Part shown: positions 1-64,000 of the stretch, piece by piece | Numbering within the stretch: position 1 is the first letter of the stretch | Layout of the letters: each line of letters starts with the position of its first letter | NCBI GenBank assembly: GCA_015059045.1 | Contig: SVBD01000001.1 | Location: 66,165 to 130,164, forward strand | DNA length: 64,000 nucleotides | From: Erysipelotrichaceae bacterium | GTDB taxonomy: Bacteria > Bacillota_I > Bacilli_A > RFN20 > CAG-449 | Direction of reading: 5' to 3' | Notes under the pieces: generated by a model | What the model saw: the letters and a program-made list of their open reading frames with translations, nothing else | Database searches by the model: none | Told to the model about the DNA's origin: nothing | Translations under genes and position numbers: made by a program

Positions 1-660
1 ATGATTGAACTTGATAACCCTGCTAAGTTCCCTGATATTACTAAAGTAAAGGAAATTCAAGAACCTTATGTTGAGGCTAAAATCATGACTCCGAAAGAGT
101 TTGTTGGTCCAATTATGCAACTATGTCAAGAAAGAAGAGGAATTTATTCTGATTTACAATATCTAGATGACACAAGAATGCAAATGGTATATCAATTACC
201 ATTAAGTGAAATCGTTTATAACTTCTTTGATAAATTAAAATCATATTCTAAAGGATACGCTTCATTTGATTATCAATTAATTGGCTATCAAGCAAGTAAA
301 TTAGTCAAAATGGACATTTTATTAAATGGTGAACCAATTGACGCATTAAGTAGTATCGTCTATAAAGAATTTGCTTACACAAGAGGTAATGCAATTGTAA
401 GAAAACTTAAAGAAGTTATTCCAAGACAACAATTCGAAGTTCCAGTTCAAGCGGCAATTGGAGGAAAAGTAATTGCACGTAGTGATATTAAAGCTGTAAG
501 AAAAGATGTTTTAGCAAAATGTTATGGTGGAGATATCTCTCGTAAAAAGAAATTGTTAGAAAAACAAAAAGAAGGAAAGAAGAGAATGAAATCTATTGGT
601 ACAGTTGATGTACCTCAAGATGCATTTATGGCAATCCTTTCAGTTGATGAAGATGAATAG
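1..660 (+). CDS. lepA: Elongation factor 4 (LepA), C-terminal part; 5-prime end cut by window edge
   Basis: LepA C-terminal domain residues ([33 protein letters not shown]). Conserved lepA-hemW-hrcA-grpE-dnaK-dnaJ synteny. Hairpin terminator follows. Confidence 0.9.
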
Positions 661-692
661 TCACACAAATTGTGTGACTTTTTATTTTTTTA
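660..692 (+). terminator. Rho-independent terminator of lepA
   Basis: Stem gtcacaca/tgtgtgac with loop aat, followed by tttttattttttt. Confidence 0.7.
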
Positions 693-805
693 TGCGATAT
701 ATAATATTTTTTGTCGAAATTTGTTAGTAGTTTTTTAGTAAATATTTAGCAGTCATTATTGAAGTAGTTAGACTTTTTATATAAAATATAAATGTATAAG
801 GAGAA

Positions 806-2200
806 ATGATTATGGAAAAAGATTTTGGTATTCGTTTTACTGACGAAAATTATGCAACTCGCGATGATGTAAAAAAAGCATTAAATATTTCAAGTATTGA
901 TTCAATTTGGGATAAAGTAACTCAATTTAGAGCCTATTATACACGTCAAACAAGTTTGAAAAATATTGAACGTGTTCCTTTTTCTTTTGTTTTACCACCT
1001 AAATTAACATCCAAAATCGTTTCATTAGAAAAGAAATTATCAAAATTATTAGTAAAAACTTCTTTAGCAAATATTCAAAATTCTTCAAACTATAATTCTT
1101 TTAAAAATCAATGCTATTTTACGATTTTAGAAGAAATCGCAAAAGGTTATGGAATTAATTATAATCAAGATACACTAAATGCAATTATTACTAATTCAAT
1201 TCCTACTTTACCAATTGAATATTTAATGTTAGAACGTTATTTAAACTGTTTAAGACATGTTGAAACTCGTTATAATGGTTCTTTTAATGAGTTTGTTATT
1301 TTATCGTTATACGCTAAATTAAGGGGCTTAGAATTAGATGTAAATAATTTAAATCAATATTATCGAACAACTGATTTATTAGATAGAGGAGATCACGTAT
1401 TCGTTGGTCAACACTATGAAGCAGCACCACTTGAAAAAATTCCTGATTTAATTAATCAATTATGTGATTTTTTAAATGATTCAACTCTTTTTAGCGTATG
1501 TAAGGCTTCAATTTGTTTCTTCTTTATTAATTACATTAAACCATTTGAATATTACAACGAAGAAATGTCTGTTTTATTATTTAAATATGTATTGTCAAAA
1601 GAAGATTTTGAATCTTTACCATCTTTAGTAATGTTTGAAGATATTCTTTCTAAATCATTTGAAAGCAAATTACAAGTTTTATCAAGGGAAAGTGAAATGA
1701 AACTTGATTTAACATATATTTCTAATTTATTAATTGATCATTTGTTAGAACATGTTATTGACTTTGAAAATGAATTAGCTTCACTTGATTTAAATATGGT
1801 AGTTCAAGAACAATACGCTAGTGAGTTACCTAAAACTAGACATGTTGTAAGTGAAACACCTATAGTTAATCACGATTCAAGTAATGTTGAAGTGGAAGGT
1901 GTTACATTTAAACAAAGTGTATCTTTACCAACTATGCCAGTAGGATTAGATGAAAAAGATGCCGATGTAGTTGCTAAAAATTTAATTGAAATTTATCCAT
2001 CGATGAAAAAAGGACAAGCTGAATTCTATTCTAGACATTGTACAGTTGGGAAATATTATACAATTGCTCAATATAAAAAAGAGCAAGATGTTGCTTATGA
2101 AACTGCAAGAACTAGTATGGATAATCTAGTAGCATTAGGTTTCTATAAAAAAGAACAAATTAAAAATAAATTTGTTTATACACCTGTAATTAAAAAATAA
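806..2200 (+). CDS. Fic-fold protein with degenerate active-site motif (Fic_N-like N-terminus with LPP motif, Fic core, C-terminal winged-helix-like tail)
   Basis: RBS aaggaga upstream. The core INYIKPFEYYNEEMSVLLFKYVL aligns to the Fic motif hhHPF(D/E)GNGRxxRll, with catalytic His, Asp and the GNGR residues replaced. FVLPPKL resembles Fic_N. C-terminal ETARTSMDNLVALGFY resembles the wHTH of Fic-family proteins. Sits as an insertion between lepA and hemW. Confidence 0.45.
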   Translation: MIMEKDFGIRFTDENYATRDDVKKALNISSIDSIWDKVTQFRAYYTRQTSLKNIERVPFSFVLPPKLTSKIVSLEKKLSKLLVKTSLANIQNSSNYNSFKNQCYFTILEEIAKGYGINYNQDTLNAIITNSIPTLPIEYLMLERYLNCLRHVETRYNGSFNEFVILSLYAKLRGLELDVNNLNQYYRTTDLLDRGDHVFVGQHYEAAPLEKIPDLINQLCDFLNDSTLFSVCKASICFFFINYIKPFEYYNEEMSVLLFKYVLSKEDFESLPSLVMFEDILSKSFESKLQVLSRESEMKLDLTYISNLLIDHLLEHVIDFENELASLDLNMVVQEQYASELPKTRHVVSETPIVNHDSSNVEVEGVTFKQSVSLPTMPVGLDEKDADVVAKNLIEIYPSMKKGQAEFYSRHCTVGKYYTIAQYKKEQDVAYETARTSMDNLVALGFYKKEQIKNKFVYTPVIKK

Positions 2201-3291
2201 TGGAAAGAGGTTTATATATTCATATTCCATTTTGCGATAATATCTGTGCCTATTGCGATTTTGCAAAGTTCTTTTATAATGAAAATTTAGTCGATCAATA
2301 TTTAGATGCATTGATAAATGAAATAGAGGATCGTAAATGTAATAATGTTTGTTCTATTTATATTGGAGGAGGAACTCCTTCTTCTTTAAATATTAATCAA
2401 TTAGAGAAATTATTAAGTTATTTAAATACCAATTTTTATAAAAAAGATATTCCTTTTACAATTGAAGCAAATTGTGAAAATTTAAGTGAAGAGAAAATTA
2501 TATTGTTTAATAAATATGGAGTTAATCGAGTTAGTTTAGGTGTTCAATCTTTTAATGATGAATTAATCAAAAGAATGAATCGTAAACATAATTTTGATAT
2601 GGTCGTTAACACTATATCTTTATTAAAAAAACATCATATTGATAATATTAGTTGTGATTTAATTTATGGACTTCCTAATGAAACTAAAGAAATTTTATTA
2701 GATGATATTAAAAAATTAATTAATTTAGATATTAAACATATTTCTACATACGCTTTACAAGTATCTAAACATACAGTTTTTTACAATCAAAAAATAATAG
2801 AAGCAAGCGAAGATAAATATCGTGAATTTTATGACTTAATTGTTGAAGAATTATTTAAAAATGGCTTTTCTCGATATGAAGTAAGTAATTTTTCTAAACC
2901 TGGATACGAATCATTTCATAATTTAATTTATTGGTTAAATAAGGAATATTATGGAGTAGGATTAGGTGCATCTTCTTATATTGATAGTGTAAGATTTGAT
3001 AATACTAAATCTTTAAATAAATATTTAACTGGAGAAAGAGTATTAAATAAAGAAGAATTAGATATAGAAGATAAAGAATTCTATGAACTAATGTTAGGGT
3101 TAAGATTATCAAAAGGAATTAATATCAATGAATTTAATAATAAATATAATAAGGATATATTATTAGATTATAAAGATAAATTAGATTCTTTATTTAATAG
3201 AGGATTAATTGAACTTAAAAATAATCACATTAGAATTACAGATGATAATGTTTTTATAATGGATTATGTCTTAAAAGAATTATTGTTTTAG
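2200..3291 (+). CDS. hemW: Radical SAM heme chaperone HemW (coproporphyrinogen III oxidase-like)
   Basis: CxxxCxxC radical-SAM motif (CDNICAYCDF). Length 363 aa. Position between lepA and hrcA as in Bacillus. Confidence 0.85.
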   Translation: MERGLYIHIPFCDNICAYCDFAKFFYNENLVDQYLDALINEIEDRKCNNVCSIYIGGGTPSSLNINQLEKLLSYLNTNFYKKDIPFTIEANCENLSEEKIILFNKYGVNRVSLGVQSFNDELIKRMNRKHNFDMVVNTISLLKKHHIDNISCDLIYGLPNETKEILLDDIKKLINLDIKHISTYALQVSKHTVFYNQKIIEASEDKYREFYDLIVEELFKNGFSRYEVSNFSKPGYESFHNLIYWLNKEYYGVGLGASSYIDSVRFDNTKSLNKYLTGERVLNKEELDIEDKEFYELMLGLRLSKGININEFNNKYNKDILLDYKDKLDSLFNRGLIELKNNHIRITDDNVFIMDYVLKELLF

Positions 3292-3310
3292 ATAAAATAT
3301 AAGAAAATTA

Positions 3311-3371
3311 ACACTCTTATCATAGGAGCGCTAAAAGGTAAAAAGACTCTGAATAAGAGTTTTTTTCTTTT
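3311..3371 (+). terminator. Putative terminator after hemW (long-loop hairpin plus T-run)
   Basis: actcttat...ataagagt inverted repeat followed by ttttttctttt. Confidence 0.45.
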
Positions 3372-3443
3372 AATATTAAAAATTATTAACTTTTTTAATA
3401 AGTAAAACTTATTATAAAGAAAATTTAAAAAAAAATTTAATTT

Positions 3444-3470
3444 TTAGCACTAAAATGTTGACAGTGCTAA
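3444..3470 (+). promoter_or_regulatory. CIRCE element 1 (HrcA operator) overlapping the hrcA promoter
   Basis: TTAGCACTA-N9-CAGTGCTAA matches the CIRCE consensus TTAGCACTC-N9-GAGTGCTAA. TTGACA lies inside the spacer. Confidence 0.85.
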
Positions 3471-3485
3471 TATAATGGTTATAAT
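3458..3485 (+). promoter_or_regulatory. Sigma-A type promoter of the hrcA-grpE-dnaK-dnaJ operon
   Basis: TTGACA (3458-3463), 16-nt spacer, TATAAT (3480-3485). Embedded between the two CIRCE repeats. Confidence 0.55.
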
Positions 3486-3489
3486 AGAA

Positions 3490-3516
3490 TTAGCAATACT
3501 TGAAAAAGAGTGCTAA
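3490..3516 (+). promoter_or_regulatory. CIRCE element 2 (second, slightly degenerate HrcA operator) just upstream of the hrcA RBS
   Basis: TTAGCAATA-N9-GAGTGCTAA. Followed by RBS aaaggaggt and the hrcA ATG at 3531. Confidence 0.75.
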
Positions 3517-3530
3517 AAAGGAGGTACGGT

Positions 3531-4565
3531 ATGGATCTATCAAGAAGAGAATTAATCTTGAAATATATCGTCGAGTATTTTATTAAGAATGCTCAACCTG
3601 TTGGTAGTCACACATTAATTGATACATATGGATTACATTATTCCAGTGCAACAATTAGAAATGAAATGATGGAACTTGAGAATCTAGGTTACTTAGAGAA
3701 GACACATACTTCAAGTGGTAGAGTTCCTTCAAGTAAAGGTTATAAATATTATATTGATCACTTAAGAGAAAAGACAATCGATGATTCAATTAAACATAGC
3801 TTATCTGTTATCTTTAATGAAAAGAATAAAAGTATCGATGATGTAATTAAAGAATCATGTCAAATCTTATCTCATATGACTAACTTAGCTTCAGTTGTCC
3901 TAGGACCAAACGCTAATGAAGAACATCTAGTATCAATTCAATTTATTCCATTAAGTCAAAATAGTGCAACAGCAGTTTTTGTTACTGATAAAGGTTATGT
4001 CGAAAATAAAACATTTATCTTACCAAGGAATATGAATATTTCCGATATTGAAAGTTGTATGAAGATGCTTAATGATAGATTAAAAGGAACACCTATCAGT
4101 GGCTTAGTTGAAAAAACCGAGTTATTAAAACCAATTATCACTGAATATGTAAAAAACAATGATGCGGTATATCAGCAAATTGCAAAAGTATTATTAAATT
4201 TCTCAACTCAAAGAGTTTCAATGTTTGGATCTAATAAGCTATTAGAACAACCAGAATTCGCATCTGATATATCAAAACTTGCAAAGTTAATGAAAATCAT
4301 TGAATCGCCTGAATCTATGTCGAATATTCTTGAAGATGATGAAGAAGGATTTGGAATTCACATTGCAGAAGATAATGGAGATCACTTCCAAGATGTTTCA
4401 ATTATTACAAGTGATATTAATGTTCAAGGAGAAAATAGAGGAAAGATTGCTTTAGTTGGACCAAAAAGAATGGATTACAATAAAGTATTATCTGCTTTAG
4501 AATATCTAGTAGAACAAATTAATAAACTATATGACGAGGAGGATGAAGATGGAAGAAAGAACTAA
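3531..4565 (+). CDS. hrcA: Heat-inducible transcription repressor HrcA
   Basis: N-terminus MDLSRRELILKYIVEYFIKNAQPVGSHTL matches the HrcA wHTH. Start chosen at the ATG 8 nt after RBS aggaggt. CIRCE elements upstream. Confidence 0.9.
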   Translation: MDLSRRELILKYIVEYFIKNAQPVGSHTLIDTYGLHYSSATIRNEMMELENLGYLEKTHTSSGRVPSSKGYKYYIDHLREKTIDDSIKHSLSVIFNEKNKSIDDVIKESCQILSHMTNLASVVLGPNANEEHLVSIQFIPLSQNSATAVFVTDKGYVENKTFILPRNMNISDIESCMKMLNDRLKGTPISGLVEKTELLKPIITEYVKNNDAVYQQIAKVLLNFSTQRVSMFGSNKLLEQPEFASDISKLAKLMKIIESPESMSNILEDDEEGFGIHIAEDNGDHFQDVSIITSDINVQGENRGKIALVGPKRMDYNKVLSALEYLVEQINKLYDEEDEDGRKN

Positions 4566-5130
4566 CGAAGTAAATTTAGATGAGAAAAATATCGACGAAG
4601 AAGCTCCATCTAAAGAATCAAGAAAAGATAAAAAATCAAAAGAAAAAGTTAAAGAATTAGAAGAGCAAGTTGCTGAATGGAAAAATAAATTCTATCAAGC
4701 ATACGCAGATATGGATAACCTAAGAAAATTGATGGAAAAAGATCATCAACAAATGGTTAAGTATCGCGGACAAGGATTCTTAGAATCCTTACTTCCAGTT
4801 CTAGATAACTTCTATATGGCTTTTAAAGTTACCCCTACAGATCCAACTTTAGCAGCTTATTGTAAGGGATTTGAAATGATTTACAATCAAATGGTATACA
4901 CTCTTGAAAATGAAGGAGTTAAGGAAATTTCACCACAAATTGGTTGTAAATTTGATCACAACACTATGCAAGCGGTAGATGTTGTTGAAGGAGAACAAGA
5001 TGATGTAGTTGTTCAAGTGGCAAACAAAGGATATCTATATCATGAACGCTTGGTTAGACCAGCAATGGTTATAGTTTCAAAAATTAAACAAGAAGTAAAT
5101 AATGAATCTGATGATTCAAAATTAAATTAA
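4549..5130 (+). CDS. grpE: Nucleotide exchange factor GrpE
   Basis: GrpE C-terminal motifs (YRGQGFLESLLPVLDNF, GFEMIYNQ, LVRPAMVIVSK). RBS gaggagga. Overlaps the hrcA stop. Confidence 0.9.
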   Translation: MEERTNEVNLDEKNIDEEAPSKESRKDKKSKEKVKELEEQVAEWKNKFYQAYADMDNLRKLMEKDHQQMVKYRGQGFLESLLPVLDNFYMAFKVTPTDPTLAAYCKGFEMIYNQMVYTLENEGVKEISPQIGCKFDHNTMQAVDVVEGEQDDVVVQVANKGYLYHERLVRPAMVIVSKIKQEVNNESDDSKLN

Positions 5131-5142
5131 AAAAGGAGATAG

Positions 5143-6981
<1,839 letters not shown>

Positions 6982-7037
6982 TTTATGTGATTTGGAGGCA
7001 TAGCCTCCTTATTGCGTATTTAGAAAGGATGTATTAA

Positions 7038-8183
7038 ATGGCTAACAAACGTGATTATTATGATGTCTTAGGTCTTTCTAAAACTGCAACTGATGATGAA
7101 ATTAAATCAAATTATCGTAAACTAGCAAAAAAATATCACCCAGACTTAAATAAAGAACCAGGTGCTGAAGAAAAATTTAAAGAAGTTCAAGAAGCATATG
7201 AAGTCTTATCTGATTCAAAGAAAAGACAAACTTATGACCAATTTGGTCATGCTGCTTTTGATCAAAACGGTGGCGCAAGTGGATTTAATAGTGGATTTGG
7301 AGGCTTTAGTGGTTTCCAAGATATGGATGTTGATTTAGGAGACATTTTTGGTTCTTTCTTTGGTGGCGGAAGAAGACAAAACCGCGCAAGTGGACCAATG
7401 AAGGGGAATGATTCATTCCTATCTATTAAAATTAGTTTCATGGACTCAGTAAAAGGTAAAAAGATTGAATTACCTATTACATTTGATGAACCATGTTCTT
7501 CGTGTAAAGGCACAGGAGCTGAGTCTCCAAATGATATTACAACATGTACTAACTGTAATGGTACTGGTCATGTTAGACAAAGAACTCAAACAATCTTTGG
7601 TACTATGGAATCACAAGCTGTATGTCCAACTTGTGGCGGAAGTGGTAAAGTAATTAGAAATAAATGTACAAGTTGTGGCGGTAAAGGATATAAGAAAACA
7701 AAAACTAAGATTGATGTTAATATTCCAGCAGGAATTAATAATGGCCAACAACTTAGAGTTTCTGGTAAGGGTGAAAGAGGACTTAATGGCGGTCCTAATG
7801 GAGATTTATATATCGAAATTAATGTCACACCAGATAGTTTCTTCCAACGTAAAGGAAATGATATCCACGTTGAATTAACTATGAATATGATTGATGCATG
7901 TTTAGGAAGTGTTGTTGAAATTCCAACGGTATATGGTAAAGTAGACTTAACAATTCCAGAAGGTTCACAAAATGGTCAAGTATTAAAAATGAGAGGTAAA
8001 GGAATTAAAGATTTACGTAGTTCTTCTTACGGAGATCAATATGTACATTTAAAAGTAGAAACGCCTAAAAATTTAAATAGTGAACAAAAAGAATTATTAA
8101 ATAGATTCCAAGAAATTGAATCAAAGAAAAAAGGTAGATCAGAATCATTCTTTGATAAAATTAAGAAGACATTTAAAAAATAA
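7038..8183 (+). CDS. dnaJ: Chaperone DnaJ (Hsp40)
   Basis: J-domain with HPD (YHPDLNK), G/F-rich region, four CxxCxGxG zinc-finger repeats. Confidence 0.97.
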
Positions 8184-8184
8184 T

Positions 8185-8210
8185 AAAGGGGTAACACCCT
8201 TTATTTTTTT
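8185..8210 (+). terminator. Rho-independent terminator of the dnaK operon
   Basis: aaaggg-gtaaca-cccttt followed by attttttt. Confidence 0.75.
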
Positions 8211-8261
8211 ATTGATTTTCACTAAAAAATAATACAAAATAGTAATATAGAGGTAAAGTAT

Positions 8262-8651
8262 ATGAAAAAATGTCCTTATTGTAAAACATTGAATAATGAT
8301 GAACAAGAAACATGTGTTAATTGTTTACATGATATAACTGAAGTAAGTGTAATGGCACCTCCGTTAAGTAAAAAATTCAGTGCGCAAATTACTATTATGA
8401 TTTTTGGACTAATCATGTTAGTAGGTGGAATCGCTGCATTCTTTAGTCAAAGAGATGTTTATTATAATTATTTGGATTTAATGAAAATTCCTGATTTGAC
8501 ATCTCAACAAGTTGCTAAATTCCAAGAATTAGCTAATCAAGCTTCATTTGAAATGACAGCAATGTTAATTATTAGTATTGTAGGTGTAGCAACTTTTATT
8601 GCAGGAGCTGTATTCTTAGCAATCAAATATTTCAAACAGCAAAGTAAATAA
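8262..8651 (+). CDS. Small membrane protein with N-terminal zinc-ribbon (CPYC...CVNC) and two predicted TM helices
   Basis: CxxC-x9-CxxC at the N-terminus, two hydrophobic stretches, own RBS and terminator. No homolog recognised. Confidence 0.5.
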   Translation: MKKCPYCKTLNNDEQETCVNCLHDITEVSVMAPPLSKKFSAQITIMIFGLIMLVGGIAAFFSQRDVYYNYLDLMKIPDLTSQQVAKFQELANQASFEMTAMLIISIVGVATFIAGAVFLAIKYFKQQSK

Positions 8652-8682
8652 AGACTATAAAAAAATATAGTCTTTTTTTTAA
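8651..8682 (+). terminator. Rho-independent terminator
   Basis: aagactata-aaaaaaa-tatagtctt followed by tttttttt. Confidence 0.75.
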
Positions 8683-8815
8683 TATTGGAATATACTAATA
8701 AAAGAGGTGATGGTAATTATGGAACAGCCGAGTAGTAATTTAATCTATGTAAGTACTAAGAGTGCTGTTTTTACCATTGGAGTAAATAAATAGCGCTCAT
8801 TAAGGAGGGTTATTT

Positions 8816-10204
8816 ATGGAAGAATTCTTAAATGAAATCTTATTGATCATTAGATCAAGTAAAAATAATAAAGAAAAGTATAATGAATTGACTCAATATC
8901 ACGATTCTGATATTGCGGATGTTTTTACTTTGCTTGATGATGAAGAAAAAATTCATTTAGCTAAAATTTTAGGTAAAGAGAAATTATCAGATATTATCGC
9001 GTATTTAGAAGATTCTGAAGACTTTTTAGATTTGTTAAAAGATGAAGATGCGGCTGATGTTATTGAATTAATGGATGCCGATGATGCTGTTGACGTACTT
9101 GAAGATTTAGACAGTGAAGATAGAGAAAAAATCATCGAATTATTAAGTGAAGACGCTAAAGAAGACGTAAAATTAATTTTATCGTTTGAAAAAGATCAAG
9201 TTGGTTCTTTAATGACTACTAATTTCATCCAAGTAATTAAGGGAGATGGAGTTAAAGGAGCAATGAAAAAATTAATTGAGCAAGCAAGTGAAAATGATAA
9301 TATTTCTACTTTAATTGTTCTTAATCCTGATGAAACGTTCTATGGATGTATTGATTTAAAAGAATTAATTATTGCTCGTGAAGGAGAAGATTTAACTCAA
9401 AGAGTTAAAACTAATTATCCAACGGTATATGCTGATTCATTAATTGATGATGTAATTAATGACTTAAAAGAATATGCTGAGGATATTATTCCAGTACTTG
9501 ACCACGAAGAACACTTATTAGGTGTTATTACTTCACAAGATATTGTTGAATTGGTTCAAGAAGAAGCGTATGAAGACTTAAATCGTATGGCTGGTTTGAT
9601 TACTCATGAAGATGAAAAAGAAAATTTCTTTGGATCTATTAAAAAGAGAATTCCTTGGTTAATTACTTTATTGATTTTAGGTTTGTTAGTTTCTAGTGTT
9701 ATATCAGCATTTACTGATATTATCGCAGAAGTTACTGCAGCAGTATTATTTCAATCTGTAGTATTAGGTATGGCTGGTAATGGTGGAACTCAAGCTCTTG
9801 CCGTTACTTTAACAACACTAACTCAAGATGATGATATTAACCGTAAAAAAGTAATGAAAATGCTTGGAAAAGAAGTTGCTATTGGCTTTCTAAATGGTGT
9901 TATTTTAGGAGCAATTTCTTTTGGTATTGTTTTATTGTTCTTAGTTGGAAAACAACAACCAATTACATCTAACGGTGTATACAACATTAATGATTGTTTG
10001 TTAGTTGCAATGTCTGTAAGTTTATCTTTAGTAATCGCTTTAATTTTCTCATCATTACTTGGACTACTTTTACCAGTATTATTTAAGAGAATTAAAATTG
10101 ATCCAGCTGTTGCAAGTGGTCCAATGATTACTACAATTAATGACTTACTTTCTTCATGTATTTACTATGGATTAATCGGATTGCTATTTGGTTTATTAAT
10201 TTAA
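8816..10204 (+). CDS. mgtE: Magnesium transporter MgtE
   Basis: MgtE N-domain, CBS pair, C-terminal TM domain with DPAVASGPMITTINDLLS. RBS aaggaggg. Confidence 0.9.
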   Translation: MEEFLNEILLIIRSSKNNKEKYNELTQYHDSDIADVFTLLDDEEKIHLAKILGKEKLSDIIAYLEDSEDFLDLLKDEDAADVIELMDADDAVDVLEDLDSEDREKIIELLSEDAKEDVKLILSFEKDQVGSLMTTNFIQVIKGDGVKGAMKKLIEQASENDNISTLIVLNPDETFYGCIDLKELIIAREGEDLTQRVKTNYPTVYADSLIDDVINDLKEYAEDIIPVLDHEEHLLGVITSQDIVELVQEEAYEDLNRMAGLITHEDEKENFFGSIKKRIPWLITLLILGLLVSSVISAFTDIIAEVTAAVLFQSVVLGMAGNGGTQALAVTLTTLTQDDDINRKKVMKMLGKEVAIGFLNGVILGAISFGIVLLFLVGKQQPITSNGVYNINDCLLVAMSVSLSLVIALIFSSLLGLLLPVLFKRIKIDPAVASGPMITTINDLLSSCIYYGLIGLLFGLLI

Positions 10205-10315
10205 TTAATATTTCTTTAAGAAAATTAAAAAAAATTCAAAAATTTTAATTTTATTATTGATTATTTTCTAAAATTTGGTATTATCTATATTGCGTCAAGT
10301 AATTTAACGCAAAAT

Positions 10316-10392
10316 GGCGGTGTAGCCCAGTTGGTTAGAGCGACCGGCTCATACCCGGTAGGTCGAGGGTTCAAGTCCCCCCGCCGCTACCA
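10316..10392 (+). tRNA. tRNA-Met (elongator, anticodon CAT)
   Basis: Cloverleaf with anticodon loop ctCATac, CCA end encoded. Near-identical to B. subtilis elongator tRNA-Met (GGCGGTGTAGC...CCGCCGCTACCA). Confidence 0.85.
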
Positions 10393-10412
10393 TTTATATA
10401 TTAGATTTTGTA

Positions 10413-10488
10413 GGACCCTTAGTTCAATGGTTAGAGCCCCCGTCTCATAAACGGGTAGTTGTAGGTTCAAGTCCTACAGGGTCCACCA
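10413..10488 (+). tRNA. tRNA-Ile2 (anticodon CAT, lysidine-type) or tRNA-Met-like
   Basis: Acceptor ggaccct/agggtcc. Anticodon stem cccgt/acggg with loop ctCATaa. T-arm GTAGGTTCAAGTCCTAC as in Bacillus tRNA-Ile(CAU). CCA encoded. Confidence 0.75.
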
Positions 10489-10494
10489 AATACT

Positions 10495-10585
10495 GGAGAA
10501 ATACCCAAGTGGCTGAAGGGGTCGGTCTTGAAAACCGATAGGGGGTGCAAGCTCCGCTAGGGTTCAAATCCCTATTTCTCCGCCA
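10495..10585 (+). tRNA. tRNA-Ser (anticodon TGA), class II with long variable arm
   Basis: GGAGAAATACCCAAGTGGCTGAAGGG...CTCCGCCA. Anticodon stem tcggt/accga with loop ctTGAaa. 91 nt. Confidence 0.85.
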
Positions 10586-10596
10586 GTAAAAAAATT

Positions 10597-10620
10597 AAGA
10601 CGCTATTATGCGTCTTTTAT
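10597..10620 (+). terminator. Terminator of the tRNA cluster
   Basis: aagacgc-tattat-gcgtctt followed by ttatttt. Confidence 0.7.
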
Positions 10621-10638
10621 TTTATTAGGAGAATAATT

Positions 10639-11301
10639 ATGAGATATGTCGTATTAACGTTTGATGATGGAACTATATATGATAAGAGATTCATTGAAAT
10701 ATTGAATAAATATAATATTCCATGTTCGTTTAATCTTAATTCGGGTCTAGATGATTTTATTTGGTATTTTAATGAAGAAAAAGAAATTCGTAGATTAAAT
10801 CTAGAAGAAAACAAAAATATATATGAAAATCATGAAGTTTGTTCTCATTCTTATACTCACCCATATTTTATTGACTTAAACGAAAATCAAATAATAGAAC
10901 AAGTAAATAAAGATATTCAAAGATTGGAAAAAATATTTAATAGAGAAATAACTACATTTGCATTTCCTTTCACAGAATGGAATGATGAAATTATAAATAT
11001 TATCAAAGAAAAAACTAAAATAAAAAATATTAGAATCTCGAAAATTAGTAATGATTATCTTCCACAAGATAGATTTCATATTCATTTGAATGCTTTTTAT
11101 GATGATTATGATATTTATAAAAAACTAGAAGAATATTCAAAAAATAATTTAGAAAACGCTTTATTCACAATAGTTGGTCATTCATATGAATTTGAAGTAA
11201 AAAATGATTGGAATAAGATTGAAAATCTATTAAAGTATTTATCCTCAAATAAAGATATATTAGTTACTACTCTAGAAGAAGCAATTAATAATATTTATTA
11301 A
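10639..11301 (+). CDS. Polysaccharide deacetylase (NodB-homology) family protein, apparently cytoplasmic
   Basis: NodB motif 1 TFDDG and motif 2 HSYTHP. No signal peptide. 220 aa. Confidence 0.6.
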   Translation: MRYVVLTFDDGTIYDKRFIEILNKYNIPCSFNLNSGLDDFIWYFNEEKEIRRLNLEENKNIYENHEVCSHSYTHPYFIDLNENQIIEQVNKDIQRLEKIFNREITTFAFPFTEWNDEIINIIKEKTKIKNIRISKISNDYLPQDRFHIHLNAFYDDYDIYKKLEEYSKNNLENALFTIVGHSYEFEVKNDWNKIENLLKYLSSNKDILVTTLEEAINNIY

Positions 11302-11327
11302 AAAAATCCGCATTTTTGCGGATTTTC
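11301..11327. terminator. Bidirectional terminator between deacetylase (+) and thrS (-)
   Basis: aaaaaa-tccgca-tttt-tgcgga-ttttc, flanked by A-run and T-run. Confidence 0.75.
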
Positions 11328-11329
11328 TT

Positions 11330-13084
11330 TTACTTTCTTAATAATTTATTTTTGATTTCATCAAGAATTAAGTTAATGAATTCCTCTTTTGATACATTAA
11401 TTTGTTCTTGGTGAGAGAAGATACGATATGTGACTGATTTATTTTCTACTTCTTTATCACCAATTACTAGAGTATAAGGGGTTTTCTTGATTTGAGATAA
11501 TCTTAATCTGTAGCCAAGTTTTTCAGATGAGTCATCAAGTTCGCATCTAATACCAAGAGCTTCTAATTCTTTTTTAACACTTCTTGCATATTCATTATGA
11601 ACTTCGGCAACAGGAAGAATATTTACTTGAACTGGAGATAACCATGTTGGGAATGCTCCTGCAAAGTGTTCAATTAAGATACCAATAAATCTTTCAATTG
11701 ATCCAAATATTACACGGTGTAACATAACAGGACGAACCTTATTACCGTGATTATCAACATATGTTAAATCAAATCTTTCAGGCAAGTTCATATCTAATTG
11801 AATAGTACCACATTGCCAAACTCTTCCTAATGAATCTTTTACGTGGAAGTCAAGTTTTGGACCATAGAAAGCTCCATCACCAGGATTGATTTTATAATCT
11901 TTTCCTGCAGCTTTACAAGCATCTGCAAGAGCTTGTTCGCTACGATTCCATACTTCAATATCACCAATGAATTTTTCTTCAGGACGAGTTGATAATTCAA
12001 TATCATAAGGTAATCCTAAAGCAGAGTATACACGATCGATAAATGCAATTAATCTAACAACTTCGCTTTCAATTTGATCAATTGTCATAAAAATATGAGC
12101 GTCATCTTGAGTAAATGTTCTAACTCTGAATAATCCATTTAGAGCACCACTTGCTTCATGACGATGTACTAGACCAAGTTCACCAACTCTTAAAGGTAAA
12201 TCTTTATATGAGTGTAAACTATTTTTAAATACTAACATTCCACCTGGACAGTTCATTGGTTTAATTGCAAATTCTTTATCGTCAACTAAAGAAACATACA
12301 TATTTTCTTTGTAGTTTTGCCAGTGTCCCGAAGTTTCCCAAAGTTCTTTACTCATCATTACAGGTGTTTTAACAAATAAGTAACCTTCTTTTGTGTGTTC
12401 TTCATACCAATAATTTTCAAGAACATTTCTTAAAATCATACCTTTTGGTAAGAAGAATGGCATACCTGGAGCGTATTCACTCATCATGAATAAGTCTAAT
12501 TCACGACCTAATTTTTTATGATCTCTTTTCTTTGCTTCTTCTAGTAGAGCAAGGTGTTGATCTAAATCTTCTTGAGAATAGAAACAAATTCCATAAACTC
12601 TTTGTAACATTTTTTTAGAAGCATCACCTTTATAATAAGCACCACTTGCTTTTAATAATTTAAAGAATTTAATTTCTTTACATGATTCTACGTGAGGACC
12701 TCGACATAAATCTGTATAATCTCCTTGTCTATATGCAGTAATAACAGCATCTTCTGGTAGATTTTCGATTAAATCTAATTTGTATTCATCATCTTTAAAC
12801 ATTTCTAAAGCTTCTTGTTTAGAAATTTCAATTCTAGTAATTCTTTTTCCATCTTTAGAAAGTTTTTTCATTTCCTTTTCAATTTTAGGGAAATCTTCTT
12901 CCTTAATAACATCATTACCTAAATCGATATCGTAGTAGAAACCTTCTTCAATTACTGGTCCAACCCAAAATTTAGCATGAGGGTAAAGATGTTTAATTGC
13001 TTGCGCCATTAAGTGAGCACAGCTGTGATTAAGAGTATTTAATTCTAAATTTTCTTTAATATTGATCATAATAACCTCCAACAA
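11330..13084 (-). CDS. thrS: Threonyl-tRNA synthetase lacking the N-terminal TGS domain
   Basis: Starts at the editing domain (HSCAHLMAQAIKHLYPHAKFWVGPVIEEGFYYD), then class II catalytic and anticodon-binding domains. 584 aa, versus about 640 with TGS. Confidence 0.92.
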   Translation of the reverse strand: MLEVIMINIKENLELNTLNHSCAHLMAQAIKHLYPHAKFWVGPVIEEGFYYDIDLGNDVIKEEDFPKIEKEMKKLSKDGKRITRIEISKQEALEMFKDDEYKLDLIENLPEDAVITAYRQGDYTDLCRGPHVESCKEIKFFKLLKASGAYYKGDASKKMLQRVYGICFYSQEDLDQHLALLEEAKKRDHKKLGRELDLFMMSEYAPGMPFFLPKGMILRNVLENYWYEEHTKEGYLFVKTPVMMSKELWETSGHWQNYKENMYVSLVDDKEFAIKPMNCPGGMLVFKNSLHSYKDLPLRVGELGLVHRHEASGALNGLFRVRTFTQDDAHIFMTIDQIESEVVRLIAFIDRVYSALGLPYDIELSTRPEEKFIGDIEVWNRSEQALADACKAAGKDYKINPGDGAFYGPKLDFHVKDSLGRVWQCGTIQLDMNLPERFDLTYVDNHGNKVRPVMLHRVIFGSIERFIGILIEHFAGAFPTWLSPVQVNILPVAEVHNEYARSVKKELEALGIRCELDDSSEKLGYRLRLSQIKKTPYTLVIGDKEVENKSVTYRIFSHQEQINVSKEEFINLILDEIKNKLLRK

Positions 13085-13340
13085 TATAAAAAGCGCCCAT
13101 ATAAATAAGGACGCTTGGATAAACGCGGTACCACCTTAATTCGTATATGAAACATATACGCTCTTAATTGTTATTCTTAACGGGAATAAACGTCTAGTTA
13201 CCTAGAAAGCTCCAAAGTGGTATTGTAAGAGTTGTATATTTCTTTCACCAAATGAAATAATCTCTAATGTTTTCTTACAACATGTCTTTTTCATTGCTTA
13301 TATAAAGTATATAACTTTTGTTTTTTTATTTTCAATAAAA
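13085..13340 (-). promoter_or_regulatory. T-box riboswitch leader of thrS
   Basis: Minus strand reads AGAGA...GGTGA (stem I), then T-box AATTAAGGTGGTACCGCG, then terminator AAGCGTCC...GGGCGCTTTTT, then RBS GGAGG. Candidate specifier ACU. Confidence 0.85.
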
Positions 13341-13344
13341 ATTT

Positions 13345-14205
13345 TTATTTAATGTGAAGTGCAACACTTACAGCACCCATTAAACCAGCATCTTGATCGA
13401 ATTGAGCAAGTACTAAGTTAATTGGTTTAAGAGGGAAACGTTCAATTAATTTGTTTGATCTAACTTTTAAATCTTCAAAGAATAAGTCAGAAGATTTCAT
13501 AACACCACCAGATAAAACGATTTTATCTGTGTTAAATTCCATTTGGATATTTGCTAAGTATAAAGCAACGATTTCTTTCCATTGGTTTAATATGTTTAAT
13601 GCAAGACCATCACCTTTTTTACATAAATCAAAGAATTCACCAGCATGTTCGACTTGAAGATAATTATCTGAGCATAATTTAACTAGGCCATTACCAGAAG
13701 CAATTTTTTCAAATTCTTCGTACCCATTTCTATAGCTAATTAATTGATGACCAATTTCAAAAGCTAAGTCAACCATTTCACCATTATAGATTAAACATCC
13801 GCCAATACCAGAAGAAATAGTGATGAAATATGAATCTTTAACATCTTTTGTAGAACCAAATGTTGCTTCTGCTAAAGCAGTGCAATTAGCGTCATTTTTG
13901 ATTTCGCATTTTAAACCATATTTATCTTCGATAACTTTTTGTAAATCTAAATCTTTAATGCCTAAATTAGCTAGGATTTTAATTTTGTTTCTTTCAACTA
14001 GACCACATGCAGAAATACCTACTTTTTTTACATTGTATTTTTCATATGGTAATGATTCGATTAATCTACAAATTTGTTTTACTAATAAATCAGGATCGTT
14101 TTTTGTTGTTTTTTCGCGATTCACTTCAATAATGTCTAAATTACTTGAAACAATACCAACTCTAAGGTTAGTTGCTCCCATATCAATAGCAATTACGTAT
14201 TCCAT
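13345..14205 (-). CDS. glcK: ROK-family sugar kinase (glucokinase-like)
   Basis: N-terminal IAIDMGATNLRVGIV ATPase motif and ROK-type glycine-rich segments. Co-oriented with pyk-pfkA. Confidence 0.65.
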   Translation of the reverse strand: MEYVIAIDMGATNLRVGIVSSNLDIIEVNREKTTKNDPDLLVKQICRLIESLPYEKYNVKKVGISACGLVERNKIKILANLGIKDLDLQKVIEDKYGLKCEIKNDANCTALAEATFGSTKDVKDSYFITISSGIGGCLIYNGEMVDLAFEIGHQLISYRNGYEEFEKIASGNGLVKLCSDNYLQVEHAGEFFDLCKKGDGLALNILNQWKEIVALYLANIQMEFNTDKIVLSGGVMKSSDLFFEDLKVRSNKLIERFPLKPINLVLAQFDQDAGLMGAVSVALHIK

Positions 14206-15656
14206 TATAGTTCTACCTCCTTGAATTCTCTAACTGTAATGATTTTCATAAAGTTATTTTTATTAGTTCCTGTTGGAGTACCACCAGTTAAAATAATAGG
14301 TGAGCCTTCAGGAAGTTTTAATTCACGAGCTTTTAATAAGGCTAAAACTTCCATTTCTTCAATGAATTGAGGAAGATAAGGAATATAGATAGGGTAAACG
14401 CCCCATGTTAAACAATTTGTTTTACAAATGTTTAAATCATTACTTACTGATAGAATTGGACAGCAAGGTCTTGATTTTGCAATGCGTGAAATTGTTTCTT
14501 CACTTTCAGTTAAGCATACAATCAATTTAGCGCCAATTAATAATGCTGTATTAGCAACAGAGTTACTAATTGCATCATTGTTGTTTTTATTTGATGTTTC
14601 AAATGCTTCTTGAGCTAATTTATCATATGGTAAATATGTTTCCATTTTTGAAGAAATTTTTGCTTGCATTGAAGCTGCTTCAACAGGGTATTCACCAGAT
14701 GCTGATTCTGCAGATAACATTACTGAATCTGTTCCCTCTAATACGGCGTTAGCGACATCGCTAACTTCCGCTCTAGTTGGGTTTGGATTAGTTTTCATTG
14801 AATCTAACATTTGAGTAGCAGTAATAACTGGTTTTCCAGCAAGTCTACATTTATGAATAACTTCCTTTTGAATAACTGGAACTTCTTCAGCAGGTACTTC
14901 AACACCTAAGTCACCACGAGCAATCATAATGCCATCACTTACTTTGATGATATCATCAATTAATCTAACAGCTGTTGGGTTTTCAATTTTAGAAACAATT
15001 TTGATATCTTTTCGATTGTTTTCTAATAAGATTTTTCTAATTTCTAATACATCTTCAGGAGTTCTAACAAATGAAGCTGCAATTAAAGAAATGTTATTTT
15101 TACATCCCCAAATTATATCGTTATAGTCTTTTTCAGAAATATAAGGCAATTGAATATGTGTGTCAGGGCAATTAACACCTCTTTTGTTTTTAATTACATG
15201 GTGATTTAAAGCTCTAGTGATAATTTCACGATTAGCTTCATCTTTTTCTGTAACTAATAATGTCAAATTACCATCATCTAGTTTAATTCTTTGTCCTACT
15301 TCAACATCATCAAATAGATTTTCATATGTAACAGAGAATTTATCCTTGTTACCCAACATTTTTTTCATTGTGATTACTACTTTTTGATCTGTTTCAATTG
15401 AAGCAGCACCATTTTCAAAATCGTGAGTTCTGATTTCTGGTCCTTTTGTATCTAACATGACAGGAATTATAATTCCTTTTTCTTCGAATAATTTATCAGC
15501 AATTTCAATTTTCTTTAAATGTTCAGCATAATCACCATGAGAGAAGTTAATTCTCATGACGTTCATGCCTGCGTTATATAAATCTAAACAAGTTTGAAAA
15601 TTGTCACTAGCAGGACCAATTGTGCAAACGATTTTTGTTTTCTTTGAAATATTCAT
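14205..15656 (-). CDS. pyk: Pyruvate kinase
   Basis: KIVCTIGPAS, MNVMRINFSHG, MIARGDLGVE motifs. 483 aa. Confidence 0.95.
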   Translation of the reverse strand: MNISKKTKIVCTIGPASDNFQTCLDLYNAGMNVMRINFSHGDYAEHLKKIEIADKLFEEKGIIIPVMLDTKGPEIRTHDFENGAASIETDQKVVITMKKMLGNKDKFSVTYENLFDDVEVGQRIKLDDGNLTLLVTEKDEANREIITRALNHHVIKNKRGVNCPDTHIQLPYISEKDYNDIIWGCKNNISLIAASFVRTPEDVLEIRKILLENNRKDIKIVSKIENPTAVRLIDDIIKVSDGIMIARGDLGVEVPAEEVPVIQKEVIHKCRLAGKPVITATQMLDSMKTNPNPTRAEVSDVANAVLEGTDSVMLSAESASGEYPVEAASMQAKISSKMETYLPYDKLAQEAFETSNKNNNDAISNSVANTALLIGAKLIVCLTESEETISRIAKSRPCCPILSVSNDLNICKTNCLTWGVYPIYIPYLPQFIEEMEVLALLKARELKLPEGSPIILTGGTPTGTNKNNFMKIITVREFKEVEL

Positions 15657-15667
15657 AAATTAACTCC

Positions 15668-16627
15668 TTATCTAGTTCTACATAACATGTGTTTAATGAA
15701 TTTGTTTGATTTATTTGTCATTTGTAAAGCTTCTTCAATTGGAGTAGCAACTAATTCGTTTTGAACGATACCAATACAAACACCTGTTTGACCATTCATT
15801 AATGTATCAACGGCAAATACACCCATACTTGATGCTAAATATCTATCTAACGCAACTGGAGTTCCGCCTCTTTGAATTCTTCCTAGAACTTCTGATTTAG
15901 CTTCAATATTACATTCTTTTGTAATTTTATCAGCTAATTCATGAACATTGAGGATTTTTTCAGTAACTAAAACCATGATATGGTGTTTTCCCATTTTTAA
16001 TTGTTTTTTGATTTCTTCAAATAAATCTTCTTCTGTCATTGGGTTTTCTCTAGATATAACAATATCTGAACCAGATGCAAGAGAAGCATATACAGCTAAG
16101 TCTCCACAATATCTACCCATTACTTCGATTACTGAACATCTTTGGTGTGAAGATGATGTATCTCTTAATTTGTCAATACAATCAACAACAGTTTGTAAAG
16201 CAGTAGCAAAACCAATAGTATAATCAGTTGAAGCAACATCATTATCAATTGTGCCAGGGATAGCAACACATTTAATACCTTTTCTTGATAAAGCTAGAGC
16301 ACCTTTATATGTTCCATCGCCACCGATTGTTACTAATGCATCAATTCCATAATTGTTTAAAATTTCAACAGCTTTATCTTGGACTTCACTTTGTGCGAAT
16401 TCTGGTAATCTAGCTGTTCCAAGTTTAGTTCCACCACGATTGATGATATCTGCAGCATATCTACGATCGACTTTTTCAATTCTATTGTCAATAATTCCTT
16501 TATATCCATCATAAATTACATACATTTCTAATCCAGCATTTAAACCTGCTCTAATTACAGATCTAATAGCTGCGTTCATTCCAGGAGCATCTCCTCCTGA
16601 TGTTAATATTCCGATTTTTTTAATCAT
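15668..16627 (-). CDS. pfkA: ATP-dependent 6-phosphofructokinase
   Basis: MIKKIGILTSGGDAPGMNAAIR, TIGGDGTY, GTIDNDV motifs. 319 aa. Confidence 0.95.
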   Translation of the reverse strand: MIKKIGILTSGGDAPGMNAAIRSVIRAGLNAGLEMYVIYDGYKGIIDNRIEKVDRRYAADIINRGGTKLGTARLPEFAQSEVQDKAVEILNNYGIDALVTIGGDGTYKGALALSRKGIKCVAIPGTIDNDVASTDYTIGFATALQTVVDCIDKLRDTSSSHQRCSVIEVMGRYCGDLAVYASLASGSDIVISRENPMTEEDLFEEIKKQLKMGKHHIMVLVTEKILNVHELADKITKECNIEAKSEVLGRIQRGGTPVALDRYLASSMGVFAVDTLMNGQTGVCIGIVQNELVATPIEEALQMTNKSNKFIKHMLCRTR

Positions 16628-16789
16628 TTTAAAATCCTCCGATTTCTAACACATTTATTATAAATAAAATTATTTGTAAAGAAAACAATTTTATAAATAA
16701 AGATTATAAAAATTTCAATTAAAAATAATTCCATATACTTTAATTTTCAGTTAAAATAAATTAGACTATAGAGTAGTGTGGTGAATTAA

Positions 16790-18007
16790 ATGATTTATTT
16801 ATTAAAAGATGATTATTTTGAAGTATATTTGGCTTCAATGATTACAAGTAATGACAAAGATGTAATTTATATGTTATATCAACCTATATTAGGTCATGAT
16901 GCAGTTTCTTTGTATTTTTCTTTATATTCAGAATTTAAAAAACAAGAATCTGTCATGTTTTCAACTCATGAATCATTATCCGAATTAATGAATTTACCAC
17001 TTAATAGAATTCAAGAAGCAAGAAGAACTCTTGAAGGTATTGGTTTATTAAGAACATATTATTTAAAAAAGGATGATCAAGTTAATTATAAATATGTATT
17101 ATTTGCTCCTAAATCACCTAGTGATTTCTTTAACGATGTTTTATTAAAAGGATTATTAGTTAGAAATATAGGGGCTAAAAAAGCTAATCAATTAGCAAAT
17201 ATGTATAAATCAAAAGAACTAGATTTAGAAGGGTATGAAGAAATTTCAGAAAAATTCACTAGTGTATTCCATCCTGATTTAGATTCAAATGCTTTTTCAA
17301 CAAATATTGAAATAGATAAATCTTTTAAAAGAAAAACTATGGATATTACTAAAGAGTTCGATCGTGGATTATTCTTAGATAGTTTAGAAAAGAACTTTAG
17401 AATTAAGTCTAAAGCAATTAAAAAAGTAGAATTAGATGAATTATCTAAACTAGCATTATTATATGGAATCGAAGAAGTTGTATTAAGTGACTATGTTGCT
17501 CAATCTGTTAGACCAAACGGCATTGATTTTGATATGGTTAAAAAACTATGTTTAAGAGATCAAAATTATTCGTTTATTGGGAATAAAGCATTCCAATCAA
17601 AAGATATTTATGGCGGTAAAAGTGATCTAGCAAAAAAGATTGAATTAATGTCTAGTATTTCTGCTTTTGATTTTTTGAAAATTAAACAAAATAATACTTC
17701 TCCTTCTCCAAGTGATTTGAAATTAATTGAAGAATTGTCTTCTGAATTTGGACTAACTTCTCAAGTAATTAATCCACTTGTGGATTATGTTTTAGAAAAC
17801 TATAATAATACTTTACCTAAAAATTTAGTATTAAAAATAGCTGCTTCTTTAGTTAGAAGTAATATTAATTCAACTTTAGATGCAATGAATTATTTGCATA
17901 AAGTTAAAAATAGAAAATCTGCTAAATTAGTAGAAGATAAACCAGTTGAAATTAATAGCGAAGATAATGATTTATCAATATTATTAGATGAAATAGGGGA
18001 TAATTAA
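16790..18007 (+). CDS. dnaB: Replication initiation / membrane attachment protein DnaB (Firmicute DnaD-like family)
   Basis: C-terminal DDBH2-like region (LIEELSSEFGLTSQVINPLVDYVLE). Immediately precedes dnaI as in Bacillus. Confidence 0.7.
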   Translation: MIYLLKDDYFEVYLASMITSNDKDVIYMLYQPILGHDAVSLYFSLYSEFKKQESVMFSTHESLSELMNLPLNRIQEARRTLEGIGLLRTYYLKKDDQVNYKYVLFAPKSPSDFFNDVLLKGLLVRNIGAKKANQLANMYKSKELDLEGYEEISEKFTSVFHPDLDSNAFSTNIEIDKSFKRKTMDITKEFDRGLFLDSLEKNFRIKSKAIKKVELDELSKLALLYGIEEVVLSDYVAQSVRPNGIDFDMVKKLCLRDQNYSFIGNKAFQSKDIYGGKSDLAKKIELMSSISAFDFLKIKQNNTSPSPSDLKLIEELSSEFGLTSQVINPLVDYVLENYNNTLPKNLVLKIAASLVRSNINSTLDAMNYLHKVKNRKSAKLVEDKPVEINSEDNDLSILLDEIGDN

Positions 18008-18008
18008 A

Positions 18009-18920
18009 ATGGAACTTAAAATACCTCATATTGATGAATCAGAGCTTCATAATATTAAAAAAGAAAAATATCGTGAAATTATAAATGATCCAGAAATTCT
18101 TGAAATTATTAAAGAATATAATTTTACTGAGCGTGAAATTTTAGATAATTTGTACTATTTTTCCCAATATTTCAATCAAAGAAAATTATGTAGAAATTGT
18201 AAAGGGATTGAACATTGTAATAAAAATGGAGATCATTTAATTTTTAAATTGAAAATTGATAATAATAAGAAAGTTACATTAGGTCTTACTAAATGTGATT
18301 ACCAATATGAAGTTGATAAAATCAAAAGTAAATTTACTAAAATGCAATTTGAAGAAAAATATTTATACAAAAAACTTAAAAATTGCTTAGATTATTTTGC
18401 TCATGAAAGACAAGGTTTAATAAAAAAATTACTAGAATTTAAAAATAACCCTAATGCAAAAAGTGTTTATACATATGGTTCTAGCGAAAATGGAAAATCA
18501 TATATTTTAACTGTTTTTTCGGTCTTTTTAGCAAAATTAGAGACAACTAAAGAAATTTCTTTCATTTCCGCACCTGATGAATTTAAGTCTTTAGAAGAAT
18601 TATATGCTACTGATATTAATTATTTTGATTATTTAATTGAAGAAATGCAAAATGTTCAATACCTTTTTATTGATGATTTAGGAAAAGAAAATTTTAAAAC
18701 TAAATTTTCAGTAGAAAAGATTTTATTACCTATTATTACTTATCGTAACGAAAAAGGATTGCCAACTTTCATTACATCAAAATATAGCCCAACAGATTTG
18801 GTTTCTGTATATGGATATGGGAAAGAAACAAAATCTTTTATTCAAGAAGTTGCCAAAACGATAAAAAATAATTATTCTTGTATTTTACTAGAGGGTCTTA
18901 ACTTTTCAATTTTGAAATAA
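18009..18920 (+). CDS. dnaI: Primosomal helicase loader DnaI
   Basis: N-terminal zinc-binding Cys cluster (CRNCKGIEHC). AAA+ Walker A GSSENGKS and Walker B FIDDLGKE. Confidence 0.8.
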   Translation: MELKIPHIDESELHNIKKEKYREIINDPEILEIIKEYNFTEREILDNLYYFSQYFNQRKLCRNCKGIEHCNKNGDHLIFKLKIDNNKKVTLGLTKCDYQYEVDKIKSKFTKMQFEEKYLYKKLKNCLDYFAHERQGLIKKLLEFKNNPNAKSVYTYGSSENGKSYILTVFSVFLAKLETTKEISFISAPDEFKSLEELYATDINYFDYLIEEMQNVQYLFIDDLGKENFKTKFSVEKILLPIITYRNEKGLPTFITSKYSPTDLVSVYGYGKETKSFIQEVAKTIKNNYSCILLEGLNFSILK

Positions 18921-18944
18921 AATAATAAATTTAATCATACAATT

Positions 18945-18971
18945 AACCATGGGGGAAGCCATGGTTTTTTT
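18945..18971 (+). terminator. Rho-independent terminator of dnaB-dnaI
   Basis: Perfect palindrome aaccatgg-gggaag-ccatggtt followed by ttttttt. Confidence 0.8.
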
Positions 18972-19161
18972 ATTTGATAAAGAATGTAAAATCACTGATT
19001 TTGATAAAATATTAATAGTTAAAAATGATTTAATTTCTATTAAATTAAAGAAAAAAACATTAACCATTAATGGTGAATTTTTAAAATTAACATATTTTTC
19101 AAAAGAAGAATTAGTAATTAAAGGTGTTATTAATATGGTTAAATTTAAATATGAAAATTAG
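18949..19161 (+). CDS. yqfC: Sporulation protein YqfC-like
   Basis: LKLTYFSKEELVIKGVINMV resembles the YqfC core (FSQEEL...G). Start uncertain because the first ATGs lie inside the dnaI terminator hairpin. Followed by yqfD as in Bacillus. Confidence 0.5.
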   Translation: MGEAMVFLFDKECKITDFDKILIVKNDLISIKLKKKTLTINGEFLKLTYFSKEELVIKGVINMVKFKYEN

Positions 19162-20080
19162 ATCTAAATATATTGTTTCTATTTGCTATTATTCTAAAGA
19201 AGAACTACTAAATTTTATTTCGAAAAATTCTATTGAGATATTTTTGTTTAATGCAGTGGATGATTATCATTTTGAATTTGAAATTAGCAAGAAAGACTAT
19301 AAAAAGTTATCCAATCATTTTAGTGATCTTAAAATTGAAAAAATATATGGGTTTGAATCTATTATTAACTCAATTTTAAAAAATAAAATTACTGCAATTT
19401 CAATGGTTATTTCACTATTGTTTTATATGTTTTTGAATACAAGAATCTATTCCATTAATATTCAAGGGACTAATGATTTTATTAATAATTATATAGAATC
19501 TAGATTTGATGAATTTTCATTAAAAAAGTATCAAAAAATGCCAAATATCAATGAAATTAAAAAAATAGAAGAAATATTAAAAATGGATTTATGCGATAAG
19601 GTTGATTTAATTTCTATTACTAGTAAAGGTACATATATATTTGTTAATTATGTGAAAAAAGGAGATGAAATTATTTTAGAACAAAAGCATGGGAAGATGT
19701 ATGCAAAAAAAGATGGAGTAATAAAATCTATAAATATTGAAAGTGGCAAAGTAATGATAGATGTTAACGATTATGTAAAAAAAGGTGATTTACTTGTTGA
19801 TGATACACTTTATTATAAAGATAAACCAATTGTGGTTGGAACATTAGGAAGAGTAATGGCATATACATATGGCAGAATTAATGTATCTTGTATTTCTACT
19901 AATATGGAAAAAGCGGAAATATATCAATTACTTTTATCTAAAGCTAGATATGAAATAAGCAAATCTTTTGATATATATTCTTATATTGAAAAAGAAATTG
20001 TATTATCTTATGTAAACCAAAATAATATAGCTACAATGGATATACATTATACCTTGGTAGAAAATATAATAAAATTTTAG
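19151..20080 (+). CDS. yqfD: Sporulation protein YqfD-like (stage IV)
   Basis: N-terminal MKIRSKYIVSICYY...EIFLFNAV, a single TM (ITAISMVISLLFYMF), then IYSINIQG, paralleling B. subtilis YqfD (VWKIDVTG). ATG at 19151 preferred over the GTG at 19124. Confidence 0.65.
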   Translation: MKIRSKYIVSICYYSKEELLNFISKNSIEIFLFNAVDDYHFEFEISKKDYKKLSNHFSDLKIEKIYGFESIINSILKNKITAISMVISLLFYMFLNTRIYSINIQGTNDFINNYIESRFDEFSLKKYQKMPNINEIKKIEEILKMDLCDKVDLISITSKGTYIFVNYVKKGDEIILEQKHGKMYAKKDGVIKSINIESGKVMIDVNDYVKKGDLLVDDTLYYKDKPIVVGTLGRVMAYTYGRINVSCISTNMEKAEIYQLLLSKARYEISKSFDIYSYIEKEIVLSYVNQNNIATMDIHYTLVENIIKF

Positions 20081-20127
20081 TATTTTTATGATTTTCCCCG
20101 TAATTAATATATAGGGGGAAATTAAAA

Positions 20128-21282
20128 ATGAAATATTTTATTTATCAAACAGAAAATAATGGATGCGGTTTAGCATGCGCTAAAATGCTTTTAGGATACT
20201 ATCATAGAAACAAAAGATATTTATTTGATGAACATGAAAAAATATCGTCGTTGTTAGATATTAAAAGGTATCTAGAAAAAAGAGGATTAAAAACAACAGG
20301 TGTTAAAGTAGAAAGAAAATATTTTAATAAAGACTTTAACAATTCTATCGCCCATATTATTGAAGGCGAAAATAAACATTTTGTCGTTCTTAAAAAAATA
20401 GGCAAAAAATGTATAAAGATTTATGATCCAAAAAGAGGATTAAGAATTATTAAAAAAGAGAGTTTTTTTAATATTTTTGATGGAATATTACTAATTGTAG
20501 AAGATGTTTGCAAACACACTTGTTCTTTTATAGAAAAGAAGAATATTAGTTATTCAATTGCATATATTTCGTCTTTGGTTATTGATTTTTCAATAGTGTA
20601 TTTTTTCACTTATATCATTAATACAAAGAATCTTTTTTTAGTGCTGTTACTTTCTTTAATTGCTTTATTTAATTTTGCTTTCAAATTGTTAATTGTTTTT
20701 GGATTTAATTCATATTTAGATAAAAAAATAATTGTACCATATATTAACGGTTTAGATTTGAGTCAATTAGAATTGTTTGTAAAATATAAATCTGAATTAT
20801 TACAAAATAAATTCAAAAAAATATCATATCTTCTTATATCTATTTTTGGAATGGTATTATTAACTATTAATTCAATATTTAATTTAGTTATTTTATTTGA
20901 AATCATTACATTTATTATTTTGAAAAAAGGGGTAATTAAAACATATTTATTATTAAAAAAAGAGGACGGCTATCGTATCCAAAGAAATTATCTTAGTGAT
21001 AGGAAAAATAATTATGTTTTGTTGAATAAAATTAGTAATAGATATGCATTTATAAGCATTTTTTATTATATTTTAATAATTATTGTCTTATTTATTACAA
21101 TTGTGATAATTGGTAAAATCGATAATAAGTTTAGTCTTTCATATATTCTTTTTAGTGTAATGTCTGCATCGACAATTTATGAATTAATTAACCGTTATTT
21201 ATATTTGATTTCAGATGGGAATGATAATTTAAATTTACTTAAAAATAAAGTTTATGGTATAAAAAATAAAACAAAAAAATGA
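20128..21282 (+). CDS. C39-family cysteine peptidase domain fused to a polytopic membrane domain, with no ABC ATPase domain
   Basis: QTENNGCGLACAKMLLGYYH (Q-x5-CGxxC, catalytic Cys), KHFVVLKK (His) and IYDP (Asp) reproduce the C39 bacteriocin-processing triad. About 250 aa with at least 5-6 hydrophobic helices follow. No Walker A/B anywhere in the ORF or downstream. Confidence 0.65.
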   Translation: MKYFIYQTENNGCGLACAKMLLGYYHRNKRYLFDEHEKISSLLDIKRYLEKRGLKTTGVKVERKYFNKDFNNSIAHIIEGENKHFVVLKKIGKKCIKIYDPKRGLRIIKKESFFNIFDGILLIVEDVCKHTCSFIEKKNISYSIAYISSLVIDFSIVYFFTYIINTKNLFLVLLLSLIALFNFAFKLLIVFGFNSYLDKKIIVPYINGLDLSQLELFVKYKSELLQNKFKKISYLLISIFGMVLLTINSIFNLVILFEIITFIILKKGVIKTYLLLKKEDGYRIQRNYLSDRKNNYVLLNKISNRYAFISIFYYILIIIVLFITIVIIGKIDNKFSLSYILFSVMSASTIYELINRYLYLISDGNDNLNLLKNKVYGIKNKTKK

Positions 21283-21291
21283 GGTAGGTTT

Positions 21292-21597
21292 ATGAAATAC
21301 AAGATTACTAAACCTCATTTTAGAACTCATAAAAAGAATGGACATCCTTCTTATATTTATGCAGATAATGGTACTGAATATAAGTATATAGGTATAACTC
21401 ATTCTAATAAAACTTATGGCCAATATAATAAAGTTTTAAAATATAATCCAAATTCTAAAGATTCTAGGATTAGTTATATGAGAAAATTTAGTACACATGA
21501 TCTTAAAAAGAATTTTAAGAAAAAACTTTTAAAAGGATATAAAACACATAAAGCTGATAAAAGAATGATTTCTAAAATAAAGAAAAATTATAAATAA
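21292..21597 (+). CDS. Small very basic protein with GIY-YIG-like N-terminal motif (YIY-x8-YIG), possibly a degenerate YazA/YhbQ-like fold
   Basis: HPSYIYADNGTEYKYIGITHS fits the GIY-x(8-11)-YIG pattern. About 30% Lys/Arg/His. Canonical catalytic Arg and Glu not evident. RBS gaggtagg and an 8-nt gap to the upstream gene. Confidence 0.4.
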   Translation: MKYKITKPHFRTHKKNGHPSYIYADNGTEYKYIGITHSNKTYGQYNKVLKYNPNSKDSRISYMRKFSTHDLKKNFKKKLLKGYKTHKADKRMISKIKKNYK

Positions 21598-21602
21598 AAA
21601 AA

Positions 21603-21643
21603 GATACATCGCAACTCTATTTCTAGGCGCATATCGATGTATC
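21603..21643 (-). terminator. Hairpin (9-bp perfect stem gatacatcg/cgatgtatc, 23-nt loop) with A-run on its + side, i.e. terminator-like in minus orientation
   Basis: Seen directly. A T-run is present only on the minus-strand reading. No convincing minus-strand gene upstream of it. Confidence 0.35.
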
Positions 21644-21754
21644 TATAAATAGTATATGTCATTCAAATTTATAAATCAATATTTTAGTTAATTTTAATAA
21701 GTTTATTTTGTTAATAATATCACTATGTGATATAATAGATTCGAGGTAACAAAT

Positions 21755-22219
21755 ATGGATATTGAAATGAGTTTTTATAACGAAACAAATTATGAAAAGT
21801 ATAATGAAGAGTATTTTTTTAATTTGGCTCAAGTGATTTTTAATCATTTAAAATTAAATAATTACTTTATATTTGATATTACAATTGTTACACTAGATGA
21901 AATTCATAGAATTAATAAAGAATACAGAAATATTGATCGTCCAACTGATGTAATCTCCTTTGCATTTGAAGATGAAGTTGAAGGTGAAAATAAGATTATT
22001 AGAAATGATAATTTACCAAGAACTTTAGGAGAAATCTTTATTTGTTATGAAAAATGTCAAATGCAAAGTGAGGAATATGGTCATTCACTTGATAGAGAAA
22101 TGGCGTTCTTATTTACACATGGTTTATTACATCTACTTGGTTATGATCATATGAATGAAGAAGATGAAAAAATTATGTTTAAAATTCAAGATGAAATTAT
22201 GGATTTATTGAAATTATAA
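21755..22219 (+). CDS. ybeY: Endoribonuclease YbeY (16S rRNA maturation)
   Basis: HGLLHLLGYDH zinc-binding motif. 154 aa. Precedes cdd-era-recO. Confidence 0.92.
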   Translation: MDIEMSFYNETNYEKYNEEYFFNLAQVIFNHLKLNNYFIFDITIVTLDEIHRINKEYRNIDRPTDVISFAFEDEVEGENKIIRNDNLPRTLGEIFICYEKCQMQSEEYGHSLDREMAFLFTHGLLHLLGYDHMNEEDEKIMFKIQDEIMDLLKL

Positions 22220-22230
22220 AGGAGTATGTT

Positions 22231-22635
22231 ATGAAAATTGAAGAAATGTTACAACATGCAAAAGAAGCTAGAGAATTATCTTATTCTCCTTATTCTAAAT
22301 ATGCAGTAGGTGCAGTTATTGTTACTAAGGATGATAAATTTTTCTATGGCGCTAATATTGAAAATGCCGCATATCCTTCTGGTATTTGTGCTGAAAGATG
22401 TGCTTTATTTCACACTTATATGCATGGTTATAAAAAAGAAGATATTGTTGCCCTTTGCCTAGTTGCGGATAGCGAATTATTCCCATATCCTTGTGGAGCA
22501 TGTCGTCAAGTTATTGATGAATTAATGCCAAAAGATGCAAAAATTATTGTTGGCAATTTAGAAAATAAATATATGGAAACTTCAATTAGAGAACTACTTC
22601 CATATTCTTTTGACTCAGCAAATTTGGAGAAATAA
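22231..22635 (+). CDS. cdd: Cytidine deaminase
   Basis: CAERCAL and PCGACRQ zinc-binding motifs. 134 aa. Confidence 0.92.
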   Translation: MKIEEMLQHAKEARELSYSPYSKYAVGAVIVTKDDKFFYGANIENAAYPSGICAERCALFHTYMHGYKKEDIVALCLVADSELFPYPCGACRQVIDELMPKDAKIIVGNLENKYMETSIRELLPYSFDSANLEK

Positions 22636-22637
22636 AT

Positions 22638-23522
22638 ATGAAGTCAGGCTTTATTTCTATAATCGGTAAAACAAATGCCGGTAAATCAACATTAATTAAT
22701 TTAATTACTAAAAATAAAATTTCAATTTGTACACCTAAACCTCAAACTACTAGAAATTCAATTCAAGGAATTTACAATGATGAGGATTCACAAATTGTTT
22801 TTATTGATACTCCAGGTTTTTTGTCTCCTCATCAAAAATTAGATGAATATATGAATAAACAAGCTTTTTCATCTTTAAATGGTATAGATGGAGTAATTTT
22901 GCTTGTCGATGCAGGAGTTTCTTTTAATAAGGAAAAGGATTCAGTAATTCAAAACAATTTAAAGACATTAGATGTGCCATTATTTGTTGTTTTTAATAAA
23001 ATAGATTTAACGAATATATATCTAGTAAATAATTTGAAAAAAGAATATTTAGAAATGTTTCCAAATGCGCAAATTATTGAAATTTCAGCGCAAAAAAATG
23101 TGAATGTTGATGTGCTTTTATCTAAAATAAAAGATATTTTACCAGAAGGATTTAAATTCTATCCAGATGATATTAAATCTGATCATCCAGTATCTTTCTT
23201 AATTGGAGAAATTATTAGAGAGAAAATACTATTATTCACTCGTGATGAAGTACCCCATTCTTGTGCGGTTAAAGTAGAAAAAATGGTCAAAAATAATAAT
23301 AGCATATCTATTAATGCGACTATTATTTGTGAAAGAAATTCTCAAAAAGTAATTATAATTGGCAAGCAAGGATCGATGTTAAAAAGAATCGGTATTGCCG
23401 CAAGAAAAGATATTGAGAAATTGTTAAATAAAAAAGTTAATTTAGAAACATTTGTTCGTGTAGAAGAACGATGGAGAAACAGCGATAACTATCTAAAAGA
23501 ATTTGGTTATAAAGACGAATAA
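22638..23522 (+). CDS. era: GTPase Era
   Basis: GKTNAGKSTL (G1), DTPG (G3), NKID (G4), C-terminal KH domain. Confidence 0.95.
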   Translation: MKSGFISIIGKTNAGKSTLINLITKNKISICTPKPQTTRNSIQGIYNDEDSQIVFIDTPGFLSPHQKLDEYMNKQAFSSLNGIDGVILLVDAGVSFNKEKDSVIQNNLKTLDVPLFVVFNKIDLTNIYLVNNLKKEYLEMFPNAQIIEISAQKNVNVDVLLSKIKDILPEGFKFYPDDIKSDHPVSFLIGEIIREKILLFTRDEVPHSCAVKVEKMVKNNNSISINATIICERNSQKVIIIGKQGSMLKRIGIAARKDIEKLLNKKVNLETFVRVEERWRNSDNYLKEFGYKDE

Positions 23523-23524
23523 TT

Positions 23525-24250
23525 ATGAAGATTGATATAGAAGGAATTGTAATTAGTCAAAACCCATACAAAGAAAAAGACGCAATGGTTTCAGTGCTTA
23601 CTAAAGACGGAATTGTGTCTTTTTTGGCACGTTCAATCTTATCGTTGACTAGTAAAAATAAATCTAGTTGCCTTCCATTTTCATATTCGAGTTTCTCGCT
23701 TTCCTCAAAGCAAGATAAGCTTTCATTAACTCAAGGAAAATTAATTAAATCATACTATCATTTTTTTAATTCATTAGAAAATCTATCATCAATTAACTTG
23801 ATTAATGAATGCATTTTAAAATTTGTCGATGAAGAAAATACAATATTGTTTGATTACTTAAAAAATTATTTAGAACTACTTGATAGAGGATTTGATGAAA
23901 CAACATTGACATTGATTATGATGGCTCAAATTGTCAAAAGTAGCGGTTATAATTTAGAATTCAATTCGTGTGTTATATGCGGGTCTAAAACTAATATTGT
24001 AGGTATTTCATATGATGAAGGTGGATTTGTTTGTAAAAAGTGTCTTAACGATACAAATAAGAAAGTAAGTAGAGAATACTTAAAGACATATCGTTATGTT
24101 TTCATGGTTCCGTTTGATATGATGGCACACTATGTAGTGAACTCTTCAATTGGATATGAATTAATAGTAAATTTTTGCGAATATTTATCTAAATCTTTTG
24201 GATTTAGAGAGATAAAAGCCTTGGAAATTTATAAGACAGTGAAAAAATAA
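23525..24250 (+). CDS. recO: DNA repair protein RecO
   Basis: N-terminal OB region, C-terminal CxxC...CxxC zinc finger (CVICG...CKKC). Position after era. Confidence 0.85.
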   Translation: MKIDIEGIVISQNPYKEKDAMVSVLTKDGIVSFLARSILSLTSKNKSSCLPFSYSSFSLSSKQDKLSLTQGKLIKSYYHFFNSLENLSSINLINECILKFVDEENTILFDYLKNYLELLDRGFDETTLTLIMMAQIVKSSGYNLEFNSCVICGSKTNIVGISYDEGGFVCKKCLNDTNKKVSREYLKTYRYVFMVPFDMMAHYVVNSSIGYELIVNFCEYLSKSFGFREIKALEIYKTVKK

Positions 24251-24273
24251 AGAAAATATATAAAATACACTCA

Positions 24274-24302
24274 TAGTAGGTTGACAGACCTACTATTTTT
24301 TT
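24274..24302 (+). terminator. recO terminator (tagtaggt-tgacag-acctacta followed by ttttttt)
   Basis: Seen directly. The loop carries TTGACA, which could act as a -35 for glyQS together with TATCAT at 24305-24310 (18-nt spacer). Confidence 0.65.
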
Positions 24303-24350
24303 ACTATCATAAATTCGATTTTGCTTTAGCAAATAGGAAGAAGGAATAGT

Positions 24351-25718
24351 ATGGCAAAGAGTAAATTTGAAGAAATTGTTAGCCATTTACAAGTGTCAGG
24401 TTATGTTTATCCTGGTTCGCAAATTTATGGCGGTTTAGCAAATGCATGGGATTATGGCCCATTAGGTGTATTAATCAAGAACAATTTAAAGAATGCATGG
24501 TGGAAAAAATTCGTTCAAGAACAAACAATGAACGTTGGTTTAGATCCTGCAATTATTATGAATTCAAAGGTATGGGAAGCAACAGGGCACTTATCTAATT
24601 TCTCTGATCCATTAATCGATTGTAAATCATGTAAATCAAGACATAGAGCAGATGATTTAATTGAAAGTCAAGCAGGAATCGAAGTAAGTCAATGGACCAA
24701 TGAAGAAATGGTTGATTACATTCGTTTAAATAATATTAAATGTCCAAGATGTGGCAATTGTAATTTTACAGACGTAAGAAAATTCCAATTAATGTTTAAA
24801 ACACATATGGGTGTTACTGAGGAAGCTAAATCTGAAGTATATTTAAGACCAGAAACTGCTCAAGGTTTATTTGTTAACTTCAACAACGTAGTTAGAAGTA
24901 TGAGAAAGAAACTTCCAGTTGGATTATGCGATATTGGTAAATCATTTAGAAATGAAATTACTCCAGGTAACTTTATTTTTAGAACAAGAGAATTTGAACA
25001 AATGGAAATGGAATTTTTCTGTAAACCAGGTGAAGACTTAGAATGGTTCAAGTATTGGAAAGATTATTGCTGGAATTTCTTAATTTCATTAAACATTAAA
25101 GAAGAAAATTTAAGATATAGAGATCATGATCCAAAAGCATTAGCGTTCTATTCTAAAGCAACAACAGATATTGAATATTTATTCCCATTTGGTTGGGGTG
25201 AATTATGGGGTATTGCTGATAGAACTGATTATGATTTAAAACGTCATATGGAACATTCTGGTGAAAATATGATGTATACAGATCCAGTTACAAGAGAAAG
25301 CTTTATTCCTTATTGTGTTGAACCAGCTCTTGGTGTAGATCGTTTAGTATTAGTTGCTTTATGTGACAGCTATGATGTAGAACAACTTGAAAATGATACA
25401 AGAACAGTTATGCGTTTACATCCAGCAATTGCTCCTTATAAAGCAGCGGTATTACCACTTTCAAAACAATTAAATGAAAATGCGCAAGAATTACTAGCTC
25501 AATTAAGTAAAGAATTCTCAGTCACATATGATGAAACAGCATCAATTGGTAAACGTTATCGTAGACAAGATGCAATTGGAACTCCATTCTGTATCACATA
25601 TGACTTTGACTCATTAAATGATAATTGCGTTACAGTTAGAGAACGTGATTCTATGAAACAAATTAGACTTCCAATTAGTGAAGTTGCTTCTTATATTAAC
25701 GAAAAAATTAAATTCTAG
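24351..25718 (+). CDS. glyQS: Glycyl-tRNA synthetase (dimeric class II, GlyQS type)
   Basis: Class II motifs, [22 protein letters not shown]-terminal anticodon-binding domain. 455 aa. Confidence 0.92.
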
Positions 25719-25726
25719 AGGTAAAA

Positions 25727-27517
25727 ATGGTATCAGAAAACATTATTGAAGAAATTAGACAAAGGGCCGATATAGTTGATGTAATTTCAACATATATTAA
25801 CGTTATCAAAAAAGGTAACTCTTTTGTTGCTGTTTGTCCTTTCCATAATGATAAGAATCCATCACTTCAAATATCTAGATCAAAACAAATTTATAAATGC
25901 TTCTCTTGTGGAGCTGGTGGTAATGTATTTACCTTTGTTCAAGACTTTGAGAAGATTAGTTTTATTGAAGCAGTAAGAAAAGTCGCTAGTATTATTGGCT
26001 TTGAACATAGTGAATTAAATGAACCTGTAAGAAAAGTTAATGATGAAACTAAAGACGTGTTATTTGCATTAAATAATGCATGTGAATTATATTCATATGT
26101 ATTAAACACTCAAGAAGGAATTCAAGCTTCTGAATATTTGAAAAAACGTAATATAGAAGAAGATATGATTGAATATTTTTCTTTGGGGTATTGTCCTAGT
26201 GATGGAGAAAGTTCAATTAAATTATTAAGAGGAAAAAATATATCAATTGAAGCATTAGATAAAGCAGGAATTATTCAAAGAAATAACAATGTATTTGTTG
26301 ATAGATTCAAAGGTAGATTAATTTTCCCATTATTTAATGAATATAAAGAATGTATTGGCTTTTCTGCAAGAAGAATTGTTGATAATGATGAAGCGAAATA
26401 TGTCAACTCTATTAATTCAGTTGTATTTAATAAGTCAAAAGTATTATATAACTATCAAAACGCATTAAAAGAAGCTAAAAAAGAAGGATATGTATACATC
26501 ACCGAAGGGTTTATGGATGTATTTAGTTTATATAAAGTTGGAATTAAATCTTCTGTAGCAATTATGGGAACAGCGTTTACTGAATATCATGCCAAAATGA
26601 TTAAGAAATTAAATGTTGAAGCTAGACTTTGTCTTGATGGCGATGATCCTGGTCAACATGGAATATTAAATATGATTCCATTATTACAAAAAGAAGGAAT
26701 TAAATTTAAAGTAGTAAATTATAAAGATTGTACTTTAGATCCTGATGAAATATTGCAAAAGTATGGTCCTGATGTATTAAGAAAATTCTTAAATAGATTA
26801 ATATCGCATGATGAATTTATCTTCCAATATCATTTGAAAAGAAATGATGTTTCTACCAGTGAAGGTAAAAGAGTTTTCTCTAATTTAATTATTGATCATT
26901 TGAAAAATGAAAATGACTTTGTAAATAGAGAAATTATGCTTAAGAGATTAAGTGATATTACTTCTATTAGCGTTGATTCATATTTGAGAATGTTAGGTAG
27001 TATTTCTCATGATAATCAAGAAGAGGTTTATCAATCTAGTGATATTCATGATGATACATCGACTAATAGCGCTAATAGATATCAAAGAGTACAAGATAAA
27101 ATCATTAAATTAATGTTAAATTATGAATCTGCAATTGAAGATTTTAATAATGGTAATAACTATTTTAATGATAAATTATATGATGATTTAGCGAATTATA
27201 TAGTTGATTATTATTCAATTAATAAAAACATGAAAATATCAGATTTTATCACTTATTTAAGTAAAATTGATAATGATAATTCTAAGTTATTATTAAAGAA
27301 AGTTATTGAATCTCAAGATTTAAATGAGACAGATCCTAATTATAGTAAAGAACTAATGAATGAATTTTTGAAAGAATTAGCGAAAGAAAATGATAAATCA
27401 AATATTAAAAAGAAAATTTCTGACCCATTTAATGGTTTGACAAACGAAGAAAAGGCGTTAGAATTACAAAAATATTTAGAAAGAAGAGGTAAGAAGAATG
27501 GAATTAAAGAAAAATAA
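25727..27517 (+). CDS. dnaG: DNA primase DnaG
   Basis: Zinc-binding [10 protein letters not shown]...[14 protein letters not shown] (EGFMD), C-terminal helicase-interaction domain. Confidence 0.93.
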
Positions 27518-28769
27518 TCAAGATTTCTTAATTGACGACGAAGATGAATTAATAGATGATTCACCAGTTTTCATTAGCGATGATAAAGAAGATGTTGAAA
27601 CATTAGATCAAATCAAAAAAAGATTTGAAAAAATGGCTAAAACAGATAAACAAATCTCCCAAGAAGATTTGTTAGATGCTACATCACATTTAGATTTAAC
27701 TGATGAAGATATCAATGCATTAATCGAACATTTTAAAAATAAGGGAATTGATGTTATTTCTGAAGAAAGTGATGAAGGTTTAGATGATTTAGAATTTAAT
27801 GAAAATGATCTAAATAGTGGAGCTATAGATGATGATGCAGATATTTTTGATGAAGATTTCGTAAGTGAAGGTTCCGAAGAAGAAAGTATTGATTTTGATT
27901 TTGATAGTATTGCTGCTTCTGACAATATAAAAGTTAATGATGGCGTTAAAATGTACCTTAAAGAAATTGGTAGAGTTAAACTTCTTAATGGTGATGAAGA
28001 AATTGAACTTGCTAAACAAATTCTTGAAGGAGATCAATATGCTAAAGATGAATTAATTAGAGCTAACTTACGTTTAGTTGTCTCTATTGCTAAACGTTAT
28101 GTTGGAAGAGGGATGCAATTATTAGACTTAATTCAAGAAGGTAACTTGGGTTTAATTAAAGCTGTTGAAAAATTTGATTACACAAAAGGATTTAAATTCT
28201 CAACATATGCTACATGGTGGATTAGACAAGCAATTACTAGAGCAATTGCAGACCAAGCTAGAACAATTAGAATTCCAGTTCATATGGTAGAAACAATTAA
28301 TAAAATTAATCGTTATCAACGTTCTTTAATTCAAGAATTAGGACGTGAACCTACTGCTCAAGAAATTTCTGATAGAATGGATCCTTCTTGTAGATTATCT
28401 CCAGAAAGAATTCGTGAAATTCAAAAAATTGCTATGGATCCTGTTTCACTTGAGACTCCAATTGGTGAAGAAGATGATTCACATTTAGGTGATTTCTTAG
28501 AAGATAAAGAAACAGAAACACCATCTCAATTCACAACTAAATCTTTATTAAAAGATCAATTATATGCTGTTATGAAAGATTTAACAGATAGAGAAGAAAG
28601 AGTTTTAAGATTACGTTATGGTTTAGATGATGGAAGACCAAGAACTCTTGAAGAAGTCGGTAAAGAATTTGGTGTTACTAGAGAAAGAATTAGACAAATT
28701 GAAGCTAAAGCAATTAGAAAATTACGTCATCCAACACGCGCTAAAAGATTTGGAGATTATAGAGATTAA
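27498..28769 (+). CDS. sigA: Primary sigma factor RpoD/SigA
   Basis: Acidic region 1.1, regions 2.4 ([19 protein letters not shown]), 3 and 4.2 ([30 protein letters not shown]). Confidence 0.97.
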
Positions 28770-28771
28770 TA

Positions 28772-29440
28772 ATGAAATTATCTAAAAGATTATTAACAAT
28801 TGCCTCAATGATTCCTCAAGGGATTCCATGCGCTGATATTGGTTCTGATCATGGTTTATTAGTAGAGTATCTTTTAAAAAATAAATTAGTTCCATCTGCT
28901 TATGCAAGTGATAATAAAAAGGGTCCTTTTTCTAGACTAAATGAAAATTTAAAAAAATATATTGATTTAGGACTTGTAGAAACAAATTTATCTGATGGAC
29001 TAGATAATTTACCTTGTAAATATAAAACAGTTGTAATCGCCGGAATGGGCGGAGAATTAATCGGTGAAATTATATCAAAAAATATTAATTTATTAGAAAA
29101 TATTGAATATTTACTTCTAGCACCTCATGGTAGAGAAAAAGAAATTAGGAATTTATTAGTAAATCATGGATTTAGAATTAAAGATGAAAATGTTATATTT
29201 GAAGGTCATTTCTATGAAATAATTCTTTTTGAAAAAGGTAGTCAAAATTATTCGGAATTTGAATTAAAATATGGTCCAATAAATTTAATGAAAAAGAATC
29301 AAAACTTCATTAATAAATATCAAGCGAGAATTAATTCAAATAAAGAAATACTTGTAAATCCTCATTTGACAAATGAACGTAAACAAGAGGTAAAATCATT
29401 AATTGAAGAAGATATATATCTTCTTAATAGTTTAAAATAG
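28772..29440 (+). CDS. trmK: tRNA (adenine22-N1)-methyltransferase TrmK (YqfN-like)
   Basis: MKLSKRLLTIASMIPQG...DIGSDHGLL start typical of TrmK. Immediately follows sigA as in Bacillus. Confidence 0.75.
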   Translation: MKLSKRLLTIASMIPQGIPCADIGSDHGLLVEYLLKNKLVPSAYASDNKKGPFSRLNENLKKYIDLGLVETNLSDGLDNLPCKYKTVVIAGMGGELIGEIISKNINLLENIEYLLLAPHGREKEIRNLLVNHGFRIKDENVIFEGHFYEIILFEKGSQNYSEFELKYGPINLMKKNQNFINKYQARINSNKEILVNPHLTNERKQEVKSLIEEDIYLLNSLK

Positions 29441-29461
29441 GGACTGTTTGTCCCTTTTTTT
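29440..29461. terminator. Terminator between trmK (+) and the convergent minus-strand gene
   Basis: gggac-tgttt-gtccc followed by ttttttt. Confidence 0.7.
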
Positions 29462-29462
29462 C

Positions 29463-29837
29463 TTATCCAAAAAATGGTGATGAAGGTCCATTATTTTCAA
29501 AATTAATATTACTTTGAGCATTTGTGTTATTTTGATTAAAAGAATAAGTAGATGTACTATTTCCATTTGCATTTCTTTGATTAAAAATAGGGAAATTTAA
29601 GTATTTCTTAATTGAATTAAAAGATGATTTTGCTTGTTGATAAATAGGCTTAATTTGTTTATACATTGGAATAATTTGGTTAATTGTATTGATTCCTTTT
29701 TGAGCGGTGTTTAACAAAGTGTTAAAGTTAAACGATTGAGAAACTATATTTCTCGATGCTTGATTTTGAAATGAATAAAATGCTTTAGGAATGTTATTTA
29801 TATAAGGGTTTCTATTAAAATAGAAATAATTTTGCAT
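29463..29837 (-). CDS. Small Asn/Gln/Phe/Tyr-rich low-complexity protein (possible spore-coat-like or prion-like)
   Basis: 124 aa, about 35% N+Q, many F/Y/S. RBS aggtga 4 nt before the ATG. No homolog recognised. Confidence 0.4.
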   Translation of the reverse strand: MQNYFYFNRNPYINNIPKAFYSFQNQASRNIVSQSFNFNTLLNTAQKGINTINQIIPMYKQIKPIYQQAKSSFNSIKKYLNFPIFNQRNANGNSTSTYSFNQNNTNAQSNINFENNGPSSPFFG

Positions 29838-29959
29838 AATATCACCTATTTATTTGTATGTATTTATTGTCGCAATGTTAAAGATTTTAATGAAAATATT
29901 ATTTTTTACTTTAAGTAAAAAGTATATTGATTTATCATAAAGATTGTGAGGTTAGTATT

Positions 29960-30487
29960 ATGAGATTAGAAGATTATATTGCAACAGTGCCTGATTGGCC
30001 TTTAAAAGGTGTTCAATTCCAAGATATTACACCACTTTTACAAGATGGAGAAGCTTATAATTATGCGATTGAACAAATGGCTAAATTAGCTATTGAAATG
30101 AAAGCAGATGTAGTCGTAGGTCCTGAATCAAGAGGATTTATGTTTGCTTGTCCAGTCGCTAATAAAATTGGTAAAGGATTTGTTCCAGTAAGAAAGAAAG
30201 GTAAATTACCAAGAGAAACAGTTTCTTACACATATGAATTAGAATATGGTACAGATACTTTATTCATGCATAAAGATTCTATTAAAAAAGGTCAACGTGT
30301 CGTTATTTGTGATGATATTGTAGCAATTGGGGGAACACTAAATGCAACCGCTAAAATGATTGAAGAATTAGGCGGTGTAGTTGCAGGTATGATTTGTTTA
30401 ATCGGACTAACTAGTTTACCTGGTGTAAAAAAATTAGAAAAATATAATTTAAAATGCTTAATGCTTAATGATGTAAAGGATGATTAA
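29960..30487 (+). CDS. apt: Adenine phosphoribosyltransferase
   Basis: MRLEDYIATVPDWPLKGVQFQDITPL, VICDDIVAIGGT PRPP-binding motif. Precedes relA as in Bacillus. Start moved to the internal ATG at 29960. Confidence 0.92.
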   Translation: MRLEDYIATVPDWPLKGVQFQDITPLLQDGEAYNYAIEQMAKLAIEMKADVVVGPESRGFMFACPVANKIGKGFVPVRKKGKLPRETVSYTYELEYGTDTLFMHKDSIKKGQRVVICDDIVAIGGTLNATAKMIEELGGVVAGMICLIGLTSLPGVKKLEKYNLKCLMLNDVKDD

Positions 30488-30492
30488 TTATT

Positions 30493-32685
30493 ATGGATGA
30501 ACGAGGAAATCACACATATCTGGATATTGAAGATATATTCACTCGTTATATTCACAAAAAAGAAGATATTGCATTAATTAGAAGTGCTTATGAATATGCT
30601 GAAGAAAAGCATAGAGGGCAATTTAGAAAATCAGGAGATCCTTATATTGTTCATTTAATTGAAGTAGGATATATTTTAGCATCACTTCAAGGTGGACCCT
30701 CTACTATTGCCGCAGGTTTCCTTCATGATACAATTGAAGATTGTGATGTAACAAAAGATGAGATAAGTGAAAAATTTGGCGAGGATATCGCTGAAATAGT
30801 TTTTTGTTTGACTAAAATTAAAGCTTTATCTCATAATAGACGTCACGATAAAGACTTTGTCGCAGAAGGTCATAGAAAAATTTTCCTTGGAATGGCAAAA
30901 GATGTTCGTGTAATTATTATTAAACTAGCAGATAGATTACATAACATGAGAACACTTGATTTCCAAACTCCTGAAAAGAAACGTTCCATCTCTAAAGAAA
31001 CATTAGATGTTTACGTACCAATTGCTGATAGACTAGGTTTGAGCTCAATTAAAGGTGAACTAGAAGATTATTGCGTAAAATATTTACATCCAGAAGAATA
31101 TGAAGAAATTTGTAAATATCTTGATGAAAACATGAAAAATAGACAAGAATCTATTTTATATTTACAAAAGAAAATTGCAGACTTATTAATTCCAACTAAG
31201 ATTCCTTTTGATATTTATTCAAGAGTAAAACACGTTTCTTCAATTTATAGAAAATTAATTAACAAAGAAAAAACATTAGATCAAATTTATGATATTTTTG
31301 CTTTGAGAATTATTACTGAAAGTGAATTAAATTGTTATGAAATTTTAGGTTTAATTCATAGTGAATATCGTCCTCTTCCTGGACGTTTTAAAGATTATAT
31401 TGCAGTTCCAAAAAGAAATATGTATCAATCTTTACACACAACAATTATTGATAGAGATTCAACTATTTTGGAAGTTCAAATTAGGACAAAAGAAATGGAT
31501 GAAATTGCAGAGGGTGGGGTTGCCGCTCACTGGAGATATAAAGAAAATAAATCATATGATCCTAAGAAGGAACAACAAGATATTATGGAGAAACTACACT
31601 GGTTCTCTGATTTTATCTCGATTTCTAGTCAAGATGAATCCGCAATGGATTATATGACAACTCTTCAAAATGAAATTTTTGGTGCAAGTATTTATTGTTT
31701 CACACCTCATGGAAAAGTTATTAATTTACCTACTGGTTCAACTCCTTTAGATTTTGCTTATAAGATTCACTCAAAAGTTGGTGATCAAGCAATTGGAGCA
31801 ATTGTTAATAATGTCTTAGTTCCATTAAGTACTGAATTAAAAACAGGTGATGTAATTGAAATTAAAACAAATGCTCAATCTAATGGACCTAATGAAGGTT
31901 GGCTAAAATTAGTAAAAACTACTCAAGCTAGAAACCATATTAGAAGATTCTTAATGAAAAAGAATGCAAATTATCTTCGTGATACAGTTATTGAAAAAGG
32001 TAAAAATGCAATAGTTGAAATGTTTAGAGAATTTGAAATTTCAGAACAAAAAATGGTTGAATTGATCACAGATTCTGTATTAAAACAATTCCAAGTAGAA
32101 TCTTTAGAAGATCTTTATTATGCAATTGGTAATAAAACAGTTCAACCTTCTGATATTACTAAATTCTTAAACATTAGAAGAGAAAGTTTTGTAGAATCTT
32201 TAATGAAGAAAACTGTAAAACCTAGAGGTACTGCTTCTGCAAACCAAGCGGTTTTAGTTAAGGGTGAAAGTAATATTTTATGTAACTTAAGTAGCTGTTG
32301 TTCTCCAATACCAGGAGATGATATTGTTGGTTATATTACTCAAGGTAAGGGTATTAAAGTTCATAGAAAAGATTGCCCTAATATTTTAAAAGAAACTAAA
32401 CGTTTAATTGATGTTTGGTGGAATCCAGAATATAAGGCTAATAATTGTCCAGTAGAGCTAGCAATTAAAGCCACCGATAGAGATAACCTTGTTATCGATA
32501 TTTTAAATGTTCTAGCTCAAAATAAGATTAACTGTTCTAAATTAATTACTAAATTACATGCTGAAACAGGTACTGTTTCAATTTATATTACAATTAATGT
32601 GTCTAGTTTAGAAAATTTAAATATTATCAAAAACATTTTAGTAAATATTTCTCATGTTTATTTAGTTGAAAGGGTAACTCATTAA
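30493..32685 (+). CDS. relA: Bifunctional (p)ppGpp synthetase/hydrolase Rel
   Basis: HD hydrolase domain (HLIEVG...HD), synthetase domain, TGS and ACT domains. 730 aa. Confidence 0.95.
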   Translation: MDERGNHTYLDIEDIFTRYIHKKEDIALIRSAYEYAEEKHRGQFRKSGDPYIVHLIEVGYILASLQGGPSTIAAGFLHDTIEDCDVTKDEISEKFGEDIAEIVFCLTKIKALSHNRRHDKDFVAEGHRKIFLGMAKDVRVIIIKLADRLHNMRTLDFQTPEKKRSISKETLDVYVPIADRLGLSSIKGELEDYCVKYLHPEEYEEICKYLDENMKNRQESILYLQKKIADLLIPTKIPFDIYSRVKHVSSIYRKLINKEKTLDQIYDIFALRIITESELNCYEILGLIHSEYRPLPGRFKDYIAVPKRNMYQSLHTTIIDRDSTILEVQIRTKEMDEIAEGGVAAHWRYKENKSYDPKKEQQDIMEKLHWFSDFISISSQDESAMDYMTTLQNEIFGASIYCFTPHGKVINLPTGSTPLDFAYKIHSKVGDQAIGAIVNNVLVPLSTELKTGDVIEIKTNAQSNGPNEGWLKLVKTTQARNHIRRFLMKKNANYLRDTVIEKGKNAIVEMFREFEISEQKMVELITDSVLKQFQVESLEDLYYAIGNKTVQPSDITKFLNIRRESFVESLMKKTVKPRGTASANQAVLVKGESNILCNLSSCCSPIPGDDIVGYITQGKGIKVHRKDCPNILKETKRLIDVWWNPEYKANNCPVELAIKATDRDNLVIDILNVLAQNKINCSKLITKLHAETGTVSIYITINVSSLENLNIIKNILVNISHVYLVERVTH

Positions 32686-33635
32686 TGAAAGAAAATAAAA
32701 GAAGAGTTAAGTCTAGAAATAGTTCACCTAGAACTAGACCTAATCAAAAATTATTTAAAGAAAAGAAAGTAAATTCAAATGTTGAATTACTTACTTTTTT
32801 ACTAGATAATTTTACTTCTATGTCTAGAAATAACATTAAAAAATTACTTGCTAATCAACAAATATTAGTTAATGGAGCTGCAGTAAGACAATTTGATTTC
32901 TTATTAGCAAAAGGTGATATTGTTTCAATTTCTCCTTACAAAGTAAGGAAAGATGGGAAAAGAGTTTCTAAATTAAAGATTCTTTATGAAGATGATGAAT
33001 TAATTGTTATTAATAAACCTGCTGGATTATTAACTATTGCAACAGATAAAGAAAAAGAACAAACAGCATATCGTTTAATGATGGATTACGTAAGAGAAGA
33101 AAATCCTAAAAATCGAGTTTTTGTTGTCCATAGATTAGATAAAGAAACATCTGGTGTTTTATTATTTTCTAAAAGCGAAAATTTAAAAGATTTACTTCAA
33201 GATAGATGGAATGACTTAGTTCAAACTAGAGAATACATTGCTATTTGTGAAGGAATTTTTAACAAAAAAGAAGGAACTAGAGTTTCATATCTACTTCCAA
33301 CTAAGACTAATTTAATGTTCTCCTCACATAAACCAAATGATGGACAAAAAGCAATTACTCATTATCAAGTAATTGAGGAAAATGAAGAATATTCAATTTT
33401 AAAAGTGAAAATTGATACTGGTAGAAAAAATCAAATTAGAGTCCATATGAAGGATTTAGGGCATAATGTTGTTGGGGATGATAAGTATGGAAGTGAAAAA
33501 AATCCAATTAATCGTTTAGGCTTACATGCAAGAGTTTTAGAATTTGAACATCCTGTTAATGATAAGCATTTTAAATTCATTGCGGATGTACCAAAAGAAT
33601 TTTTAGATTTATTTTGCTTAAAAAAGATTAAATAA
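32685..33635 (+). CDS. RluA-family pseudouridine synthase with N-terminal S4 domain and basic extension
   Basis: HRLDKETSGVLLFSK catalytic motif. S4-like region. 316 aa. Confidence 0.8.
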   Translation: MKENKRRVKSRNSSPRTRPNQKLFKEKKVNSNVELLTFLLDNFTSMSRNNIKKLLANQQILVNGAAVRQFDFLLAKGDIVSISPYKVRKDGKRVSKLKILYEDDELIVINKPAGLLTIATDKEKEQTAYRLMMDYVREENPKNRVFVVHRLDKETSGVLLFSKSENLKDLLQDRWNDLVQTREYIAICEGIFNKKEGTRVSYLLPTKTNLMFSSHKPNDGQKAITHYQVIEENEEYSILKVKIDTGRKNQIRVHMKDLGHNVVGDDKYGSEKNPINRLGLHARVLEFEHPVNDKHFKFIADVPKEFLDLFCLKKIK

Positions 33636-33682
33636 CGTTTAAAAACATTGTTTTTAAATAAAAATGTTAATATAATTGAGTT

Positions 33683-33905
33683 AATTCTATGAAATAGAGG
33701 GTTTATATTGAAGTTTGTAGAGAGAGTTTGGTAGGTGAAAAAACTCAATAGAGATATAAACTTGACACTATGGAGAATGTGAAGTGAAATTAGTAGCGGA
33801 TCCGGTTGTTACGTTAAAACTATAAAGTGCATCAAGATTTTGATGAACTAAGGTGGTACCGTGCTTTATAGCACCCTTAGAGGTACTTTTTTTATTTCAA
33901 GGAGG
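33683..33905 (+). promoter_or_regulatory. T-box riboswitch leader of the hisS-aspS operon
   Basis: Extended -10 tgtTATAAT at 33668-33676. Stem I AGAGAG...GGTGA. T-box AACTAAGGTGGTACCGTG at 33846-33863. Terminator gcacccttagaggtac followed by tttttttat. RBS ggagga. Confidence 0.85.
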
Positions 33906-33911
33906 AAAATT

Positions 33912-35189
33912 ATGGCAAATTATCAATTACAAAGAGGTACATATGATGCTTATTATGAAGATGCTTTAAATATTGAAAAAATCGTTTCAATTTTAAAAAG
34001 AATCTCAAAGAGCTATGGGTACGCTCCAATTCATACTCCAATGTATGAACAAACAGCTCTATTTGCTCGTTCTGCAGGTGAAACAAGTGATATTGTCACA
34101 AAAGAAATGTTTAATTTTTTAGACAAATCTGGAAGAGACATCTGTTTACGTCCTGAATTAACTGCAGGTGTTATGAGAGCAATTGTAACTAATAAATTAT
34201 ATGCTACAAAAGATTTACCATTAAAATTGTCTTATTATGGTTCTGCATTTAGATATGAAAGACCACAAGCTGGTAGATATCGTCAATTCAATCAATTTGG
34301 TATTGAAAACGTTGGTGCAACTTCATATTTAAATGATGCTGAAACAATTATTTTTGGTTACAACTCATTAAGGATTTTAGGTTTTCCTCATATTATTTTA
34401 AAAATAAATTCAATTGGTGATGAAGAAAGTAGAAATGCTTACAGAACAGCATTAAAAGAATTCTTCCAAAACAAAATTGAAAATATGTGTCCTGATTGTA
34501 AAAGAAGATTTGAAACAAATCCTTTAAGAATCTTGGATTGCAAGGTTAAAGAAGATCAAGAAATAATTAAAGGCGCTCCAAAAATGAGCGATTACTTAAA
34601 TGAGCAAAGTAAAGAATATTTAAATAACATTTTAAAAGTATTAGATGAACAAGGAGTGGAATATGAAATCGATGACACACTTGTTAGAGGTTTAGATTAT
34701 TATTCTCACGTCGTATTTGAATATCACTTTATTACAGAAAATGGCACTTCATTAGGCGCCGTTGGTGCTGGTGGTCACTATGATAATTTATTAAGAGAAG
34801 TTGGTGGTCCTCAACTTTCAAGTGTTGGATTAGCTTTTGGTGTTGAAAGATTAAATTTATTATTAAAAGAAATTAATCCAGAAGAATACGCTAAAGTTGA
34901 ATTAGATGCTTACTTAATTTGTTTAGGAAAAGAAAATTTAGATAAAGTATTTAGCTTATGCACAACTTTAAGAAACAATGGATTTAATGTTGATATGTCC
35001 TTTGAAAATAAATCAATGGGTGCATCATTTAAAATTGCCACAAGAAAAAATGCAAAATTTGCACTTATTATTGGAGAGAATGAAATTGCAAATAATATTG
35101 TTAAATTAAAAGATTTAAATACACAAGAACAATGCGATGTCTCTTTAGAAAACTTAGTAGAAGTTCTTGATGAAAAATTAGTTGACTAG
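33912..35189 (+). CDS. hisS: Histidyl-tRNA synthetase
   Basis: Class IIa motifs. Start at MANYQLQRG after RBS ggagga, since the track ORF begins inside the T-box leader. Confidence 0.93.
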   Translation: MANYQLQRGTYDAYYEDALNIEKIVSILKRISKSYGYAPIHTPMYEQTALFARSAGETSDIVTKEMFNFLDKSGRDICLRPELTAGVMRAIVTNKLYATKDLPLKLSYYGSAFRYERPQAGRYRQFNQFGIENVGATSYLNDAETIIFGYNSLRILGFPHIILKINSIGDEESRNAYRTALKEFFQNKIENMCPDCKRRFETNPLRILDCKVKEDQEIIKGAPKMSDYLNEQSKEYLNNILKVLDEQGVEYEIDDTLVRGLDYYSHVVFEYHFITENGTSLGAVGAGGHYDNLLREVGGPQLSSVGLAFGVERLNLLLKEINPEEYAKVELDAYLICLGKENLDKVFSLCTTLRNNGFNVDMSFENKSMGASFKIATRKNAKFALIIGENEIANNIVKLKDLNTQEQCDVSLENLVEVLDEKLVD

Positions 35190-35200
35190 GAGGTGTAATT

Positions 35201-36946
35201 ATGTATCGTACACATAATAATGGAGAATTAAGATTATCTCATGTCAATCAAGAAGTAACACTTGTTGGTTGGGTTAGTAAAAAAAGAAATTTAGGATCTT
35301 TAGTCTTTATCGATTTAAGAGATAGATATGGTTATACTCAAGTTTTACTTGAAGAAGATAAATTTCCTAATGCAAAAGAAATTAAATCAGAATATATCAT
35401 TCAAGTAAAAGGTATTGTAACTAAAAAAGATGTTCCAAATCTAAAACTTGAAACTGGAGAAATTGAAGTAGTCGCTAATGATTTAAAAATTGTTAATACA
35501 AGCGAATTACCTCCTTTTATCATTGCAGATGAAACAGATGCATTAGAAGATACTAGATTAAAATATCGTTATTTAGATTTACGTAGACCAGTAATGCAAA
35601 ACTATTTAAAAACAAGAGCTAAAATTGTTCGTGCTTGTCATGAATTCTTAGATTCAAACGACTTTATTGAAATTGAAACTCCTATTTTAACTCTTTCTAC
35701 TCCTGAAGGAGCAAGAGACTATTTAGTGCCTTCAAGAACTAGAAAAGGATCTTTCTACGCTTTACCTCAATCTCCTCAATTATTTAAACAAATGCTTATG
35801 GTCTCTGGATTTGAAAGATATTATCAAGTGGCTAGATGTTTCAGAGATGAAGACTTACGTGCTGATAGACAACCTGACTTCACTCAATTAGATATTGAAA
35901 CAAGTTTCTTATCTCAAGATGAAATTTTAACTTTAACAGAACAATTAATTGCTAAGATTATGAAAGATGTTAAAGGAATTGATATTGAATTGCCATTTAG
36001 AAGATTCAAATATGATTATTGTATTGACACATATGGTTCTGATAAACCAGATACTCGCTTTGGTTTAGAGTTAAATGATGTTAAAGATGTCTTAAATACA
36101 ATTAATTTTGAAGGATTTAAGTTAGCAAAAGTAATTAAAGCTATTGTTATCCCAAATCACGCTAGTGTAACAACAAGAAAAGTAATAGATTCTATTAACT
36201 TACACGCTAAAAAGTTTGGTTTAGGCGGTTTAACAGTACTTAAATTTGTTAACGGACAATTAGAAGGATCATTCTTAAAATTCTTTGAAGAAAGCCATAA
36301 AGATGCTTTAGTTAATGCTTTAGCATTAAAAGAAGATGATTTAATTATTATTGGAGCAGGTAATAGAATGAAAGTTTGTTCTTGTTTAGGTGCATTAAGA
36401 ACATCATATGCTAAAGAAATGAATTTAATTAAACCTAATACATTTGACTTCTTATGGGTAGTTGATTTCCCATTATTTGATTACAATGAAGAAACAAAAG
36501 AAATCTCTCCAAGTCATCATCCATTCACTCAACCTAAAGAAGAGGATATTTGTAAATTGAAAGATCATCCAGAACAAGTTTATGCAGCTGCTTATGATAT
36601 CATTGTTAATGGTTATGAAGCTGGTGGAGGATCATTAAGAATTTATGATCAAAAATTACAAAAACAAATTTTTGAATTATTAGGATTTACAGAAGAAGAT
36701 ATTCAAAGAAAATTTGGTTTCTTCGTTAACTCTTTAAAATATGGTACACCTCCTCATGGTGGACTTGCTTTCGGGTTAGATAGATGGGCAATGATTTTAG
36801 GTGGTACAGATAATATTAGAGATGTTATTGCATTCCCTAAAAACTTATCAGCGGTTTGTCCTATGTCAAACGCACCATTACAAGTTGATGAAGCTCAATT
36901 AGAAGATTTAGGTATTCTAGTTAAAGAAGAATACTTAGAAAAATAG
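35201..36946 (+). CDS. aspS: Aspartyl-tRNA synthetase
   Basis: OB anticodon-binding N-domain, class IIb motifs (FRDEDLRADRQPDFTQLD, GGGSLRI). 581 aa. 11-nt gap from hisS. Confidence 0.95.
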   Translation: MYRTHNNGELRLSHVNQEVTLVGWVSKKRNLGSLVFIDLRDRYGYTQVLLEEDKFPNAKEIKSEYIIQVKGIVTKKDVPNLKLETGEIEVVANDLKIVNTSELPPFIIADETDALEDTRLKYRYLDLRRPVMQNYLKTRAKIVRACHEFLDSNDFIEIETPILTLSTPEGARDYLVPSRTRKGSFYALPQSPQLFKQMLMVSGFERYYQVARCFRDEDLRADRQPDFTQLDIETSFLSQDEILTLTEQLIAKIMKDVKGIDIELPFRRFKYDYCIDTYGSDKPDTRFGLELNDVKDVLNTINFEGFKLAKVIKAIVIPNHASVTTRKVIDSINLHAKKFGLGGLTVLKFVNGQLEGSFLKFFEESHKDALVNALALKEDDLIIIGAGNRMKVCSCLGALRTSYAKEMNLIKPNTFDFLWVVDFPLFDYNEETKEISPSHHPFTQPKEEDICKLKDHPEQVYAAAYDIIVNGYEAGGGSLRIYDQKLQKQIFELLGFTEEDIQRKFGFFVNSLKYGTPPHGGLAFGLDRWAMILGGTDNIRDVIAFPKNLSAVCPMSNAPLQVDEAQLEDLGILVKEEYLEK

Positions 36947-36954
36947 GTGATATT

Positions 36955-38292
36955 ATGAAATTTTCATCCTATAACTTATCAAAAGATTTATTAGAGGTTA
37001 TTAATAATCTTGGATATATTGATTTGACACCAATTCAAGAAGCGACGATCACTAAAGTTTTAAAGGGTAAATCATTAATTTGTAAAAGTGAAACTGGTTC
37101 TGGAAAGACTCATGCATTTTTAATACCAACATTAAATAATGTTGATCGTGATTTGAACGCTATTCAAGTATTAATTGTCACTCCTACAACAATATTAGCT
37201 AATCAAACCTATGAATTTGCTCGTGCAATTTGTGAACAAATTGAGGGCTTATCTTGTAAGGTATTTACTTCAAGCAAAGACAAAAATAAAAATCTAGAAG
37301 AATTATCTTATGGAAAAGAAATGCCGAAAGTTGTAATTGGAACACCAGGTCGTATTGTTGATTTATTAATTAACAATAAGACAAATATTTCAAGAATTAA
37401 TACTATCGTTTTAGATGAAGCAGATATGCTTTTAGATGATTCATATATTAACGATATTGTTACATTAATGGAAAGAATTAATCCAAAGCAAAGATTGATT
37501 TTCACTGCAACAATGAAAAATCATTTAATTTCTGATACTTATAAATTTATTAAGGCCGAAGAAATTATTGATATTGATAAAAAAGTAAAAGTTAATCGAA
37601 ATGTTAAACATCACTTAGTTGATATTAAACATAAAGATATCGTCGAACAACTTATCAATTTTTTAAATATTGAAAATCCATATTTCACATTAATTTTTGC
37701 TTCAGAAAAGACAAAGGTTGAAAAAATTTATCGTCAGTTAAATCAAAATGGTATAACTTGTTCTATTCTTAATGGAAATATGCAATCTCGTGAAAATAAA
37801 ATTAATTTAAGAAGAATTAAGCAAGGTGAATTTAACGTTGTAGTATGTTCTGATATGGTGTCAAGAGGACTTGATTTAGAAGATGTTAGTACAGTAATTT
37901 CATGTGATTTACCAAAAGATTTAGATTACTATCTTCATCGCGCTGGAAGATGTGGAAGAAATAATAAAAAAGGAGATTCTTATATTTTCTATAATGATGA
38001 TGAATTGACTCTAGTAAAAAAATTAATCGAATCTAAATTAGGCTTTGATTATTATATCTTAAGAAAAGATTCTTTAAAAAAGGTTGACACAATTGAAGGA
38101 AAACCAAAAAAGAAAAACGAAGAATTAGAGAAAGAAATTCGTAAAGAAGTAAGAAAAGTAAAAACCAACAAAGTTAAACCTGGATATAAGAAAAAAATTT
38201 CTAAAGCTATTGAAAAAGCAAAGAAAAATCATAAAGAGAAAATCATTAGGAAAAATCTAAAAGAAAAACGTAAATTAAATAAATCTCTTTAA
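36955..38292 (+). CDS. DEAD-box ATP-dependent RNA helicase (CshB-like) with Lys-rich C-terminal tail
   Basis: Q-motif (TPIQ), Walker A TGSGKT, DEAD (VLDEAD), SAT (TAT), HRAGRCGR. Confidence 0.9.
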   Translation: MKFSSYNLSKDLLEVINNLGYIDLTPIQEATITKVLKGKSLICKSETGSGKTHAFLIPTLNNVDRDLNAIQVLIVTPTTILANQTYEFARAICEQIEGLSCKVFTSSKDKNKNLEELSYGKEMPKVVIGTPGRIVDLLINNKTNISRINTIVLDEADMLLDDSYINDIVTLMERINPKQRLIFTATMKNHLISDTYKFIKAEEIIDIDKKVKVNRNVKHHLVDIKHKDIVEQLINFLNIENPYFTLIFASEKTKVEKIYRQLNQNGITCSILNGNMQSRENKINLRRIKQGEFNVVVCSDMVSRGLDLEDVSTVISCDLPKDLDYYLHRAGRCGRNNKKGDSYIFYNDDELTLVKKLIESKLGFDYYILRKDSLKKVDTIEGKPKKKNEELEKEIRKEVRKVKTNKVKPGYKKKISKAIEKAKKNHKEKIIRKNLKEKRKLNKSL

Positions 38293-38508
38293 TATTTTAT
38301 ATATTTGTTCTTTCTTTTGAATATTTAATTTAAGTTCCCTAGAGAATAAATATGATTGAAAATTGTTATTTTTAATAGAATTTTGGTGTTTTTTGATATA
38401 ATTATATAAAATGTCAAGTTCGTCATTATTTAAATAAACTTGATTATTGTAAAAAAATTTATAAAGAGTTTGTTTACTTGTTTTATTTAAAATAAAATTA
38501 AAATAATC

Positions 38509-38548
38509 CAAAAAAATCACCCATATTAATATATGAGTGATTTTATTT
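38509..38548. terminator. Bidirectional terminator downstream of ispG (minus) and at the 3-prime side of the helicase gene
   Basis: 12-bp stem aaatcacccata/tatgagtgattt with one mismatch, 6-nt loop, flanked by A7 and a T-run. Confidence 0.65.
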
Positions 38549-38550
38549 TT

Positions 38551-39606
38551 TTAATTATTATTTATAAAATAATCTAATTTAGATACTACTTCTTCAGGCT
38601 TACATGTGCCAATTACTTGTCCTTTGACAAACATAGTACATGTTGTTTGATTATTAAATGCAAATCCAATATCTGCTTGTTTTCCTTCACCAATTCCATT
38701 AACTACACATCCCATGACGGCAACAGTAATTTTTTTATTGGCTTTTTGAAGATATGCATCTACTTTTCTAGATAATTTCATAATATTAGCGTTAGCTCTT
38801 CCACACATTGGACAACTTATTAAAGTGTAATAAGATGAGTAAAGATTTAATTCATGAAGTAATCTTTTGCACGCTCTAACTTCTTCTATAGGTTGATCGG
38901 ATAGAGAAATTCTAATTGTATTTCCAATTCCTTCTAATAATAATGGGACAAGAGCTACACAAGAACGAATTAATCCAATATCTTTGTATGATGTTTCAGT
39001 AACTCCAATGTGAAGAGGATAGTCATACTTTTTACTTGCAATTCGATATGCTTCTAAAGTATCTAATGGATTACTAGATTTTAAGGCAAGGACAAGATTA
39101 TAGAATCCGCGATCTTCAAATATTTTGATATATTTATCAAGTGATTCAATCATTAAGTCTAGGGTAACTTTATTATTGTTATTTTTAACCATTTCTGGAT
39201 CGATTGAACCGGAATTTACTCCAATTCTAATTGGAACATCGTATTGTTTACAAATATCTATTACTTGATTAATTTGGTCTTCATTTTTCAGATTTCCTGG
39301 ATTTAATCTAATTTTATCTGCACCATTTTCTACAGCTTTTAAAGCAAGGCGATAGTCATAGTGAATATCTGCAACTAGAGGAATATGAATTCTTTTTTTA
39401 ATTTCCTTAATTGCTTCTGCATCTTTAAAGTCTAAAACTGATACGCGAATTAATTCTAATCCTTCTTTTTCCATTTTAAGAATTTGATTTACAACTTTAT
39501 TTACGTATTCAGTTTTAATATTACACATTGATTGAATAATAACTTTGTTATTACCACCAATATAAATGTTTCCAACTTTAATCTGTTTTGTGTTTTCTCG
39601 AATCAT
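38551..39606 (-). CDS. ispG: 4-hydroxy-3-methylbut-2-enyl diphosphate synthase IspG (GcpE)
   Basis: TIM-barrel N-domain and C-terminal 4Fe-4S domain with CPMCGR...C motif. 351 aa. Confidence 0.93.
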   Translation of the reverse strand: MIRENTKQIKVGNIYIGGNNKVIIQSMCNIKTEYVNKVVNQILKMEKEGLELIRVSVLDFKDAEAIKEIKKRIHIPLVADIHYDYRLALKAVENGADKIRLNPGNLKNEDQINQVIDICKQYDVPIRIGVNSGSIDPEMVKNNNNKVTLDLMIESLDKYIKIFEDRGFYNLVLALKSSNPLDTLEAYRIASKKYDYPLHIGVTETSYKDIGLIRSCVALVPLLLEGIGNTIRISLSDQPIEEVRACKRLLHELNLYSSYYTLISCPMCGRANANIMKLSRKVDAYLQKANKKITVAVMGCVVNGIGEGKQADIGFAFNNQTTCTMFVKGQVIGTCKPEEVVSKLDYFINNN

Positions 39607-39654
39607 ATTATCACCTAAAAATTATTATAATGACTTTTATAATTAAATAAAAGA

Positions 39655-39690
39655 GTAAAATAAAAATGCATGTTTTACATGCATTTTATT
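39655..39690 (-). terminator. Terminator of the small P-loop gene (minus strand)
   Basis: aaaatgcatg-tttta-catgcatttt palindrome followed on the minus strand by a T-rich run. ispG promoter/RBS lies downstream of it. Confidence 0.65.
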
Positions 39691-39696
39691 GAATTA

Positions 39697-40002
39697 TTAT
39701 CTTTTATCTAAGTCGACTACTTCTAAATCTTCGTCGCTGTTTACTGTGATCCCTGCTAAAGAGGTATGTAAGACTGCATCTAAAACTCTCTTTATATCAT
39801 CAATATAAACTTCTTTTACATCTTCTGATAAACTATTCATTGTAATTGGTAATGGGATATCATATCCATAACCTTTTGCTTTAACTAATAAGCGTTCTAC
39901 ACGAGCTTGTGATTCGCAAAGAACTGGGATATTATTCTTTGCACTTAGTTCTAAAAGTGCTTTTGTTTTGCCACTCCCTGGGTTTCCAAAAATTAATTTC
40001 AT
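39697..40002 (-). CDS. Mini P-loop NTPase (101 aa: Walker A GNPGSGKT, Walker B-like VYIDDI, nothing else)
   Basis: Seen directly. Own RBS (gagaggtat) and own terminator. Divergent from the DUF1538/PII operon. Confidence 0.55.
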   Translation of the reverse strand: MKLIFGNPGSGKTKALLELSAKNNIPVLCESQARVERLLVKAKGYGYDIPLPITMNSLSEDVKEVYIDDIKRVLDAVLHTSLAGITVNSDEDLEVVDLDKR

Positions 40003-40189
40003 ATTATTATACCTCTCTATCTATTTAATTTAATTATATATTATTTTTTTTAGATGTCTAGTATTTTTTATTTTTCAATTGGATTATTTTTATAAAAATA
40101 ATAATTATTAATATAAATCTAAATTTCAAAACTTAAACTTTTTATAATGTGTGATTCATGATATAATTTTAAATTGAGGTGAAAATAGA

Positions 40190-41716
40190 ATGCTACATCA
40201 TTTATTAGAAAAAATTAAAGAAGCAGTAATATCTGTTTTACCACTGTCACTAATAATTATAATATTTTCATTAACACCAATGTTCACTTTTGGTACAAAT
40301 GAAATATTAGTATTTTCAGCATCCACTATTTTACTTATTATTGGTATTTCATTATTTACTCTTGGAGCAGATGTTGCTATGCGTCCAATGGGGGAACAAA
40401 TTGGTTCTTCATTAATAAAAACTAAAAAAATATTCTTAATTTTATTTGTGTGTTTTGTACTTGGCTTATTAATTACTATCGCAGAACCAGATTTAAGCGT
40501 ATTAGCAAATCAAGTTAAAGAAGCAATTAATTCGACTTTATTAATTGTTACTATTGGTATTGGTGTTGGATTATTCCTAGTTCTAGCAGTTTGTAAAATT
40601 ATATTTAAGATTGAACTAACATCTTTATTAATGTTGTTCTATCTTGTTGTTTTCGGTCTTACTTCTATATTGATAGCAAATGGTAATAGTGCATTTTTAC
40701 CATTATCGTTTGATTCTGGTGGGGTAACCACTGGTCCAATTACTGTTCCATTTATAATGGCATTAGGTGTTGGTATTGCAATGACTATAGGTGGAAAAAA
40801 TGCATCTGAAAATAGTTTTGGTCTTATTGCGCTTTGTTCTGTAGGACCAATTTTAGCATTGCTATTACTTGGTTGTTTCTCAAAAGGAGATGTGAACTAC
40901 GCAATTCCTAATTATGAAATTACTGATAATTTCTTTAAAACTTTCTTTGAAGAAATTTTTGTTACGATGAAAGAAGTAAGTTTGGCATTAATTTTAATCG
41001 TTGCTTTCTTCTTAATCGTTAATTTTATTTATATTAAACTGCCAAAGAAAAAATTAATTCAAATTGGCATTGGAATTTTGTATACTTTCATCGGTTTAGT
41101 ATTATTTTTAACAGCTGTAAAAGTAGGTTATATGCCAGTTGGATTCCAAATTGGTAAAGAAATCGCTGAAAAAGGTGAACTAATTCTTGTTATTTTTGCC
41201 TTTATGATTGGTCTAGTTGTAGTTTTAGCGGAGCCAGCTATTCATGTATTAACAAAACAAGTAGAAGATTTAACAAATGGTAGTGTATCAAAACGTTCAT
41301 TATTAATTGCATTATCAGTTGGTGTTTCATTATCAGTTACATTATCAATAATTAGAATTATATTTGATTTTTCAATTTTATATTACTTAGTTCCTGGATA
41401 TTTATTATCAATTGCATTATCATTCTTTGTTCCAAAAATTTATACTGCAATTGCATTTGACTCTGGTGGAGTTGCATCTGGACCTTTAACTTCAAGTTTT
41501 ATTCTACCTTTTGCTATCGGTGCTTGTTTTGCATTGCAACCTGTAGATAAAATTTTGCTTGATGCTTTTGGTGTTGTTAGTATGGTTGCATTAACTCCAC
41601 TTATTTCAATTCAAGTTTTAGGCTTTAGATCAGTTCTTTCTAAGAAAGTTAAAAAACAAATTCGTATTCGTAAAATTAATGAAAGCGAAGACGATAAGAT
41701 TATTGAATTTAATTAG
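40190..41716 (+). CDS. Polytopic membrane protein with internal duplication (DUF1538-like permease, two repeats each containing FDSGGV(T/A)(T/S)GP)
   Basis: 508 aa with about 12 hydrophobic helices. Repeated motifs PLSFDSGGVTTGPITVPF and AIAFDSGGVASGPLTSSF. Followed by two PII-like genes. Confidence 0.65.
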   Translation: MLHHLLEKIKEAVISVLPLSLIIIIFSLTPMFTFGTNEILVFSASTILLIIGISLFTLGADVAMRPMGEQIGSSLIKTKKIFLILFVCFVLGLLITIAEPDLSVLANQVKEAINSTLLIVTIGIGVGLFLVLAVCKIIFKIELTSLLMLFYLVVFGLTSILIANGNSAFLPLSFDSGGVTTGPITVPFIMALGVGIAMTIGGKNASENSFGLIALCSVGPILALLLLGCFSKGDVNYAIPNYEITDNFFKTFFEEIFVTMKEVSLALILIVAFFLIVNFIYIKLPKKKLIQIGIGILYTFIGLVLFLTAVKVGYMPVGFQIGKEIAEKGELILVIFAFMIGLVVVLAEPAIHVLTKQVEDLTNGSVSKRSLLIALSVGVSLSVTLSIIRIIFDFSILYYLVPGYLLSIALSFFVPKIYTAIAFDSGGVASGPLTSSFILPFAIGACFALQPVDKILLDAFGVVSMVALTPLISIQVLGFRSVLSKKVKKQIRIRKINESEDDKIIEFN

Positions 41717-41727
41717 AGGTATTAATT

Positions 41728-42117
41728 ATGAAAGAAAGTAAGAAAAAGAATGGGAATTTAAAAGCACCTGAAAAATTAATGATTCTAGTTACAATTGTTG
41801 ATAGAAGAAAAACAGAATTTTATTTAGATGTTTTAACTGGATATGAGGTTAATTTACAAACTGTTGCTTATGGATATGGTACTGCTCCTGTTGAATTTGA
41901 TGTTTTAGGACTTGGTGGTGAAGGTAAAGCAGTTATCTTCAGCGTGATAAAAAAATCAAATGTTAAGTCTGCATTAGAAGCATTAGATGAAAAATTTAAA
42001 ACAATAAGACACGGGAAAGGAATTGCATATACTCTTCCAATAAATAGCATGATTGGAGTTTATATCTATCAGTTCTTATCAAATCAAAAGGACACATTAT
42101 TAGGGGAGGCAAATTAA
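41728..42117 (+). CDS. PII-like (GlnB-fold) small signalling protein 1
   Basis: Beta-alpha-beta ferredoxin-like pattern KLMILVTIVDRRKTEFYLDVLTGYEV...GYGTAP...GKAVIFSVI. 129 aa. 12-nt gap from the membrane gene. Confidence 0.6.
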   Translation: MKESKKKNGNLKAPEKLMILVTIVDRRKTEFYLDVLTGYEVNLQTVAYGYGTAPVEFDVLGLGGEGKAVIFSVIKKSNVKSALEALDEKFKTIRHGKGIAYTLPINSMIGVYIYQFLSNQKDTLLGEAN

Positions 42118-42118
42118 T

Positions 42119-42430
42119 ATGAAAAAACAATATGAAAATATATTTTGTATAGTTAATGAAGGATTCCAAGATGCGGTTATGGAAGCTGCTTGGGAAGAAG
42201 GGGCAACTGGTGGAACTATTTTAAGTGCTAGAGGAACTGGCTCGAAAAATGCAGAAAAGGACTTTGGAATTGTCATTCATGATGAAAAAGTAATTGTATT
42301 AATTATTGTTCCTAGTGCGATTAAAGAAAAAGTTATGCATGCAATTTACAAAAAATGTGGGTTAAATACTCCAGGTCAAGGCATTGCTTTTTCAATGCCA
42401 GTTAGCGATGTAGTTGGAATTAATAGTTAA
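42119..42430 (+). CDS. PII-like (GlnB-fold) small signalling protein 2
   Basis: IFCIVNEGFQDAVMEAAWEEGATGGTILSARGTG...GQGIAFSMPV resembles nitrogen-regulatory PII. Translationally coupled (ATG 1 nt after the upstream stop). Confidence 0.65.
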   Translation: MKKQYENIFCIVNEGFQDAVMEAAWEEGATGGTILSARGTGSKNAEKDFGIVIHDEKVIVLIIVPSAIKEKVMHAIYKKCGLNTPGQGIAFSMPVSDVVGINS

Positions 42431-42521
42431 AAATAATAAAATTTATTTAATTGAAAATTATTTTGTAGTAATTTATTAAACAATATGATAATATAAACAA
42501 GGTAAAGATGGAGGTGTACTT

Positions 42522-42674
42522 ATGCCACGCGATAATATTATTTATAAATGTACTGTTTGCGGTGAAGAAAATTATATTGGAACAAAAAATAAACGTAACC
42601 ACCCAGAAAGAATGGAAATTAAAAAATATTGCTCAAGATGCAATAAAATGACTGTACATAAAGAAAAGAAATAA
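42522..42674 (+). CDS. rpmG: 50S ribosomal protein L33 (zinc-ribbon type); absent from the ORF track because it is under 60 aa
   Basis: [53 protein letters not shown] aaagatggaggtg. Terminator follows. Confidence 0.9.
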
Positions 42675-42693
42675 GAGCATTTGCTCTTTTTTT
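42674..42693 (+). terminator. Short terminator after rpmG
   Basis: agagc-attt-gctct followed by ttttttt. Confidence 0.5.
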
Positions 42694-42700
42694 ATTTATT

Positions 42701-43333
42701 ATGATTATTAAACAATTTAACTCATCAAAGTCATTTTCTTGCAATGTTTACGTTTGTTCCAAAAACAATATTAATTTTATTATCGATCCAGGTTTCTTTA
42801 GTGAAAAGATGAAATGCTATATTGATTCTATTGGTGGACTTGATTTTATCTTATTGACACATGGTCATTTTGATCATTTTTTAGGTGTTGATGAATTAAT
42901 TAATATTTATCCTAATTGTAAAGTTTACATCCATGAAGAGGAAATTGATTTATTATTTGACTCTAGAAAAAATGGTACGAAAATGTTTTTAAATCAAAAT
43001 TATCAACCTTCATTTGAAATTAATTCTATTCAATCTGGAAATTTAAATATTGATGGAATAGATTTAGAAGTAATCTACAATCCTGGACATACTAACGGAT
43101 CTTGTAGCTATTATTTTAAAGATGATAATGTCATATTTGTTGGTGACTTTATATTTAGCAATTCAATTGGAAGATGTGATTTACCAACAGGTAGTGTTAA
43201 GCAAATGAATCAATCATTAGAATCATTCAAATTAAAAGAATTCGATTTAGATTTAATAATTTATCCTGGTCATGATAATTTTATTAAATTAAGAAAATTG
43301 CTATTAATTAATCCTTATTTAAATAATTTTTAG
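42701..43333 (+). CDS. MBL-fold metallo-hydrolase (glyoxalase II-like)
   Basis: THGHFDHFLG (HxHxDH) motif and later His/Asp ligands. 210 aa. Confidence 0.75.
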   Translation: MIIKQFNSSKSFSCNVYVCSKNNINFIIDPGFFSEKMKCYIDSIGGLDFILLTHGHFDHFLGVDELINIYPNCKVYIHEEEIDLLFDSRKNGTKMFLNQNYQPSFEINSIQSGNLNIDGIDLEVIYNPGHTNGSCSYYFKDDNVIFVGDFIFSNSIGRCDLPTGSVKQMNQSLESFKLKEFDLDLIIYPGHDNFIKLRKLLLINPYLNNF

Positions 43334-43353
43334 ATTTTGAGTAATAATATCAT

Positions 43354-43752
43354 ATGATATTTATGAAAAAATCACTTGAAACTAGTTTAATTAGCGCATT
43401 TATATTTATTCTATTAAATGAAATATTATATTTTTTTAATTTTACAAATTTAACTTTTAACAATATATTTCATTTTCAAAAAGCATTTTATAATTATTTA
43501 ATACTTTTTGTATTAATATTTATAATGCTTTTTTTGTTATCATTTTGTTTATCCTTTATTCGGTTAAAAGACTGTAATACTTATTGGTTTTATATTATAA
43601 GTTGCTTTATCTTCATTATTTTATTAATTGTATTTTCAAGGACAAATCACCTAGAATTTACTTTTCAAAGCGCAATTTCTTTGTTTTTACTAGTAATTTT
43701 AACTAGTTATTTATTTTTTTATTCCATATTTTATGGAAATGGTGTAAAATAA
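43354..43752 (+). CDS. Small hydrophobic membrane protein (about 4 TM), unknown function
   Basis: Hydrophobicity pattern only. Weak RBS. Could be spurious in AT-rich DNA. Confidence 0.35.
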   Translation: MIFMKKSLETSLISAFIFILLNEILYFFNFTNLTFNNIFHFQKAFYNYLILFVLIFIMLFLLSFCLSFIRLKDCNTYWFYIISCFIFIILLIVFSRTNHLEFTFQSAISLFLLVILTSYLFFYSIFYGNGVK

Positions 43753-43776
43753 ACAAGGATTTTAGGAGGAACAAAC

Positions 43777-44334
43777 ATGATTAACATCACAGAATTAAGA
43801 CCTGGAAATACTTTTGAATATGAAGGAAATATCTTTACTTGCTTAGACATTGATTTGAACAAAACTGCAATGGCAAAAATGAAAGTTAAAGTTAAATCTA
43901 AAAATGTTAAAACTGGTTCAGTATTAGATTTATCTTTCATTGGTGGAGATAAAGTTGAATTATTACGTTTAGACAAAAAACAAATGCAATATCTTTACGA
44001 TGATGGCGTAGGTTTCGTTTTCATGGATATGGAAACATATGATCAAATTTCTATTGATAAAGCTAGATTAGAATGGGAAAGCAATTTCTTAGTACCTGAA
44101 GCAATGGTTACAATTACAATGTATGAAAGTGAAATTATTGGTATTGAATTACCAGCAAAAATGACTTTAAAAATCGTTGAATGTGAACCAGCTGTTAGAG
44201 GCGATACAGTTAACAAAGCTATGAAAGATGCTTACCTAGAAACTGGTTTAAAAGTTAGAGTTCCATTATTCGTTGAAAATGGAGAATCTATCATCGTTTA
44301 TACAAACGATGGCACTTATGATTCAAGAGCATAA
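43777..44334 (+). CDS. efp: Elongation factor P
   Basis: MINITELRPGNTFEYEGNIFTCLD. KOW-like N-domain and two OB domains. 185 aa. Confidence 0.95.
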   Translation: MINITELRPGNTFEYEGNIFTCLDIDLNKTAMAKMKVKVKSKNVKTGSVLDLSFIGGDKVELLRLDKKQMQYLYDDGVGFVFMDMETYDQISIDKARLEWESNFLVPEAMVTITMYESEIIGIELPAKMTLKIVECEPAVRGDTVNKAMKDAYLETGLKVRVPLFVENGESIIVYTNDGTYDSRA

Positions 44335-44350
44335 TTTAATTTAATAAAAT

Positions 44351-44376
44351 AGTCGATTTTAATCGACTTTTTTTTA
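44351..44376 (+). terminator. efp terminator
   Basis: agtcga-ttttaa-tcgact followed by tttttttt. Confidence 0.65.
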
Positions 44377-44426
44377 TATAAGTATTATCATAAACATAAA
44401 ATAAATAAAAATAGGAGGATATAATT

Positions 44427-46982
44427 ATGAAAGCAAAGAATTTGCTAGTATCTTTAAGCATATTAGGAGGTCTATTATACGTTACTTCTTGTGGTGAAGG
44501 TACAAACAATCCATCTTCTAATTTTACAATTAATGATATAGTTTTTGAAGATACTGTTGTTGAATATAATGGTGAAGTTCAAGACTTATTAATTAATAAT
44601 TTACCAGATGGATGGAAAGTTACTTATAAAGGAAATGGTAATAGCGCTCCAGGCGAATATTATATTACCGCAACAATTACAGATCCTAAAGGTAATAATA
44701 CACGTAAATCAGCAATTCTAACTATTGAAAAATGTAGTTCTGTTTTAACTGCTGAAACTGTTCAAGAAGCTTTTTGTGTAAATGGAGTAGGAGTCACACC
44801 AAGTTATACTCTAAACAACACTACTCAAAAAGTTGTAGTTGACAATTATTTTAAACCAGGTGTTTATACTGTAGAATTATATGCTGAAGAAAATGAATTC
44901 TACAAAGAAAGTAATCATGTTGTTGTAGAATTTACAATTAAAGAGGGTAATGAATTAGGTATTCTTTTCGAATCTAAAGAATTTGAAGTTGATGGAACAG
45001 AAAAAGTTATTACTGCATCTAACATTCCTGCTGGTTATTCTGTTGAATATAGAAATAATAAAGGAACTAAACAAGGAAAATACAATGCTAGTTGTGATGT
45101 ATTTAATGCTGATAATGAAAAAGTATTAACTTTAAATGCAATTTTAGAAATTGATAATCCAAAACATGAAGGATTTGAAGAATATTTAGATCAATTTTTC
45201 GTTGATTATTTAGGTAATGATTACATTGCGTGGAATATTTTTATGGCAAATCCAAGTTCTTTCGGATTTGAAAGAGATTTAACAGATAAAGCTAGTTGGT
45301 ATACTTATACAGCTGATTTATTTGCTGGAGACTATCTAAAAGATTCGTATGAAGGTATGTTAGAATCAAAAGGATACTTAGATGAGTTTAATAAAGATGA
45401 ATTATCATATGAACAACAAATTTCATATGTTGCAATTGAAAAATTAATCGATTCTTATTTGGAAGAATACAATCCAGATAATAATTTTAATCCGTATATG
45501 GAATTATTATATATCGATTCATATGGAGGATATGCTGCAAACTTTACAACATATATGGAATCATATGAATTTAGAACTAAGCAAGATATTGAGGATGTTA
45601 TTTCTTTAATTGAAAGCCTTCCAGAAGCTTTTGCTTCATATATCATCTATGCTGAAGAAAAAACTGAAGCAGGATTCCCATACAGTGATTATACTCTTAA
45701 TGAAATGATTTCTTATATTGATGGTGTTGTAAGTGATGAAAATTACTATTTACCTGACTTTATGGAAAATAGAATTAATATGGTATCTTACTTAACTCTT
45801 GATGAAAAACAAGCTTATATTTCACGTATCAATGATGCAATCGAAAATGAATTTATGAGCGCTCATAATAAACTAAAAGAAGATTTAAATAAATTCATAG
45901 GTACTTGTAGTGAAGATAAAGCTGGATATTTACAAGATTATGAAAAAGGTAAAGAATACTATGTACATCAATTATCTTCATTATTAGGTTACAGTGATTT
46001 CGATCCAGAAGCATATGGTGCATACTTAGAAGAAAATTTAAATAAATATTCACGTAAAGTAAATGATATTGTAAAACAATATCAAGATTTAAATAGTACT
46101 GATTCAAAAGCTTATAATCGTTTTATAGCATATGTTGAAGGCGAATCAATGGTTGGAATTCAAGATCCTAATAAAATGATTGCTTACTTAAAAGAATTTG
46201 CTAAAACAATCGTTCCTGAATTAAAATCAGAACCAACTATTAATATTAAATATATGGATGAATCAGTTGCTGAATTCTCAAGCGCTGTTGCTTATTATAT
46301 GAAATCACCATTAGATAGTGATTTAATGGAAAATATTACATTAAATGGTGTCACATTAGGTCAAGATTATAACTCCGCTTTATCAACAATGGCACATGAA
46401 GGGTATCCAGGTCACTTATATGCTTATGTATTCTCAAAAGAATTAGATATTTCTAATGTTGCAAAAGTTATGACTAGCACAGCTCACGCTGAAGGTTGGA
46501 CAACATATGTTGAATCTCAATTATGGGAATATATTAAAACTCATAATGCTGCTACAAATGCTGGAGAGCAAAAAGCAATTGAAATCGCTTGTGATTACTT
46601 CAAATATCAAGACTTATTAGTCTATACATTATACTCATTAGCAGATTTTAATATCCACTATAATAATTATGGTGTAAGTGATTTATCTAAGTTATTGATG
46701 AAAGCTGGATTAAATCAAAGTGCAGCTCAAAATGTATATGATTCTTTAATTGAATCACCAACTACATATGCTTCATATGGTTTTGGTAGATTACATTTCC
46801 TAGAATTACACGAAGAAGCTCAAGAAAAACTTGGTACAATTTACAATGAAATAGAATTTAATGCTTTAATTTTATCTCATGGATGGTGTTCATATGATGA
46901 ATTAGATGCATTAGTTGAAGAATATATTGAAGAGCAATTATTCTTATACAATCCAACAGCTATTCTTGAAGGAACAAATTAA
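44427..46982 (+). CDS. Large lipoprotein: N-terminal Ig-like repeats plus DUF885-like domain with HE..PGH metal-binding-like motif
   Basis: Signal peptide with lipobox LYVTSCGEG. Repeats around KGNGNSAPGEYYITATITDPKGN and KGTKQGKYNASCDVFNADNEK. MAHEGYPGHLYAY and EGWTTYVESQ resemble DUF885 conserved motifs. 851 aa. Confidence 0.55.
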   Translation: MKAKNLLVSLSILGGLLYVTSCGEGTNNPSSNFTINDIVFEDTVVEYNGEVQDLLINNLPDGWKVTYKGNGNSAPGEYYITATITDPKGNNTRKSAILTIEKCSSVLTAETVQEAFCVNGVGVTPSYTLNNTTQKVVVDNYFKPGVYTVELYAEENEFYKESNHVVVEFTIKEGNELGILFESKEFEVDGTEKVITASNIPAGYSVEYRNNKGTKQGKYNASCDVFNADNEKVLTLNAILEIDNPKHEGFEEYLDQFFVDYLGNDYIAWNIFMANPSSFGFERDLTDKASWYTYTADLFAGDYLKDSYEGMLESKGYLDEFNKDELSYEQQISYVAIEKLIDSYLEEYNPDNNFNPYMELLYIDSYGGYAANFTTYMESYEFRTKQDIEDVISLIESLPEAFASYIIYAEEKTEAGFPYSDYTLNEMISYIDGVVSDENYYLPDFMENRINMVSYLTLDEKQAYISRINDAIENEFMSAHNKLKEDLNKFIGTCSEDKAGYLQDYEKGKEYYVHQLSSLLGYSDFDPEAYGAYLEENLNKYSRKVNDIVKQYQDLNSTDSKAYNRFIAYVEGESMVGIQDPNKMIAYLKEFAKTIVPELKSEPTINIKYMDESVAEFSSAVAYYMKSPLDSDLMENITLNGVTLGQDYNSALSTMAHEGYPGHLYAYVFSKELDISNVAKVMTSTAHAEGWTTYVESQLWEYIKTHNAATNAGEQKAIEIACDYFKYQDLLVYTLYSLADFNIHYNNYGVSDLSKLLMKAGLNQSAAQNVYDSLIESPTTYASYGFGRLHFLELHEEAQEKLGTIYNEIEFNALILSHGWCSYDELDALVEEYIEEQLFLYNPTAILEGTN

Positions 46983-47076
46983 TTTACTTCGACAAATTGC
47001 ACGATTCATAAGTGTTAACATTATTTTGGTTATATTTATCATATTAACTGAATATAACTTAAAAGGGAGATAGCTT

Positions 47077-47565
47077 ATGAATCGTCAATTAGTTGCATTT
47101 TTATCTTTATTTAGCCTAGTGCTAGTCCTATCGGTTTATTACGTAATGATGCCTTCTACAACAACGCAATTAAAGGAGAACGCACAAAATGTAAATCTAA
47201 ACGTTAAGGACGCTACAACGCTCTATTTTGAATCTTTAGATTTAGAAAGAGACAATGCTCATCAAGAATATATTGATGAAATGATTAAAGTATATGAAGG
47301 ATTAAATCAAGAATATACATTAGAAGAAGCATTCTATAATATCAATAATCGTAATAATATTATTGAAGAAGAAAAGAAAATTGAAGAATGTATTAAAAGT
47401 TTAGGGTTCACATCTTGCTATGCAGAAGTAGAAGGAGACGATTACATTAAAGTTATCGTTTATTCAACTACTAAATCTCTACTTGAAGTGGATCAAATAA
47501 TGTATCAAGTTCAATTATTATTAGAAAGAGAAGTGTCTACTTTTATCGTAGAATTTCAAGAGTAG
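47077..47565 (+). CDS. spoIIIAH: Stage III sporulation protein AH homolog, with no other spoIIIA genes nearby
   Basis: N-terminus LVAFLSLFSLVLVLSVYYVMMPST versus B. subtilis SpoIIIAH VWLLTMLSLVVVLSVYYIMSP. C-terminal LDLERDN...CIKSLGFTSCYAEVEGDDYIKVIVYS versus LDLEDAR...LIKTQGYEDALVNAEGDKINITVKS. Confidence 0.6.
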   Translation: MNRQLVAFLSLFSLVLVLSVYYVMMPSTTTQLKENAQNVNLNVKDATTLYFESLDLERDNAHQEYIDEMIKVYEGLNQEYTLEEAFYNINNRNNIIEEEKKIEECIKSLGFTSCYAEVEGDDYIKVIVYSTTKSLLEVDQIMYQVQLLLEREVSTFIVEFQE

Positions 47566-47626
47566 TAAAATTTAATTGAAATAATTGATTAATTCGTATA
47601 CTATAAATATGTTGAGGAGATCAATT

Positions 47627-47848
47627 ATGAATATCGAAATTTGGCAATTTATTTTATTTATTATCTTAGCTGTCATTGGTGGCTTAGTTGCAGGATTCTT
47701 TATCACTAGAAAAATCTTTACTAAACAATTAGAAAAGAATCCACCAATCAACGAAAAAATGATTAGAGCAATGTTTATGCAAATGGGTAGAAAACCATCT
47801 GAAGCTCAAATCAAAGCTGTAATGAAAAGCATGAACCAACATAGATAA
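47627..47848 (+). CDS. yneF: UPF0154 family small membrane protein YneF
   Basis: MNIEIWQFILFIILAVIGGLVAGFFITRKIF...NPPINEKMIRAMFMQMGRKPSEAQIKAVMKSM. Start set at the ATG 7 nt after RBS gaggaga. Confidence 0.8.
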   Translation: MNIEIWQFILFIILAVIGGLVAGFFITRKIFTKQLEKNPPINEKMIRAMFMQMGRKPSEAQIKAVMKSMNQHR

Positions 47849-47857
47849 TATAAAAAC

Positions 47858-47892
47858 ACGGGCTTGAAAATAAATCAAACCCGTTTTATTTT
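47858..47892. terminator. Bidirectional terminator (yneF + / plsY -)
   Basis: acgggcttga-aaataaa-tcaaacccgt followed by tttatttt. A-run on the other side. Confidence 0.7.
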
Positions 47893-47903
47893 AGACTATA
47901 TTT

Positions 47904-47956
47904 ACTAATATTCTACTAATTATCTACTAAAAGTAATAAATTAGTAGTTTTTTAGT
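47904..47956 (+). repeat. Phased pentamer array A: ACTAA x3 at 47904/47915/47926, then inverted TTAGT x2 at 47941/47952, all at exact 11-bp spacing, dyad centre 47935.5
   Basis: Seen directly. Ends 3 nt before the plsY stop codon (47959-47961). Confidence 0.8.
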
Positions 47957-47958
47957 TA

Positions 47959-48618
47959 TTACATCCATTTAATTTTTCTTTCTTCATGATTTATTAATCT
48001 TTTAATATTGCTTCTATGCATAATGATTAATAAGATACCTGATATAGCAATTGTTAATGTGTAGAAATAAGAATACGATGCATAATACATCCCAATTGGA
48101 AGATTTACTATTGTGAATACCAATGCAATAATAGGCAATATTAATGCACAAGAAATTGAAGATAGTGAAACGTATTTTTTAAGTTTCAATACTAAGAAGA
48201 AAATACATAATCCTATGATTGTTAATAACCAGTTTGTACAAAATATTATCGCGGCAAATGAACTAACTCCTTTTCCACCTTTAAATTGAGCAAAAATAGG
48301 AAAACAATGACCGATAACACAAAATATAGCAGAGAATTGGTAGGCATAATCTGTAACACCATAATTATTCAATGAGGTATATTTACAGATAAAATAAGCC
48401 GCTATAATTGGGATAATTGTTTTAATAATATCGATAATAATTACAATTAATCCTACTTTTTTTCCAAAAACTCTTCCGGCATTAGTACCTCCTGCATTTT
48501 TTGATCCGTACTCCCTTATGTCTTTTTTAAAAAATATTTTCCCTATAACAATAGATGTAGGAATTGAACCAAATAAGTATCCTATGAGTGAACATATTAA
48601 TAAAATAACAGCTTTCAT
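47959..48618 (-). CDS. plsY: Glycerol-3-phosphate acyltransferase PlsY
   Basis: YGSKNAGGTNAGRVFGKK motif. Multi-TM. 219 aa. Adjacent to parE-parC as in Bacillus. Confidence 0.92.
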   Translation of the reverse strand: MKAVILLICSLIGYLFGSIPTSIVIGKIFFKKDIREYGSKNAGGTNAGRVFGKKVGLIVIIIDIIKTIIPIIAAYFICKYTSLNNYGVTDYAYQFSAIFCVIGHCFPIFAQFKGGKGVSSFAAIIFCTNWLLTIIGLCIFFLVLKLKKYVSLSSISCALILPIIALVFTIVNLPIGMYYASYSYFYTLTIAISGILLIIMHRSNIKRLINHEERKIKWM

Positions 48619-48730
48619 TTCAAATAACTCCTATTCAATATCATATAGTATAAATTATCTTAATTTATATTTATAGATTTATTTTAATTTTTTTGATATA
48701 ATTTTATTTTGAGTGGATAGGAGTGTAATT

Positions 48731-50689
48731 ATGGCTGAAAAGAAGAATAATTATGGTGCTTCATCATTAAAAATCTTAAAAGGGTTGGAACCAGTAAAGA
48801 AAAGACCTGGTATGTATATCGGATCTACTGACTGGAGAGGAACTCACCATTTAGTATGGGAAATTGTTGATAACGCAATTGATGAAGCTATCGCAGGATA
48901 TGGTAAGAAAATTACGGTTACGATTCACAAAGATGGTTCTTTATCTGTTCAAGACGAAGGTAGAGGAATCCCTTGTGATTACAACGAAAAAGAAAAAATG
49001 GATGGTTTAGACATCGTTTTCTGCACTTTACATGGTGGAGGAAAATTTGATGGTGAAAACTATAAATCTGCAGCAGGTCTACATGGTGTAGGGTCTGCAT
49101 GTGCAAACGCATTATCTGAGTGGTTAAAAGTTACTGTTTATAAAGATGGTAAAGAATATTATGCATCTTATAAAGATGGTGGTAATAAAGATGTTTCAAC
49201 TAAATTAATTGGCGAAACAACTAAAAGAGGTAGTATTGTTACTTTTAAACCGGACAAGAAAATGCTTCCAGAGCCAGAATTTAAATTCGATCTAATTGCT
49301 GAAAGATTGAATAACTCCGCAAGCCAATGTAATGGTGTAAAATTTGTTTTAATTGATGAAAAACAAAATAAAAAACAAGAATTTTTATATACTGAAGGTA
49401 TTAAAGAATACTTAGAAAATAAAAATAAAAATCATTCAAGCGTAAATCCTATTGTTTATTTTAATGATGATAAGAATGAAATTAAAGCAGAATTTGCTTT
49501 CCAATTCCTTTCAGATGTTTACACAGAAGTAGTCTATTCGTTTGCTAATAGTATTTTTACAGTAGAGGAAGGTAGCCACGTTAGAGGTTATCGTTCTGGT
49601 TTTACTAAGGCATTTAATGAATTTGCTTCTAAAAATAATTTAATTAAAGGCAATCAAAAATTAGATGGTAGTGATATTCGTGAAGGTCTATCATGCGTAG
49701 TAAGCGTTAGAATCCCAGAAGAAAAAATTCAATTTGAAGGGCAAACTAAAGAAAAACTAGGAACTCCTGAAGCTGCAACTGTTGTAGAAACATTAGTCTA
49801 CGCTAATGTAACTCGTTATTTAATTGAAAATAAAGAATACGCAAATAAGATATTTACTAGAATTTTAGAAGCTCAGAAAGCTCGTTTGGCGGCTAGAAAC
49901 GCTAAAGAAGAAGTAAGAAATAAGATGCCAAAAGATGTTGAGAAATCAACTCTTATGCTTTCAGGTAAATTAGTTCCACCTCAATCAAAAGAATATAACA
50001 AATGTGAATTATTTATCGTAGAAGGTGATTCTGCTGGTGGAAGTGCTAAAAAATGTCGTGATAAGAAATATCAAGGACTATTACCACTTCGTGGTAAACC
50101 AAAAAATATTTCTAATGATGCTGAAGACGCATTCATGAAAAATGAAGAATTATCTACTCTTGCTTTTACAATTGGTACAGGTACAGGCAAAGAGTTCAAT
50201 ATCCGTAATCTACATTATGATAAAGTAATTATTATGACCGATGCTGATACCGATGGTGCGCATATTCAAAACTTATTAATCAATTTCTTCTATAAGAAGA
50301 TGAAACCATTAATTGAATTAGGACATGTTTATGTGGCTTGTCCACCTTTATATCGTGTATTTAAAATGGTTAAAAAGACTACTATTGAAGAATTTGCTTG
50401 GAACGAACAAGAATTAGAAATTGCTAAAAAGAAAATCGGAGCAGGTTATACTGTTTCTCGTTATAAAGGTCTTGGTGAAATGGATGCAGATCAACTTTGG
50501 AGAACAACTATGGATCCAAGAAATCGTAAATTAATTAAATTATCAATTCAAGATGATAAAGTTGCTGGAGATATGGTTGAATTATTTATGGGTAAAAATC
50601 CAGCTCCAAGAAATGCTTGGATTTCAGAAAATATCGATTTCTCAAATAAAGGTGATTTCTTTATCGAGGAGGTGAAGAATAATGGCTAA
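48731..50689 (+). CDS. parE: Topoisomerase IV subunit B (ParE)
   Basis: GHKL ATPase (EIVDNAIDE), TOPRIM (EGDSAGG), PLRGK. Followed by ParC. Start set at the ATG after RBS ggataggag. Confidence 0.9.
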   Translation: MAEKKNNYGASSLKILKGLEPVKKRPGMYIGSTDWRGTHHLVWEIVDNAIDEAIAGYGKKITVTIHKDGSLSVQDEGRGIPCDYNEKEKMDGLDIVFCTLHGGGKFDGENYKSAAGLHGVGSACANALSEWLKVTVYKDGKEYYASYKDGGNKDVSTKLIGETTKRGSIVTFKPDKKMLPEPEFKFDLIAERLNNSASQCNGVKFVLIDEKQNKKQEFLYTEGIKEYLENKNKNHSSVNPIVYFNDDKNEIKAEFAFQFLSDVYTEVVYSFANSIFTVEEGSHVRGYRSGFTKAFNEFASKNNLIKGNQKLDGSDIREGLSCVVSVRIPEEKIQFEGQTKEKLGTPEAATVVETLVYANVTRYLIENKEYANKIFTRILEAQKARLAARNAKEEVRNKMPKDVEKSTLMLSGKLVPPQSKEYNKCELFIVEGDSAGGSAKKCRDKKYQGLLPLRGKPKNISNDAEDAFMKNEELSTLAFTIGTGTGKEFNIRNLHYDKVIIMTDADTDGAHIQNLLINFFYKKMKPLIELGHVYVACPPLYRVFKMVKKTTIEEFAWNEQELEIAKKKIGAGYTVSRYKGLGEMDADQLWRTTMDPRNRKLIKLSIQDDKVAGDMVELFMGKNPAPRNAWISENIDFSNKGDFFIEEVKNNG

Positions 50690-53255
50690 GAAAAATGTCA
50701 ATATTGAAGAAGTATTTGAACAAACAATTATTGAATCTCCAATTGATGAAGTCATGAGTCAAGGATTTGGTCGTTATTCTAAGTATGTATTACAAGAAAG
50801 AGCCGTTCCTGATGTAAGAGATGGCTTAAAACCAGTTCAAAGAAGAATTGTATATACAATGACTTTAGAAGGTAATACTTCTAATAAACCAACTAGAAAG
50901 TGTGCTAGAACAGTTGGAGCCGTTATCGGTAGATTCCATCCACATGGTGATGCTTCTGTTTATGATGCAATGGTTAGACTATCTCAAGATTGGAAAATGA
51001 GATATCCTTTAGTCGACTTCCAAGGTAATAATGGTTCAATTGATGGCGATGGCGCAGCAGCATATCGTTATACTGAAGCGCGCTTATCTGAATTAAGTGA
51101 ATTATTAGTTCAAGATTTAAATAAAAATGTCGTAGATATGGAATTAAACTTCGACGATCAAGAACTCGAACCAACAGTTCTTCCATCTCGATATCCAAAT
51201 TTATTAGTAAATGGTTCTTCAGGTATTGCAGTAGGGGCTTCTACTGATATTCCACCTCATAATTTAGGTGAAGTAATTGATGCAATTTGTTATAGAATTT
51301 CTCATAAAAACGCTAAAATTGATGAATTATTTGAATTTGTTAAGGGTCCTGACTTCCCAACAGGAGGCATCATTAAAGAGGGAAATTCTTTAAAGGAAAT
51401 ATATTCTAAAGGTCAAGGATCATTTAAATTATATGCTAGAACTCATATTGAAGAGGGAAAAGCAGTCAATCAAATTATTATTGAGGAAATCCCTTACGGA
51501 AAAGATAAATCTGAATTTGTTAATAACATTGATAGAGTAAGATTTGCAAACAAGTTAGATGCAATTGTTGAAGTTAGAGACGAAACTGGCATGGAAGGTT
51601 TAAAAATCGCTATCGATGTTAAAAAAGATGCTGATATCAATAACTTATTAAACTTCTTATATTCAAAAGGATGTTTATCTACAACTATTAAGTTTAATAT
51701 GTTAGTTATTGATCACTTCAGACCTAGAGTATGTAATTTATTAGAGGTAATTGATTGCTATATTGAACATCAAGTTGATGTATTAACTAGACGTTCTCAA
51801 TATGATTTAAATAAGGCTAAAGCAAGATTACATATTGTTTCCGCATTAATTCGTGCTGTTTCAATCATGGACCAAGTTGTATCATTAATTAGAAGCAGTA
51901 AAGATAAGCAACACGCTAAACAACGTTTAATTACTGAATTAGATTTCACAGATATTCAAGCAGAAGCTATTTTAAATCTTCAATTATATAGATTGACTAA
52001 CTTAGATGTTACTACTCTAGTTAATGAGAAAGCTGATTTAGAATCTCAAATTGCATATCACGAAGCTTTACTTGGCTCATCTACTAAGATGAATAACTTA
52101 ATTAAGAGCGATTTAACTAAAATCAAAGAAAAATATGCTGATGAAAGAAGAACTTCAATTGAAGAAGAAGAGATTTCATTTAACGTTGATAAAAGAGCAT
52201 TAATTACAAAAGATGAAGTAATGGTTGCATTTACTCGCGATGGATATTTCAAACGTACGCAAATGAAATCGTATAATTCTTCTACAGTTGATTTACCTGG
52301 AATTAAACAAGGTGACGTATTTAAAGGTATAACAAAGGCATATACAACTGATTTCTTAGTTATTTTCACTAATTTTGGTAATTTCTTAAATATTCCAGTT
52401 TATATGTTAACTGATAATAAATGGAAAGATGAAGGCCAACACATTAATCAAATTGGTCAATTAAATCCAAACGAAAAAGTTGTTAATGGTATTTTAATAA
52501 GTGAATTTAGAGAAGATGTTAATCTTACATTTGTAACAAAATTAGGTCAAATTAAACGTTCACCAGTTAATGAGTTAAATGTTAGTAAGTTTGCTAAGCC
52601 AGTCAAATGCTTCAGATTATTAGATGGTGACGAGCTTGTAGATGTTAAAGTAGTGAATGGTGATACTAATTTATTAGTAGTTAACTCAAATGGTACATCT
52701 TCATTCTTTAATGAAAATGATGTTTCGTTAGTTGGTATAAAAGCTGGTGGCGTAAAAGCATTAAGTTCTACTAAAGAGAAGATTGATGTAGTTTCTTTAT
52801 TAACGTATAGAACAAATGAAAGATCTAAAATCATTATTTTGACAGATGAAAAAGGTGTAAGAATTGTTGATTCTTCACACTTAATTAAGACAAATAGATT
52901 AGGTGCAAAACAACAATTATTCAAATCATTTAAAGCTTACCCTCAAGAAGCAATTTATGTTGAAAAATCATCAAAAAATAATGAAATTTCAACAATTTAC
53001 GCAATTCTAGAGAATAATGCGTTGTCAAAAATTTCACTTGATGAAGTTAAATCTCAACCAATTGAAAGTTTCTTAAAAACTAACTTAGAAATCGATAGTC
53101 CTTTCAAATTTATTGACTCTTATACTTTTGATGTAGAAAGAGTAGATGAAACATTAGAAGTAGTCGAAATCAAAAAGACTATTGAAATAGTTAAAAAAGA
53201 CATTTTAGAAGATTATGAACAATTATCATTATTTGATTTTGTAGATGATGATTAA
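50682..53255 (+). CDS. parC: Topoisomerase IV subunit A (ParC)
   Basis: Active-site Tyr region (AAAYRYTEARL). GyrA/ParC N-terminal domain. C-terminal domain lacks a clear GyrA-box. 857 aa. Confidence 0.88.
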   Translation: MAKKNVNIEEVFEQTIIESPIDEVMSQGFGRYSKYVLQERAVPDVRDGLKPVQRRIVYTMTLEGNTSNKPTRKCARTVGAVIGRFHPHGDASVYDAMVRLSQDWKMRYPLVDFQGNNGSIDGDGAAAYRYTEARLSELSELLVQDLNKNVVDMELNFDDQELEPTVLPSRYPNLLVNGSSGIAVGASTDIPPHNLGEVIDAICYRISHKNAKIDELFEFVKGPDFPTGGIIKEGNSLKEIYSKGQGSFKLYARTHIEEGKAVNQIIIEEIPYGKDKSEFVNNIDRVRFANKLDAIVEVRDETGMEGLKIAIDVKKDADINNLLNFLYSKGCLSTTIKFNMLVIDHFRPRVCNLLEVIDCYIEHQVDVLTRRSQYDLNKAKARLHIVSALIRAVSIMDQVVSLIRSSKDKQHAKQRLITELDFTDIQAEAILNLQLYRLTNLDVTTLVNEKADLESQIAYHEALLGSSTKMNNLIKSDLTKIKEKYADERRTSIEEEEISFNVDKRALITKDEVMVAFTRDGYFKRTQMKSYNSSTVDLPGIKQGDVFKGITKAYTTDFLVIFTNFGNFLNIPVYMLTDNKWKDEGQHINQIGQLNPNEKVVNGILISEFREDVNLTFVTKLGQIKRSPVNELNVSKFAKPVKCFRLLDGDELVDVKVVNGDTNLLVVNSNGTSSFFNENDVSLVGIKAGGVKALSSTKEKIDVVSLLTYRTNERSKIIILTDEKGVRIVDSSHLIKTNRLGAKQQLFKSFKAYPQEAIYVEKSSKNNEISTIYAILENNALSKISLDEVKSQPIESFLKTNLEIDSPFKFIDSYTFDVERVDETLEVVEIKKTIEIVKKDILEDYEQLSLFDFVDDD

Positions 53256-53944
53256 TTATTTTTCTTAAATTCATTTAATAATTTAATTAAAGCTCGTTTC
53301 TCAATTCGAGAAACATAACTACGAGATATTTTATATTTTTTACTAATCTCCTTTTGTGTATGTTCGATTTCATTATTGAGTCCATACCTTAAGGAGATTA
53401 TTTTATATTCACGTTCATCTAATACATGAAGGTGTTTTCTAAGCGATTCAATTTGTTGCTTTTTTTCATATTGTTCTTCAATTGGTATTTCATCATTTGG
53501 CAATACATCTATTAAATTAATATCTGTACCATCTTTATCGACTGCAATACTTTCATTTATAGAGATATTTTTCGCTAGTTTTTTATTCGATCTAAAGACC
53601 ATTAATATTTCATTTTCAATACATTTAACGCTATAAGTTGCTAGTTTTACATTTTTATCTAAAGAGAAAGTATCAATTGCTTTAATTAATCCAATTGTTC
53701 CAATTGATATTAAGTCGTCAAAATTTTCATCTTTTGATTCATATTTTTTAGCGATATGTGCAACTAATCTTAAATTGTGTAAAATAAGTTTTTCTCTGGC
53801 ATTTTTATGGGTTTTTTCATCAAATAGTTCTTTGATGTATTTTTCTTCCTCCATATCGCTTAATTTTTCAGGATATACATTGTTATAAACAATTCCATGA
53901 AGAAAGGAACAATCAAAAATTGATAATAATAGTTCTAATAACAT
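53252..53944 (-). CDS. sigK: Sporulation sigma factor SigK, made as pro-sigma-K with an N-terminal pro-sequence
   Basis: KLILHNLRLVAHIAKKYE, DLISIGTIGLIKAIDTF, KLATYSVKCIENEILM and ISRSYVSRIEKRALIKL closely match B. subtilis SigK. N-terminal SFLHGIVYNNVYPEKLS parallels the pro-sigK pro-peptide. Uninterrupted, no skin-like element. Confidence 0.8.
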   Translation of the reverse strand: MLLELLLSIFDCSFLHGIVYNNVYPEKLSDMEEEKYIKELFDEKTHKNAREKLILHNLRLVAHIAKKYESKDENFDDLISIGTIGLIKAIDTFSLDKNVKLATYSVKCIENEILMVFRSNKKLAKNISINESIAVDKDGTDINLIDVLPNDEIPIEEQYEKKQQIESLRKHLHVLDEREYKIISLRYGLNNEIEHTQKEISKKYKISRSYVSRIEKRALIKLLNEFKKNN

Positions 53945-54061
53945 AAAATCACCTAGTTAAATGTATTTTTTCATTATATTTTTAATTCATATTTTAGAAA
54001 AATTATTTAATATATTTATTTTTTACAAATAAATAAGCTATAATAAAAATAAGGAGAATTT

Positions 54062-54583
54062 ATGGGATTATTTACACCGACTTATTACGCTAAAAGTTTA
54101 TATGAGATTCCAATTTCTTTTTATAAAGAAAACGGTATTAAAATTCTATTTTGTGATTTAGATAATACCTTAGATGCATTTTATGAACAAGACCCTACAG
54201 AAAAAGCTATTAAGCTTGTTAGGGAATTGGAAGAAAATGGTATTAAAGTTATTATTACTTCAAATAATCATGGAGATAGGGTAACTAATTACGCAAATAA
54301 ATTAAATGTAATTTGTCATTATTCTTCTAAAAAACCGTTGGGCTATAAATTACGTCGATTTATTAAAAGTAATAATTTTAATAAAGACGAAATTGTAATG
54401 GTTGGTGATCAACTCTTAACTGATGTAATTTGTAGTAAAAATACAAAAATAAGAGTGATATTAACAGAACCTTTAGTTAATAAGGATTTACCTGTAACTA
54501 AAGTGAATCGTTTCTTCGATAAAATTATTAGAAGAATGATGAAAAAGAAACTTACAAAATTGGAGGTAAAAAATCATGAGTAA
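54062..54583 (+). CDS. yqeG: HAD-IIIA phosphatase YqeG
   Basis: KILFCDLDNTL motif I. 173 aa. Precedes yqeH. Confidence 0.8.
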   Translation: MGLFTPTYYAKSLYEIPISFYKENGIKILFCDLDNTLDAFYEQDPTEKAIKLVRELEENGIKVIITSNNHGDRVTNYANKLNVICHYSSKKPLGYKLRRFIKSNNFNKDEIVMVGDQLLTDVICSKNTKIRVILTEPLVNKDLPVTKVNRFFDKIIRRMMKKKLTKLEVKNHE

Positions 54584-55682
54584 AATTAAATTTACATGTT
54601 TCGGATGTGGATGCGAATTACAAAATACAGATCCATATCAAAAAGGATATACTCCTAAAGTTCTAGAGCATGGAACAATTTTATGTCAACGTTGTTATCG
54701 TTTACAAAACTATGGTGATCATAAAGATGAAGAATTTGTAAAACCAGATTATAAGAGAGTATTTGAAAATGTAATCAATAAAAAATGCTTAATTTTATAT
54801 GTAATCGACTTGTTTTCAGTTGAAGCTAGTATGATTAGAGATTTATTTCCATTTATTCAAGATTGTCCAATTTTAGTAATTGCAAATAAGAGAGATATTT
54901 TGCCAAAGAGTATTAATGATGATAAATTAAAACAATTTATTTATAATAAATTCAAAATGGAAGGATTAAATATTAAAGGTATTATTTGTTCTTCTGCATT
55001 TAAAAATTATAATATTGACGAAATTATCGAAGCATGTAATGAATTAAGATACGGTAAAGATATTTATATTGTCGGAGCAAGTTCAGTAGGTAAATCTTCT
55101 TTAATTAATGTTTTATTGAAAAATATTAAAAATGAAACTAGAGATTTAATTTCTACTTCACCATATCCAGGTACTACAATTGCTACAATTACAATTCCTT
55201 TAGATAATAAATCAAAGATTTATGACACTCCTGGTATCGTATTGCCAAATTCAATGTATTATTGCATGGAGAAGAGTGTATTAAAATTAATTATCCCAAA
55301 AAGTGAAATTAAACCTATTACATATCAATTAAATCCAAAGCAAAGTGTGTTTATGGGTGGCATTTGCCGTTTTGATTTCGAAGAAGGTTCTAGATCAGGA
55401 TTTACTTTCTATATGTCAAATAATGTAGAATTACATCGTACAAAACTAGAAAAAGCATCAACTGTATTTGATAGTTTAGTAAGTCAAGGTAAAATTAAGC
55501 CAATTTCAGGAAAAATCACATCTTCTGCTTCGTTAGTAAAACATGACTTTATTTTACCAAATGATAGGGTTGATATCGCAATTCTTGGTTTAGGATGGAT
55601 TAGTGTTAAAGGTTGCGGTCAAAAAATTAGTGTTTGGGCACCTGAAGGCGTTTCAATTGTAATTAGACCTGCAGAAATTTAG
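54576..55682 (+). CDS. yqeH: Ribosome biogenesis GTPase YqeH (circularly permuted GTPase with N-terminal zinc finger)
   Basis: CFGCGCELQ...CQRC zinc finger. G4-G1-G3 order (ANKRDIL, GASSVGKSSLIN, DTPG). Confidence 0.85.
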   Translation: MSKIKFTCFGCGCELQNTDPYQKGYTPKVLEHGTILCQRCYRLQNYGDHKDEEFVKPDYKRVFENVINKKCLILYVIDLFSVEASMIRDLFPFIQDCPILVIANKRDILPKSINDDKLKQFIYNKFKMEGLNIKGIICSSAFKNYNIDEIIEACNELRYGKDIYIVGASSVGKSSLINVLLKNIKNETRDLISTSPYPGTTIATITIPLDNKSKIYDTPGIVLPNSMYYCMEKSVLKLIIPKSEIKPITYQLNPKQSVFMGGICRFDFEEGSRSGFTFYMSNNVELHRTKLEKASTVFDSLVSQGKIKPISGKITSSASLVKHDFILPNDRVDIAILGLGWISVKGCGQKISVWAPEGVSIVIRPAEI

Positions 55683-55690
55683 GAGTAAAT

Positions 55691-55984
55691 ATGTTAAGTA
55701 CAAAACAAATTAAATATTTAAAATCACTTGCTAATACATTAGAATCAAAATATAAGATTGGCAAAAATGAAATCAGTCATAATACTATAGTATTATTAGA
55801 TAATGCATTAAAGAAAAATGAACTAATCAAAGTTAGCTTAAATAATACAGTTTCAGAAGATAAAAACGAAATTGCTAGTTCTTTAAGCGAACAATTACAT
55901 TGCGAAGTAGTGCAAATCGTTGGTAATGTAATTACATTATTTAGAAAAAATTTAAAGGATGGTAAAATCCATTTACCGAATTAA
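55691..55984 (+). CDS. yhbY: YhbY/CRS1 family RNA-binding protein (YqeI)
   Basis: KQIKYLKSLANTLESKYKIGKNEIS...IKVSL pattern. 97 aa. Confidence 0.75.
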   Translation: MLSTKQIKYLKSLANTLESKYKIGKNEISHNTIVLLDNALKKNELIKVSLNNTVSEDKNEIASSLSEQLHCEVVQIVGNVITLFRKNLKDGKIHLPN

Positions 55985-55985
55985 T

Positions 55986-57074
55986 ATGAAGTATATTATT
56001 TATGGGGGATCTTTTGATCCAATACATAATGGTCATATTCAAATGGCTTTAAAGGCAAAAGAAGTAACTAACGCTGATAAAGTCATTTTCTTATTGTCTA
56101 AAAGACCACGTTGGAAAAATCCTTTAGAAGATGAAAATCATCGCTTAAATATGCTTAAATTAGCTTTATATAACATATCTTGGGCGGAAATTGATTTAAC
56201 AGAGTATAATTCCTTAGAAGATGTTAATTACACTTACAGAACTATTTTGAAAATAAAAAATAAATATCCAGGTGATTTATATTTCTTAATTGGAGGAGAC
56301 AATGTCAACCAATTAAATGATTGGTATGAAATTGATAAGTTATCAAAGATTGTTAAATTAATTGCAATCGCAAGACCTGGAATCGAACTAAATTATAACA
56401 ATATTTCCAAATATAATGTTGAAGTAATTAATTCTTATATTAGTAATATGAGTTCTACTTCTTTAAGAAATATGAGTAATTTAGATTGTCCAATTGAAGT
56501 TTTACAATATATTATTGAAAATAATTTATATTTTGTACCAAGATTAAAAGAGTATATTTCTGAAAAAAGATTTAATCATTCATATGAAGTTGCCAAATTA
56601 GCGTATCGTATCGCTAAAAGTAATAATTTAAATGAAATTAAGGCTTTTACAGGAGGATTACTTCATGATATAGGAAAAGGTATGGATAAAGATAAACAAA
56701 GGGCTTATATGGCTTTAAATTATCCAGAATTCTTAAATGAGTTGCCACCACCTCTATATCATCAATTTATATCTAGAGATATATGTATAAATGATTTTAA
56801 TATTTCTGATCAAGAAATACTAAATTCAATTGTATATCACGCAACAGGGAATAGCGAAATGACATCATTAGGAAAAGTTATATATAGTTCCGATAAGATT
56901 GAACCTACTAGAGGTTATGATTCTTCAGATATGATAAATGCGTGCTTAGAAGACTATCAAAAAGGTTTTGAATACGTTTTAAAAGAGAATATAAAGTTTT
57001 TAAAGGAAGCAAATAAAAGTTATGACAATGTTTTAACTAGAAAATGTATCAATTATTATTTAAAGGAGAGATAA
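55986..57074 (+). CDS. nadD: Fusion of nicotinate-nucleotide adenylyltransferase NadD with HD-domain hydrolase YqeK
   Basis: N-terminal half GGSFDPIHNGH (HxGH) = NadD. C-terminal half RFNHSYEVAKLA...GLLHDIGKG = HD motif of YqeK. Single uninterrupted ORF. Confidence 0.85.
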   Translation: MKYIIYGGSFDPIHNGHIQMALKAKEVTNADKVIFLLSKRPRWKNPLEDENHRLNMLKLALYNISWAEIDLTEYNSLEDVNYTYRTILKIKNKYPGDLYFLIGGDNVNQLNDWYEIDKLSKIVKLIAIARPGIELNYNNISKYNVEVINSYISNMSSTSLRNMSNLDCPIEVLQYIIENNLYFVPRLKEYISEKRFNHSYEVAKLAYRIAKSNNLNEIKAFTGGLLHDIGKGMDKDKQRAYMALNYPEFLNELPPPLYHQFISRDICINDFNISDQEILNSIVYHATGNSEMTSLGKVIYSSDKIEPTRGYDSSDMINACLEDYQKGFEYVLKENIKFLKEANKSYDNVLTRKCINYYLKER

Positions 57075-57076
57075 AT

Positions 57077-57406
57077 ATGAATCAAGTAAAATTAAGTTTA
57101 ATTCAAAAAGCAATTGATGAAAAAAAAGGAGAAAATATTTCTATTTATGATGTTGATTCTTCTTCACCATTTTTCTCACATATTATTGTTGTAACATCAA
57201 TGAATAAAAAACATTCCGAAGCTATCGCTGATGAAGTGGATAGAGTATGCGCTAGTTTAGATGAACCAATAAAAAATATCGAAGGTAAGAATGGTTCAGA
57301 TTGGGTCTTAGTTGATGCTGGAGATATTCTTGTTCACATCTTTACAGAGAGTGAAAGAATTAGAGTTAACATTGAACAATTAATTAAAAAAAGTATTCAA
57401 GGGTAG
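57077..57406 (+). CDS. rsfS: Ribosomal silencing factor RsfS (iojap)
   Basis: GENISIYDV...SHIIVVTSMNKKHSEAIADEV...GKNGSDWVLVDAGDILVHIF. Start at the ATG after RBS aaaggagag. Confidence 0.85.
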   Translation: MNQVKLSLIQKAIDEKKGENISIYDVDSSSPFFSHIIVVTSMNKKHSEAIADEVDRVCASLDEPIKNIEGKNGSDWVLVDAGDILVHIFTESERIRVNIEQLIKKSIQG

Positions 57407-57412
57407 GGCATT

Positions 57413-58093
57413 ATGAAAGAAGTAAATTTAATAATTGCTGCCATGGATGAAGAGGTTCAAGCGCTACTTGATAATCTTCCAAATTATGAAGTAAAAACTA
57501 TCGATGATAACACTGCCTATGAATTCAAAATTAGAGATGAAAATTTCATCTTAGTTAAAGGAAAAATTGGGAAAGTTTATACATCAATATTCTTGTCTAG
57601 ATTAGCTCTAATTTTAAAGATAAAAAGAGTATTTAATATTGGTACTTCCGGTGGGGTAAACAAAGGTCTAAAAATTAATGACGTGATAGTTGCAACTAAG
57701 GTTGGATATCATGATGTAGATGTCACATTCTTCAATTATGAAATTGGTCAAATTCCAGGTGATCCAAGATACTATGAATGTGATAATGAATTTGTAGAAT
57801 CTAGAATAATTGATCCGAAATATTCTATTAAAAGAGGAATCATTTTATCAGGTGATTCATTCGTTACTAGAGAAAATATTAATTCGAAAAATATTAATGT
57901 AGAAGAATGTCTTGCTTGTGAAATGGAATCTGCTTCGGTAGGGCAAACATGTTCTCAACTTAAAATCCCATTTGTCATAATTAGATCTATTTCAGATTTA
58001 ACATTTGAACAAATAGACGTAGATAGGCACAATAATGATGTAGTATCTTCTTCTACTAACTCAGCTTTAGTTCTTCTAGAATTAATTAAATAA
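57413..58093 (+). CDS. mtnN: 5-methylthioadenosine/S-adenosylhomocysteine nucleosidase
   Basis: MKEVNLIIAAMDEEV, TSGGV, SGDSFV motifs. 226 aa. Confidence 0.88.
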   Translation: MKEVNLIIAAMDEEVQALLDNLPNYEVKTIDDNTAYEFKIRDENFILVKGKIGKVYTSIFLSRLALILKIKRVFNIGTSGGVNKGLKINDVIVATKVGYHDVDVTFFNYEIGQIPGDPRYYECDNEFVESRIIDPKYSIKRGIILSGDSFVTRENINSKNINVEECLACEMESASVGQTCSQLKIPFVIIRSISDLTFEQIDVDRHNNDVVSSSTNSALVLLELIK

Positions 58094-58099
58094 GTAATC

Positions 58100-58130
58100 A
58101 AACAATGTCTTAATTCGACATTGTTTTTTT
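58100..58130 (+). terminator. mtnN terminator
   Basis: aaacaatgtc-ttaattc-gacattgttt followed by ttttttt. Confidence 0.8.
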
Positions 58131-58203
58131 ATTACTTACAATAAAGTAGTGAATTCATACACATAATTTTTAATAATTCGAACATATTTCTAAATATATA
58201 CTT

Positions 58204-58231
58204 ACTTCGCATAATGTTTATTATGTAAACT
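58204..58231 (+). other. dif: dif-like chromosome dimer resolution site (XerC arm - 6-bp core - XerD arm)
   Basis: ACTTCGCATAA-TGTTTA-TTATGTAAACT. 23/28 identical to B. subtilis dif (ACTTCCTAGAATATATATTATGTAAACT), with the XerD arm 11/11. Left arm CGCATAA as in E. coli dif. Lies in a convergent intergenic gap at the + to - gene-orientation switch, 2.5 kb from xerD. Confidence 0.8.
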
Positions 58232-58315
58232 AAATAAGTATTTAATATGGATTTTTCCATATAATTTTAATATACATATTAGTTATCAACATTATAAATA
58301 CTTGAGTTTTCCACA

Positions 58316-58346
58316 ATAAAAAAGGCGGTATTTTCAACCACCTTTA
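58316..58346 (-). terminator. Terminator of the minus-strand lipoprotein gene
   Basis: aaaaaggcgg-loop-ccaccttt with one mismatch, plus A/T runs. Confidence 0.5.
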
Positions 58347-58347
58347 T

Positions 58348-58374
58348 ACTAAATATATACTAATTATCTACTAA
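58348..58374 (+). repeat. Phased pentamer array B: ACTAA at 58348/58359/58370, spacers ATATAT and TTATCT
   Basis: Seen directly. The last pentamer overlaps the stop codon of the minus-strand gene 58371-59516. 117 bp from dif. Confidence 0.8.
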
Positions 58375-59516
58375 CTAAGCAATTTTATATAATATTGTTC
58401 AGGAAATTCTTCATTAATAAATTGAGAGTATCCTTTTAAATAGTTTTCATCATAGTAAGTAAATATATTCTTTACATATTCTAATCTATTAATGAATTTT
58501 TCATAAGGCGCATCTTCACCAAGCCACAAATGCCATGCTTGTAATCTACTTGTTTCATTCCACGATATTCCAACAGTATCGAATTGATATTTATAAGCTA
58601 AATATGTTTGCTCTGAATTAGGATCTTCGTTTGGATCATTATATTCTTCTGACATTTCTCTAAAATGAATTCTATTGTTCGCGGCTTTTCTAACATTGAT
58701 TAAATCTATTGTTGAATTTAAATAATCAAACACTTCATACATTGCGTCTTGATTATTATTGTAGTAATCAAGATTAACAAATAAACCACATTGAGGAATA
58801 CCTCTATCATTGAGATTTAAATCATCATTATATGATAAATAAGCATCTCTTAAAGTCTTACAATATTGTTCTTTAGTATGATCATCTCCTCGATCATCAT
58901 TAAGGGTAAAATTAGCATATTTTTCATTATATAATTTTGATTCTTTTAAGGTCATTAATCTAGTCGCATAAGGCTCATTAATTAAGACATAATCATAATC
59001 ATTTTCTAAGCCTTCTTGAGAGAATAAATAATTATAAAATTCAAGGTCATTATATGATAAATAATCTACGTCAAATTTATCAATTTTATTTAATGTTTTT
59101 CCTGCACTACCAAACTCATTATTTGTTAAAACTTTATATGATTTAGATGTTGGATCTAAATTTTTTAAAGGAATAAATTGTTGGTTCCCCATTGCAATAG
59201 TACCTACATAAGCATAGTTACCATATTCCTTACATAAATCTAATCCCCTAACTGAATCGTAAACAATCATTTGATAATTGCTATTATCTTTAAATGCATT
59301 TTCAATAGATTCTAAACTATCAGTAAATGTAAATTTTTCATCTTCGTAATATGTTAAAAACGCTAAAGAAGCAACACCTTTTTGACATATTAAATTAAAT
59401 TTTAATGGCTTATAAATAATTAACCAATTTTCAAGATTACAAGAACAACTACTAGTAGTTAATAAGGTCAATGATAATAATGATATAGATAGTAATTTAC
59501 AAAATCTATTCATCAT
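58371..59516 (-). CDS. Lipoprotein of unknown function (signal peptide, lipobox LLTTSSC)
   Basis: N-terminal [26 protein letters not shown]. 381 aa. Rich in N/Y/D/E. No family recognised. Overlaps the deoB start by 11 nt. Confidence 0.6.
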
Positions 59517-60705
59517 TTAATACCTCGTTGATTAATTCACCTATTTGAGTAGATTCCTTCTCTAAATTAAAGTTTTTAGCGATAGTTCTACCAATACATG
59601 CAAAAGATTTCATATTTTTTAATTCTCTACCTTTATTTATAGAAGGTGAATAAATTAATAAAGGAACCATTTCTCTAGTATGATCACTTCCGCGATGAAT
59701 AGGATCGTTACCATGATCCGCTGTAATCATTAATAAATCATCTTCTCTCATTTTAGAAATAAATTCACCTAATTGAACATCAAATTCTTCTAAACATTTT
59801 GCATAACCTTTAGGATTTCTTCTATGACCGAATTCTGAATCAAATTCAACTAAGTTTACAAAACATAAACCTGTGAAATCTTTCTTTAATAAAGCAATAG
59901 TTTTATTCATTCCATCTTCATTTGATACAGTCTTATAAGTTTCTGTTACACCAACCCCATTGAAAATATCATTAATTTTACCTACACAGATAGTATCAAA
60001 GTGGTTATCTTTTAAGATATCCATATAAGTTCTTCCTGAAGGAGATAAAGCATAATCATGACGATTACTTGTACGTTTAAAGTTATCTTTATTTGTGCCA
60101 ACATATGGTCTAGCGATAATTCTACCTAGTAAATACTCTGGTTTTAAACAAATTTCTCTAGCAATTTCACAATATCTATACAATTCTTTTAAAGGAATAA
60201 TCTCTTCGTGACCGCAAATTTGTAATACTGAATCACTTGAAGTATAGACAATTAGATCACCAGTTTTCATTTGGTGCTCACCATATTGTTTAATTATTTC
60301 TGTCCCAGATGCCGCAATATTACCGACGATATTTCTTCCAGTTCTACTTGATAATTCATCTAATAGTTCTTGTGGAAAGCCAGTATCAGTAAAAGTTTGG
60401 AAAGCTTCAGAAGTTAAAATCCCCATCATCTCCCAGTGTCCAGTCATTGTATCTTTACCATTACTTGCTTCTTCAAGTTTTAAACAATATGAATGTGGGT
60501 GATTGACTTTTGATGTGCCTAAAATATTAGAATCTAAGTCATTTAAACCAAGTTTATTTAAATTAGGTATATTTAGTCCATTATTAGCTTCACTAATGTG
60601 TACGAGCGTATTTGCCCCTAAATCACCAAATTTTTCCGCATCATTCATTGCTCCGATTCCTACTGAATCCATTACTATTAAGAATACTCTATTAAATTTT
60701 TTCAT
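59506..60705 (-). CDS. deoB: Phosphopentomutase
   Basis: [18 protein letters not shown] start and alkaline-phosphatase-superfamily metal ligands. 399 aa. Confidence 0.92.
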
Positions 60706-60733
60706 AAAATCATCTCCAACTTATAATTATATA

Positions 60734-61612
60734 CTATTTTTTGTTCATAAACAAATCATATGCAGATATTATTCTTTTACTTGAAACATGAGTGTAAATT
60801 TGTGTAGTAGTAATATTGCTATGACCTAACATTTCTTGCACCATTCTTAAATCTAATCCATTTTCTAATAAATGTGTAGCAAAGCTATGTCGTAATGTAT
60901 GAGGTGTTACATTTATTGTTATACCCGCATCTGAAGTATATTTTTTGATAATTTTCCAAAAATATTGTCGAGAAAGAGGTTTTCCAAAGTGATTTAGAAA
61001 AACATAATTACTACGGTAAATATCATACTTTCCTCTAACTTCAAATAAATATTTTAATAAGTACTCTTTTGCAAAATCACCTATTGGTACATGTCTTTCT
61101 TTATTCCCCTTACCAATTATCTTTAAAATTCCTAAATCAATATTAACTTGTTTTAATTTCAAATTTAATAATTCACTTACTCTCATTCCTGAAGAATACA
61201 TTACTTCAAGCATTGCTCTGTCTCTAATTCCTTCTTTTTTCTTCATATCAGGTTGTTCAAATAATGCTTCGATTTCATCTGTAGATAAAACGTCAGGTAA
61301 ATGATCATTCTTCTTTGGCATTGCAATATCATTTGAATTATTAGTTAAAATATTTTCTTTTTGAAGAAAATTATAAAATTGTCTTACAGTTCCTGCTCTT
61401 CTAATAATTGTTGTAGCCGCTTTTCCTTGACTTGATAATTTCATAATATAATCTTCAATATCATAAATCGTTAATTCCTCAGAATTTTCTTTTTTTGTGC
61501 ACTCGAAAAATGACAATAGATCTTCTTTATAACAATCTAAAGTTAAAATAGAAACATTTCTTTCATAGAACATCATTTCGATAAAACGTTCATATGCATC
61601 TTTAATCTTCAT
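60734..61612 (-). CDS. xerD: Tyrosine recombinase XerD
   Basis: HTLRHSFATHLLENGLDLRMVQEMLGHSNITTTQIYTHV with R..HxxR..Y catalytic residues. N-terminal core-binding domain. 292 aa. dif site 2.5 kb away. Confidence 0.88.
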   Translation of the reverse strand: MKIKDAYERFIEMMFYERNVSILTLDCYKEDLLSFFECTKKENSEELTIYDIEDYIMKLSSQGKAATTIIRRAGTVRQFYNFLQKENILTNNSNDIAMPKKNDHLPDVLSTDEIEALFEQPDMKKKEGIRDRAMLEVMYSSGMRVSELLNLKLKQVNIDLGILKIIGKGNKERHVPIGDFAKEYLLKYLFEVRGKYDIYRSNYVFLNHFGKPLSRQYFWKIIKKYTSDAGITINVTPHTLRHSFATHLLENGLDLRMVQEMLGHSNITTTQIYTHVSSKRIISAYDLFMNKK

Positions 61613-62783
61613 CTTTATTTCCTTCTAATTCGCTTGCTTTTATAAAAACATTTTTCTTATATTTATTATTTAATTCATTAATTAGCAATTTTGTTGCACA
61701 CTTTTCACGATGTTGTTTAATATCAAAAAAAGACATTTGAACATAAAAATCTTTTATATTTGATAAATTTGATAGAGTTACACCAACTAATCTAATAACT
61801 TTACCATTAAAATTATCATCGTATAATTTAATTGCTACATTATATATATCTTCGATATTATTTGTTGGCATTTTAATAGTTTCTGATCTTGAAAATGTTC
61901 TAAATTCACTATCTTTTATCATCAAAGAAATAGTTGAACCAATTTTCTTTTCTTTTTGAGCTCTTTTACTAACATCAACAGCTTTCTCATATATCATATT
62001 ACGAATTTCTTCATAATCATCTGTATCAAATAAAAATGTAGTTGAATTTCCAATAGACTTAGGGTCTTGATATTCAGTAATAACTTCGTCACTACCCTTT
62101 CCTTCAAGCCATTCTTTTAGAACATAATACGATTTACCTAATGTTTTTTTTACCTCAATTGTGTCATTTTTTGCTAAATCACCTATAGTTTTAACACCTA
62201 ACTTTTCTAATCTAGGATAAGTTTTTTTACCTATTCCAAACATATCTTTTATTGGGAGAGGCCAAATAATATTTTTTATGTCTTTTTTCCTTATAATAGT
62301 AATGCCCATAGGTTTTTTAATATCTGATGCCATTTTTGCTAAAAATTTTGTTGGCGCTAAACCAATTGAACACATTAATTTAGTTTCATCAAATAAATGT
62401 TTTTGTAATTCTTTTAAAAATAATTCTGGATCCTTGCAATTTTTCATACATTCAGTCATATCAGCATAACATTCATCAATAGAAGCTATTTCTATAATAT
62501 CAGTATATTTTCTTACGTAATTGAAAAATTTAGTGCTTAAATCATGATATAGATTGAAATCACAATCCCTAACTATGACATTTGGACATAACTTTAATGC
62601 CATATATGTTGGCATAGCAGAATTGATTCCAAATTTCCTAGCTTCATATGAAGCGGTAGAAACAATCCCTCTCCTAGTAGATCCAGCAATAATTAGTGGC
62701 TTACCTTCTAACTCAGGTTCCTTTATTACTTGAGCACGAGCGTAAAAACAGTTTAAATCGATATGCATAATGATTCTACTCAT
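61602..62783 (-). CDS. dinB: DNA polymerase IV (Y-family, DinB)
   Basis: MSRIIMHIDLNCFYA, SIDECYAD catalytic motifs, little-finger domain. 393 aa. Confidence 0.9.
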   Translation of the reverse strand: MSRIIMHIDLNCFYARAQVIKEPELEGKPLIIAGSTRRGIVSTASYEARKFGINSAMPTYMALKLCPNVIVRDCDFNLYHDLSTKFFNYVRKYTDIIEIASIDECYADMTECMKNCKDPELFLKELQKHLFDETKLMCSIGLAPTKFLAKMASDIKKPMGITIIRKKDIKNIIWPLPIKDMFGIGKKTYPRLEKLGVKTIGDLAKNDTIEVKKTLGKSYYVLKEWLEGKGSDEVITEYQDPKSIGNSTTFLFDTDDYEEIRNMIYEKAVDVSKRAQKEKKIGSTISLMIKDSEFRTFSRSETIKMPTNNIEDIYNVAIKLYDDNFNGKVIRLVGVTLSNLSNIKDFYVQMSFFDIKQHREKCATKLLINELNNKYKKNVFIKASELEGNKDED

Positions 62784-62828
62784 ACACTCATCCTCCTAAT
62801 ACAATTATATAATTTTAGTTCATATATG

Positions 62829-62859
62829 AAAATAAAAGAATAATAAAATTATTATTCTT
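62829..62859 (-). terminator. spo0A terminator (minus strand)
   Basis: aagaataata-aaat-tattattctt 10-bp stem followed on the minus strand by ttatttt. Confidence 0.6.
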
Positions 62860-62870
62860 CTATTAAATTA

Positions 62871-62897
62871 ACTAATTATCTACTAAATATATACTAA
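62871..62897 (+). repeat. Phased pentamer array C: ACTAA at 62871/62882/62893, spacers TTATCT and ATATAT
   Basis: Seen directly. Ends 2 nt before the spo0A stop codon (62900-62902). Shares the 16-mer ACTAATTATCTACTAA with arrays A and B. Confidence 0.8.
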
Positions 62898-62899
62898 AA

Positions 62900-63694
62900 T
62901 TATGAGAAAATTACTTTTGAATTAACTTCTTTATTTTTAATTTTAATATGATCACTAATCATGGCGATAAATTCACTATTTGTAGGCTTGCACTTATATG
63001 ATGAAATTGTATATCCAAATATCTCATTAATCTTTGTGATATTTCCTCTAACCCATGCCAATTCAATCGCGTGTCTGATAGCTCTTTCAACTCTAATTGA
63101 ACTAGTATTATATTTTTTAGCAATTTCAGGATATAAGACCTTAGTAATACTTCCTAAAAAATTTTCATCCTCATAAGTAGATATAATTGCACTTCTTAGA
63201 TACGTATACCCCTTAATATGAGCAGGAATTCCTAATTCATGCATCAATTTTGTTACTTGTTCTTCTAAATGATATTTAATATTTTTATTTAAATTTGTAT
63301 CCAGTTCTTTTTTAAATGGTTGAAATTTAATACTTGAAATTAATGAATCTATTGAATATGGTTTTAAAAGAATATTAGATACATTATATTTACTTAATCT
63401 TGATATTGTTACTTCATTTGCAAATGAAGTTGTTACTATAATATCCCCGATTCTTGGATAATTATTTGGATTATTAAATATCTCTTCCAAAACTCCTAAC
63501 CCATCAACTTCTGGTAATAGCAAATCTAAGATTAACACATCTATATTTCTAAAATTATGCATTTTTCCTAATGCCTCTCTGCCACTACTGGCAAAATCAA
63601 TTATATATAATGATTCCTCCTTTGCTATTCTTGCGATGTTTTGATTTAATACATCTTTAATTGATTCGATAATAAATACTGACTTTTTATTCAT
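62900..63694 (-). CDS. spo0A: Sporulation master regulator Spo0A (receiver domain plus Spo0A-specific DNA-binding domain)
   Basis: C-terminus [20 protein letters not shown]...[65 protein letters not shown] is near-identical in pattern to B. subtilis Spo0A. Receiver Asp (ILDLLLP), Thr and Lys are present. The usual DD pair is replaced by E-S. Confidence 0.9.
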
Positions 63695-63805
63695 AAATTT
63701 TCCTTTCTAATTGCTCACTTTATCGAAATAATGCGCAATTGAATAATTTATAGCAAAATCACGTATGAATTTTTTAATATAATTTTTTTTTGATTTCTTT
63801 TCTAT

Positions 63806-63840
63806 TAAAAAGAGAATTAGTTTAACCCAATTCTCTTTTT
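63806..63840. terminator. Hairpin terminator between spoIVB and spo0A
   Basis: aaaaa-agagaatt-agtttaaccc-aattctct-ttttt. Perfect 8-bp stem flanked by A and T runs. Confidence 0.7.
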
Positions 63841-63844
63841 AATA

Positions 63845-64000
63845 CTAGAATTCTATTTGTTTGCGATACATGTTCTCTATATATAATCCATATCCATACT
63901 CAATATTGTCTACAAGAACATGTGTAACTGCTCCAATTATCATGTCATTTTGAATAATCGGTGATCCAGACATTCCGGAATATACCCCTCCAGATATATT
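63845..64000 (-). CDS. spoIVB: SpoIVB serine peptidase, C-terminal fragment (continues beyond window)
   Basis: Translation of the minus strand gives ...[50 protein letters not shown], matching the SpoIVB C-terminus ([22 protein letters not shown]). spoIVB-spo0A adjacency as in Bacillus. Confidence 0.8.

What the first reader, a model, noticed from the sequence alone, without database searches (positions are those of the whole stretch)
806..2200. Fic-fold protein with an inactivated catalytic motif inserted between lepA and hemW
Where Fic AMP-transferases carry HPF(D/E)GNGR, this 464-aa protein has KPFEYYNEEM. His becomes Lys, Asp becomes Tyr, and Gly-Asn-Gly-Arg becomes YNEE. The surrounding helices, a Fic_N-like LPP segment and a C-terminal winged-helix-like tail are retained. 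lepA and hemW are normally adjacent, so this gene is a lineage-specific insertion. It is a candidate pseudo-enzyme, for example a regulatory or DNA-binding Fic relative.
Basis: partly seen in the sequence, partly recalled or inferred. Interest (0 to 1): 0.5.

Follow-up and report, generated by a model that had tools for sequence, protein, structure and literature searches.

The report
Dead Fic enzyme kept as regulator
A gene between lepA and hemW encodes a Fic-type enzyme fold that has lost its catalytic residues but keeps a highly conserved DNA-binding domain, and in hundreds of uncultured gut Bacilli species it sits behind a conserved TTAGTA repeat array, so it most likely works as a transcription regulator rather than an enzyme.

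Summary

This is not recent decay. The family comprises about 300 clusters at 50% identity and occurs in 425 species-representative genomes, all uncultured Bacilli MAGs. It is inherited vertically, is absent from the plasmid, phage and viral collections searched, and is locked in the order lepA-X-(small membrane protein)-hemW-hrcA-grpE-dnaK.

The C-terminal winged helix is the most conserved part of the protein. I also found a new feature: three TTAGTA boxes at 11-bp spacing (window 724-751) lie 6-7 nt upstream of the -35 of the X promoter. The array is present in 73 of 87 loci, and it stays with X when lepA is displaced.

Best reading, with the binding step inferred: X is a Fic-wHTH protein reduced to a DNA-binding, probably autoregulatory, factor that heads the X-hemW operon. 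This is a new variant of a known kind.

The parts
659..689 (+). Intrinsic terminator of lepA: a 9-bp stem, a 3-nt loop and a T-run. It separates lepA from the X transcription unit in this genome.
   Evidence: terminator scan: 3 found against 0.4 expected; sequence
712..718 (+). TGTCGAA, identical to the Spo0A '0A box' consensus as I recall it, 5 nt upstream of box 1. It is semi-conserved (TGTC[GA]AA) across loci. It is a possible second regulatory input and is not part of the main claim.
   Evidence: logo positions -12..-6; Spo0A is encoded in the window
724..751 (+). Array of three direct TTAGTA boxes at 11-bp spacing (TTAGTAgttttTTAGTAaatatTTAGCA). This is the candidate operator for the X winged helix.
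   Evidence: The window has 9 matches against 0.35 expected. The array scores >=15/18 within 200 bp upstream of X in 73 of 87 loci, against about 10 other sites in roughly 1 Mb of flanks. It stays with X, not lepA, in 9 loci where the two are separated. The logo shows A-G-T-A nearly invariant.
759..787 (+). Sigma-70-type promoter of X: -35 TTGAAG, a 17-nt spacer, and -10 TAAAAT. The -35 hexamer starts 7 nt after box 3.
   Evidence: The same geometry (-35 starting 6-7 nt after box 3, 17-nt spacer) holds in 43 of 57 distinct upstream regions.
806..2200 (+). X coding sequence: 464 aa from ATG 806, and probably 462 aa from ATG 812. It is a catalytically dead Fic-wHTH protein.
818..991 (+). N-terminal domain (aa 5-62): three helices followed by a beta-hairpin. 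It is the second most conserved region (0.58). Its function is unknown.
998..1810 (+). Helical N-terminal extension plus the Fic core (aa 65-335). It includes a long helix (aa 65-91) with near-invariant E75, a flap-like segment (aa ~187-210), and the DxTY helix. Its net charge is about -13.
1538..1573 (+). Degenerate Fic motif K245-P-F-E-Y-Y-N-E-E-M-S-V256, aligned to H-P-F-x-D-G-N-G-R-x-x-R.
   Evidence: alignments; 0 of 195 canonical; 0 of 137 canonical
1811..1927 (+). Poorly conserved, low-confidence linker (aa 336-374) that varies in length across the family.
   Evidence: (pLDDT<50 for residues 336-370; conservation 0.27)
1928..2197 (+). C-terminal winged helix-turn-helix (aa 375-464). It is the most conserved domain, with recognition helix AYETARTSMDNL, and it carries a net charge of +4.
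   Evidence: (conservation 0.74; helix 0.88; YETAR[TS]S in 121 of 137)
2200..3291 (+). hemW, a radical-SAM heme chaperone family gene. Its ATG overlaps the X stop codon (TAATG), which suggests an X-hemW operon with translational coupling.
   Evidence: hemW lies downstream of X in every locus with enough sequence to test.
47903..47957 (.). Second TTAGTA array. Three perfect boxes lie on the - strand and are followed by three weaker boxes on the + strand, between the 3' ends of the yneF-family gene and plsY.
58347..58374 (-). Third TTAGTA array, a perfect 18/18 match. It overlaps the stop codon of the lipoprotein-like gene 58371..59516 and sits directly before a terminator-like hairpin.
62870..62908 (-). 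Fourth TTAGTA array. It lies immediately after the spo0A stop codon, before a hairpin, and 87 bp upstream of the dinB ATG.

Best explanation
X descends from the SoFic/CbFic2/CccR type of Fic protein, which has an N-terminal helical region, a Fic core and a C-terminal winged helix. X has lost AMP-transferase chemistry and has been kept as a DNA-binding regulator. Every phosphate-, Mg2+- and base-providing residue of HxFx(D/E)GNGRxxR is replaced, and so is the class II inhibitory Glu motif (shown here). The protein therefore almost certainly neither binds ATP productively nor modifies a target (inferred). The part under the strongest selection is the basic C-terminal wHTH (shown here). The gene heads an X-(Y)-hemW operon that was inserted, with its own promoter, into the ancestral lepA-hemN operon of a large clade of uncultured Bacilli (shown here). 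Three phased TTAGTA boxes lie at roughly -43 to -70 of that promoter (shown here). I infer that X oligomers, using the acidic Fic scaffold for self-association as SoFic and CccR do, bind these boxes through the wHTH. In that model X controls its own transcription and that of hemW, and it also occupies a few other TTAGTA arrays in the genome. The position upstream of the -35 hexamer is more typical of an activator or a phased architectural site than of a simple occluding repressor. The sign of regulation is not determined.
Against: No experiment or computation here links X physically to the boxes. The association is positional co-conservation, and another conserved regulator could bind them. 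The recognition helix is invariant even where the box arrangement differs (L071, L075, L083), so no protein-DNA covariation supports the pairing. CccR recognises a palindrome, whereas these are direct repeats. Three other arrays in the window lie between a stop codon and a terminator hairpin, not upstream of recognisable promoters. A simple promoter-operator model does not explain this. I had no model coordinates, so I could not inspect the pocket geometry or surface charge.
Confidence: 0.55

Rival explanations
1. X is a non-catalytic protein-binding adaptor. In this reading the retained Fic scaffold and flap still dock a target protein, for example a translational GTPase such as EF-Tu or LepA, or DnaK, without modifying it. 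The wHTH would be secondary. This reading can coexist with DNA binding, for instance if a partner modulates DNA binding.
For: The flap-like segment and the scaffold landmarks are conserved: YR187, hYeAAP208 and D301-x-T-Y. SoFic, one of the closest structural relatives, targets switch I of EF-Tu (bioRxiv 10.64898/2026.07.09.737422). FICD binds the Hsp70 BiP (PDB hits 6zmd and 7b7z). X sits next to lepA and upstream of hrcA-grpE-dnaK in nearly all genomes.
Against: The lepA adjacency is dispensable: 9 loci have 0.6-5.8 kb inserted and 4 have no lepA in the available flank. The link to hemW and the box array is kept in all of them. The Fic core is much less conserved than the wHTH, and the former active-site loop drifts. 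The flap region has low model confidence (pLDDT 58-78). No interaction test was possible.
Confidence: 0.2
2. The TTAGTA array is bound by a different factor, such as a response regulator, a nucleoid protein or Spo0A-associated machinery. X would then be merely a regulated gene, and its wHTH would bind other DNA, RNA or nothing.
For: Arrays occur at places unrelated to X in the window. A TGTC[GA]AA element resembling a Spo0A box sits just upstream of box 1 in many loci, and the window encodes Spo0A. Hexamer-N5-hexamer direct repeats are also typical sites of OmpR/PhoB-type regulators (my own knowledge).
Against: Across roughly 1 Mb of homologous flanks, the only position where the array is consistently conserved is the X promoter. 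The near-invariance of the box core across lineages whose X proteins are about 33% identical is matched by near-invariance of the X recognition helix. Three characterised homologues of this architecture bind DNA, and two of them bind their own promoters (PMC9755527; bioRxiv 10.64898/2026.07.09.737422).
Confidence: 0.2
3. X is still an enzyme with altered chemistry, and it uses the conserved K245, E252, E253 and K260 as a new active site. Possible activities include a hydrolase or de-modifying enzyme, or use of a cationic substrate.
For: Within the close subfamily the variant motif is strongly conserved: P 195/195, F 190/195, E252 175/195, E253 185/195 and K260 195/195. Other Fido proteins (Doc, AnkX) have changed chemistry with altered motifs (my own knowledge).
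Against: In more distant members that keep the same locus and the same wHTH, the EE pair is not kept. Examples are KPFEAYNELV, KPFDLYNPMV, KPFASHNQTS and EPFDFHNRMM. The catalytic His position holds K, R, Q, V or E. Known alternative-chemistry Fido enzymes keep the His and the anion-binding loop (my own knowledge).
Confidence: 0.04
4. X is a decaying remnant of a mobile Fic/Doc toxin-antitoxin or effector gene.
For: Many bacterial Fic genes are mobile toxins. In most relatives a small ORF follows X.
Against: The ORF is full-length and intact in hundreds of species, with conserved domains. Its divergence matches that of its neighbours. No plasmid, phage or viral copies were found. The small ORF is a TM protein with an acidic tail and has no inhibitory [ST]xxxE[GN] helix.
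Confidence: 0.01

Closest known systems
SoFic (Shewanella oneidensis SO_4266; PDB 3eqx, 3zcn, 3zec)
   Different: SoFic has an intact HPFxxGNGR motif and the inhibitory Glu E73, and it AMPylates and deAMPylates EF-Tu. X has neither motif. X also has an extra N-terminal domain of about 60 aa and a disordered linker of about 40 aa, and it is only 12% identical.
CccR (Yersinia pseudotuberculosis YPK_0951)
   Same: CccR is a Fic-wHTH protein that acts as a transcription factor on its own promoter. Its regulatory activity does not depend on the catalytic His192 (PMC9755527). It therefore shows that the DNA-binding role can stand alone.
   Different: CccR is an active FtsZ-AMPylating toxin secreted by a T6SS, and it binds a palindrome as a dimer. 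X is chromosomal and housekeeping-like, has no catalytic motif, and its candidate sites are three direct repeats at 11-bp spacing.
CbFic2 (Coxiella burnetii CBU_0822; PDB 8cil)
   Same: CbFic2 is the best sequence-profile hit (E=3e-9) and the top Foldseek hit. It has the DUF4172 + Fic + wHTH layout, and its wHTH binds DNA (PMC10628234).
   Different: CbFic2 is an active bifunctional (de)AMPylase with motifs HPFDDGNGRIGR and TSAIEG, a basic protein (pI 9.75) and a host-directed effector candidate. The Fic core of X is acidic (net about -13) and lacks the motifs.
MraZ-type operon-leading autoregulators (analogy only, from my own knowledge)
   Same: In both cases a conserved DNA-binding protein is encoded as the first gene of a conserved operon, with a short array of phased direct repeats just upstream of its own promoter.
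   Different: The fold is unrelated (MraZ is a SpoVT/AbrB-like protein) and so is the repeat sequence. This comparison concerns how the system may work, not family membership.

Membership tests
Fic/Doc (Fido) fold superfamily | The all-helical Fic core fold | tested here: met
Fic/Doc (Fido) fold superfamily | A Pfam PF02661 score above the gathering threshold | tested here: not met
   The window protein scores 17.1 bits against a 24-bit cut-off (E=0.011). Of 29 family members, 18 hit at E<0.1, with a best E of 1.3e-6. Most members have no precomputed Pfam domain.
Catalytically competent Fic enzymes (AMP-, UMP- or phosphocholine-transferases and the Doc kinase) | The active-site motif HxFx(D/E)(G/A)N(G/K)R with its catalytic His | tested here: not met
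   The aligned segment reads KPFEYYNEE. The motif is absent from all 195 close members and from 137 further representatives. The nearest to canonical is P0239, which reads HPFEEGNLES.
Catalytically competent Fic enzymes (AMP-, UMP- or phosphocholine-transferases and the Doc kinase) | Nucleotide binding and transfer activity | not testable with these tools
   This needs ATP-binding and (auto)modification assays. Absence of activity is predicted from the loss of both Arg residues, the GNG anion hole, the Mg-binding acid and the His.
Class II Fic proteins | An N-terminal inhibitory helix with [ST]xxxE[GN] | tested here: not met
   The pattern occurs at any one alignment position in at most 10 of 195 members.
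SoFic/CbFic2/CccR-type Fic-wHTH architecture | An N-terminal helical region, a Fic core and a C-terminal winged helix in one chain | tested here: met
SoFic/CbFic2/CccR-type Fic-wHTH architecture | The Pfam Fic_N or DUF4172 N-terminal domain | tested here: not met
No hit appears at E<=1.
SoFic/CbFic2/CccR-type Fic-wHTH architecture | The wHTH binds DNA at the protein's own promoter | tested here: inconclusive
   A conserved TTAGTA x3 array lies at a fixed position in the X promoter in 73 of 87 loci. No binding test was possible.
Mobile Fic/Doc toxin-antitoxin modules | An adjacent small antitoxin carrying the inhibitory helix, with a mobile or patchy distribution | tested here: not met
   The neighbouring small ORF in relatives is a TM protein with an acidic tail, and it is absent from the window. 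Inheritance is vertical. No plasmid, phage or viral copies were found.

The most novel reading that the evidence does not exclude
X may be a clade-wide regulator derived from a Fic enzyme, with a regulon marked by the TTAGTA arrays. Some of those arrays sit between stop codons and terminators or bracket the X-hemW operon in inverted orientation, so X might act as a roadblock, a looping factor or a termination factor, and not only as a promoter regulator. Its dead Fic domain might still dock a translational GTPase or an Hsp70, as SoFic docks EF-Tu and FICD docks BiP. That would couple translation or proteostasis status to transcription of hemW and neighbouring stress genes.
Probability: 0.12. 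Interest if true: 0.8.

Novelty: new variant of a known kind. Interest (0 to 1): 0.55.

Why it matters
Fic proteins are studied almost entirely as enzymes. Recent work on CccR, CbFic2 and SoFic showed that the wHTH subclass also binds DNA, but the enzymatic role complicates study of that second role. The family described here looks like a natural separation-of-function case. Catalysis is gone, while the DNA-binding module and a recognisable candidate operator are conserved across hundreds of species. It would give a clean system for asking what the Fic scaffold contributes to DNA binding. It also assigns a testable function to a conserved 'hypothetical protein' in a large group of uncultured gut and rumen Bacilli. 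Finally, it points to lineage-specific control of hemW, whose link to the heat-shock gene cluster is still unexplained (PMC13495026).

Tried and rejected
It returned unrelated contigs, many with higher GC and 11-bp tandem arrays, and none carried X. It says nothing about specificity.
2. Control of X by CIRCE/HrcA is rejected. The three CIRCE-like elements all lie at 3308-3516, upstream of hrcA, and none lies upstream of X.
3. The boxes are not part of a mobile repeat. The four window sites share only the boxes and have no flanking homology.
4. An RNA-level role for the boxes is unlikely. At X they lie upstream of the predicted promoter, and in four relatives they occur in inverted orientation after hemW. 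No Rfam family matches the region.
5. I looked for protein-DNA covariation in the lineage with rearranged boxes (L071, L075, L083). The recognition helix is unchanged there, so the test was uninformative.
6. No homologue of the small protein Y is encoded in the window. The only weak hit is a TM-region match to the YneF-family gene.
8. NCBIfam has no model for the family.

Full report
**1. What is in the sequence**

The + strand ORF 806..2200 encodes 464 aa and contains ...INYIKPFEYYNEEMSVLLFKYVL... at residues 241-263.

The Shine-Dalgarno AAGGAGA (798-804) is too close to ATG 806 and well placed for ATG 812. Homologues start MEKDFG and are 459-463 aa long, so the true product is probably 462 aa.

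Upstream lies the 3' end of lepA (Pfam LepA_C, E=1e-50), followed by a clean intrinsic terminator at 659-689.

Downstream the X stop codon overlaps the ATG of hemW (TAATG). That gene passes the HemW equivalog model (TIGR00539, 296 bits against a 205-bit cut-off). Three CIRCE-like elements (3308-3516) and hrcA-grpE-dnaK follow.

**2. Is it a Fic fold?**

Taken alone, the window protein is sub-threshold. It scores E=0.011 and 17 bits against PF02661, whose gathering score is 24. It has no NCBIfam hit and only an E=2.5 phmmer hit in the PDB.

It belongs, however, to a large full-length family: more than 711 word-index hits, all labelled 'hypothetical'. A 29-member profile (A1) matches solved Fic proteins significantly. 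It hits CbFic2 (8cil) at E=3.1e-9 and Dde_2494 (4rgl) at E=9.7e-9, and it aligns 'ikPFdvyneeia' to 'lhPFddGNgrig'.

The fold claim and the C-terminal winged-helix claim are therefore both supported.

**3. The catalytic machinery is gone, and this is old**

Mapped on HxFx(D/E)GNGRxxR, the window protein reads K-P-F-E-Y-Y-N-E-E-M-S-V.

Across 195 unique close relatives no canonical motif exists anywhere in the proteins. The variant is itself conserved: K 166/195, P 195/195, F 190/195, [ED], x, [FY], N/S 191/195, E 175/195, E 185/195, and an invariant K260.

An exhaustive HMMER search of 1.84 billion representatives found 301 clusters with E<=1e-30. Among the 137 newly returned representatives none has a canonical motif. 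The loop is much freer there, with examples KPFEAYNELV, KPFDLYNPMV, EPFDFHNRMM and one HPFEEGNLES. The wHTH signature YETAR[TS]S persists in 121 of 137.

The class II inhibitory motif [ST]xxxE[GN] is not conserved at any position.

Selection therefore acts mainly on the C-terminal domain. Mean column conservation is 0.74 for the wHTH, 0.88 for the recognition helix and 0.45 for the Fic core. The wHTH is basic (median +4), whereas the Fic core is acidic (median -12). This pattern argues against a new active site and for a scaffold role of the Fic domain.

**4. Distribution and context**

A scan of one genome per GTDB species found 425 genomes encoding a relative. All are uncultured Bacilli, Erysipelotrichales or 'Mollicutes' MAGs, with labels such as CAG:449, CAG:826, CAG:288, Ca. 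Onthovivens and UBA bins. From memory these belong to GTDB order RFN20 and its neighbours, but I could not verify that here.

In the 86 fetched loci, hemW lies downstream of X wherever enough sequence exists. lepA ends within 300 bp upstream in 73 loci. Nine loci have 0.6-5.8 kb inserted between lepA and X, and four have no lepA in the available flank.

The order lepA-X-small ORF-hemW-hrcA-grpE-dnaK-dnaJ holds at 31-37% X identity. It also holds for the most divergent representatives I could look up.

X identity to the window correlates with that of LepA (rho=0.85) and HemW (rho=0.72). No relative was found in viral contigs, plasmids or phage genomes.

In B. subtilis lepA-hemN is a bicistronic operon, and the lepA-hemN-hrcA-grpE-dnaK block is conserved across Bacillales (bioRxiv 10.1101/212886; Homuth 1996 as cited in PMC13495026). 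X is therefore a clade-level, ancient, vertically inherited insertion into that operon. It is neither a recent nor a mobile one.

**5.

I lined up the lepA-X intergenic regions. Nearly all carry two to five direct TTAGTA boxes at 11-bp spacing. In the window the array is at 724-751: TTAGTAgttttTTAGTAaatatTTAGCA.

- *Statistics.* The triple-box pattern with up to 3 mismatches occurs 9 times in the window, against 0.35 expected.
- *Specificity.* At >=15/18 matches, 73 of 87 loci have it on the + strand within 200 bp upstream of X. Only about 10 other sites exist in roughly 1 Mb of flanking DNA.
- *Weaker cases.* The 'negative' loci mostly keep two strong boxes. Divergent, higher-GC lineages keep one or two.
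- *Geometry.* The distance from box 3 to the ATG is nearly fixed, with a median of 51 nt and 57 of 73 in the range 50-59. In 43 of 57 distinct regions the best -35 hexamer starts 6-7 nt after box 3, usually with a 17-nt spacer. This places the array at about -43 to -70.
- *Natural experiment.* In the nine loci where other genes separate lepA from X, the array is next to X (15-18/18 in 8 of the 9; two strong boxes, 13/18, in L072). It is not found after lepA, where scores are at background (10-13/18).
- *Logo.* A-G-T-A is essentially invariant in boxes 1 and 2, and the spacers contain almost only A or T.

**6. Interpretation of the element**

Three characterised proteins share this architecture and bind DNA through the C-terminal wHTH.

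- CccR represses its own promoter, and it does so independently of its catalytic His (PMC9755527).
- CbFic2 binds DNA (PMC10628234).

The simplest reading is that X is the end point of this trend: a Fic-wHTH protein that kept only the transcription-factor role. In this reading the TTAGTA array is its operator, and it controls the X-(Y)-hemW unit. The near-invariance of the box core matches the near-invariance of the recognition helix across the same lineages.

This step is an inference. Nothing here shows binding, and another regulator cannot be excluded.

**7. What does not fit neatly**

The window has three more arrays.

- One lies at 47903-47957, with boxes in both orientations, between the convergent 3' ends of a yneF-family gene and plsY.
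- One lies at 58347-58374 and overlaps the stop codon of a lipoprotein-like gene.
- One lies at 62870-62908, immediately after the spo0A stop codon and 87 bp before dinB.

In each case the boxes precede a terminator-like hairpin, not a recognisable promoter. These sites share only the boxes and no flanking homology.

In four relatives an inverted array follows hemW within about 30 bp, which is 4 of 76 loci against about 0.003 expected per region. In those genomes the X-Y-hemW unit is bracketed by arrays.

These observations suggest that X, or whatever binds the boxes, has a small regulon, and perhaps a looping or roadblock role. I leave this unexplained.

**8. Comparison with known families and novelty**

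X works most like CccR in its regulator role. Structurally it belongs with the SoFic/CbFic2/CccR architecture. It fails the defining tests for a catalytically competent Fic enzyme: no motif, no inhibitory helix, and below the Pfam threshold.

No Pfam or NCBIfam family describes it, and all database names I saw are 'hypothetical protein'. One full-text search combining 'Fic domain' with 'pseudoenzyme' found no description of a Fic pseudo-enzyme family.

I rate it a new variant of a known kind. Its interest is moderate. It would be a natural separation-of-function system for the DNA-binding role of Fic-wHTH proteins, and it offers a concrete, testable function and operator for a conserved gene of a poorly known gut lineage.

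Noticed in passing
L001 7409-7666; L003 7385-7672; L005 7375-7611, and about 70 other loci. Absent from the window at 2198-2202.: Most relatives encode a conserved small protein 'Y' of 65-104 aa between X and hemW. It has an N-terminal TM helix, then LRKxIPGLK, then an acidic tail with the motif EE.L.RILVP..DE. It has been lost in the window and its nearest relatives (L007, L008, L009, L015, L027) and also in L074 and L085, where the X stop abuts or overlaps the hemW start. It has no Pfam hit on record.
   Followed up: partly
window 47903-47957, 58347-58374 and 62870-62908: Three further TTAGTA x3 arrays lie outside the X promoter. Each sits just past a stop codon (plsY/yneF, a lipoprotein-like gene, and spo0A) and just before a terminator-like hairpin. 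They share only the boxes. It is unknown whether they are conserved in relatives.
   Followed up: partly
L042 8763-8801; L055 8728-8766; L060 8793-8831; L081 8742-8769: In four relatives an inverted TTAGTA array (read as TACTAA on the + strand) lies within about 30 bp after the hemW stop. In these genomes the X-Y-hemW unit is therefore bracketed by oppositely oriented arrays.
   Followed up: partly
window 712-718; similar positions in L018, L025, L030, L032, L034, L050 and others: TGTCGAA, or TGTC[GA]AA, sits 5 nt upstream of box 1. It matches the Spo0A '0A box' consensus as I recall it. The window encodes a Spo0A that passes its equivalog cut-off (62900..63694, - strand). L050 has GTCGAAAcagGTCAAAA, which resembles a CtsR-type heptad repeat.
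   Followed up: no
window 3308-3334, 3444-3470 and 3490-3516: Three CIRCE-like inverted repeats (2 mismatches each) lie between hemW and hrcA. The second overlaps a perfect TTGACA-16-TATAAT promoter (3458-3485). This is the expected HrcA autoregulation, with an unusually high operator count.
   Followed up: partly
protein P0239, locus L207 5001-6395: One divergent family member reads HPFEEGNLES at the motif position. It keeps the His, an acidic residue, and Gly-Asn, but lacks Gly-Arg. It looks like an intermediate between a canonical Fic motif and the family's degenerate form. It occupies the same lepA-X-Y-hemW locus but has only one strong TTAGTA box.
   Followed up: partly
window 806 vs 812: The annotated first ATG (806) is probably not the start. 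The Shine-Dalgarno spacing and the N-termini of homologues favour ATG 812.
   Followed up: yes
L001, L003, L207 and L209, upstream flanks: In several distant relatives the upstream order fmt - DEAD_2/Helicase_C_2 (DinG-like) helicase - lepA is also conserved. The syntenic block therefore extends beyond lepA.
   Followed up: no
window 13104-13303 (-), 33680-33881 (+) and 10316-10582 (+): Two T-box leaders and a cluster of three tRNA genes were found by Rfam at gathering threshold. They are unrelated to the finding.
   Followed up: no
L092, L095, L102, L127, L188 and other metagenome contigs: The exact TTAGTA-N5 pattern also occurs as long 11-bp tandem arrays in unrelated contigs, many with higher GC. 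The pattern by itself is therefore not diagnostic of X-bearing genomes.
   Followed up: no

What the first reader, a model, noticed from the sequence alone, without database searches (positions are those of the whole stretch)
20128..21282. Stand-alone C39 peptidase fused to a membrane domain but lacking any ABC ATPase, inserted in the conserved yqfD-ybeY locus
The N-terminal 130 aa carry the full C39 bacteriocin-leader peptidase triad: Q-x5-CGLAC, HFVVL, IYDP. Such domains normally head ABC exporters of about 700 aa. Here the ORF ends after roughly 250 aa of polytopic membrane domain, and no nucleotide-binding domain is encoded in or after it. No double-glycine leader peptide gene is visible nearby. 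In Bacillus-like genomes this position (after yqfC-yqfD, before ybeY) holds phoH-yqfF-dgkA, which are absent here. This is either a decayed bacteriocin exporter or a distinct membrane-anchored leader peptidase with an unknown substrate, possibly sporulation-linked given its neighbours.
Basis: partly seen in the sequence, partly recalled or inferred. Interest (0 to 1): 0.6.

Follow-up and report, generated by a model that had tools for sequence, protein, structure and literature searches.

The report
Conserved ATPase-less leader-peptidase membrane protein
This gene encodes the peptidase and membrane parts of a peptide-exporting ABC transporter with no ATPase motor, and it is an intact, selected gene kept just upstream of ybeY in a large group of uncultured low-GC Bacilli, not a broken bacteriocin exporter.

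Summary
ORF 20128-21282 (+) encodes 384 aa with a Peptidase_C39 domain (E 4e-23) carrying Q7/C13/H84/D100, followed by six long helices. There is no ABC ATPase in the ORF, downstream of it, or anywhere in the 64-kb window.

The "decayed exporter" reading is wrong. An exhaustive profile search gave 378 cluster representatives at E<=1e-10. The best 150 are mostly 380-426 aa and, apart from a few shorter sequences, align end to end. The catalytic residues are 99-100% conserved, and dN/dS is 0.19-0.26.

The AlphaFold model (pLDDT 96.5) best matches PCAT1. A profile-profile alignment covers the peptidase and the whole membrane domain and stops at the ATPase junction. The gaps fall where both ATPase-coupling loops lie.

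In all 22 family loci examined the gene lies upstream of ybeY wherever downstream sequence is held. It is directly adjacent unless accessory genes are inserted. The upstream neighbour varies (yqfD, rpsU, dnaJ, dnaI, phoH, deoC), so the link is to the ybeY operon and not to sporulation.

No double-glycine substrate was found nearby. The best reading is an ATP-independent, membrane-embedded leader peptidase descended from a PCAT. Its substrate is unknown.

The parts
20128..21282 (+). Gene for the 384-aa NBD-less PCAT derivative (C39 peptidase plus six-helix ABC-exporter-type membrane domain)
   Evidence: ORF; Pfam C39; family of ~380-426-aa proteins; AF2 model pLDDT 96.5; best structural match PCAT1; hhalign to full-length PCATs E 1.5e-30
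20128..20517 (+). C39 (double-glycine leader) peptidase domain, residues 1-130. Catalytic codons: Q7 20146-20148, C13 20164-20166, H84 20377-20379, D100 20425-20427
   Evidence: Pfam PF03412 residues 3-126, E 4e-23; Q 99%, C 100%, H 99%, D 100% conserved in 137 family representatives; PDB hits LahT150 6mpz and the PCAT1 and ComA peptidase domains
20518..21279 (+). Membrane domain, residues 131-384. Helices 141-166, 169-208, 211-248, 250-286, 292-331 and 337-383. The cytoplasmic turns between helices 2/3 and 4/5 are only 2-5 residues long
   Evidence: DSSP of the model; profile match to PCAT1 16-350 and ComA 6-370; hhalign through the end of TM6 with ~15- and ~23-residue gaps in the window protein at ICL1 and ICL2; conserved D198, K221, N248 and E285 (Q in this protein)
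20114..20118 (+). Ribosome-binding site GGGGG, 9 nt before the ATG
   Evidence: Read from the sequence
18949..20080 (+). yqfC (YabP family, 18949-19161) and yqfD (19124/19151-20080), the upstream neighbours in this genome. The gap to the C39 gene is 47 nt with no terminator-like site
   Evidence: Pfam and NCBIfam; terminator scan; the same arrangement in L001, L003, L005, L006, L075 and L083-L085
21292..21597 (+). Accessory 101-aa lysine-rich ORF between the C39 gene and ybeY. It is present only in the closest relatives
   Evidence: ORF; no Pfam or PHROG match; 72-74% identical copies in L003 and L004 and absent from L002; 38 unnamed homologue clusters
21602..21644 (+). Perfect 10-bp inverted repeat (AGATACATCG / CGATGTATCT) after the 101-aa ORF. 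It is followed by an extended -10 promoter-like site at 21708-21736, just before ybeY
   Evidence: Read from the sequence; promoter scan. These are consensus matches only
21755..24250 (+). ybeY (21755-22219), cdd (22231-22635), era (22638-23522) and recO (23525-24250): the invariant downstream partners of the family
   Evidence: Pfam YbeY; synteny in every family locus that holds downstream sequence

Best explanation
The gene encodes a functional, vertically inherited derivative of a peptidase-containing ABC transporter (PCAT). It has kept the cytoplasmic C39 double-glycine-type cysteine peptidase and the six-helix type-I-exporter membrane domain. It has lost the ATPase and the loop segments where the two coupling helices that transmit ATPase movements lie. 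It therefore most likely works without ATP, as a membrane-embedded processing peptidase. By analogy with PCAT1, a precursor would dock on the peptidase and the membrane-domain opening and be cut after a Gly-Gly-like site by Cys13/His84. The membrane domain would then serve as anchor and substrate-docking scaffold. It may also act as an unenergised or proton-driven conduit. The gene is part of the ybeY-cdd-era-recO housekeeping operon in a large clade of uncultured low-GC Bacilli, so its substrate is probably a core cellular protein or peptide encoded elsewhere, not a strain-specific bacteriocin. Shown here: the architecture, its homology to PCATs, absence of an NBD from the gene and the window, gaps at both coupling-loop positions, conservation of the catalytic residues, purifying selection and the fixed gene position. 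Inferred: ATP independence, cleavage specificity, a housekeeping role and co-transcription.
For: Domain and motifs: Pfam C39 E 4e-23. Family: 2154 profile hits at E<=1e-3 and 378 at E<=1e-10. The best 150 are mostly 380-426 aa and aligned end to end, apart from a few shorter sequences. Full-length PCATs score <=90 bits against the family profile, while the listed family proteins score >=216 bits. Active site: Q7 99%, C13 100%, H84 99% and D100 100% in 137 representatives that are only 17-66% identical to the query. Selection: dN/dS is 0.24-0.26 against 96%-identical copies and 0.19 against a 66%-identical copy. Fold: AF2 pLDDT 96.5, pTM 0.90, with a C39 fold plus six long helices. The top Foldseek PDB hits are all PCAT1 over ~457 alignment columns, E 5e-13. 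Homology: the family profile matches PCAT1 residues 16-350 and ComA 6-370. hhalign against 14 full-length PCATs gives probability 99.85% and E 1.5e-30, covering PCAT columns 13-475 of 734, which is the peptidase plus the entire TMD, and stopping where the NBD begins. The window protein shows ~15- and ~23-residue gaps at ICL1 and ICL2. This matches the 2-5-residue turns in the model. No NBD occurs anywhere in the window. Synteny: in all 22 family loci examined the gene lies upstream of ybeY wherever downstream sequence is held. The gap is 19-104 nt, or a 74-nt overlap, unless accessory genes are inserted.
Against: No substrate was identified. No double-glycine-leader ORF occurs in the window or in ~239 kb of related loci. 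Peptidase activity is inferred from conserved residues, not measured. An NBD or a full-length ABC partner encoded outside the 64-kb window cannot be excluded. The membrane domain is still under constraint (D198, K221, N248 and E285 are 88-91% conserved). That could mean it does more than anchor the protein. In this protein and its closest relatives the near-invariant Glu285 is Gln. Operon membership in compact genomes does not prove a functional link to ybeY or era.
Confidence: 0.6

Rival explanations
1. The protein is the membrane subunit of a split PCAT. A separately encoded ATPase elsewhere in the genome docks on it, so the system still exports double-glycine peptides with ATP.
For: The whole PCAT membrane domain is retained, and its conserved structural residues are kept. 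Only 64 kb of the genome could be inspected. In one relative (L001) an ABC protein lies two genes downstream.
Against: The window protein has gaps where both coupling loops (ICL1, ICL2) lie. These loops are the contact surface for an NBD in type-I exporters. No NBD occurs in the window. The L001 ABC protein is a self-contained MacB/lactococcin-972-type NBD-permease fusion of a different ABC class. No homologue of it was found at this position in the other family loci searched with it.
Confidence: 0.1
2. The protein is a secondary (proton-gradient-driven) or facilitated process-and-release exporter. The NBD-less ABC-type membrane domain would still translocate the cleaved peptide, as SbmA moves peptides without an ATPase.
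For: The membrane domain is conserved as a complete six-helix exporter fold, not reduced to a simple anchor. The model places the peptidase against the membrane domain much as in PCAT1. SbmA is a precedent: a proton-driven peptide transporter structurally related to ABC transporter TMDs (PMC13316013).
Against: No sequence relationship to SbmA/BacA was detected (no such Pfam hit at E<=1). The conserved polar residues align with residues that are also present in PCAT1, so they look like inherited structural residues and not a new proton path. Glu285 is Gln in this protein. No cargo is known.
Confidence: 0.15
3. The gene is a decayed remnant of a bacteriocin exporter (a pseudogene in the making), as the first reader proposed as one option.
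For: The NBD is missing and no neighbouring bacteriocin precursor was found.
Against: The same ~385-400-aa architecture recurs in hundreds of 50%-identity clusters. The catalytic residues are 99-100% conserved and dN/dS is 0.19-0.26. The position is fixed across lineages whose Era proteins are only 48% identical. There is no NBD remnant downstream in any frame.
Confidence: 0.03
4. The protein is a sporulation-specific membrane protease that works with YqfC/YqfD.
For: It lies 47 nt downstream of yqfC-yqfD here and in many relatives. The window also encodes Spo0A and a SpoIIIAH-like protein.
Against: Family members keep their place before ybeY in lineages where yqfC/yqfD are not adjacent. There the upstream neighbour is rpsU (L082, L093), dnaJ (L086), a Big_2-domain protein that follows dnaJ (L094), dnaI (L087), phoH (L089) or deoC (L009).
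Confidence: 0.05
5. The protein is the ATPase-less partner of a heterodimer with a full-length PCAT or ABC half-transporter encoded elsewhere.
For: Type-I exporters work as dimers and tolerate asymmetric or degenerate halves (general knowledge of ABC exporters). Only 64 kb of the genome was inspected.
Against: No full-length PCAT or any ABC gene lies in the window. The only ABC gene seen at this position in a family locus is the MacB-type gene in L001. The gaps at both coupling loops would leave the partner's NBD without its trans contact.
Confidence: 0.07

Closest known systems
Peptidase-containing ABC transporters (PCAT1 of Clostridium thermocellum, ComA, LahT; TIGR01193 bacteriocin_ABC)
   Same: It has the same N-terminal C39 peptidase with the Q/C/H/D active site and the same six-helix type-I-exporter membrane domain in the same order. 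PCAT1 is the best structural and profile match.
   Different: It has no nucleotide-binding domain, gaps at both intracellular coupling loops, and a membrane domain ~60 residues shorter. No adjacent double-glycine precursor was found. It sits in a housekeeping operon and not in a bacteriocin or quorum-sensing cluster.
NCBIfam NF045998, Mbov_0121 family peptidase domain-containing ABC transporter (Mollicutes)
   Same: This is the best-scoring named full-length family for this protein's relatives. L001 scores 58 bits over model positions 2-241, and P0189 scores 88 bits over positions 2-439, which is the peptidase plus the whole TMD. It is probably the nearest full-length lineage.
   Different: Scores are far below the 500-bit cut-off, the window protein itself scores only 25 bits, and the NBD half of the model (about 440-673) is unmatched. 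A full-length member (P0190, 675 aa) sits in a typical peptide-export cluster, not next to ybeY.
SbmA/BacA (SLiPT) peptide transporters
   Same: They are NBD-less membrane proteins structurally related to ABC transporter TMDs. They show that such a fold can work without an ATPase, using the proton gradient (PMC13316013).
   Different: No detectable sequence relationship. SbmA has no peptidase domain and imports peptides. This is an analogy of principle only.
Stand-alone C39 peptidases (FapD NF058616, FilB NF050078) and the isolated LahT150 domain
   Same: These are C39 peptidases that act without being fused to an ATPase. LahT150 (6mpz) is the best single-domain PDB match.
   Different: These named families have shorter models (224-277 positions) with no PCAT-type membrane-domain segment. 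Scores of 34.5 and 25 bits are far below their cut-offs of 330 and 475. LahT150 is an excised domain of a full transporter.
HlyB-type C39-like domains (CLD)
   Same: An N-terminal C39 fold attached to a type-I exporter TMD (HlyB 7sgr and 8dck appear among the fold hits).
   Different: From established knowledge, CLDs have lost the catalytic Cys and are inactive, and HlyB keeps its NBD. Here the opposite holds: the active site is kept and the NBD is lost.

Membership tests
Pfam PF03412 Peptidase_C39 | Match to the domain model above the gathering score | tested here: met
   82.1 bits against a cut-off of 22, residues 3-126, model positions 3-130 of 133
Pfam PF03412 Peptidase_C39 | Catalytic Cys and His, with the oxyanion Gln and the orienting Asp | tested here: met
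   Q7, C13, H84 and D100 are present. They are 99/100/99/100% conserved in 137 family representatives. Enzymatic activity was not measured
PCAT (peptidase-containing ABC transporter, TIGR01193 / TIGR03796) | Type-I ABC-exporter membrane domain of six helices after the peptidase | tested here: met
   Six long helices in the AF2 model; the best fold matches are PCAT1 chains; hhalign covers the whole TMD. Pfam ABC_membrane itself gives no hit
PCAT (peptidase-containing ABC transporter, TIGR01193 / TIGR03796) | C-terminal nucleotide-binding domain (ABC_tran: Walker A/B and signature motif) | tested here: not met
   No ABC_tran hit at E<=1. The protein ends at the TMD/NBD junction of the PCAT profile. 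No NBD in any frame downstream or anywhere in the window. TIGR03796 scores 34 bits against a cut-off of 853
PCAT (peptidase-containing ABC transporter, TIGR01193 / TIGR03796) | Intracellular coupling helices (ICL1, ICL2) that contact the NBD | tested here: not met
   Gaps of ~15 and ~23 residues in the window protein at these loops in the profile alignment. The model shows turns of 2 and 5 residues between helices 2/3 and 4/5
PCAT (peptidase-containing ABC transporter, TIGR01193 / TIGR03796) | Neighbouring gene for a precursor with a double-glycine leader | tested here: not met
   Motif scans of all ORFs of at least 20-25 aa in the window and in ~239 kb of family loci gave only spurious hits. 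The rest of the genome could not be searched
NCBIfam NF045998 Mbov_0121 family peptidase ABC transporter | Full-length match above the 500-bit cut-off | tested here: not met
   25.4 bits for the window protein, 58 for L001 and 88 for P0189. Only the peptidase/TMD half of the model is matched
Stand-alone C39 peptidases FapD (NF058616) and FilB (NF050078) | Match above the family cut-offs | tested here: not met
   34.5 bits against 330, and 25.1 bits against 475
SbmA/BacA family (SLiPT) | Sequence match to the SbmA_BacA family | tested here: not met
   No such family appears among the Pfam hits at E<=1, and no SbmA chain is among the 50 Foldseek PDB matches listed
SbmA/BacA family (SLiPT) | Proton-gradient-driven peptide transport | not testable with these tools
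   This needs reconstitution and transport assays

The most novel reading that the evidence does not exclude
A whole clade of uncultured Bacilli may have converted a PCAT into an ATP-independent machine and fixed it in the ybeY-era operon. It would be either a dedicated maturation peptidase for a core, possibly essential, Gly-Gly-leader protein, or a proton-driven or facilitated cleave-and-release exporter. The second case would be a primary-to-secondary transporter conversion like the one SbmA represents for ABC-type membrane domains.
Probability: 0.25. Interest if true: 0.8.

Novelty: new variant of a known kind. Interest (0 to 1): 0.55.

Why it matters
PCATs are understood as ATP-driven cleave-and-export machines for bacteriocins and quorum-sensing signals. 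This family keeps the peptidase active site and the exporter membrane fold, has no ATPase, and has gaps where both ATPase-coupling loops lie. It is maintained by selection in hundreds of sequence clusters, always next to ybeY-era. That points to a housekeeping use of double-glycine processing that does not depend on ATP-driven export. It also gives a natural test case for what an ABC-exporter membrane domain can do without its motor. Public sources that name these proteins call them only 'cysteine peptidase family C39 domain-containing protein', and no curated family model describes the architecture.

Tried and rejected
1. Word-indexed protein searches with the single protein and with the family profile found few relatives. 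The exhaustive profile search was needed to reveal the family.

2. The first genome-contig scan, using peptide patterns from the family, confirmed nothing. A second scan with Era recovered the syntenic loci.

3. A search for an NBD or NBD remnant in the window by phmmer, tblastn and six-frame reading of 21200-21800 found nothing.

4. Double-glycine leader scans used three motif definitions. The first had the -12 hydrophobic position misplaced at -11. Two corrected patterns followed. All returned only internal starts of housekeeping genes, a transmembrane segment of a small membrane protein (47627-47848), or antisense ORFs.

5. I tested whether genes inserted between the C39 gene and ybeY in relatives reveal a partner. 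L001 holds a 287-aa unknown protein plus a MacB/lactococcin-972-type ABC fusion. L006 holds IS remnants, a lipoprotein and an 830-aa secreted protein. The window holds a 101-aa Lys-rich ORF. The contents are unrelated to one another, so I rejected them as partners.

6. PHROGs, plasmid and phage searches for the 101-aa ORF gave no match.

7. Literature searches for an NBD-less C39/TMD protein and for Mbov_0121 found no description of this architecture.

The GTDB order of the clade remains undetermined.

9. The dN/dS value for yqfD is invalid. The L003 copy has an in-frame stop upstream of the real start, so that value is not used.

Full report
**The observation**

The ORF at 20128-21282 (+) is real. 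It has an ATG start, encodes 384 aa and has a GGGGG ribosome-binding site 9 nt upstream.

- Pfam Peptidase_C39 matches residues 3-126 at 82 bits (cut-off 22, E 4e-23). No ABC_tran or ABC_membrane hit appears even at E<=1.
- A phmmer and tblastn search with an ABC nucleotide-binding domain found nothing in any ORF or frame of the 64-kb window. The same query found NBDs in other loci, which serves as a positive control.
- The 472 nt between the gene and ybeY hold only a 101-aa lysine-rich ORF (21292-21597), a 10-bp inverted repeat and a promoter-like site.
- PhoH, PgpH/YqfF and VanZ-like proteins are absent from the window.

**It is not a decayed gene**

An exhaustive profile search of 1.84 billion cluster representatives gave 2154 hits at E<=1e-3 and 378 at E<=1e-10. 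The best 150 are mostly 380-426 aa and align over essentially the whole query, apart from a few shorter sequences. Against the family profile, the listed family proteins score at least 216 bits, full-length PCATs score at most 90 bits, and one divergent NBD-less member (P0189) scores 99 bits.

In an alignment of 137 representatives that are only 17-66% identical to the query, the catalytic residues are conserved as follows:

| Residue | Conservation |
|---|---|
| Q7 | 99% |
| C13 | 100% |
| H84 | 99% |
| D100 | 100% |

The peptidase domain is better conserved than the membrane domain (31% against 18% mean pairwise identity). The membrane domain still keeps D198, K221, N248 and E285 at 88-91%.

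dN/dS is 0.24-0.26 against 96%-identical copies and 0.19 against a 66%-identical copy. This is similar to dnaI (0.20) and weaker than ybeY and cdd (about 0.05-0.06). The protein evolves fast: it is 26-38% identical between lineages whose Era proteins are 71-87% identical. It nevertheless stays intact.

**What it is structurally**

- The AlphaFold2 model built on the family alignment is very confident (pLDDT 96.5, pTM 0.90). It shows a C39 fold followed by six long helices at 141-166, 169-208, 211-248, 250-286, 292-331 and 337-383.
- The top 13 Foldseek hits against the PDB are all PCAT1 chains, aligned over ~457 columns (best E 5e-13). HlyB, the isolated C39 domains, TAP, MsbA and TM287/288 follow.
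- The family profile matches PCAT1 residues 16-350 and ComA 6-370.
- A profile-profile comparison with 14 full-length PCATs gives probability 99.85% and E 1.5e-30. It covers PCAT columns 13-475 of 734, which is the peptidase plus the entire membrane domain, and ends where the ATPase begins.
- In that alignment the window protein has gaps of ~15 residues at ICL1 and ~23 residues at ICL2. From established knowledge of type-I ABC exporters, these loops carry the two coupling helices that contact the NBDs.
- The model agrees, showing turns of only 2 and 5 residues at those positions.
- Loop charge follows the positive-inside rule with the peptidase in the cytoplasm.

The protein is thus a PCAT peptidase+TMD module that has lost both the motor and the segments where the motor's docking elements lie. 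The closest named family is the Mollicutes-type NF045998 (Mbov_0121) peptidase ABC transporter. It is matched only over its peptidase/TMD half and far below its cut-off.

**Genomic context**

The window is a conserved Bacillus-like core region, in this order:

- lepA, a hemN-like gene, hrcA, grpE, dnaK, dnaJ
- thrS, a ROK kinase, pyk, pfk
- a dnaB-like gene, dnaI, yqfC, yqfD
- the C39 gene and the 101-aa ORF
- ybeY, cdd, era, recO, glyS, dnaG, sigA, trmK
- relA, hisS, aspS

I obtained 22 other loci that carry a family member:

- Loci from metagenome contigs.
- Loci from GTDB representative MAGs labelled uncultured Bacilli, Bacillales or Firmicutes.

In every one that holds downstream sequence, the family gene lies upstream of ybeY-cdd-era-recO. 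The gap to ybeY is 19-104 nt, or a 74-nt overlap. It is larger only where accessory DNA is inserted: 213 nt in L002, the 101-aa ORF in the window and L004, two genes in L001, and 4.8 kb with IS remnants in L006.

The upstream neighbour varies:

| Upstream neighbour | Loci |
|---|---|
| yqfD | most loci |
| rpsU | L082, L093 |
| dnaJ | L086 |
| a Big_2-domain protein that follows dnaJ | L094 |
| dnaI | L087/L088 |
| phoH | L089 |
| deoC | L009 |

The invariant partner is therefore the ybeY operon and not the sporulation genes. The gene is ancestral to the clade and not an insertion in this genome. In lineages without the family, the slot before ybeY holds PhoH, PgpH or, in another group of uncultured Bacilli, a VanZ-like membrane protein.

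**Substrate**

No substrate was found. Motif scans for double-glycine leaders over all ORFs in the window and in ~239 kb of family loci returned only spurious hits. A full-length relative (P0190, 675 aa) sits in an ordinary peptide-export cluster with a 32-aa ORF and other ABC genes. The NBD-less family never does.

**Mechanism**

Several things are shown: an intact, selected peptidase active site; a retained exporter-type membrane fold; no ATPase; and gaps where both coupling loops lie. From these I infer that the protein works without ATP, as a membrane-embedded Gly-Gly-type processing peptidase. By analogy with PCAT1, the membrane domain would dock the substrate.

Whether the cleaved product is also passed through the membrane domain, either unenergised or driven by the proton gradient, is open. 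SbmA shows that an ABC-type membrane domain can run on the proton gradient (PMC13316013). The conserved polar residues here align with residues also present in PCAT1, and Glu285 is Gln in this protein. I therefore rank the secondary-exporter reading second.

A split transporter with an NBD encoded elsewhere is disfavoured by the gaps at the coupling loops, but it cannot be excluded from 64 kb. The pseudogene and sporulation readings are contradicted by the data above.

**Novelty**

No curated model or paper that I could find describes this architecture. The only name recovered for these proteins is 'cysteine peptidase family C39 domain-containing protein'. I classify it as a new variant of a known kind. 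It is moderately surprising to an ABC-transporter or RiPP specialist. It can be tested by biochemistry on the expressed protein and by whole-genome mining of the clade.

Noticed in passing
window 21292-21597 (+): A 101-aa, very lysine-rich ORF with its own GAGGT ribosome-binding site lies between the C39 gene and ybeY. It has no Pfam, PHROG, plasmid or phage match. It has 38 unnamed homologue clusters, most of about 103 aa (a few 73-140 aa), in metagenomes. It diverges much faster than its neighbours (dS 0.43 against about 0.08 for the C39 gene and 0.17-0.19 for ybeY and cdd; dN/dS 0.47). It is absent from the 66%-identity relative L002.
   Followed up: partly
L001 6487-9707; L006 4300-9100; window 21283-21754: The spacer between the C39 gene and ybeY seems to be an insertion hot spot. 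L001 holds a 287-aa unknown protein plus a 742-aa NBD-first ABC protein of lactococcin-972/MacB type. L006 holds transposase remnants, a 201-aa lipoprotein and an 830-aa secreted protein. The window holds the 101-aa ORF.
   Followed up: partly
L017 8146-8763, L028 2623-3294, L045 8516-9181, L060 8549-9157: In another group of uncultured Bacilli MAGs, a ~205-220-aa VanZ-like membrane protein sits immediately upstream of ybeY (with yqfD upstream of it in L017 and L028). This is the slot the C39 protein occupies here and PhoH or PgpH occupies elsewhere.
   Followed up: partly
L087 7223-8089, L088 3060-3926, L093 6248-7114: In some family-bearing lineages ybeY and cdd are fused into one 288-aa ORF with YbeY plus cytidine-deaminase domains. 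In L087 and L088 this ORF overlaps the end of the C39 gene.
   Followed up: no
window 62900-63694 (-), 47077-47565 (+), 53252-53944 (-): The window encodes Spo0A (Spo0A_C, E 4e-42), a weak SpoIIIAH-like protein that stands alone after efp and a DUF885 gene with no SpoIIIA-family hit on the flanking ORFs scanned, and a 230-aa sigma-70-family factor. Sporulation genes may be only partly retained in this lineage.
   Followed up: no
window 19124-19151: The yqfD ORF listed from GTG 19124 probably starts at the ATG near 19151 (MKIRSKY...), because the 96%-identical copy in L003 has an in-frame stop at codon 3 of the longer reading.
   Followed up: yes
window 20980-20982 (codon 285 of the C39 gene): The family's near-invariant membrane-domain Glu (91%) is Gln in this protein and in its closest relatives P0001 and P0003, while the 35%-identity relative P0005 keeps Glu.
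   Followed up: partly
window 806-2200 (+), 8262-8651 (+), 29463-29837 (-), 58371-59516 (-): Four ORFs (464, 129, 124 and 381 aa) have no Pfam match. The 464-aa ORF between lepA and the hemN-like gene has only a weak hit to phrog_5978, of unknown function.
   Followed up: no
window 13104-13303 (-), 33680-33881 (+), 10316-10582 (+): T-box leaders lie upstream of thrS and hisS, and there is a cluster of three tRNA genes.
   Followed up: no

What the first reader, a model, noticed from the sequence alone, without database searches (positions are those of the whole stretch)
40190..42430. Duplicated DUF1538-like permease with two translationally coupled PII-like proteins
The 508-aa membrane protein contains two homologous halves, each with the motif FDSGGV(T/A)(T/S)GP. 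It is followed at 12 nt and then 1 nt spacing by two small GlnB-fold (PII-like) proteins of 129 and 103 aa. PII-like proteins are ligand sensors (ATP/ADP, 2-OG, c-di-AMP, bicarbonate in different families) that gate partner transporters. The function of this membrane family is unknown, so this is a compact, uncharacterised transporter-plus-sensor module. An rpmG (L33) gene follows, possibly an unrelated neighbour.
Basis: partly seen in the sequence, partly recalled or inferred. Interest (0 to 1): 0.55.

Follow-up and report, generated by a model that had tools for sequence, protein, structure and literature searches.

The report
PII-gated DUF1538 transporter operon
A three-gene operon encodes a 14-helix membrane transporter of a fold nobody has solved, plus two small PII-type sensor proteins; this pairing occurs in nearly every relative found across bacteria but is not described in any paper I could find.

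Summary
Window 40190-42430 (+) holds a 508-aa protein with two DUF1538 repeats (halves 31% identical, E 1e-23; FDSGGV at residues 174 and 423). It is followed after 11 nt and 1 nt by 129-aa and 103-aa PII-fold paralogues.

New here:
- The two 7-TM repeats are inverted (K+R 24.8 vs 5.4 on opposite faces). Split relatives are antiparallel heterodimers.
- The gene order is kept in 78 of 80 species loci; the other two are cut by contig ends.
- In 80 more diverse metagenome loci, every DUF1538 locus with downstream room carries PII genes, except one truncated remnant. Architectures: split pair plus one PII, fused PII-PII, and one permease-PII fusion.
- Both PII proteins lack the canonical ATP-phosphate ligands K90, R101 and R103.

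The family is not wholly uncharacterised: Halomonas UmpAB is a reported Na+(Li+,K+)/H+ antiporter, but the window protein scores far below the equivalog cut-offs.

Best reading: a secondary ion transporter, probably cation/proton, gated on its cytoplasmic face by a PII-like pair that senses an unknown nucleotide-type ligand. This is a new variant of the AmtB-GlnK and SbtA-SbtB theme. Substrate, ligand and stoichiometry are untested.

The parts
40159..40167 (+). Extended -10 promoter-like element TGATATAAT, 23 nt upstream of the permease start codon
   Evidence: Read directly from the sequence and located. It is not listed by the consensus scan because the -35 region is poor. Inferred, not shown.
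40176..40181 (+). Shine-Dalgarno-like GAGGTG for the permease gene
40190..41716 (+). Fused two-repeat DUF1538 permease, 508 aa, predicted 14 TM helices with N-terminus and C-terminus both cytoplasmic
   Evidence: Pfam PF07556 in two stretches, E 2e-125. AF2 model pLDDT 81.8, pTM 0.82. K+R 24.8 vs 5.4 in alternate loops across 30 homologues.
40190..40885 (+). N-terminal 7-TM repeat (residues 1-232). It corresponds to the first gene of split systems and holds the AEPD motif (40481-40492) and FDSGGVTTGP (40709-40738)
40931..41629 (+). C-terminal 7-TM repeat (residues 248-480), inverted in the membrane relative to the first. It corresponds to the second gene of split systems and holds the AEPA motif (41228-41239) and FDSGGVASGP (41456-41485)
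41630..41713 (+). Cytoplasmic C-terminal tail: a Lys/Arg-rich stretch followed by the conserved acidic-hydrophobic end DDKIIEF (family consensus DDEQIIxF). A candidate docking peptide for the PII proteins
   Evidence: D501, I504, I505 and F507 are invariant in 30 homologues. Related endings occur in other clades. In L092 a PII domain is fused at the equivalent position. The docking role is inference.
41715..41720 (+). Shine-Dalgarno-like AGAGGT for PIIa, overlapping the permease stop codon
41728..42117 (+). PIIa: a divergent PII-like protein of 129 aa. It has a Lys-rich N-terminal extension, a T-loop at residues 50-66 (41875-41925), a B-loop GKGIAY (42013-42030) and an extra C-terminal helix at residues 107-117 (42046-42078)
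   Evidence: No Pfam hit of its own. hhalign to the PIIb family 96.8%. AF2 beta-alpha-beta x2 fold, pLDDT 78. Foldseek top 50 hits are all PII or PII-like. 1112 cluster representatives at E<=1e-10.
42103..42109 (+). Shine-Dalgarno-like GGGGAGG for PIIb, inside the 3' end of the PIIa gene. Together with the 1-nt spacer it suggests translational coupling
   Evidence: The conserved PIIa-to-PIIb gap has a median of 1 nt, with many -4 and -1 overlaps.
42119..42430 (+). PIIb: a P-II family protein of 103 aa, with a T-loop at residues 39-56 (42233-42286) and a B-loop GQGIAF (42374-42391). This type is also found alone next to split DUF1538 pairs in Proteobacteria
   Evidence: Pfam PF00543 41.8 bits vs cut-off 25. 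The Chelativorans and Methylocystis PII proteins score 93-97 bits on the PIIb profile and about 31 bits on the PIIa profile.

Best explanation
This is a self-contained operon for a secondary ion transporter of the DUF1538 (UmpAB) family together with its own regulators, two paralogous PII-like proteins. The permease is a fusion of two 7-TM repeats that sit inverted in the membrane. Each repeat contributes an AEP(D/A) motif and a broken helix, FDSGGV(T/A)(T/S)GP, and these presumably meet mid-membrane to form the ion or substrate site. By homology to UmpAB the most likely activity is monovalent cation (Na+/K+/Li+)/H+ exchange. PIIb (the core partner, found in all lineages sampled) and PIIa (a divergent paralogue found with the fused permeases sampled, mostly gut and rumen Firmicutes) are made in fixed proportion by coupled translation. 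They likely bind the cytoplasmic face or the C-terminal tail of the permease through their long conserved T-loops and open or plug it according to a small-molecule signal. That signal is probably an adenine-nucleotide-type ligand, but it is not bound in the canonical ATP/2-oxoglutarate mode. Shown: gene anatomy, folds, topology, and near-obligate synteny across phyla. Inferred: physical complex, gating, ligand and substrate.
For: Family and duplication.
Inverted 7+7 topology: K+R 24.8 vs 5.4, with homologous loops of opposite bias. In 22 split pairs, gene 1 is N-in (7.0 vs 2.1) and gene 2 is N-out/C-in (3.5 vs 9.5). Gene 1 resembles the N-half and gene 2 the C-half.
PII identity.
Conserved linkage: 78 of 80 species loci, the rest truncated. 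In 80 diverse metagenome loci, all but one truncated remnant with at least 400 nt downstream carry PII genes. Annotated examples come from Alphaproteobacteria, Peptostreptococcales and Oscillospiraceae.
Fusions: tandem PIIa-PIIb proteins of 222-224 aa (32 loci), and one second-subunit-PII fusion, L092.
Coupling: gaps of 12 and 1 nt.
Self-contained module: no other conserved neighbour and no riboswitch, which points to post-translational control.
Cation/proton link: UmpAB antiport activity (PMC5484666), and DUF1538 is among the top 20 features predicting optimal growth pH (PMC13255231; correlative only).
Precedents for PII gating of transporters: bioRxiv 10.1101/2023.08.10.552651.
Against: No experiment or complex prediction shows that the proteins interact. 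The window protein is far below the UmpA/UmpB equivalog cut-offs, and so were ten split-type relatives, so substrate transfer is family-level only. The UmpAB activity itself rests on E. coli KNabc complementation and vesicle assays of one protein pair expressed without any PII partner. I could not check whether Halomonas umpAB has a PII neighbour. Both PII proteins lack K90, R101 and R103, so nucleotide binding is not assured. The 1:1 stoichiometry implied by PIIa-PIIb fusions does not fit a single PII trimer, so the assembly is unclear. L092 is a single contig, and its fusion could come from a sequencing error at overlapping stop and start codons.
Confidence: 0.55

Rival explanations
1. The architecture is the same, but the permease is a cation-coupled solute or anion importer (for example bicarbonate or another small metabolite) rather than a cation/proton antiporter. 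The PII pair would act as a one-way valve, as proposed for SbtB on SbtA.
For: The best structural matches of PIIa include the bicarbonate/ADP-binding CPII (5d4n, 5d4p). PII-like proteins classically partner inorganic carbon and nitrogen importers. The window protein is only distantly related to UmpAB. Broken helices with Gly/Ser/Thr-rich motifs are common in Na+-coupled symporters (established knowledge).
Against: The CPII matches are no better than those to GlnK, PstA or PotN (E values all 1e-5 to 1e-4). No carbonic anhydrase, carboxylase or other metabolic gene is conserved nearby. The only experimental datum in the family is cation/proton antiport.
Confidence: 0.22
2. The permease mainly acts as a membrane anchor or sensor (a transceptor) that sequesters the PII-like proteins. 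Their real targets would be cytoplasmic enzymes or regulators, as when AmtB sequesters GlnK.
For: PII proteins usually have several targets, and membrane sequestration of GlnK is established knowledge. The module sits in variable housekeeping contexts.
Against: The near-obligate one-to-one synteny, the PII-PII fusions and the permease-PII fusion point to a dedicated partnership. The permease core motifs are extremely conserved (76% mean column identity), as expected for a working transporter.
Confidence: 0.08
3. The two small proteins are ordinary GlnB/GlnK nitrogen regulators that merely happen to lie next to a membrane protein.
For: The 103-aa protein passes Pfam P-II, and public annotation calls its relatives 'P-II family nitrogen regulator'.
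Against: The NCBIfam GlnB equivalog scores 16.9 bits against a cut-off of 202. K90, R101 and R103 are replaced. No amtB, glnA or nif genes are nearby. Adjacency to DUF1538 is conserved across phyla.
Confidence: 0.03

Closest known systems
UmpAB of Halomonas zhaodongensis (DUF1538; two-component Na+(Li+,K+)/H+ antiporter; PMC5484666)
   Same: Same Pfam family. Two homologous roughly 7-TM units are needed together. The window protein's halves align over the full length of the UmpA and UmpB models.
   Different: Here the two units are fused into one 508-aa chain. Scores are far below the equivalog cut-offs (155 and 134 bits vs 490 and 500). UmpAB was studied without any PII partner. Its antiparallel topology was not described, and I infer it only for split relatives.
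SbtA-SbtB (cyanobacterial Na+/bicarbonate transporter with a PII-like regulator)
   Same: A secondary transporter encoded in an operon with a dedicated non-canonical PII-like protein that has a long T-loop. Regulation is presumed to be by nucleotide-type ligands.
   Different: The transporter family is unrelated. SbtB similarity is marginal (E 0.43, about 38 residues). Here there are two paralogous PII proteins instead of one.
AmtB-GlnK (ammonium channel with a canonical PII)
   Same: Conserved transporter-PII gene pair. The T-loop plug is the model for the proposed gating.
   Different: GlnK is a canonical PII that binds ATP/ADP/2-oxoglutarate and carries K90, R101 and R103. Those residues are absent here. 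The membrane fold is different.
NifI1-NifI2 (PDB 9P1X; PMC12439982)
   Same: Two paralogous PII genes in tandem that work together. NifI1 is the best solved sequence relative of the PIIb profile (E 1.2e-4).
   Different: NifI1,2 targets nitrogenase, sits in nif operons and forms a 2:1 heterotrimer. Here the target is a membrane transporter, and natural PIIa-PIIb fusions imply a 1:1 ratio. [quoted passage not shown]
PstA/DarA (c-di-AMP-binding PII-like proteins of Firmicutes) and PotN
   Same: PII-like fold in Firmicutes. Both are among the top structural matches of PIIa (4wk1, 4d3h, 7o4x).
   Different: PstA has a short T-loop and a long B-loop, whereas PIIa and PIIb have a long T-loop and a short GxGIAF B-loop. 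Neither PIIa nor PIIb matches any Pfam family other than P-II. PotN accompanies an ABC polyamine transporter.

Membership tests
DUF1538 (Pfam PF07556) | Match to the family HMM above the gathering score | tested here: met
   416.5 bits vs 22.6, in two stretches; the best covers profile positions 1-210 of 211
UmpA/UmpB equivalogs (NCBIfam NF041627 / NF041628) | Score at or above the curated equivalog cut-off (490 / 500 bits) | tested here: not met
   154.8 and 133.9 bits. Ten split-type relatives score 77-128 bits.
UmpAB-type antiporter | Na+(Li+,K+)/H+ antiport activity | not testable with these tools
   Requires KNabc complementation or everted-vesicle assays, as in PMC5484666
UmpAB-type antiporter | Two separate homologous subunits forming a heterodimer | tested here: not met
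   A single fused 508-aa chain. The halves correspond to gene 1 and gene 2 of split systems.
PII superfamily (Pfam PF00543, GlnB-like ferredoxin fold) | HMM match above the gathering score: the 103-aa protein (PIIb) | tested here: met
   41.8 bits vs 25
PII superfamily (Pfam PF00543, GlnB-like ferredoxin fold) | HMM match or PII fold: the 129-aa protein (PIIa) | tested here: met
   No direct Pfam hit, but hhalign to the PIIb family gives 96.8%, E 2.4e-10. AF2 predicts beta-alpha-beta x2. The Foldseek top 50 hits are all PII or PII-like, best E 8e-6. Many homologues carry a precomputed PF00543 hit.
PII superfamily | Trimeric assembly with ligand sites in the clefts between subunits | not testable with these tools
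   Only monomer prediction was available
Canonical GlnB/GlnK | B-loop G-D-G-K-I-F with K90, C-terminal R101 and R103, and the GlnB equivalog score | tested here: not met
   The B-loop is GQGIAF (PIIb) or GKGIAY (PIIa). The R101 and R103 positions align to Gly and Ser. NF008111 scores 16.9 bits vs 202.
SbtB | Sequence membership and an adjacent SbtA partner | tested here: not met
   E 0.43 over residues 10-47 only. The partner is DUF1538, not SbtA.
PstA/DarA c-di-AMP receptors | Short T-loop and long B-loop, and membership of the PstA/DarA family | tested here: not met
   The T-loops are about 17-18 residues and the B-loop is short. Neither PIIa nor PIIb matches any Pfam family other than P-II. 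c-di-AMP binding itself was not tested.
NifI1/NifI2-type heteromeric PII pair | Two paralogous PII genes in tandem | tested here: met
   conserved in 78 loci
NifI1/NifI2-type heteromeric PII pair | Location in a nif operon with nitrogenase as the target | tested here: not met
   No nif genes in the window region or in the flanks of the 80 loci
NifI1/NifI2-type heteromeric PII pair | Hetero-oligomer formation | not testable with these tools
   Suggested only by the natural PIIa-PIIb fusions
PII-regulated transporter modules (AmtB-GlnK and SbtA-SbtB kind) | Evolutionarily conserved adjacency of the transporter gene and the PII gene | tested here: met

The most novel reading that the evidence does not exclude
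PIIa and PIIb form a heteromeric PII assembly. It would be the second after NifI1,2 and the first dedicated to a transporter. It would dock on the C-terminal tail and cytoplasmic face of an inverted-repeat permease of an unsolved fold, and couple alkali-cation/proton exchange in gut Firmicutes to a nucleotide second messenger or to energy charge (c-di-AMP is an attractive candidate, given its control of K+ and osmolyte transport in Firmicutes). As a corollary, the whole DUF1538 family would be obligately PII-coupled, so the published UmpAB activity was measured on a transporter stripped of its regulator.
Probability: 0.3. Interest if true: 0.72.

Novelty: new variant of a known kind. Interest (0 to 1): 0.55.

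Why it matters
PII proteins are among the most widespread signal transducers, yet only a few transporter partners are understood: AmtB, SbtA, the NrtABCD nitrate transporter, and PotN with the polyamine system.

This module adds a transporter family that appears to be PII-coupled almost without exception, from Alphaproteobacteria to gut Firmicutes.

It also offers three things:
- a transporter fold with no solved structure;
- a clean evolutionary series from antiparallel heterodimer to fused inverted repeat;
- a possible second example of a heteromeric PII complex.

It gives a concrete, testable handle on how abundant gut anaerobes, including reduced-genome Erysipelotrichaceae and Anaeroplasmataceae, tie ion or pH homeostasis to metabolic state. 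It also warns that the only functional study of the family was done without the regulator.

Tried and rejected
1. Riboswitch or leader upstream of the operon as a substrate clue. Nothing in window 39500-42800 except a sub-threshold CRISPR-DR27 hit inside rpmG. Nothing on the operon strand in 15 loci.
2. Conserved flanking genes as a substrate clue. The best cluster occurs in only 6 of 80 loci.
3. P0286 (617 aa) as a possible permease-PII fusion. It is an internal partial duplication of the permease.
4. The Borrelia BB0017 'PII-like membrane protein' paper. It concerns YitT/DUF2179, which is unrelated. The methanogen RB-TnSeq preprint only cites the NifI work.
6. Looking for a true UmpAB equivalog with an adjacent PII gene among split-type loci. 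None reaches the cut-offs.
7. Anti-phage defence system. No PADLOC hits, and the vertical, housekeeping-like conservation argues against it.
8. Canonical nitrogen-regulatory GlnB/GlnK. Rejected on residues, scores and context.
Full report
**Observation.** Window 40190-42430 contains three co-directional ORFs on the + strand, exactly as reported: a 508-aa membrane protein (40190-41716), a 129-aa protein (41728-42117) and a 103-aa protein (42119-42430). The membrane protein matches Pfam DUF1538 in two stretches (E 2e-125). Its halves are 31% identical (E 1e-23), with FDSGGVTTGP at residues 174-183 and FDSGGVASGP at 423-432. Shine-Dalgarno-like sequences overlap the stop codon of the permease gene and lie inside the 3' end of the 129-aa gene. 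An extended -10 element, TGATATAAT, sits at 40159-40167. The only intrinsic-terminator-like hairpin downstream lies after rpmG, at 42673-42688. A 100% identical protein in the public collection is named as from a 'MAG: Erysipelotrichaceae bacterium'. The window is about 27% G+C.

**The two small proteins are PII-like paralogues.** The 103-aa protein (PIIb) passes Pfam P-II (41.8 bits against a cut-off of 25). The 129-aa protein (PIIa) has no Pfam hit of its own, but three lines place it in the same superfamily:
- It aligns to PIIb (BLASTP E 2e-5).
- Its family profile matches the PIIb profile (hhalign 96.8%, E 2.4e-10).
- Its AF2 model (pLDDT 78) is a beta-alpha-beta/beta-alpha-beta fold with an extra C-terminal helix, and all of its top 50 Foldseek PDB hits are PII or PII-like proteins such as CPII, PstA, PotN and GlnK.

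Both families keep a long, conserved T-loop and a short B-loop of the form GxGIA(F/Y). Profile alignments to solved PII proteins show that the canonical phosphate ligands are replaced: K90 by Ile, and R101 and R103 by Gly and Ser. The GlnB equivalog model scores 16.9 bits against a cut-off of 202. So these are not canonical nitrogen regulators, and their ligand is unknown.

**The membrane protein.** The AF2 model is confident (pLDDT 81.8, pTM 0.82).
- With a 14-TM model, mean K+R counts over 30 homologues are 24.8 in one set of alternate loops and 5.4 in the other. Equivalent loops of the two repeats carry opposite bias. The N- and C-termini are therefore cytoplasmic, and the two 7-TM repeats are inverted.
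- The first gene of split alphaproteobacterial systems resembles the N-half (AEPD motif, uncharged TM1-2 loop). The second gene resembles the C-half (AEPA motif, KLPRR loop).
- In 22 split pairs, gene 1 is N-in (K+R 7.0 vs 2.1) and gene 2 is N-out/C-in (3.5 vs 9.5). The family therefore runs from antiparallel heterodimers to fused inverted repeats.

**Conservation of the module.**
- A scan of one genome per species returned at least 598 matches. The 80 loci kept (53-63% identity; Clostridia, Christensenellaceae, Oscillospiraceae, Lachnospiraceae, Anaeroplasmataceae and Bacilli MAGs from gut and rumen) show permease, PIIa, PIIb in 78 cases. The other two are cut by contig ends just after PIIa.
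- Median gaps are 12 nt and 1 nt, with many 4-nt and 1-nt overlaps between the PII genes.
- No other gene is conserved nearby: the best flanking cluster occurs in 6 of 80 loci. rpmG is adjacent in none. No riboswitch precedes the operon.

**More distant relatives.** These keep the pairing but vary its architecture.
- Chelativorans and Methylocystis plasmids carry two split DUF1538 genes plus one P-II gene of the PIIb type.
- Paraclostridium, Peptoclostridium and Vescimonas carry a fused permease plus a single 222-224-aa protein made of two PII domains. The C-terminal domain is clearly of the PIIb type.
- Counts among 80 diverse metagenome loci:

| Architecture | Loci |
|---|---|
| Fused permease + fused PIIa-PIIb | 32 |
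| Split pair + one PIIb | 19 (plus 8 incomplete at a contig end) |
| Split pair + two PII genes | 4 |
| Split pair + fused PII-PII | 4 |
| Fused permease + separate PIIa and PIIb | 2 |
| Second permease subunit fused in frame to a PII domain (L092:2956-4026) | 1 |

- Only one locus with room downstream lacked a PII gene, and it is a 5'-truncated remnant (L109).
- The PIIa subfamily has 1112 representatives of 50%-identity clusters at E<=1e-10, including two-domain fusions.

**Mechanism.** What is shown is the anatomy, the folds, the topology and the near-obligate co-inheritance, including domain fusions. From these I infer a physical complex in which the PII-like proteins act on the cytoplasmic side of the permease. 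The conserved T-loops and the invariant C-terminal tail of the permease (basic stretch plus DDEQIIxF) are candidate contacts, and the L092 fusion places a PII domain exactly at that C-terminus.

The substrate is inferred from the only characterised family member, UmpAB of Halomonas zhaodongensis, reported as a pH-dependent Na+(Li+,K+)/H+ antiporter that needs both subunits (PMC5484666). The membrane-embedded conserved acidic residues (AEPD, AEPA and the two FDSGG Asp) fit cation handling, but this is inference. DUF1538 presence is also among the top 20 features in a machine-learning model of optimal growth pH (PMC13255231). That evidence is correlative and possibly confounded by phylogeny.

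The substrate transfer is weak. The window protein and ten split relatives all score far below the UmpA/UmpB equivalog cut-offs. I could not check whether umpAB itself is followed by a PII gene.

**Comparison with known systems.** Functionally the closest analogues are AmtB-GlnK and SbtA-SbtB, in which a PII protein plugs or valves its operon partner (bioRxiv 10.1101/2023.08.10.552651). The tandem paralogous PII genes recall NifI1-NifI2. [quoted passage not shown] Here the natural PIIa-PIIb fusions imply a 1:1 ratio, which does not fit a single trimer, so the assembly is an open question.

**Literature.** Full-text searches for DUF1538, PF07556 and UmpAB returned 6, 1 and 10 papers. Together with several PII-centred searches, they found no description of the DUF1538-PII pairing. 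Public annotation simply lists 'DUF1538 domain-containing protein' next to 'P-II family nitrogen regulator'.

**Verdict.** It is a new variant of a known kind (a PII-regulated transporter module), with an unsolved transporter fold, an inverted-repeat evolutionary series and a duplicated PII regulator. Interest is moderate (0.55). It is not startling to a PII specialist, but it is widespread, undescribed and directly testable.

Noticed in passing
window 41630-41713 (permease C-terminal tail); also L001-L014 and many of L118-L163: The fused permeases end in a Lys/Arg-rich stretch followed by an acidic-hydrophobic motif: DDEQIIxF in the window's clade, with variants such as DDEIIEL, DYDIIEL and EDVIIYFD in other clades. 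The motif is absent in the Paraclostridium and Peptoclostridium proteins. It looks like a short linear docking motif.
   Followed up: partly
L092:2956-4026: A single 356-aa ORF joins a C-half-type DUF1538 subunit to a PIIb-type domain through a KKRRKEEK linker. It is either a natural permease-PII fusion or a sequencing error at overlapping stop and start codons; there is only one contig.
   Followed up: partly
L045:2584-7357: One Candidatus Scatosoma contig carries two complete copies of the three-gene module in convergent orientation, 78 nt apart.
   Followed up: no
P0286 (617 aa, from a 3014-bp contig): A permease homologue with an internal partial duplication of the region around FDSGGVTTGP. 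It is either an assembly artefact or a recent tandem duplication, and not a PII fusion.
   Followed up: yes
window 42431-42700: There is no terminator-like hairpin between PIIb and rpmG. The only one (42673-42688) follows rpmG and reads as a hairpin on both strands. In this genome rpmG could therefore be partly co-transcribed with the module, although a TGATAATAT -10-like element precedes it. rpmG is not adjacent to the module in any of the 80 related loci.
   Followed up: partly
window 39697-40002 (- strand): A 101-aa ORF, divergent from the operon, has a Walker-A-like GNPGSGKT motif and no Pfam hit. A weak Csy2 match (E 0.0015, 17.9 bits vs a cut-off of 154) is probably chance.
   Followed up: no
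window 41728-41790 and 42046-42078 (PIIa): PIIa carries a variable Lys-rich N-terminal extension ending in a conserved L-x-A-P-K-K-L segment. It also has a hydrophobic C-terminal helix (IGVxIYQFLSN) that canonical PII proteins lack. These are possible membrane or partner contacts.
   Followed up: no
L012:3648-3822 (- strand): A tandem glycine riboswitch lies just upstream of the module but on the opposite strand, so it controls a divergent gene and not the DUF1538 operon.
   Followed up: no
window 42595-42619 (- strand): A sub-threshold CRISPR-DR27 match (29.2 bits vs 35) inside the rpmG coding region. It is almost certainly chance.
   Followed up: no
window 44427-46982 (+ strand): An 851-aa ORF with a lipoprotein-type signal peptide (…LLYVTSCGE) and an HEGYPGH motif. 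It was not examined and is unrelated to the module.
   Followed up: no

Follow-up and report, generated by a model that had tools for sequence, protein, structure and literature searches.

Arrays of a phased 11-bp repeat in the terminus region of an Erysipelotrichaceae bacterium, one of them in a conserved module beside dif

The chromosome of an Erysipelotrichaceae bacterium and those of its distant relatives carry arrays of an 11-bp unit, TTAGTAGWTAW, which are real and conserved sites with one helical turn between repeats, are enriched near dif, and in one case stand in fixed geometry with the XerD half of dif and a 9-mer resembling a DnaA box. The arrays probably dock a protein. Our proposed explanation, to which we would assign roughly an even chance of being correct, is that they are its binding sites, the one at dif acting as an accessory arm on the chromosomal dif and the others as satellites around the terminus. 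The window analysed here is a stretch of 64,000 nucleotides, and all coordinates refer to it.

Results

An exact search of the plus strand for ACTAA-N6-ACTAA-N6-ACTAA returned 47904-47930 (array A), 58348-58374 (array B) and 62871-62897 (array C), as described in an earlier note on this DNA, which had also claimed a common sequence and a phasing not due to chance. Both claims stand: ACTAATTATCTACTAA is present in all three arrays, and zero matches to the pattern across 100 dinucleotide-preserving shuffles place the phasing far beyond chance. The window holds 16 ACTAA pairs no more than 40 bp apart, 6 of which are spaced 11 bp. ACTAA is the reverse complement of the TTAGT of the repeat unit, of which there are three to five per array, spaced at 11 bp only; since bases are favoured at unit positions 7 (G, 61%), 9 (T, 72%) and 10 (A, 71%), the apparent spacers belong to the site, and the unit is longer than the pentamer. 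In 482 kb of dif-centred metagenome DNA, an independent and unbiased sample for spacing, orientation and density, 18 TTAGTA pairs fall at the 11-bp period and 0-1 at each other tested spacing.

Array A is a composite of two halves. The distal half (TTAGTAGATAATTAGTAGAATATTAGT on the minus strand, 47904-47930, three units) is plsY-sense and points away from dif, and the stop-proximal half (TTAGTAGTTTTTTAGT, 47941-47956, plus strand) has two units in the opposite orientation, their TTAGT pentamers starting at 47941 and 47952, and abuts the stop codon of plsY (47959-48618, minus strand) at a distance of 2 nt. A bidirectional terminator hairpin at 47858-47884 is common to the convergent yneF and plsY. 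The perfect dyad once claimed for this array is borne out for the pentamers, and folding of the region is possible, but symmetry is imperfect in the spacers; the dyad layout recurs in two related loci (L355 and L356). Array B (TTAGTAGATAATTAGTATATATTTAGT, 58348-58374, minus strand) points toward dif and, as had been noted, overlaps the stop codon (58371-58373) of a lipoprotein gene (58371-59516, minus strand), whose intrinsic terminator (58321-58345, minus strand) sits between the array and the 9-mer box. Array C (TTAGTATATATTTAGTAGATAATTAGT, 62871-62897, minus strand) lies 4.7 kb from dif and 2 nt past the stop codon of spo0A (62900-63694, minus strand), with the spo0A terminator hairpin at 62831-62864 (minus strand). 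A fourth array, S1 (TTAGTAGTTTTTTAGTAAATATTTAGC, 724-750, plus strand; three units, one mismatch), is on the opposite strand to A, B and C, 57.5 kb from dif; it is placed 3' of the terminator of the upstream plus-strand gene and 5' of a gene starting at 813, and a Spo0A-box-like TGTCGAA precedes it in phase. A fifth was found just beyond the window edge, 3' of xseB. A placement between stop codon and terminator holds for A, B and C and, in relatives, for the site after plsY, but does not apply to arrays in general.

Arrays are kept in distant uncultured Bacilli/Erysipelotrichales-like genomes whose coding DNA is only ~66-72% identical, the conserved intergenic sites being those after plsY, after spo0A, after xseB and beside dif; they proved neither abundant with random orientation nor missing at orthologous positions. 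The plsY-downstream array is present in three of four loci retrieved by PlsY homology alone (66, 58 and 45% identity) and in 7 pattern-retrieved loci, and there is none in L357, where plsY lies away from dif. The post-spo0A array is kept in L154 and in two loci found through Spo0A homology at about 50% identity, L352 and L353, and is absent after spo0A in L124; the site orthologous to S1 also has arrays in L127, L146, L153, L193 and L209. Viral sequences gave zero array matches, which argues that the arrays are not phage-borne.

The source genome has a GC content of 27.8%, and loose array patterns also match many unrelated AT-rich and tandem-repeat sequences, as would be expected were the arrays an artefact of composition or a simple tandem repeat in AT-rich intergenic DNA. 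This explanation can for practical purposes be dismissed: it is refuted by the shuffles, by the uniqueness of the spacing and by the heterogeneity of the spacers, which are unlike those of tandem repeats. It is further opposed by conservation at orthologous sites at about 50% protein identity and in a locus of 48% GC retrieved by protein only, and by 106 exact matches in metagenomes to a module pattern with 31 specified bases.

The dif site (ACTTCGCATAA-TGTTTA-TTATGTAAACT, plus strand) lies at 58204-58231, where GC skew changes sign, in agreement with the dif-like site placed 117 bp from array B in the earlier note. Its arm at 58221-58231 faces array B and is presumably, by homology, XerD-type; xerD lies at 60734-61612. 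The DnaA-box-like 9-mer TGTGGAAAA (minus strand, 58307-58315; TTTTCCACA on the plus strand) lies 32 nt after array B and, by the convention of our module distance table, 85 nt from the dif arm. The AT-rich interval between box and dif (58232-58306, minus strand) is poorly conserved and differs in length between genomes by whole helical turns, with a phased A-tract at about -37 and a T-tract at about -15 across genomes.

The order of the module is array, 10/21/32 bp, TGTGGAWAA, ~85/95/105 bp, XerD arm of dif. Sixteen of the 17 dif-containing genome loci have, on the XerD-arm side, an array that points to dif from 129-159 bp away, and the 9-mer box is likewise present in 16 of 17. Of 107 arrays, 13 have TGTGGAWAA 8-32 nt downstream and none has it upstream, and such 9-mers number 35 in 1.01 Mb, nowhere clustered. 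Module distances in the genome loci are quantised (Rayleigh R 0.70-0.84, periods ~10-11 bp, p<0.002). The 106 metagenome matches reduce to 80 distinct modules, some from related genomes and so not independent, with array-to-box distances of 10-11, 20-22 or 31-32 bp (R=0.88, period 10.7), distances from the start of the array to dif of about 126, 136, 147 or 156 bp (R=0.73, period 10.5), and box to dif of 97-102 bp in 74 of the 80; because the metagenome pattern preset module orientation and distance ranges, side specificity is drawn from the 17 genome loci. The dif array is present whichever gene stands upstream, and the terminator may come before, around or after the box, depending on the genome. 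Distances that step by one helical turn argue for a nucleoprotein complex at the level of DNA, and point to array, box and dif jointly forming it. Neither this three-part module nor anything similar was found in the literature searched.

The 9-mer itself reads as a perfect or one-mismatch DnaA box, about two-thirds of the tabulated boxes reading TGTGGAAAA rather than the perfect consensus, and DnaA bound there could nucleate cooperative binding along an array of degenerate boxes 2 bp apart; such an element, if real, would serve to titrate DnaA or to link it with dif or the terminus. The units do read WTAWCTACTAA on the box strand, and TTATCTACT, which makes up 13% of units where about 0.3% would be expected, agrees with TTATCCACA in 7 of 9 bases. 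Box-like units at an 11-bp period beside a consensus-like 9-mer recall the DnaA elements of oriC, namely its boxes, low-affinity DnaA arrays and DnaA-trio unwinding elements. The TAG-rich array and reverse-complement box are, moreover, ordered as the DnaA-trios and boxes of Thermotoga oriC oligonucleotides. Unlike DnaA boxes, however, the units invariantly differ at box positions 6 and 9 (TACT, never CACA) and keep a register with the box of 11k+2-3 bp, not 11k. Unlike oriC, the setting is the terminus, the trios are not contiguous, none of the array loci has an origin-like box cluster, and arrays away from dif have no strong box nearby. We regard a DnaA element as quite improbable.

Terminus enrichment, with arrays concentrated within tens of kb of dif, is indicated by synteny, by the matches listed and by small counts, from sequences that are incomplete genomes: among the matches listed, genes of the 74-kb dif region recur in 61 of 120 array loci (three or more of them in ~51), an 879-kb contig has at least three array matches within 48 kb, and the source DNA has 4 sites no farther than ~10 kb from dif and 1 in its remaining ~55 kb. 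Extra arrays are sparse in the unbiased metagenome set (about one two-unit array per 27 kb), so that satellites this dense may be peculiar to the source lineage. The arrays are associated with the terminus and dif, and most of them point to dif. The co-orientation remarked for A, B and C is real, all three being on one strand, but carries no independent information, because genes near dif point to it in 95% of cases and arrays in only 72-76%. Polarity of the Ter or KOPS kind is unsupported for the same reason.

A replication fork trap, in which a terminator protein on the arrays would admit forks to the terminus and block their exit, is nonetheless suggested by asymmetric direct repeats concentrated around the terminus, of which 25 of 33 (~76%) point toward dif; L145 and L222 carry arrays on either side converging on dif, and the back-to-back pair of array A loosely resembles opposed Ter sites. 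Fork traps arose at least twice in evolution, the ACTAA core recalls the Bacillus subtilis Ter consensus, and RTP-Ter likewise has asymmetric sites in the terminus region that bind multiple protein units each. Against this, the bias of the arrays is below that of the genes and, in the unbiased set, stands at 6:5 on the XerC side, the arrays of three orthologous site groups all face away from dif, and the model gives no role to helical phasing with dif and the box, a phasing that Ter sites do not have. The Ter/RTP hint of the earlier note also finds no support in the architecture of the arrays, which is unlike that of RTP sites; only a few Bacillus species have RTP, the available sequence yielded no RTP-like gene, and the gene products of the window include no RTP-like or other obvious candidate array binder. 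We consider a fork trap unlikely.

Much the same low probability attaches to a guide or stop for DNA motors, whether loading or orienting FtsK/SpoIIIE (KOPS/SRS-like) or unloading SMC (matS/XDS-like). The arrays are terminus-proximal, the one nearest dif points to it from the side of XerD, the protein through which FtsK acts, and several systems keep SMC traffic off dif; MatP-matS of E. coli and XerD-XDS of B. subtilis, which organise the terminus or keep SMC complexes off dif, are also specific site sets confined to the terminus region. KOPS and SRS, however, are single 8-mers skewed genome-wide, matS is a palindrome and XDS is reported to be dif-like, whereas the arrays are intergenic 11-bp-phased direct repeats and one of these arrays has a fixed position beside dif, their orientation bias does not exceed that of genes, and they have no direct link to FtsK, SpoIIIE or SMC.

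The protein-binding architecture on one helical face that had been proposed is upheld, the 11-bp head-to-tail units, with 5-7 specific bases and the rest AT-rich, being as for OmpR/PhoB-family regulators (the C. difficile RR_1586 site of this family is DRTTAAGNWWW x2). The arrays might then be operators in the style of OmpR, PhoB or ArcA, bound by a response regulator or some different transcription factor whose regulon lies near the terminus by chance. Many arrays do sit 20-40 nt 5' of a start codon, and S1 lies just 5' of a plausible promoter, beside the Spo0A-box-like TGTCGAA. Unlike those operators, the arrays have three to five units rather than two, are clustered at the terminus and linked to dif, and are mostly off promoters (4 in divergent promoter regions against 26 in convergent ones). 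The best-conserved sites, after plsY and at dif whatever gene is upstream, are promoter-less and convergent, no coherent regulon emerges from the flanking genes, plsY lacks its array where it lies away from dif, and phasing with dif is left unexplained. Operators are thus a possible but minor contender.

Far less probable is an element acting in the 3' untranslated region of RNA, where UUAGUA would supply stops in three frames or targets for an RNA-binding protein or RNase, such as an upstream MazF-like enzyme. Arrays A, B and C would be transcribed, lying between stop and terminator, and in 38 of 97 dif loci the array directly adjoins a PemK/MazF-like gene. The earlier idea of a UAG in each frame nevertheless falls, for spacings of 7, 8, 10, 13 and 14 bp would serve as well, yet only 11 occurs. 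In addition, where both flanking genes were called (96 arrays), 26 arrays run antisense to the two of them, distances to a DNA site are phased with the helical repeat of DNA, arrays B and C have no structure when folded as RNA, no Rfam family matched, and tblastn found a MazF-like gene neither in the window nor in flanking loci L001 and L242.

Discussion

It is reasonable to postulate that each TTAGTAGWTAW unit binds one protein subunit, such that three to five subunits would be aligned along one face of the helix, and that the system has its conserved core at dif. Because the distances between array, box and dif change only by whole turns, the complex there may be bent or wrapped, and would give the dimer-resolution site an accessory arm some 135-165 bp long, through which XerCD could be controlled or helped, or other machinery positioned. 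The arrays after plsY, spo0A and xseB, together with S1, would be satellite sites for the same protein, and may serve to concentrate it locally or to bring sister termini together. The satellites are tied to dif by common motif and proximity only.

The closest parallels to such an arm are found on plasmids. ColE1 cer works with ArgR/PepA and pSC101 psi with ArcA/PepA, and ArcA binds pentamer repeats spaced 11 bp. As at cer and psi, about 150-180 bp of bent DNA with fixed geometry would adjoin a XerC/XerD core; cer has ~180 bp of accessory DNA with an intrinsic bend, and its single Arg-box is 98 bp from the core, a distance comparable to that of the 9-mer here (~85/95/105 bp). Unlike cer and psi, where the accessory DNA adjoins the XerC site, the module described here is chromosomal and on the XerD-arm side, has motifs of its own (the TTAGTAGWTAW array and TGTGGAWAA), and shares its array motif with other terminus-proximal sites. 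It is difficult to envisage how a topological filter like that of cer would work on a whole chromosome.

Array B belongs to a fixed three-part module beside dif, the site at which sister chromosomes are unlinked.

Phased arrays and their repeat unit

The window, at 27.8% GC, holds three exact matches to ACTAA-N6-ACTAA-N6-ACTAA and only three, all with ACTAA on the plus strand, and not one of 100 dinucleotide-preserving shuffles matches the pattern even once. The earlier note had described these arrays as co-oriented and beyond chance, with a common 16-mer and with each set in the gap from a minus-strand gene's stop codon to its terminator hairpin, and on all of these points the description is borne out. 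Array A (start at 47904) adjoins the stop of plsY (47959-48618, minus strand), array B (start at 58348) overlaps the gene of a 381-aa lipoprotein (58371-59516, minus strand) whose TAG stop lies inside the array, and array C (start at 62871) adjoins the stop of spo0A (62900-63694, minus strand); a terminator hairpin stands on the far side of each, and the shared 16-mer is ACTAATTATCTACTAA. Array B was also correctly placed 117 bp from a canonical dif site (58204-58231), which has xerD 2.5 kb away and coincides with the switch in sign of the GC skew at about 58 kb. A search allowing up to three mismatches returned seven matches vs 0.13 expected, and at this tolerance we found array S1 (724-750), on the strand opposite to the other three, and an array just outside the window that overlaps the xseB stop codon (7105-7131 of the flanking source locus L001). 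Beside S1, a Spo0A-box-like TGTCGAA (712-724) stands in phase 11 bp, or one repeat length, upstream of the first unit, and the heptamer is kept as TGTCGAA or TGTCAAA in three retrieved loci (L146, L152, L153). Among the ordinary features of the window are two T-box leaders, at 13104-13303 (minus) and 33680-33881 (plus), which by position precede thrS and hisS-aspS, and three clustered tRNA genes at 10316-10582 (plus).

On the strand of the neighbouring gene, the repeat unit reads TTAGTA followed by five bases, and the consensus over 154 units in which the spacer was left free is T-T-A-G-T-A-G(61%)-W-T(72%)-A(71%)-W. GATAA is the commonest spacer, at 13% of units vs about 0.3% expected, and as the spacer bases are biased in this way, the element is a recognition site of about 10 bp that recurs at 11-bp intervals, and not a pentamer separated by neutral DNA. 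Arrays comprise three to five units, with a weaker in-phase fourth unit on each side in about 30%. The spacing is strict. In the window, 16 pairs of ACTAA stand no more than 40 bp apart, and in 6 of these the spacing is 11 bp; in an unbiased set of 482 kb of metagenome DNA, chosen only for holding the dif module described below, TTAGTA pairs outside the module number 18 at 11 bp and none or one at each other spacing from 7 to 17 bp, and three-unit arrays number seven at 11 bp and none at 9, 10, 12 or 13 bp. This specificity, together with the empty shuffles, disposes of an artefact of AT-rich composition, which the earlier note had named as one possible refutation of its own observation. It equally removes the rationale of three-frame stops, drawn from that note's remark that the 11-bp period puts a UAG in each reading frame in turn, since other spacings would cover three frames just as well and are not used.

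Distribution and placement of the arrays

When one genome per species was scanned, a tightened pattern yielded at least 107 heterogeneous arrays and at least 26 tandems of identical units. Among the matches listed, most fall in uncultured 'Bacilli', 'Mollicutes', Erysipelotrichaceae, CAG:288 and Onthovivens metagenome-assembled genomes (MAGs), often several per genome, with a background of perfect tandem repeats in unrelated phyla; the matches listed for a looser pattern on viral contigs are apparently generic AT-rich or tandem-repeat sequence. The best array loci among the matches listed are 66-72% identical in nucleotides to the window over the stretches that align. Relatives of the source Spo0A in a collection of 5.8 billion proteins comprise one at 98% identity, one at 83% and then none above about 55%, the named relatives at 44-48% being Erysipelotrichaceae; this scarcity of close relatives indicates that the source belongs to a deep, poorly sampled spore-forming lineage near Erysipelotrichales.

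None of the 107 arrays (among the matches listed) lies within an open reading frame, as must be so for a motif with stops in all six frames. The flanking genes among the matches listed are both co-oriented with the array in 40 cases, convergent in 26, divergent in 4 and both antisense to it in 26. Divergent promoter regions are thus avoided, and there is no tie to the transcribed strand. These counts bear on two explanations. As for operators of a transcription factor, the 11-bp head-to-tail units of the arrays match the architecture of OmpR-family sites, and this part of the likeness to OmpR/PhoP-type arrays drawn in the earlier note stands; their placement does not follow, being wrong for a regulon, and we regard operators as unlikely. 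That the arrays might act as an RNA element is highly improbable, as no array has an Rfam match to a known family, the minimum free energy on folding is 0 for arrays B and C, which accordingly show no structure, 26 arrays (among the matches listed) are antisense to both neighbours, and the exclusive 11-bp spacing has removed the three-frame-stop rationale.

Genes in common with the 74 kb around the source dif occur in 61 of 120 loci among the matches listed, about 51 of them sharing at least three, where random placement is estimated to give 5-8%. The arrays recur at particular intergenic sites, namely S1, after plsY, after xseB, in the deoB-xerD-dinB stretch, after spo0A and at dif. As these loci had been selected by the pattern itself, conservation was retested with loci fetched by protein homology alone. 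Two loci retrieved with Spo0A (about 50% identity) both carry the array after spo0A and the dif module, and one of them the xseB array; four retrieved with PlsY (66, 58, 52 and 45% identity) carry an array directly after the plsY stop in three cases, with the back-to-back layout of array A repeated in two PlsY-retrieved loci and one array-bearing locus having a GC content of 48%. No array is present in the fourth PlsY locus, in which plsY lies away from dif, or in the spo0A locus of cultured Amedibacillus, from which dif is also absent. The arrays are therefore kept at orthologous sites in relatives, including those chosen independently of the pattern.

Judging from synteny and from contigs with several hits, the enrichment of arrays in the terminus appears strong near dif. 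On one 879-kb contig the three matched blocks all lie within 48 kb, and in the source there are four sites within about 10 kb of dif vs one in the other 55 kb or so that were read. Extra arrays are sparser in the unbiased set, at about one two-unit array per 27 kb, which identifies the module as the widely conserved core; the dense set of satellite arrays (those away from the module) may be specific to the source lineage. At one orthologous site in the dinB/recN neighbourhood (L133 at about 3660, L151 at about 2525 and L202 at about 1473) the array is immediately followed by TGTTTCAC, half of a parS/Spo0J-type site, and points away from dif. Apart from this half-site, neither parS nor origin-like clusters of DnaA boxes were found near the arrays among the matches listed.

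The dif module

Thirteen of the 107 arrays among the matches listed, array B included, are followed 8-32 nt downstream by a DnaA-box-like 9-mer, TGTGGAWAA (hereafter the box), in fixed orientation, and it is never found upstream; in nearly all 13 a dif site follows another 90-120 nt or so further on. Taken from the other end, of the 17 loci with dif among the matches listed, 16 have an array at a centre-to-centre distance of 129-159 bp, pointing to dif from the side of the TTATGTAAACT-type arm. By homology with dif of E. coli and B. subtilis, we take this to be the XerD arm. Measured to the dif arm, the start of the array is 133-164 bp away and the box 83-106 bp away in 16 of the 17; in the window only array B is concerned.

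These distances fall in discrete classes separated by whole helical turns. Over the 17 genome loci, box to dif arm measures 83-86, 94-97 or 104-106 bp (Rayleigh R 0.82, period 10.1 bp, p<0.0002), array end to box 8-11, 21-22, 31-32 or 42 bp (R 0.84, period 11.1 bp, p<0.0002), and array start to dif 133-135, 140-144, 154 or 164 bp (R 0.71, period 10.3 bp, p 0.0016). A tripartite pattern of 31 specified bases and two variable gaps gave 106 matches in metagenome contigs, 80 of them distinct, in loci of 25-51% GC. In these 80 modules the array end is 10-11, 20-22 or 31-32 bp from the box (R 0.88, period 10.7 bp) and the array start about 126, 136, 147 or 156 bp from dif (R 0.73, period 10.5 bp), while box to dif, here taken to the WAYATAA motif 3 nt further in, is 97-102 bp in 74 of 80, with a few at 88-89, 92 and 109 bp (R 0.81 at a period of 12.0 bp, 0.80 at 10.5 bp). 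For no interval did any of 2,000 random distance sets prove as periodic as the metagenome modules. Three elements on one face of the helix, with variation between them by whole turns, are the signature of a nucleoprotein complex formed at the level of DNA.

Between box and dif the metagenome modules show little conservation, save for a phased A-tract at about -37 and T-tract at about -15 from dif, which suggest an intrinsic bend or a site for an architectural protein. The terminator of the upstream gene lies before, around or after the box, depending on the locus. In L145 (1602-2143) and L222 (501-874) convergent arrays flank dif, at about 150 bp on the XerD side and about 190-220 bp on the XerC side, and L145 has a third that points away. 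One locus of 48% GC (L356; Logan ERR13998840, 20.7 kb) retains the AT-rich array, box and dif along with a dyad array downstream of plsY, and retention of an AT-rich module in such DNA is a sign of strong constraint; in the same locus an inverted TTATCCACA lies 4 nt past the box. An origin of the module in phages or integrative elements was considered and set aside, the pattern having no match in viral contigs.

The box fits the DnaA-box consensus TTATCCACA perfectly or with one mismatch, reading TGTGGATAA in about one third and TGTGGAAAA in about two thirds of those tabulated, and on that strand the units of the array are also like DnaA boxes (TTATCTACT), so that one might suppose the whole to be an element based on DnaA. 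The units, however, match at no more than seven of nine positions, differ invariantly at box positions 6 and 9, and stand 2-3 bp out of register with the box; arrays away from dif lack a box; and module-type boxes are single (35 in 1.01 Mb among the matches listed), with no clusters beside arrays, unlike the clustered boxes of oriC, and they lie at the terminus and not at the origin. We consider such an element very unlikely.

Orientation of the arrays

Arrays outside the module point toward dif by 12:3 in genome loci (among the matches listed) and 13:5 in metagenome loci, or 25 of 33 together, as would suit replication-fork barriers of the Ter type or, by analogy with KOPS, sites that guide or unload a motor. 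Genes are more strongly oriented still, with 449 open reading frames of at least 100 aa running toward dif and 23 away (95%) in the same loci, so the polarity of the arrays adds nothing beyond co-orientation with genes, and the shared orientation to which the earlier note had drawn attention loses its force as a signal. The apparent biases of 12:3 and 6:1 toward dif vanished as independent evidence for replication-directed polarity once gene orientation was controlled for. On the XerC side the unbiased set divides 6:5, and three groups of orthologous sites consistently point away from dif. A reading of the Ter or KOPS type gains no independent support from the polarity, and the proteins scanned within the 84 kb or so that were read gave no RTP match. 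Fork barriers are quite improbable, and motor guide or unloading sites are equally so.

Gene neighbourhood and candidate binding proteins

The genes of the window serve housekeeping and sporulation (thrS, pyk, pfk, dnaB, a dnaI-like gene, era, recO, glyS, dnaG, sigA, relA, hisS, aspS, ispG, efp, yneF, plsY, parE, parC, sigK, the yqeG-rsfS operon, mtnN, deoB, xerD, dinB and spo0A). The neighbourhood of dif is strongly conserved over about 97 loci related to window 53252-61612: on the XerC side, gene sizes and positions match the yqeG-yqeH-yhbY-nadD/yqeK-rsfS(-mtnN) series of the window, all running into dif, and the XerD side has deoB and xerD, with parE/parC, sigK and plsY within about 10 kb. 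No RTP-like or other DNA-binding Pfam match was found among the unannotated proteins scanned, and precomputed Pfam annotations include no RTP in the 84 kb or so read or around the 97 dif loci.

Several candidate binders were dismissed. The protein of 381 aa encoded next to array B is a lipoprotein, a 162-aa protein is SpoIIIAH-like, and the other small proteins of obscure function in the window have no DNA-binding signature. An orphan reading frame upstream of ybeY (21300-21600; 9538-9843 of the overlapping source locus L242) for a very basic protein of 101 aa, with 28 K/R vs 5 D/E, has no homologues in Pfam, PHROGs, PDB or related loci; being unconserved, it was also dropped, and it may be confined to the lineage or be no gene at all. 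In 38 of the 97 dif loci (among them L244, L216, L199, L161, L217, L238, L233, L125, L162 and L239) the gene immediately upstream of the array encodes a PemK/MazF-like protein of about 185 aa and has a stop that abuts or overlaps the TTAGTA array; the protein matches PF02452 at residues 52-142 and has an N-terminal extension of about 50 aa with a PHROG 'mazE-like' match, and there is no obvious antitoxin gene upstream. In the window, L001 and L242 no copy was detected by tblastn, and the gene therefore does not explain the arrays.

Discussion

The original observation is real, and it is more interesting than it at first appeared, for reasons other than those first offered. The arrays are DNA-level sites, conserved and in helical phase, with a tie to dif and to the terminus, and they probably dock a protein.

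Among known systems, the Ter site of RTP spans about 30 bp with overlapping half-sites for RTP dimers. Such a site is a pair of half-sites (A and B), whereas the arrays are three to five direct repeats of an 11-bp unit, and the hint of a kinship with RTP-binding Ter sites in the earlier note is not supported by this architecture. The matS site is a 13-bp palindrome bound by a MatP dimer, and the arrays are direct repeats; XDS, which are dif-like, differ from phased direct repeats in their turn. KOPS/SRS are motifs of about 8 nt spread genome-wide, within genes as well, with a skew that switches at dif, whereas the arrays are 27-49 bp long, outside reading frames, locally clustered and no more skewed than the genes. 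In unit architecture the closest likeness is to the OmpR/PhoB operators, which are head-to-tail direct repeats with a period of 10-11 bp, but the latter stand at promoters, and here divergent flanks number 4 vs 26 convergent (among the matches listed) and the core sites follow stop codons in convergent regions or lie at dif.

In geometry, the closest counterpart is the accessory DNA of plasmid Xer sites. At cer, the core adjoins about 180 bp of intrinsically bent accessory DNA, in which a single Arg-box stands 98 bp from the XerC site, and at psi ArcA takes the place of ArgR. The module (at array B alone in the window) is of the same scale, lying within about 200 bp of the XerC/XerD core, with its factor site at the same distance and, as with the Arg-box at 98 bp, in helical phase with the core. 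Unlike cer and psi, it is chromosomal, it lies on the XerD-type arm side and not next to XerC with PepA and ArgR or ArcA, and its motifs are different, with no 18-bp Arg-box. That the module is an accessory nucleoprotein arm on chromosomal dif, with the satellite arrays as sites for the same putative factor, has in our estimation an even chance of being correct. A fuller proposal, that of a new terminus system, is possible but doubtful. Under it, a dedicated protein would bind the TTAGTAGWTAW arrays and be joined by a DnaA-box-binding factor, possibly DnaA itself; the two would wrap the DNA to the XerD side of the chromosomal dif into a nucleoprotein arm; the arm may gate chromosome dimer resolution or terminus segregation; and the satellite arrays would mark the terminus domain.

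Chromosomal dif is treated in reviews of Xer recombination and termination as a bare 28-bp site activated by FtsK, accessory DNA being a feature of plasmid sites, and we found no description of phased arrays or of a DnaA box beside a chromosomal dif in the literature searched. Terminus-specific systems have been described in a few model lineages only (fork traps, MatP, XDS), fork traps being known solely from Tus and, within a narrow set of Bacillus, from RTP. If true, the proposal would add a third kind of terminus-specific DNA-protein system beside the Tus/RTP fork traps and the MatP/XDS sites, and this dif would be the first on a chromosome for which accessory DNA is obligatory. The module is a precise cis-element, with an array, a box and spacing rules, and a sharp marker for finding dif and the terminus in fragmented MAGs. 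A large and mostly uncultured branch of the Bacilli carries a conserved, helically phased accessory module on dif together with the same repeat at conserved terminus-proximal sites; if functional, it would imply a new DNA-binding factor and another form of control over dimer resolution or terminus organisation in the small AT-rich Firmicutes of gut and rumen.
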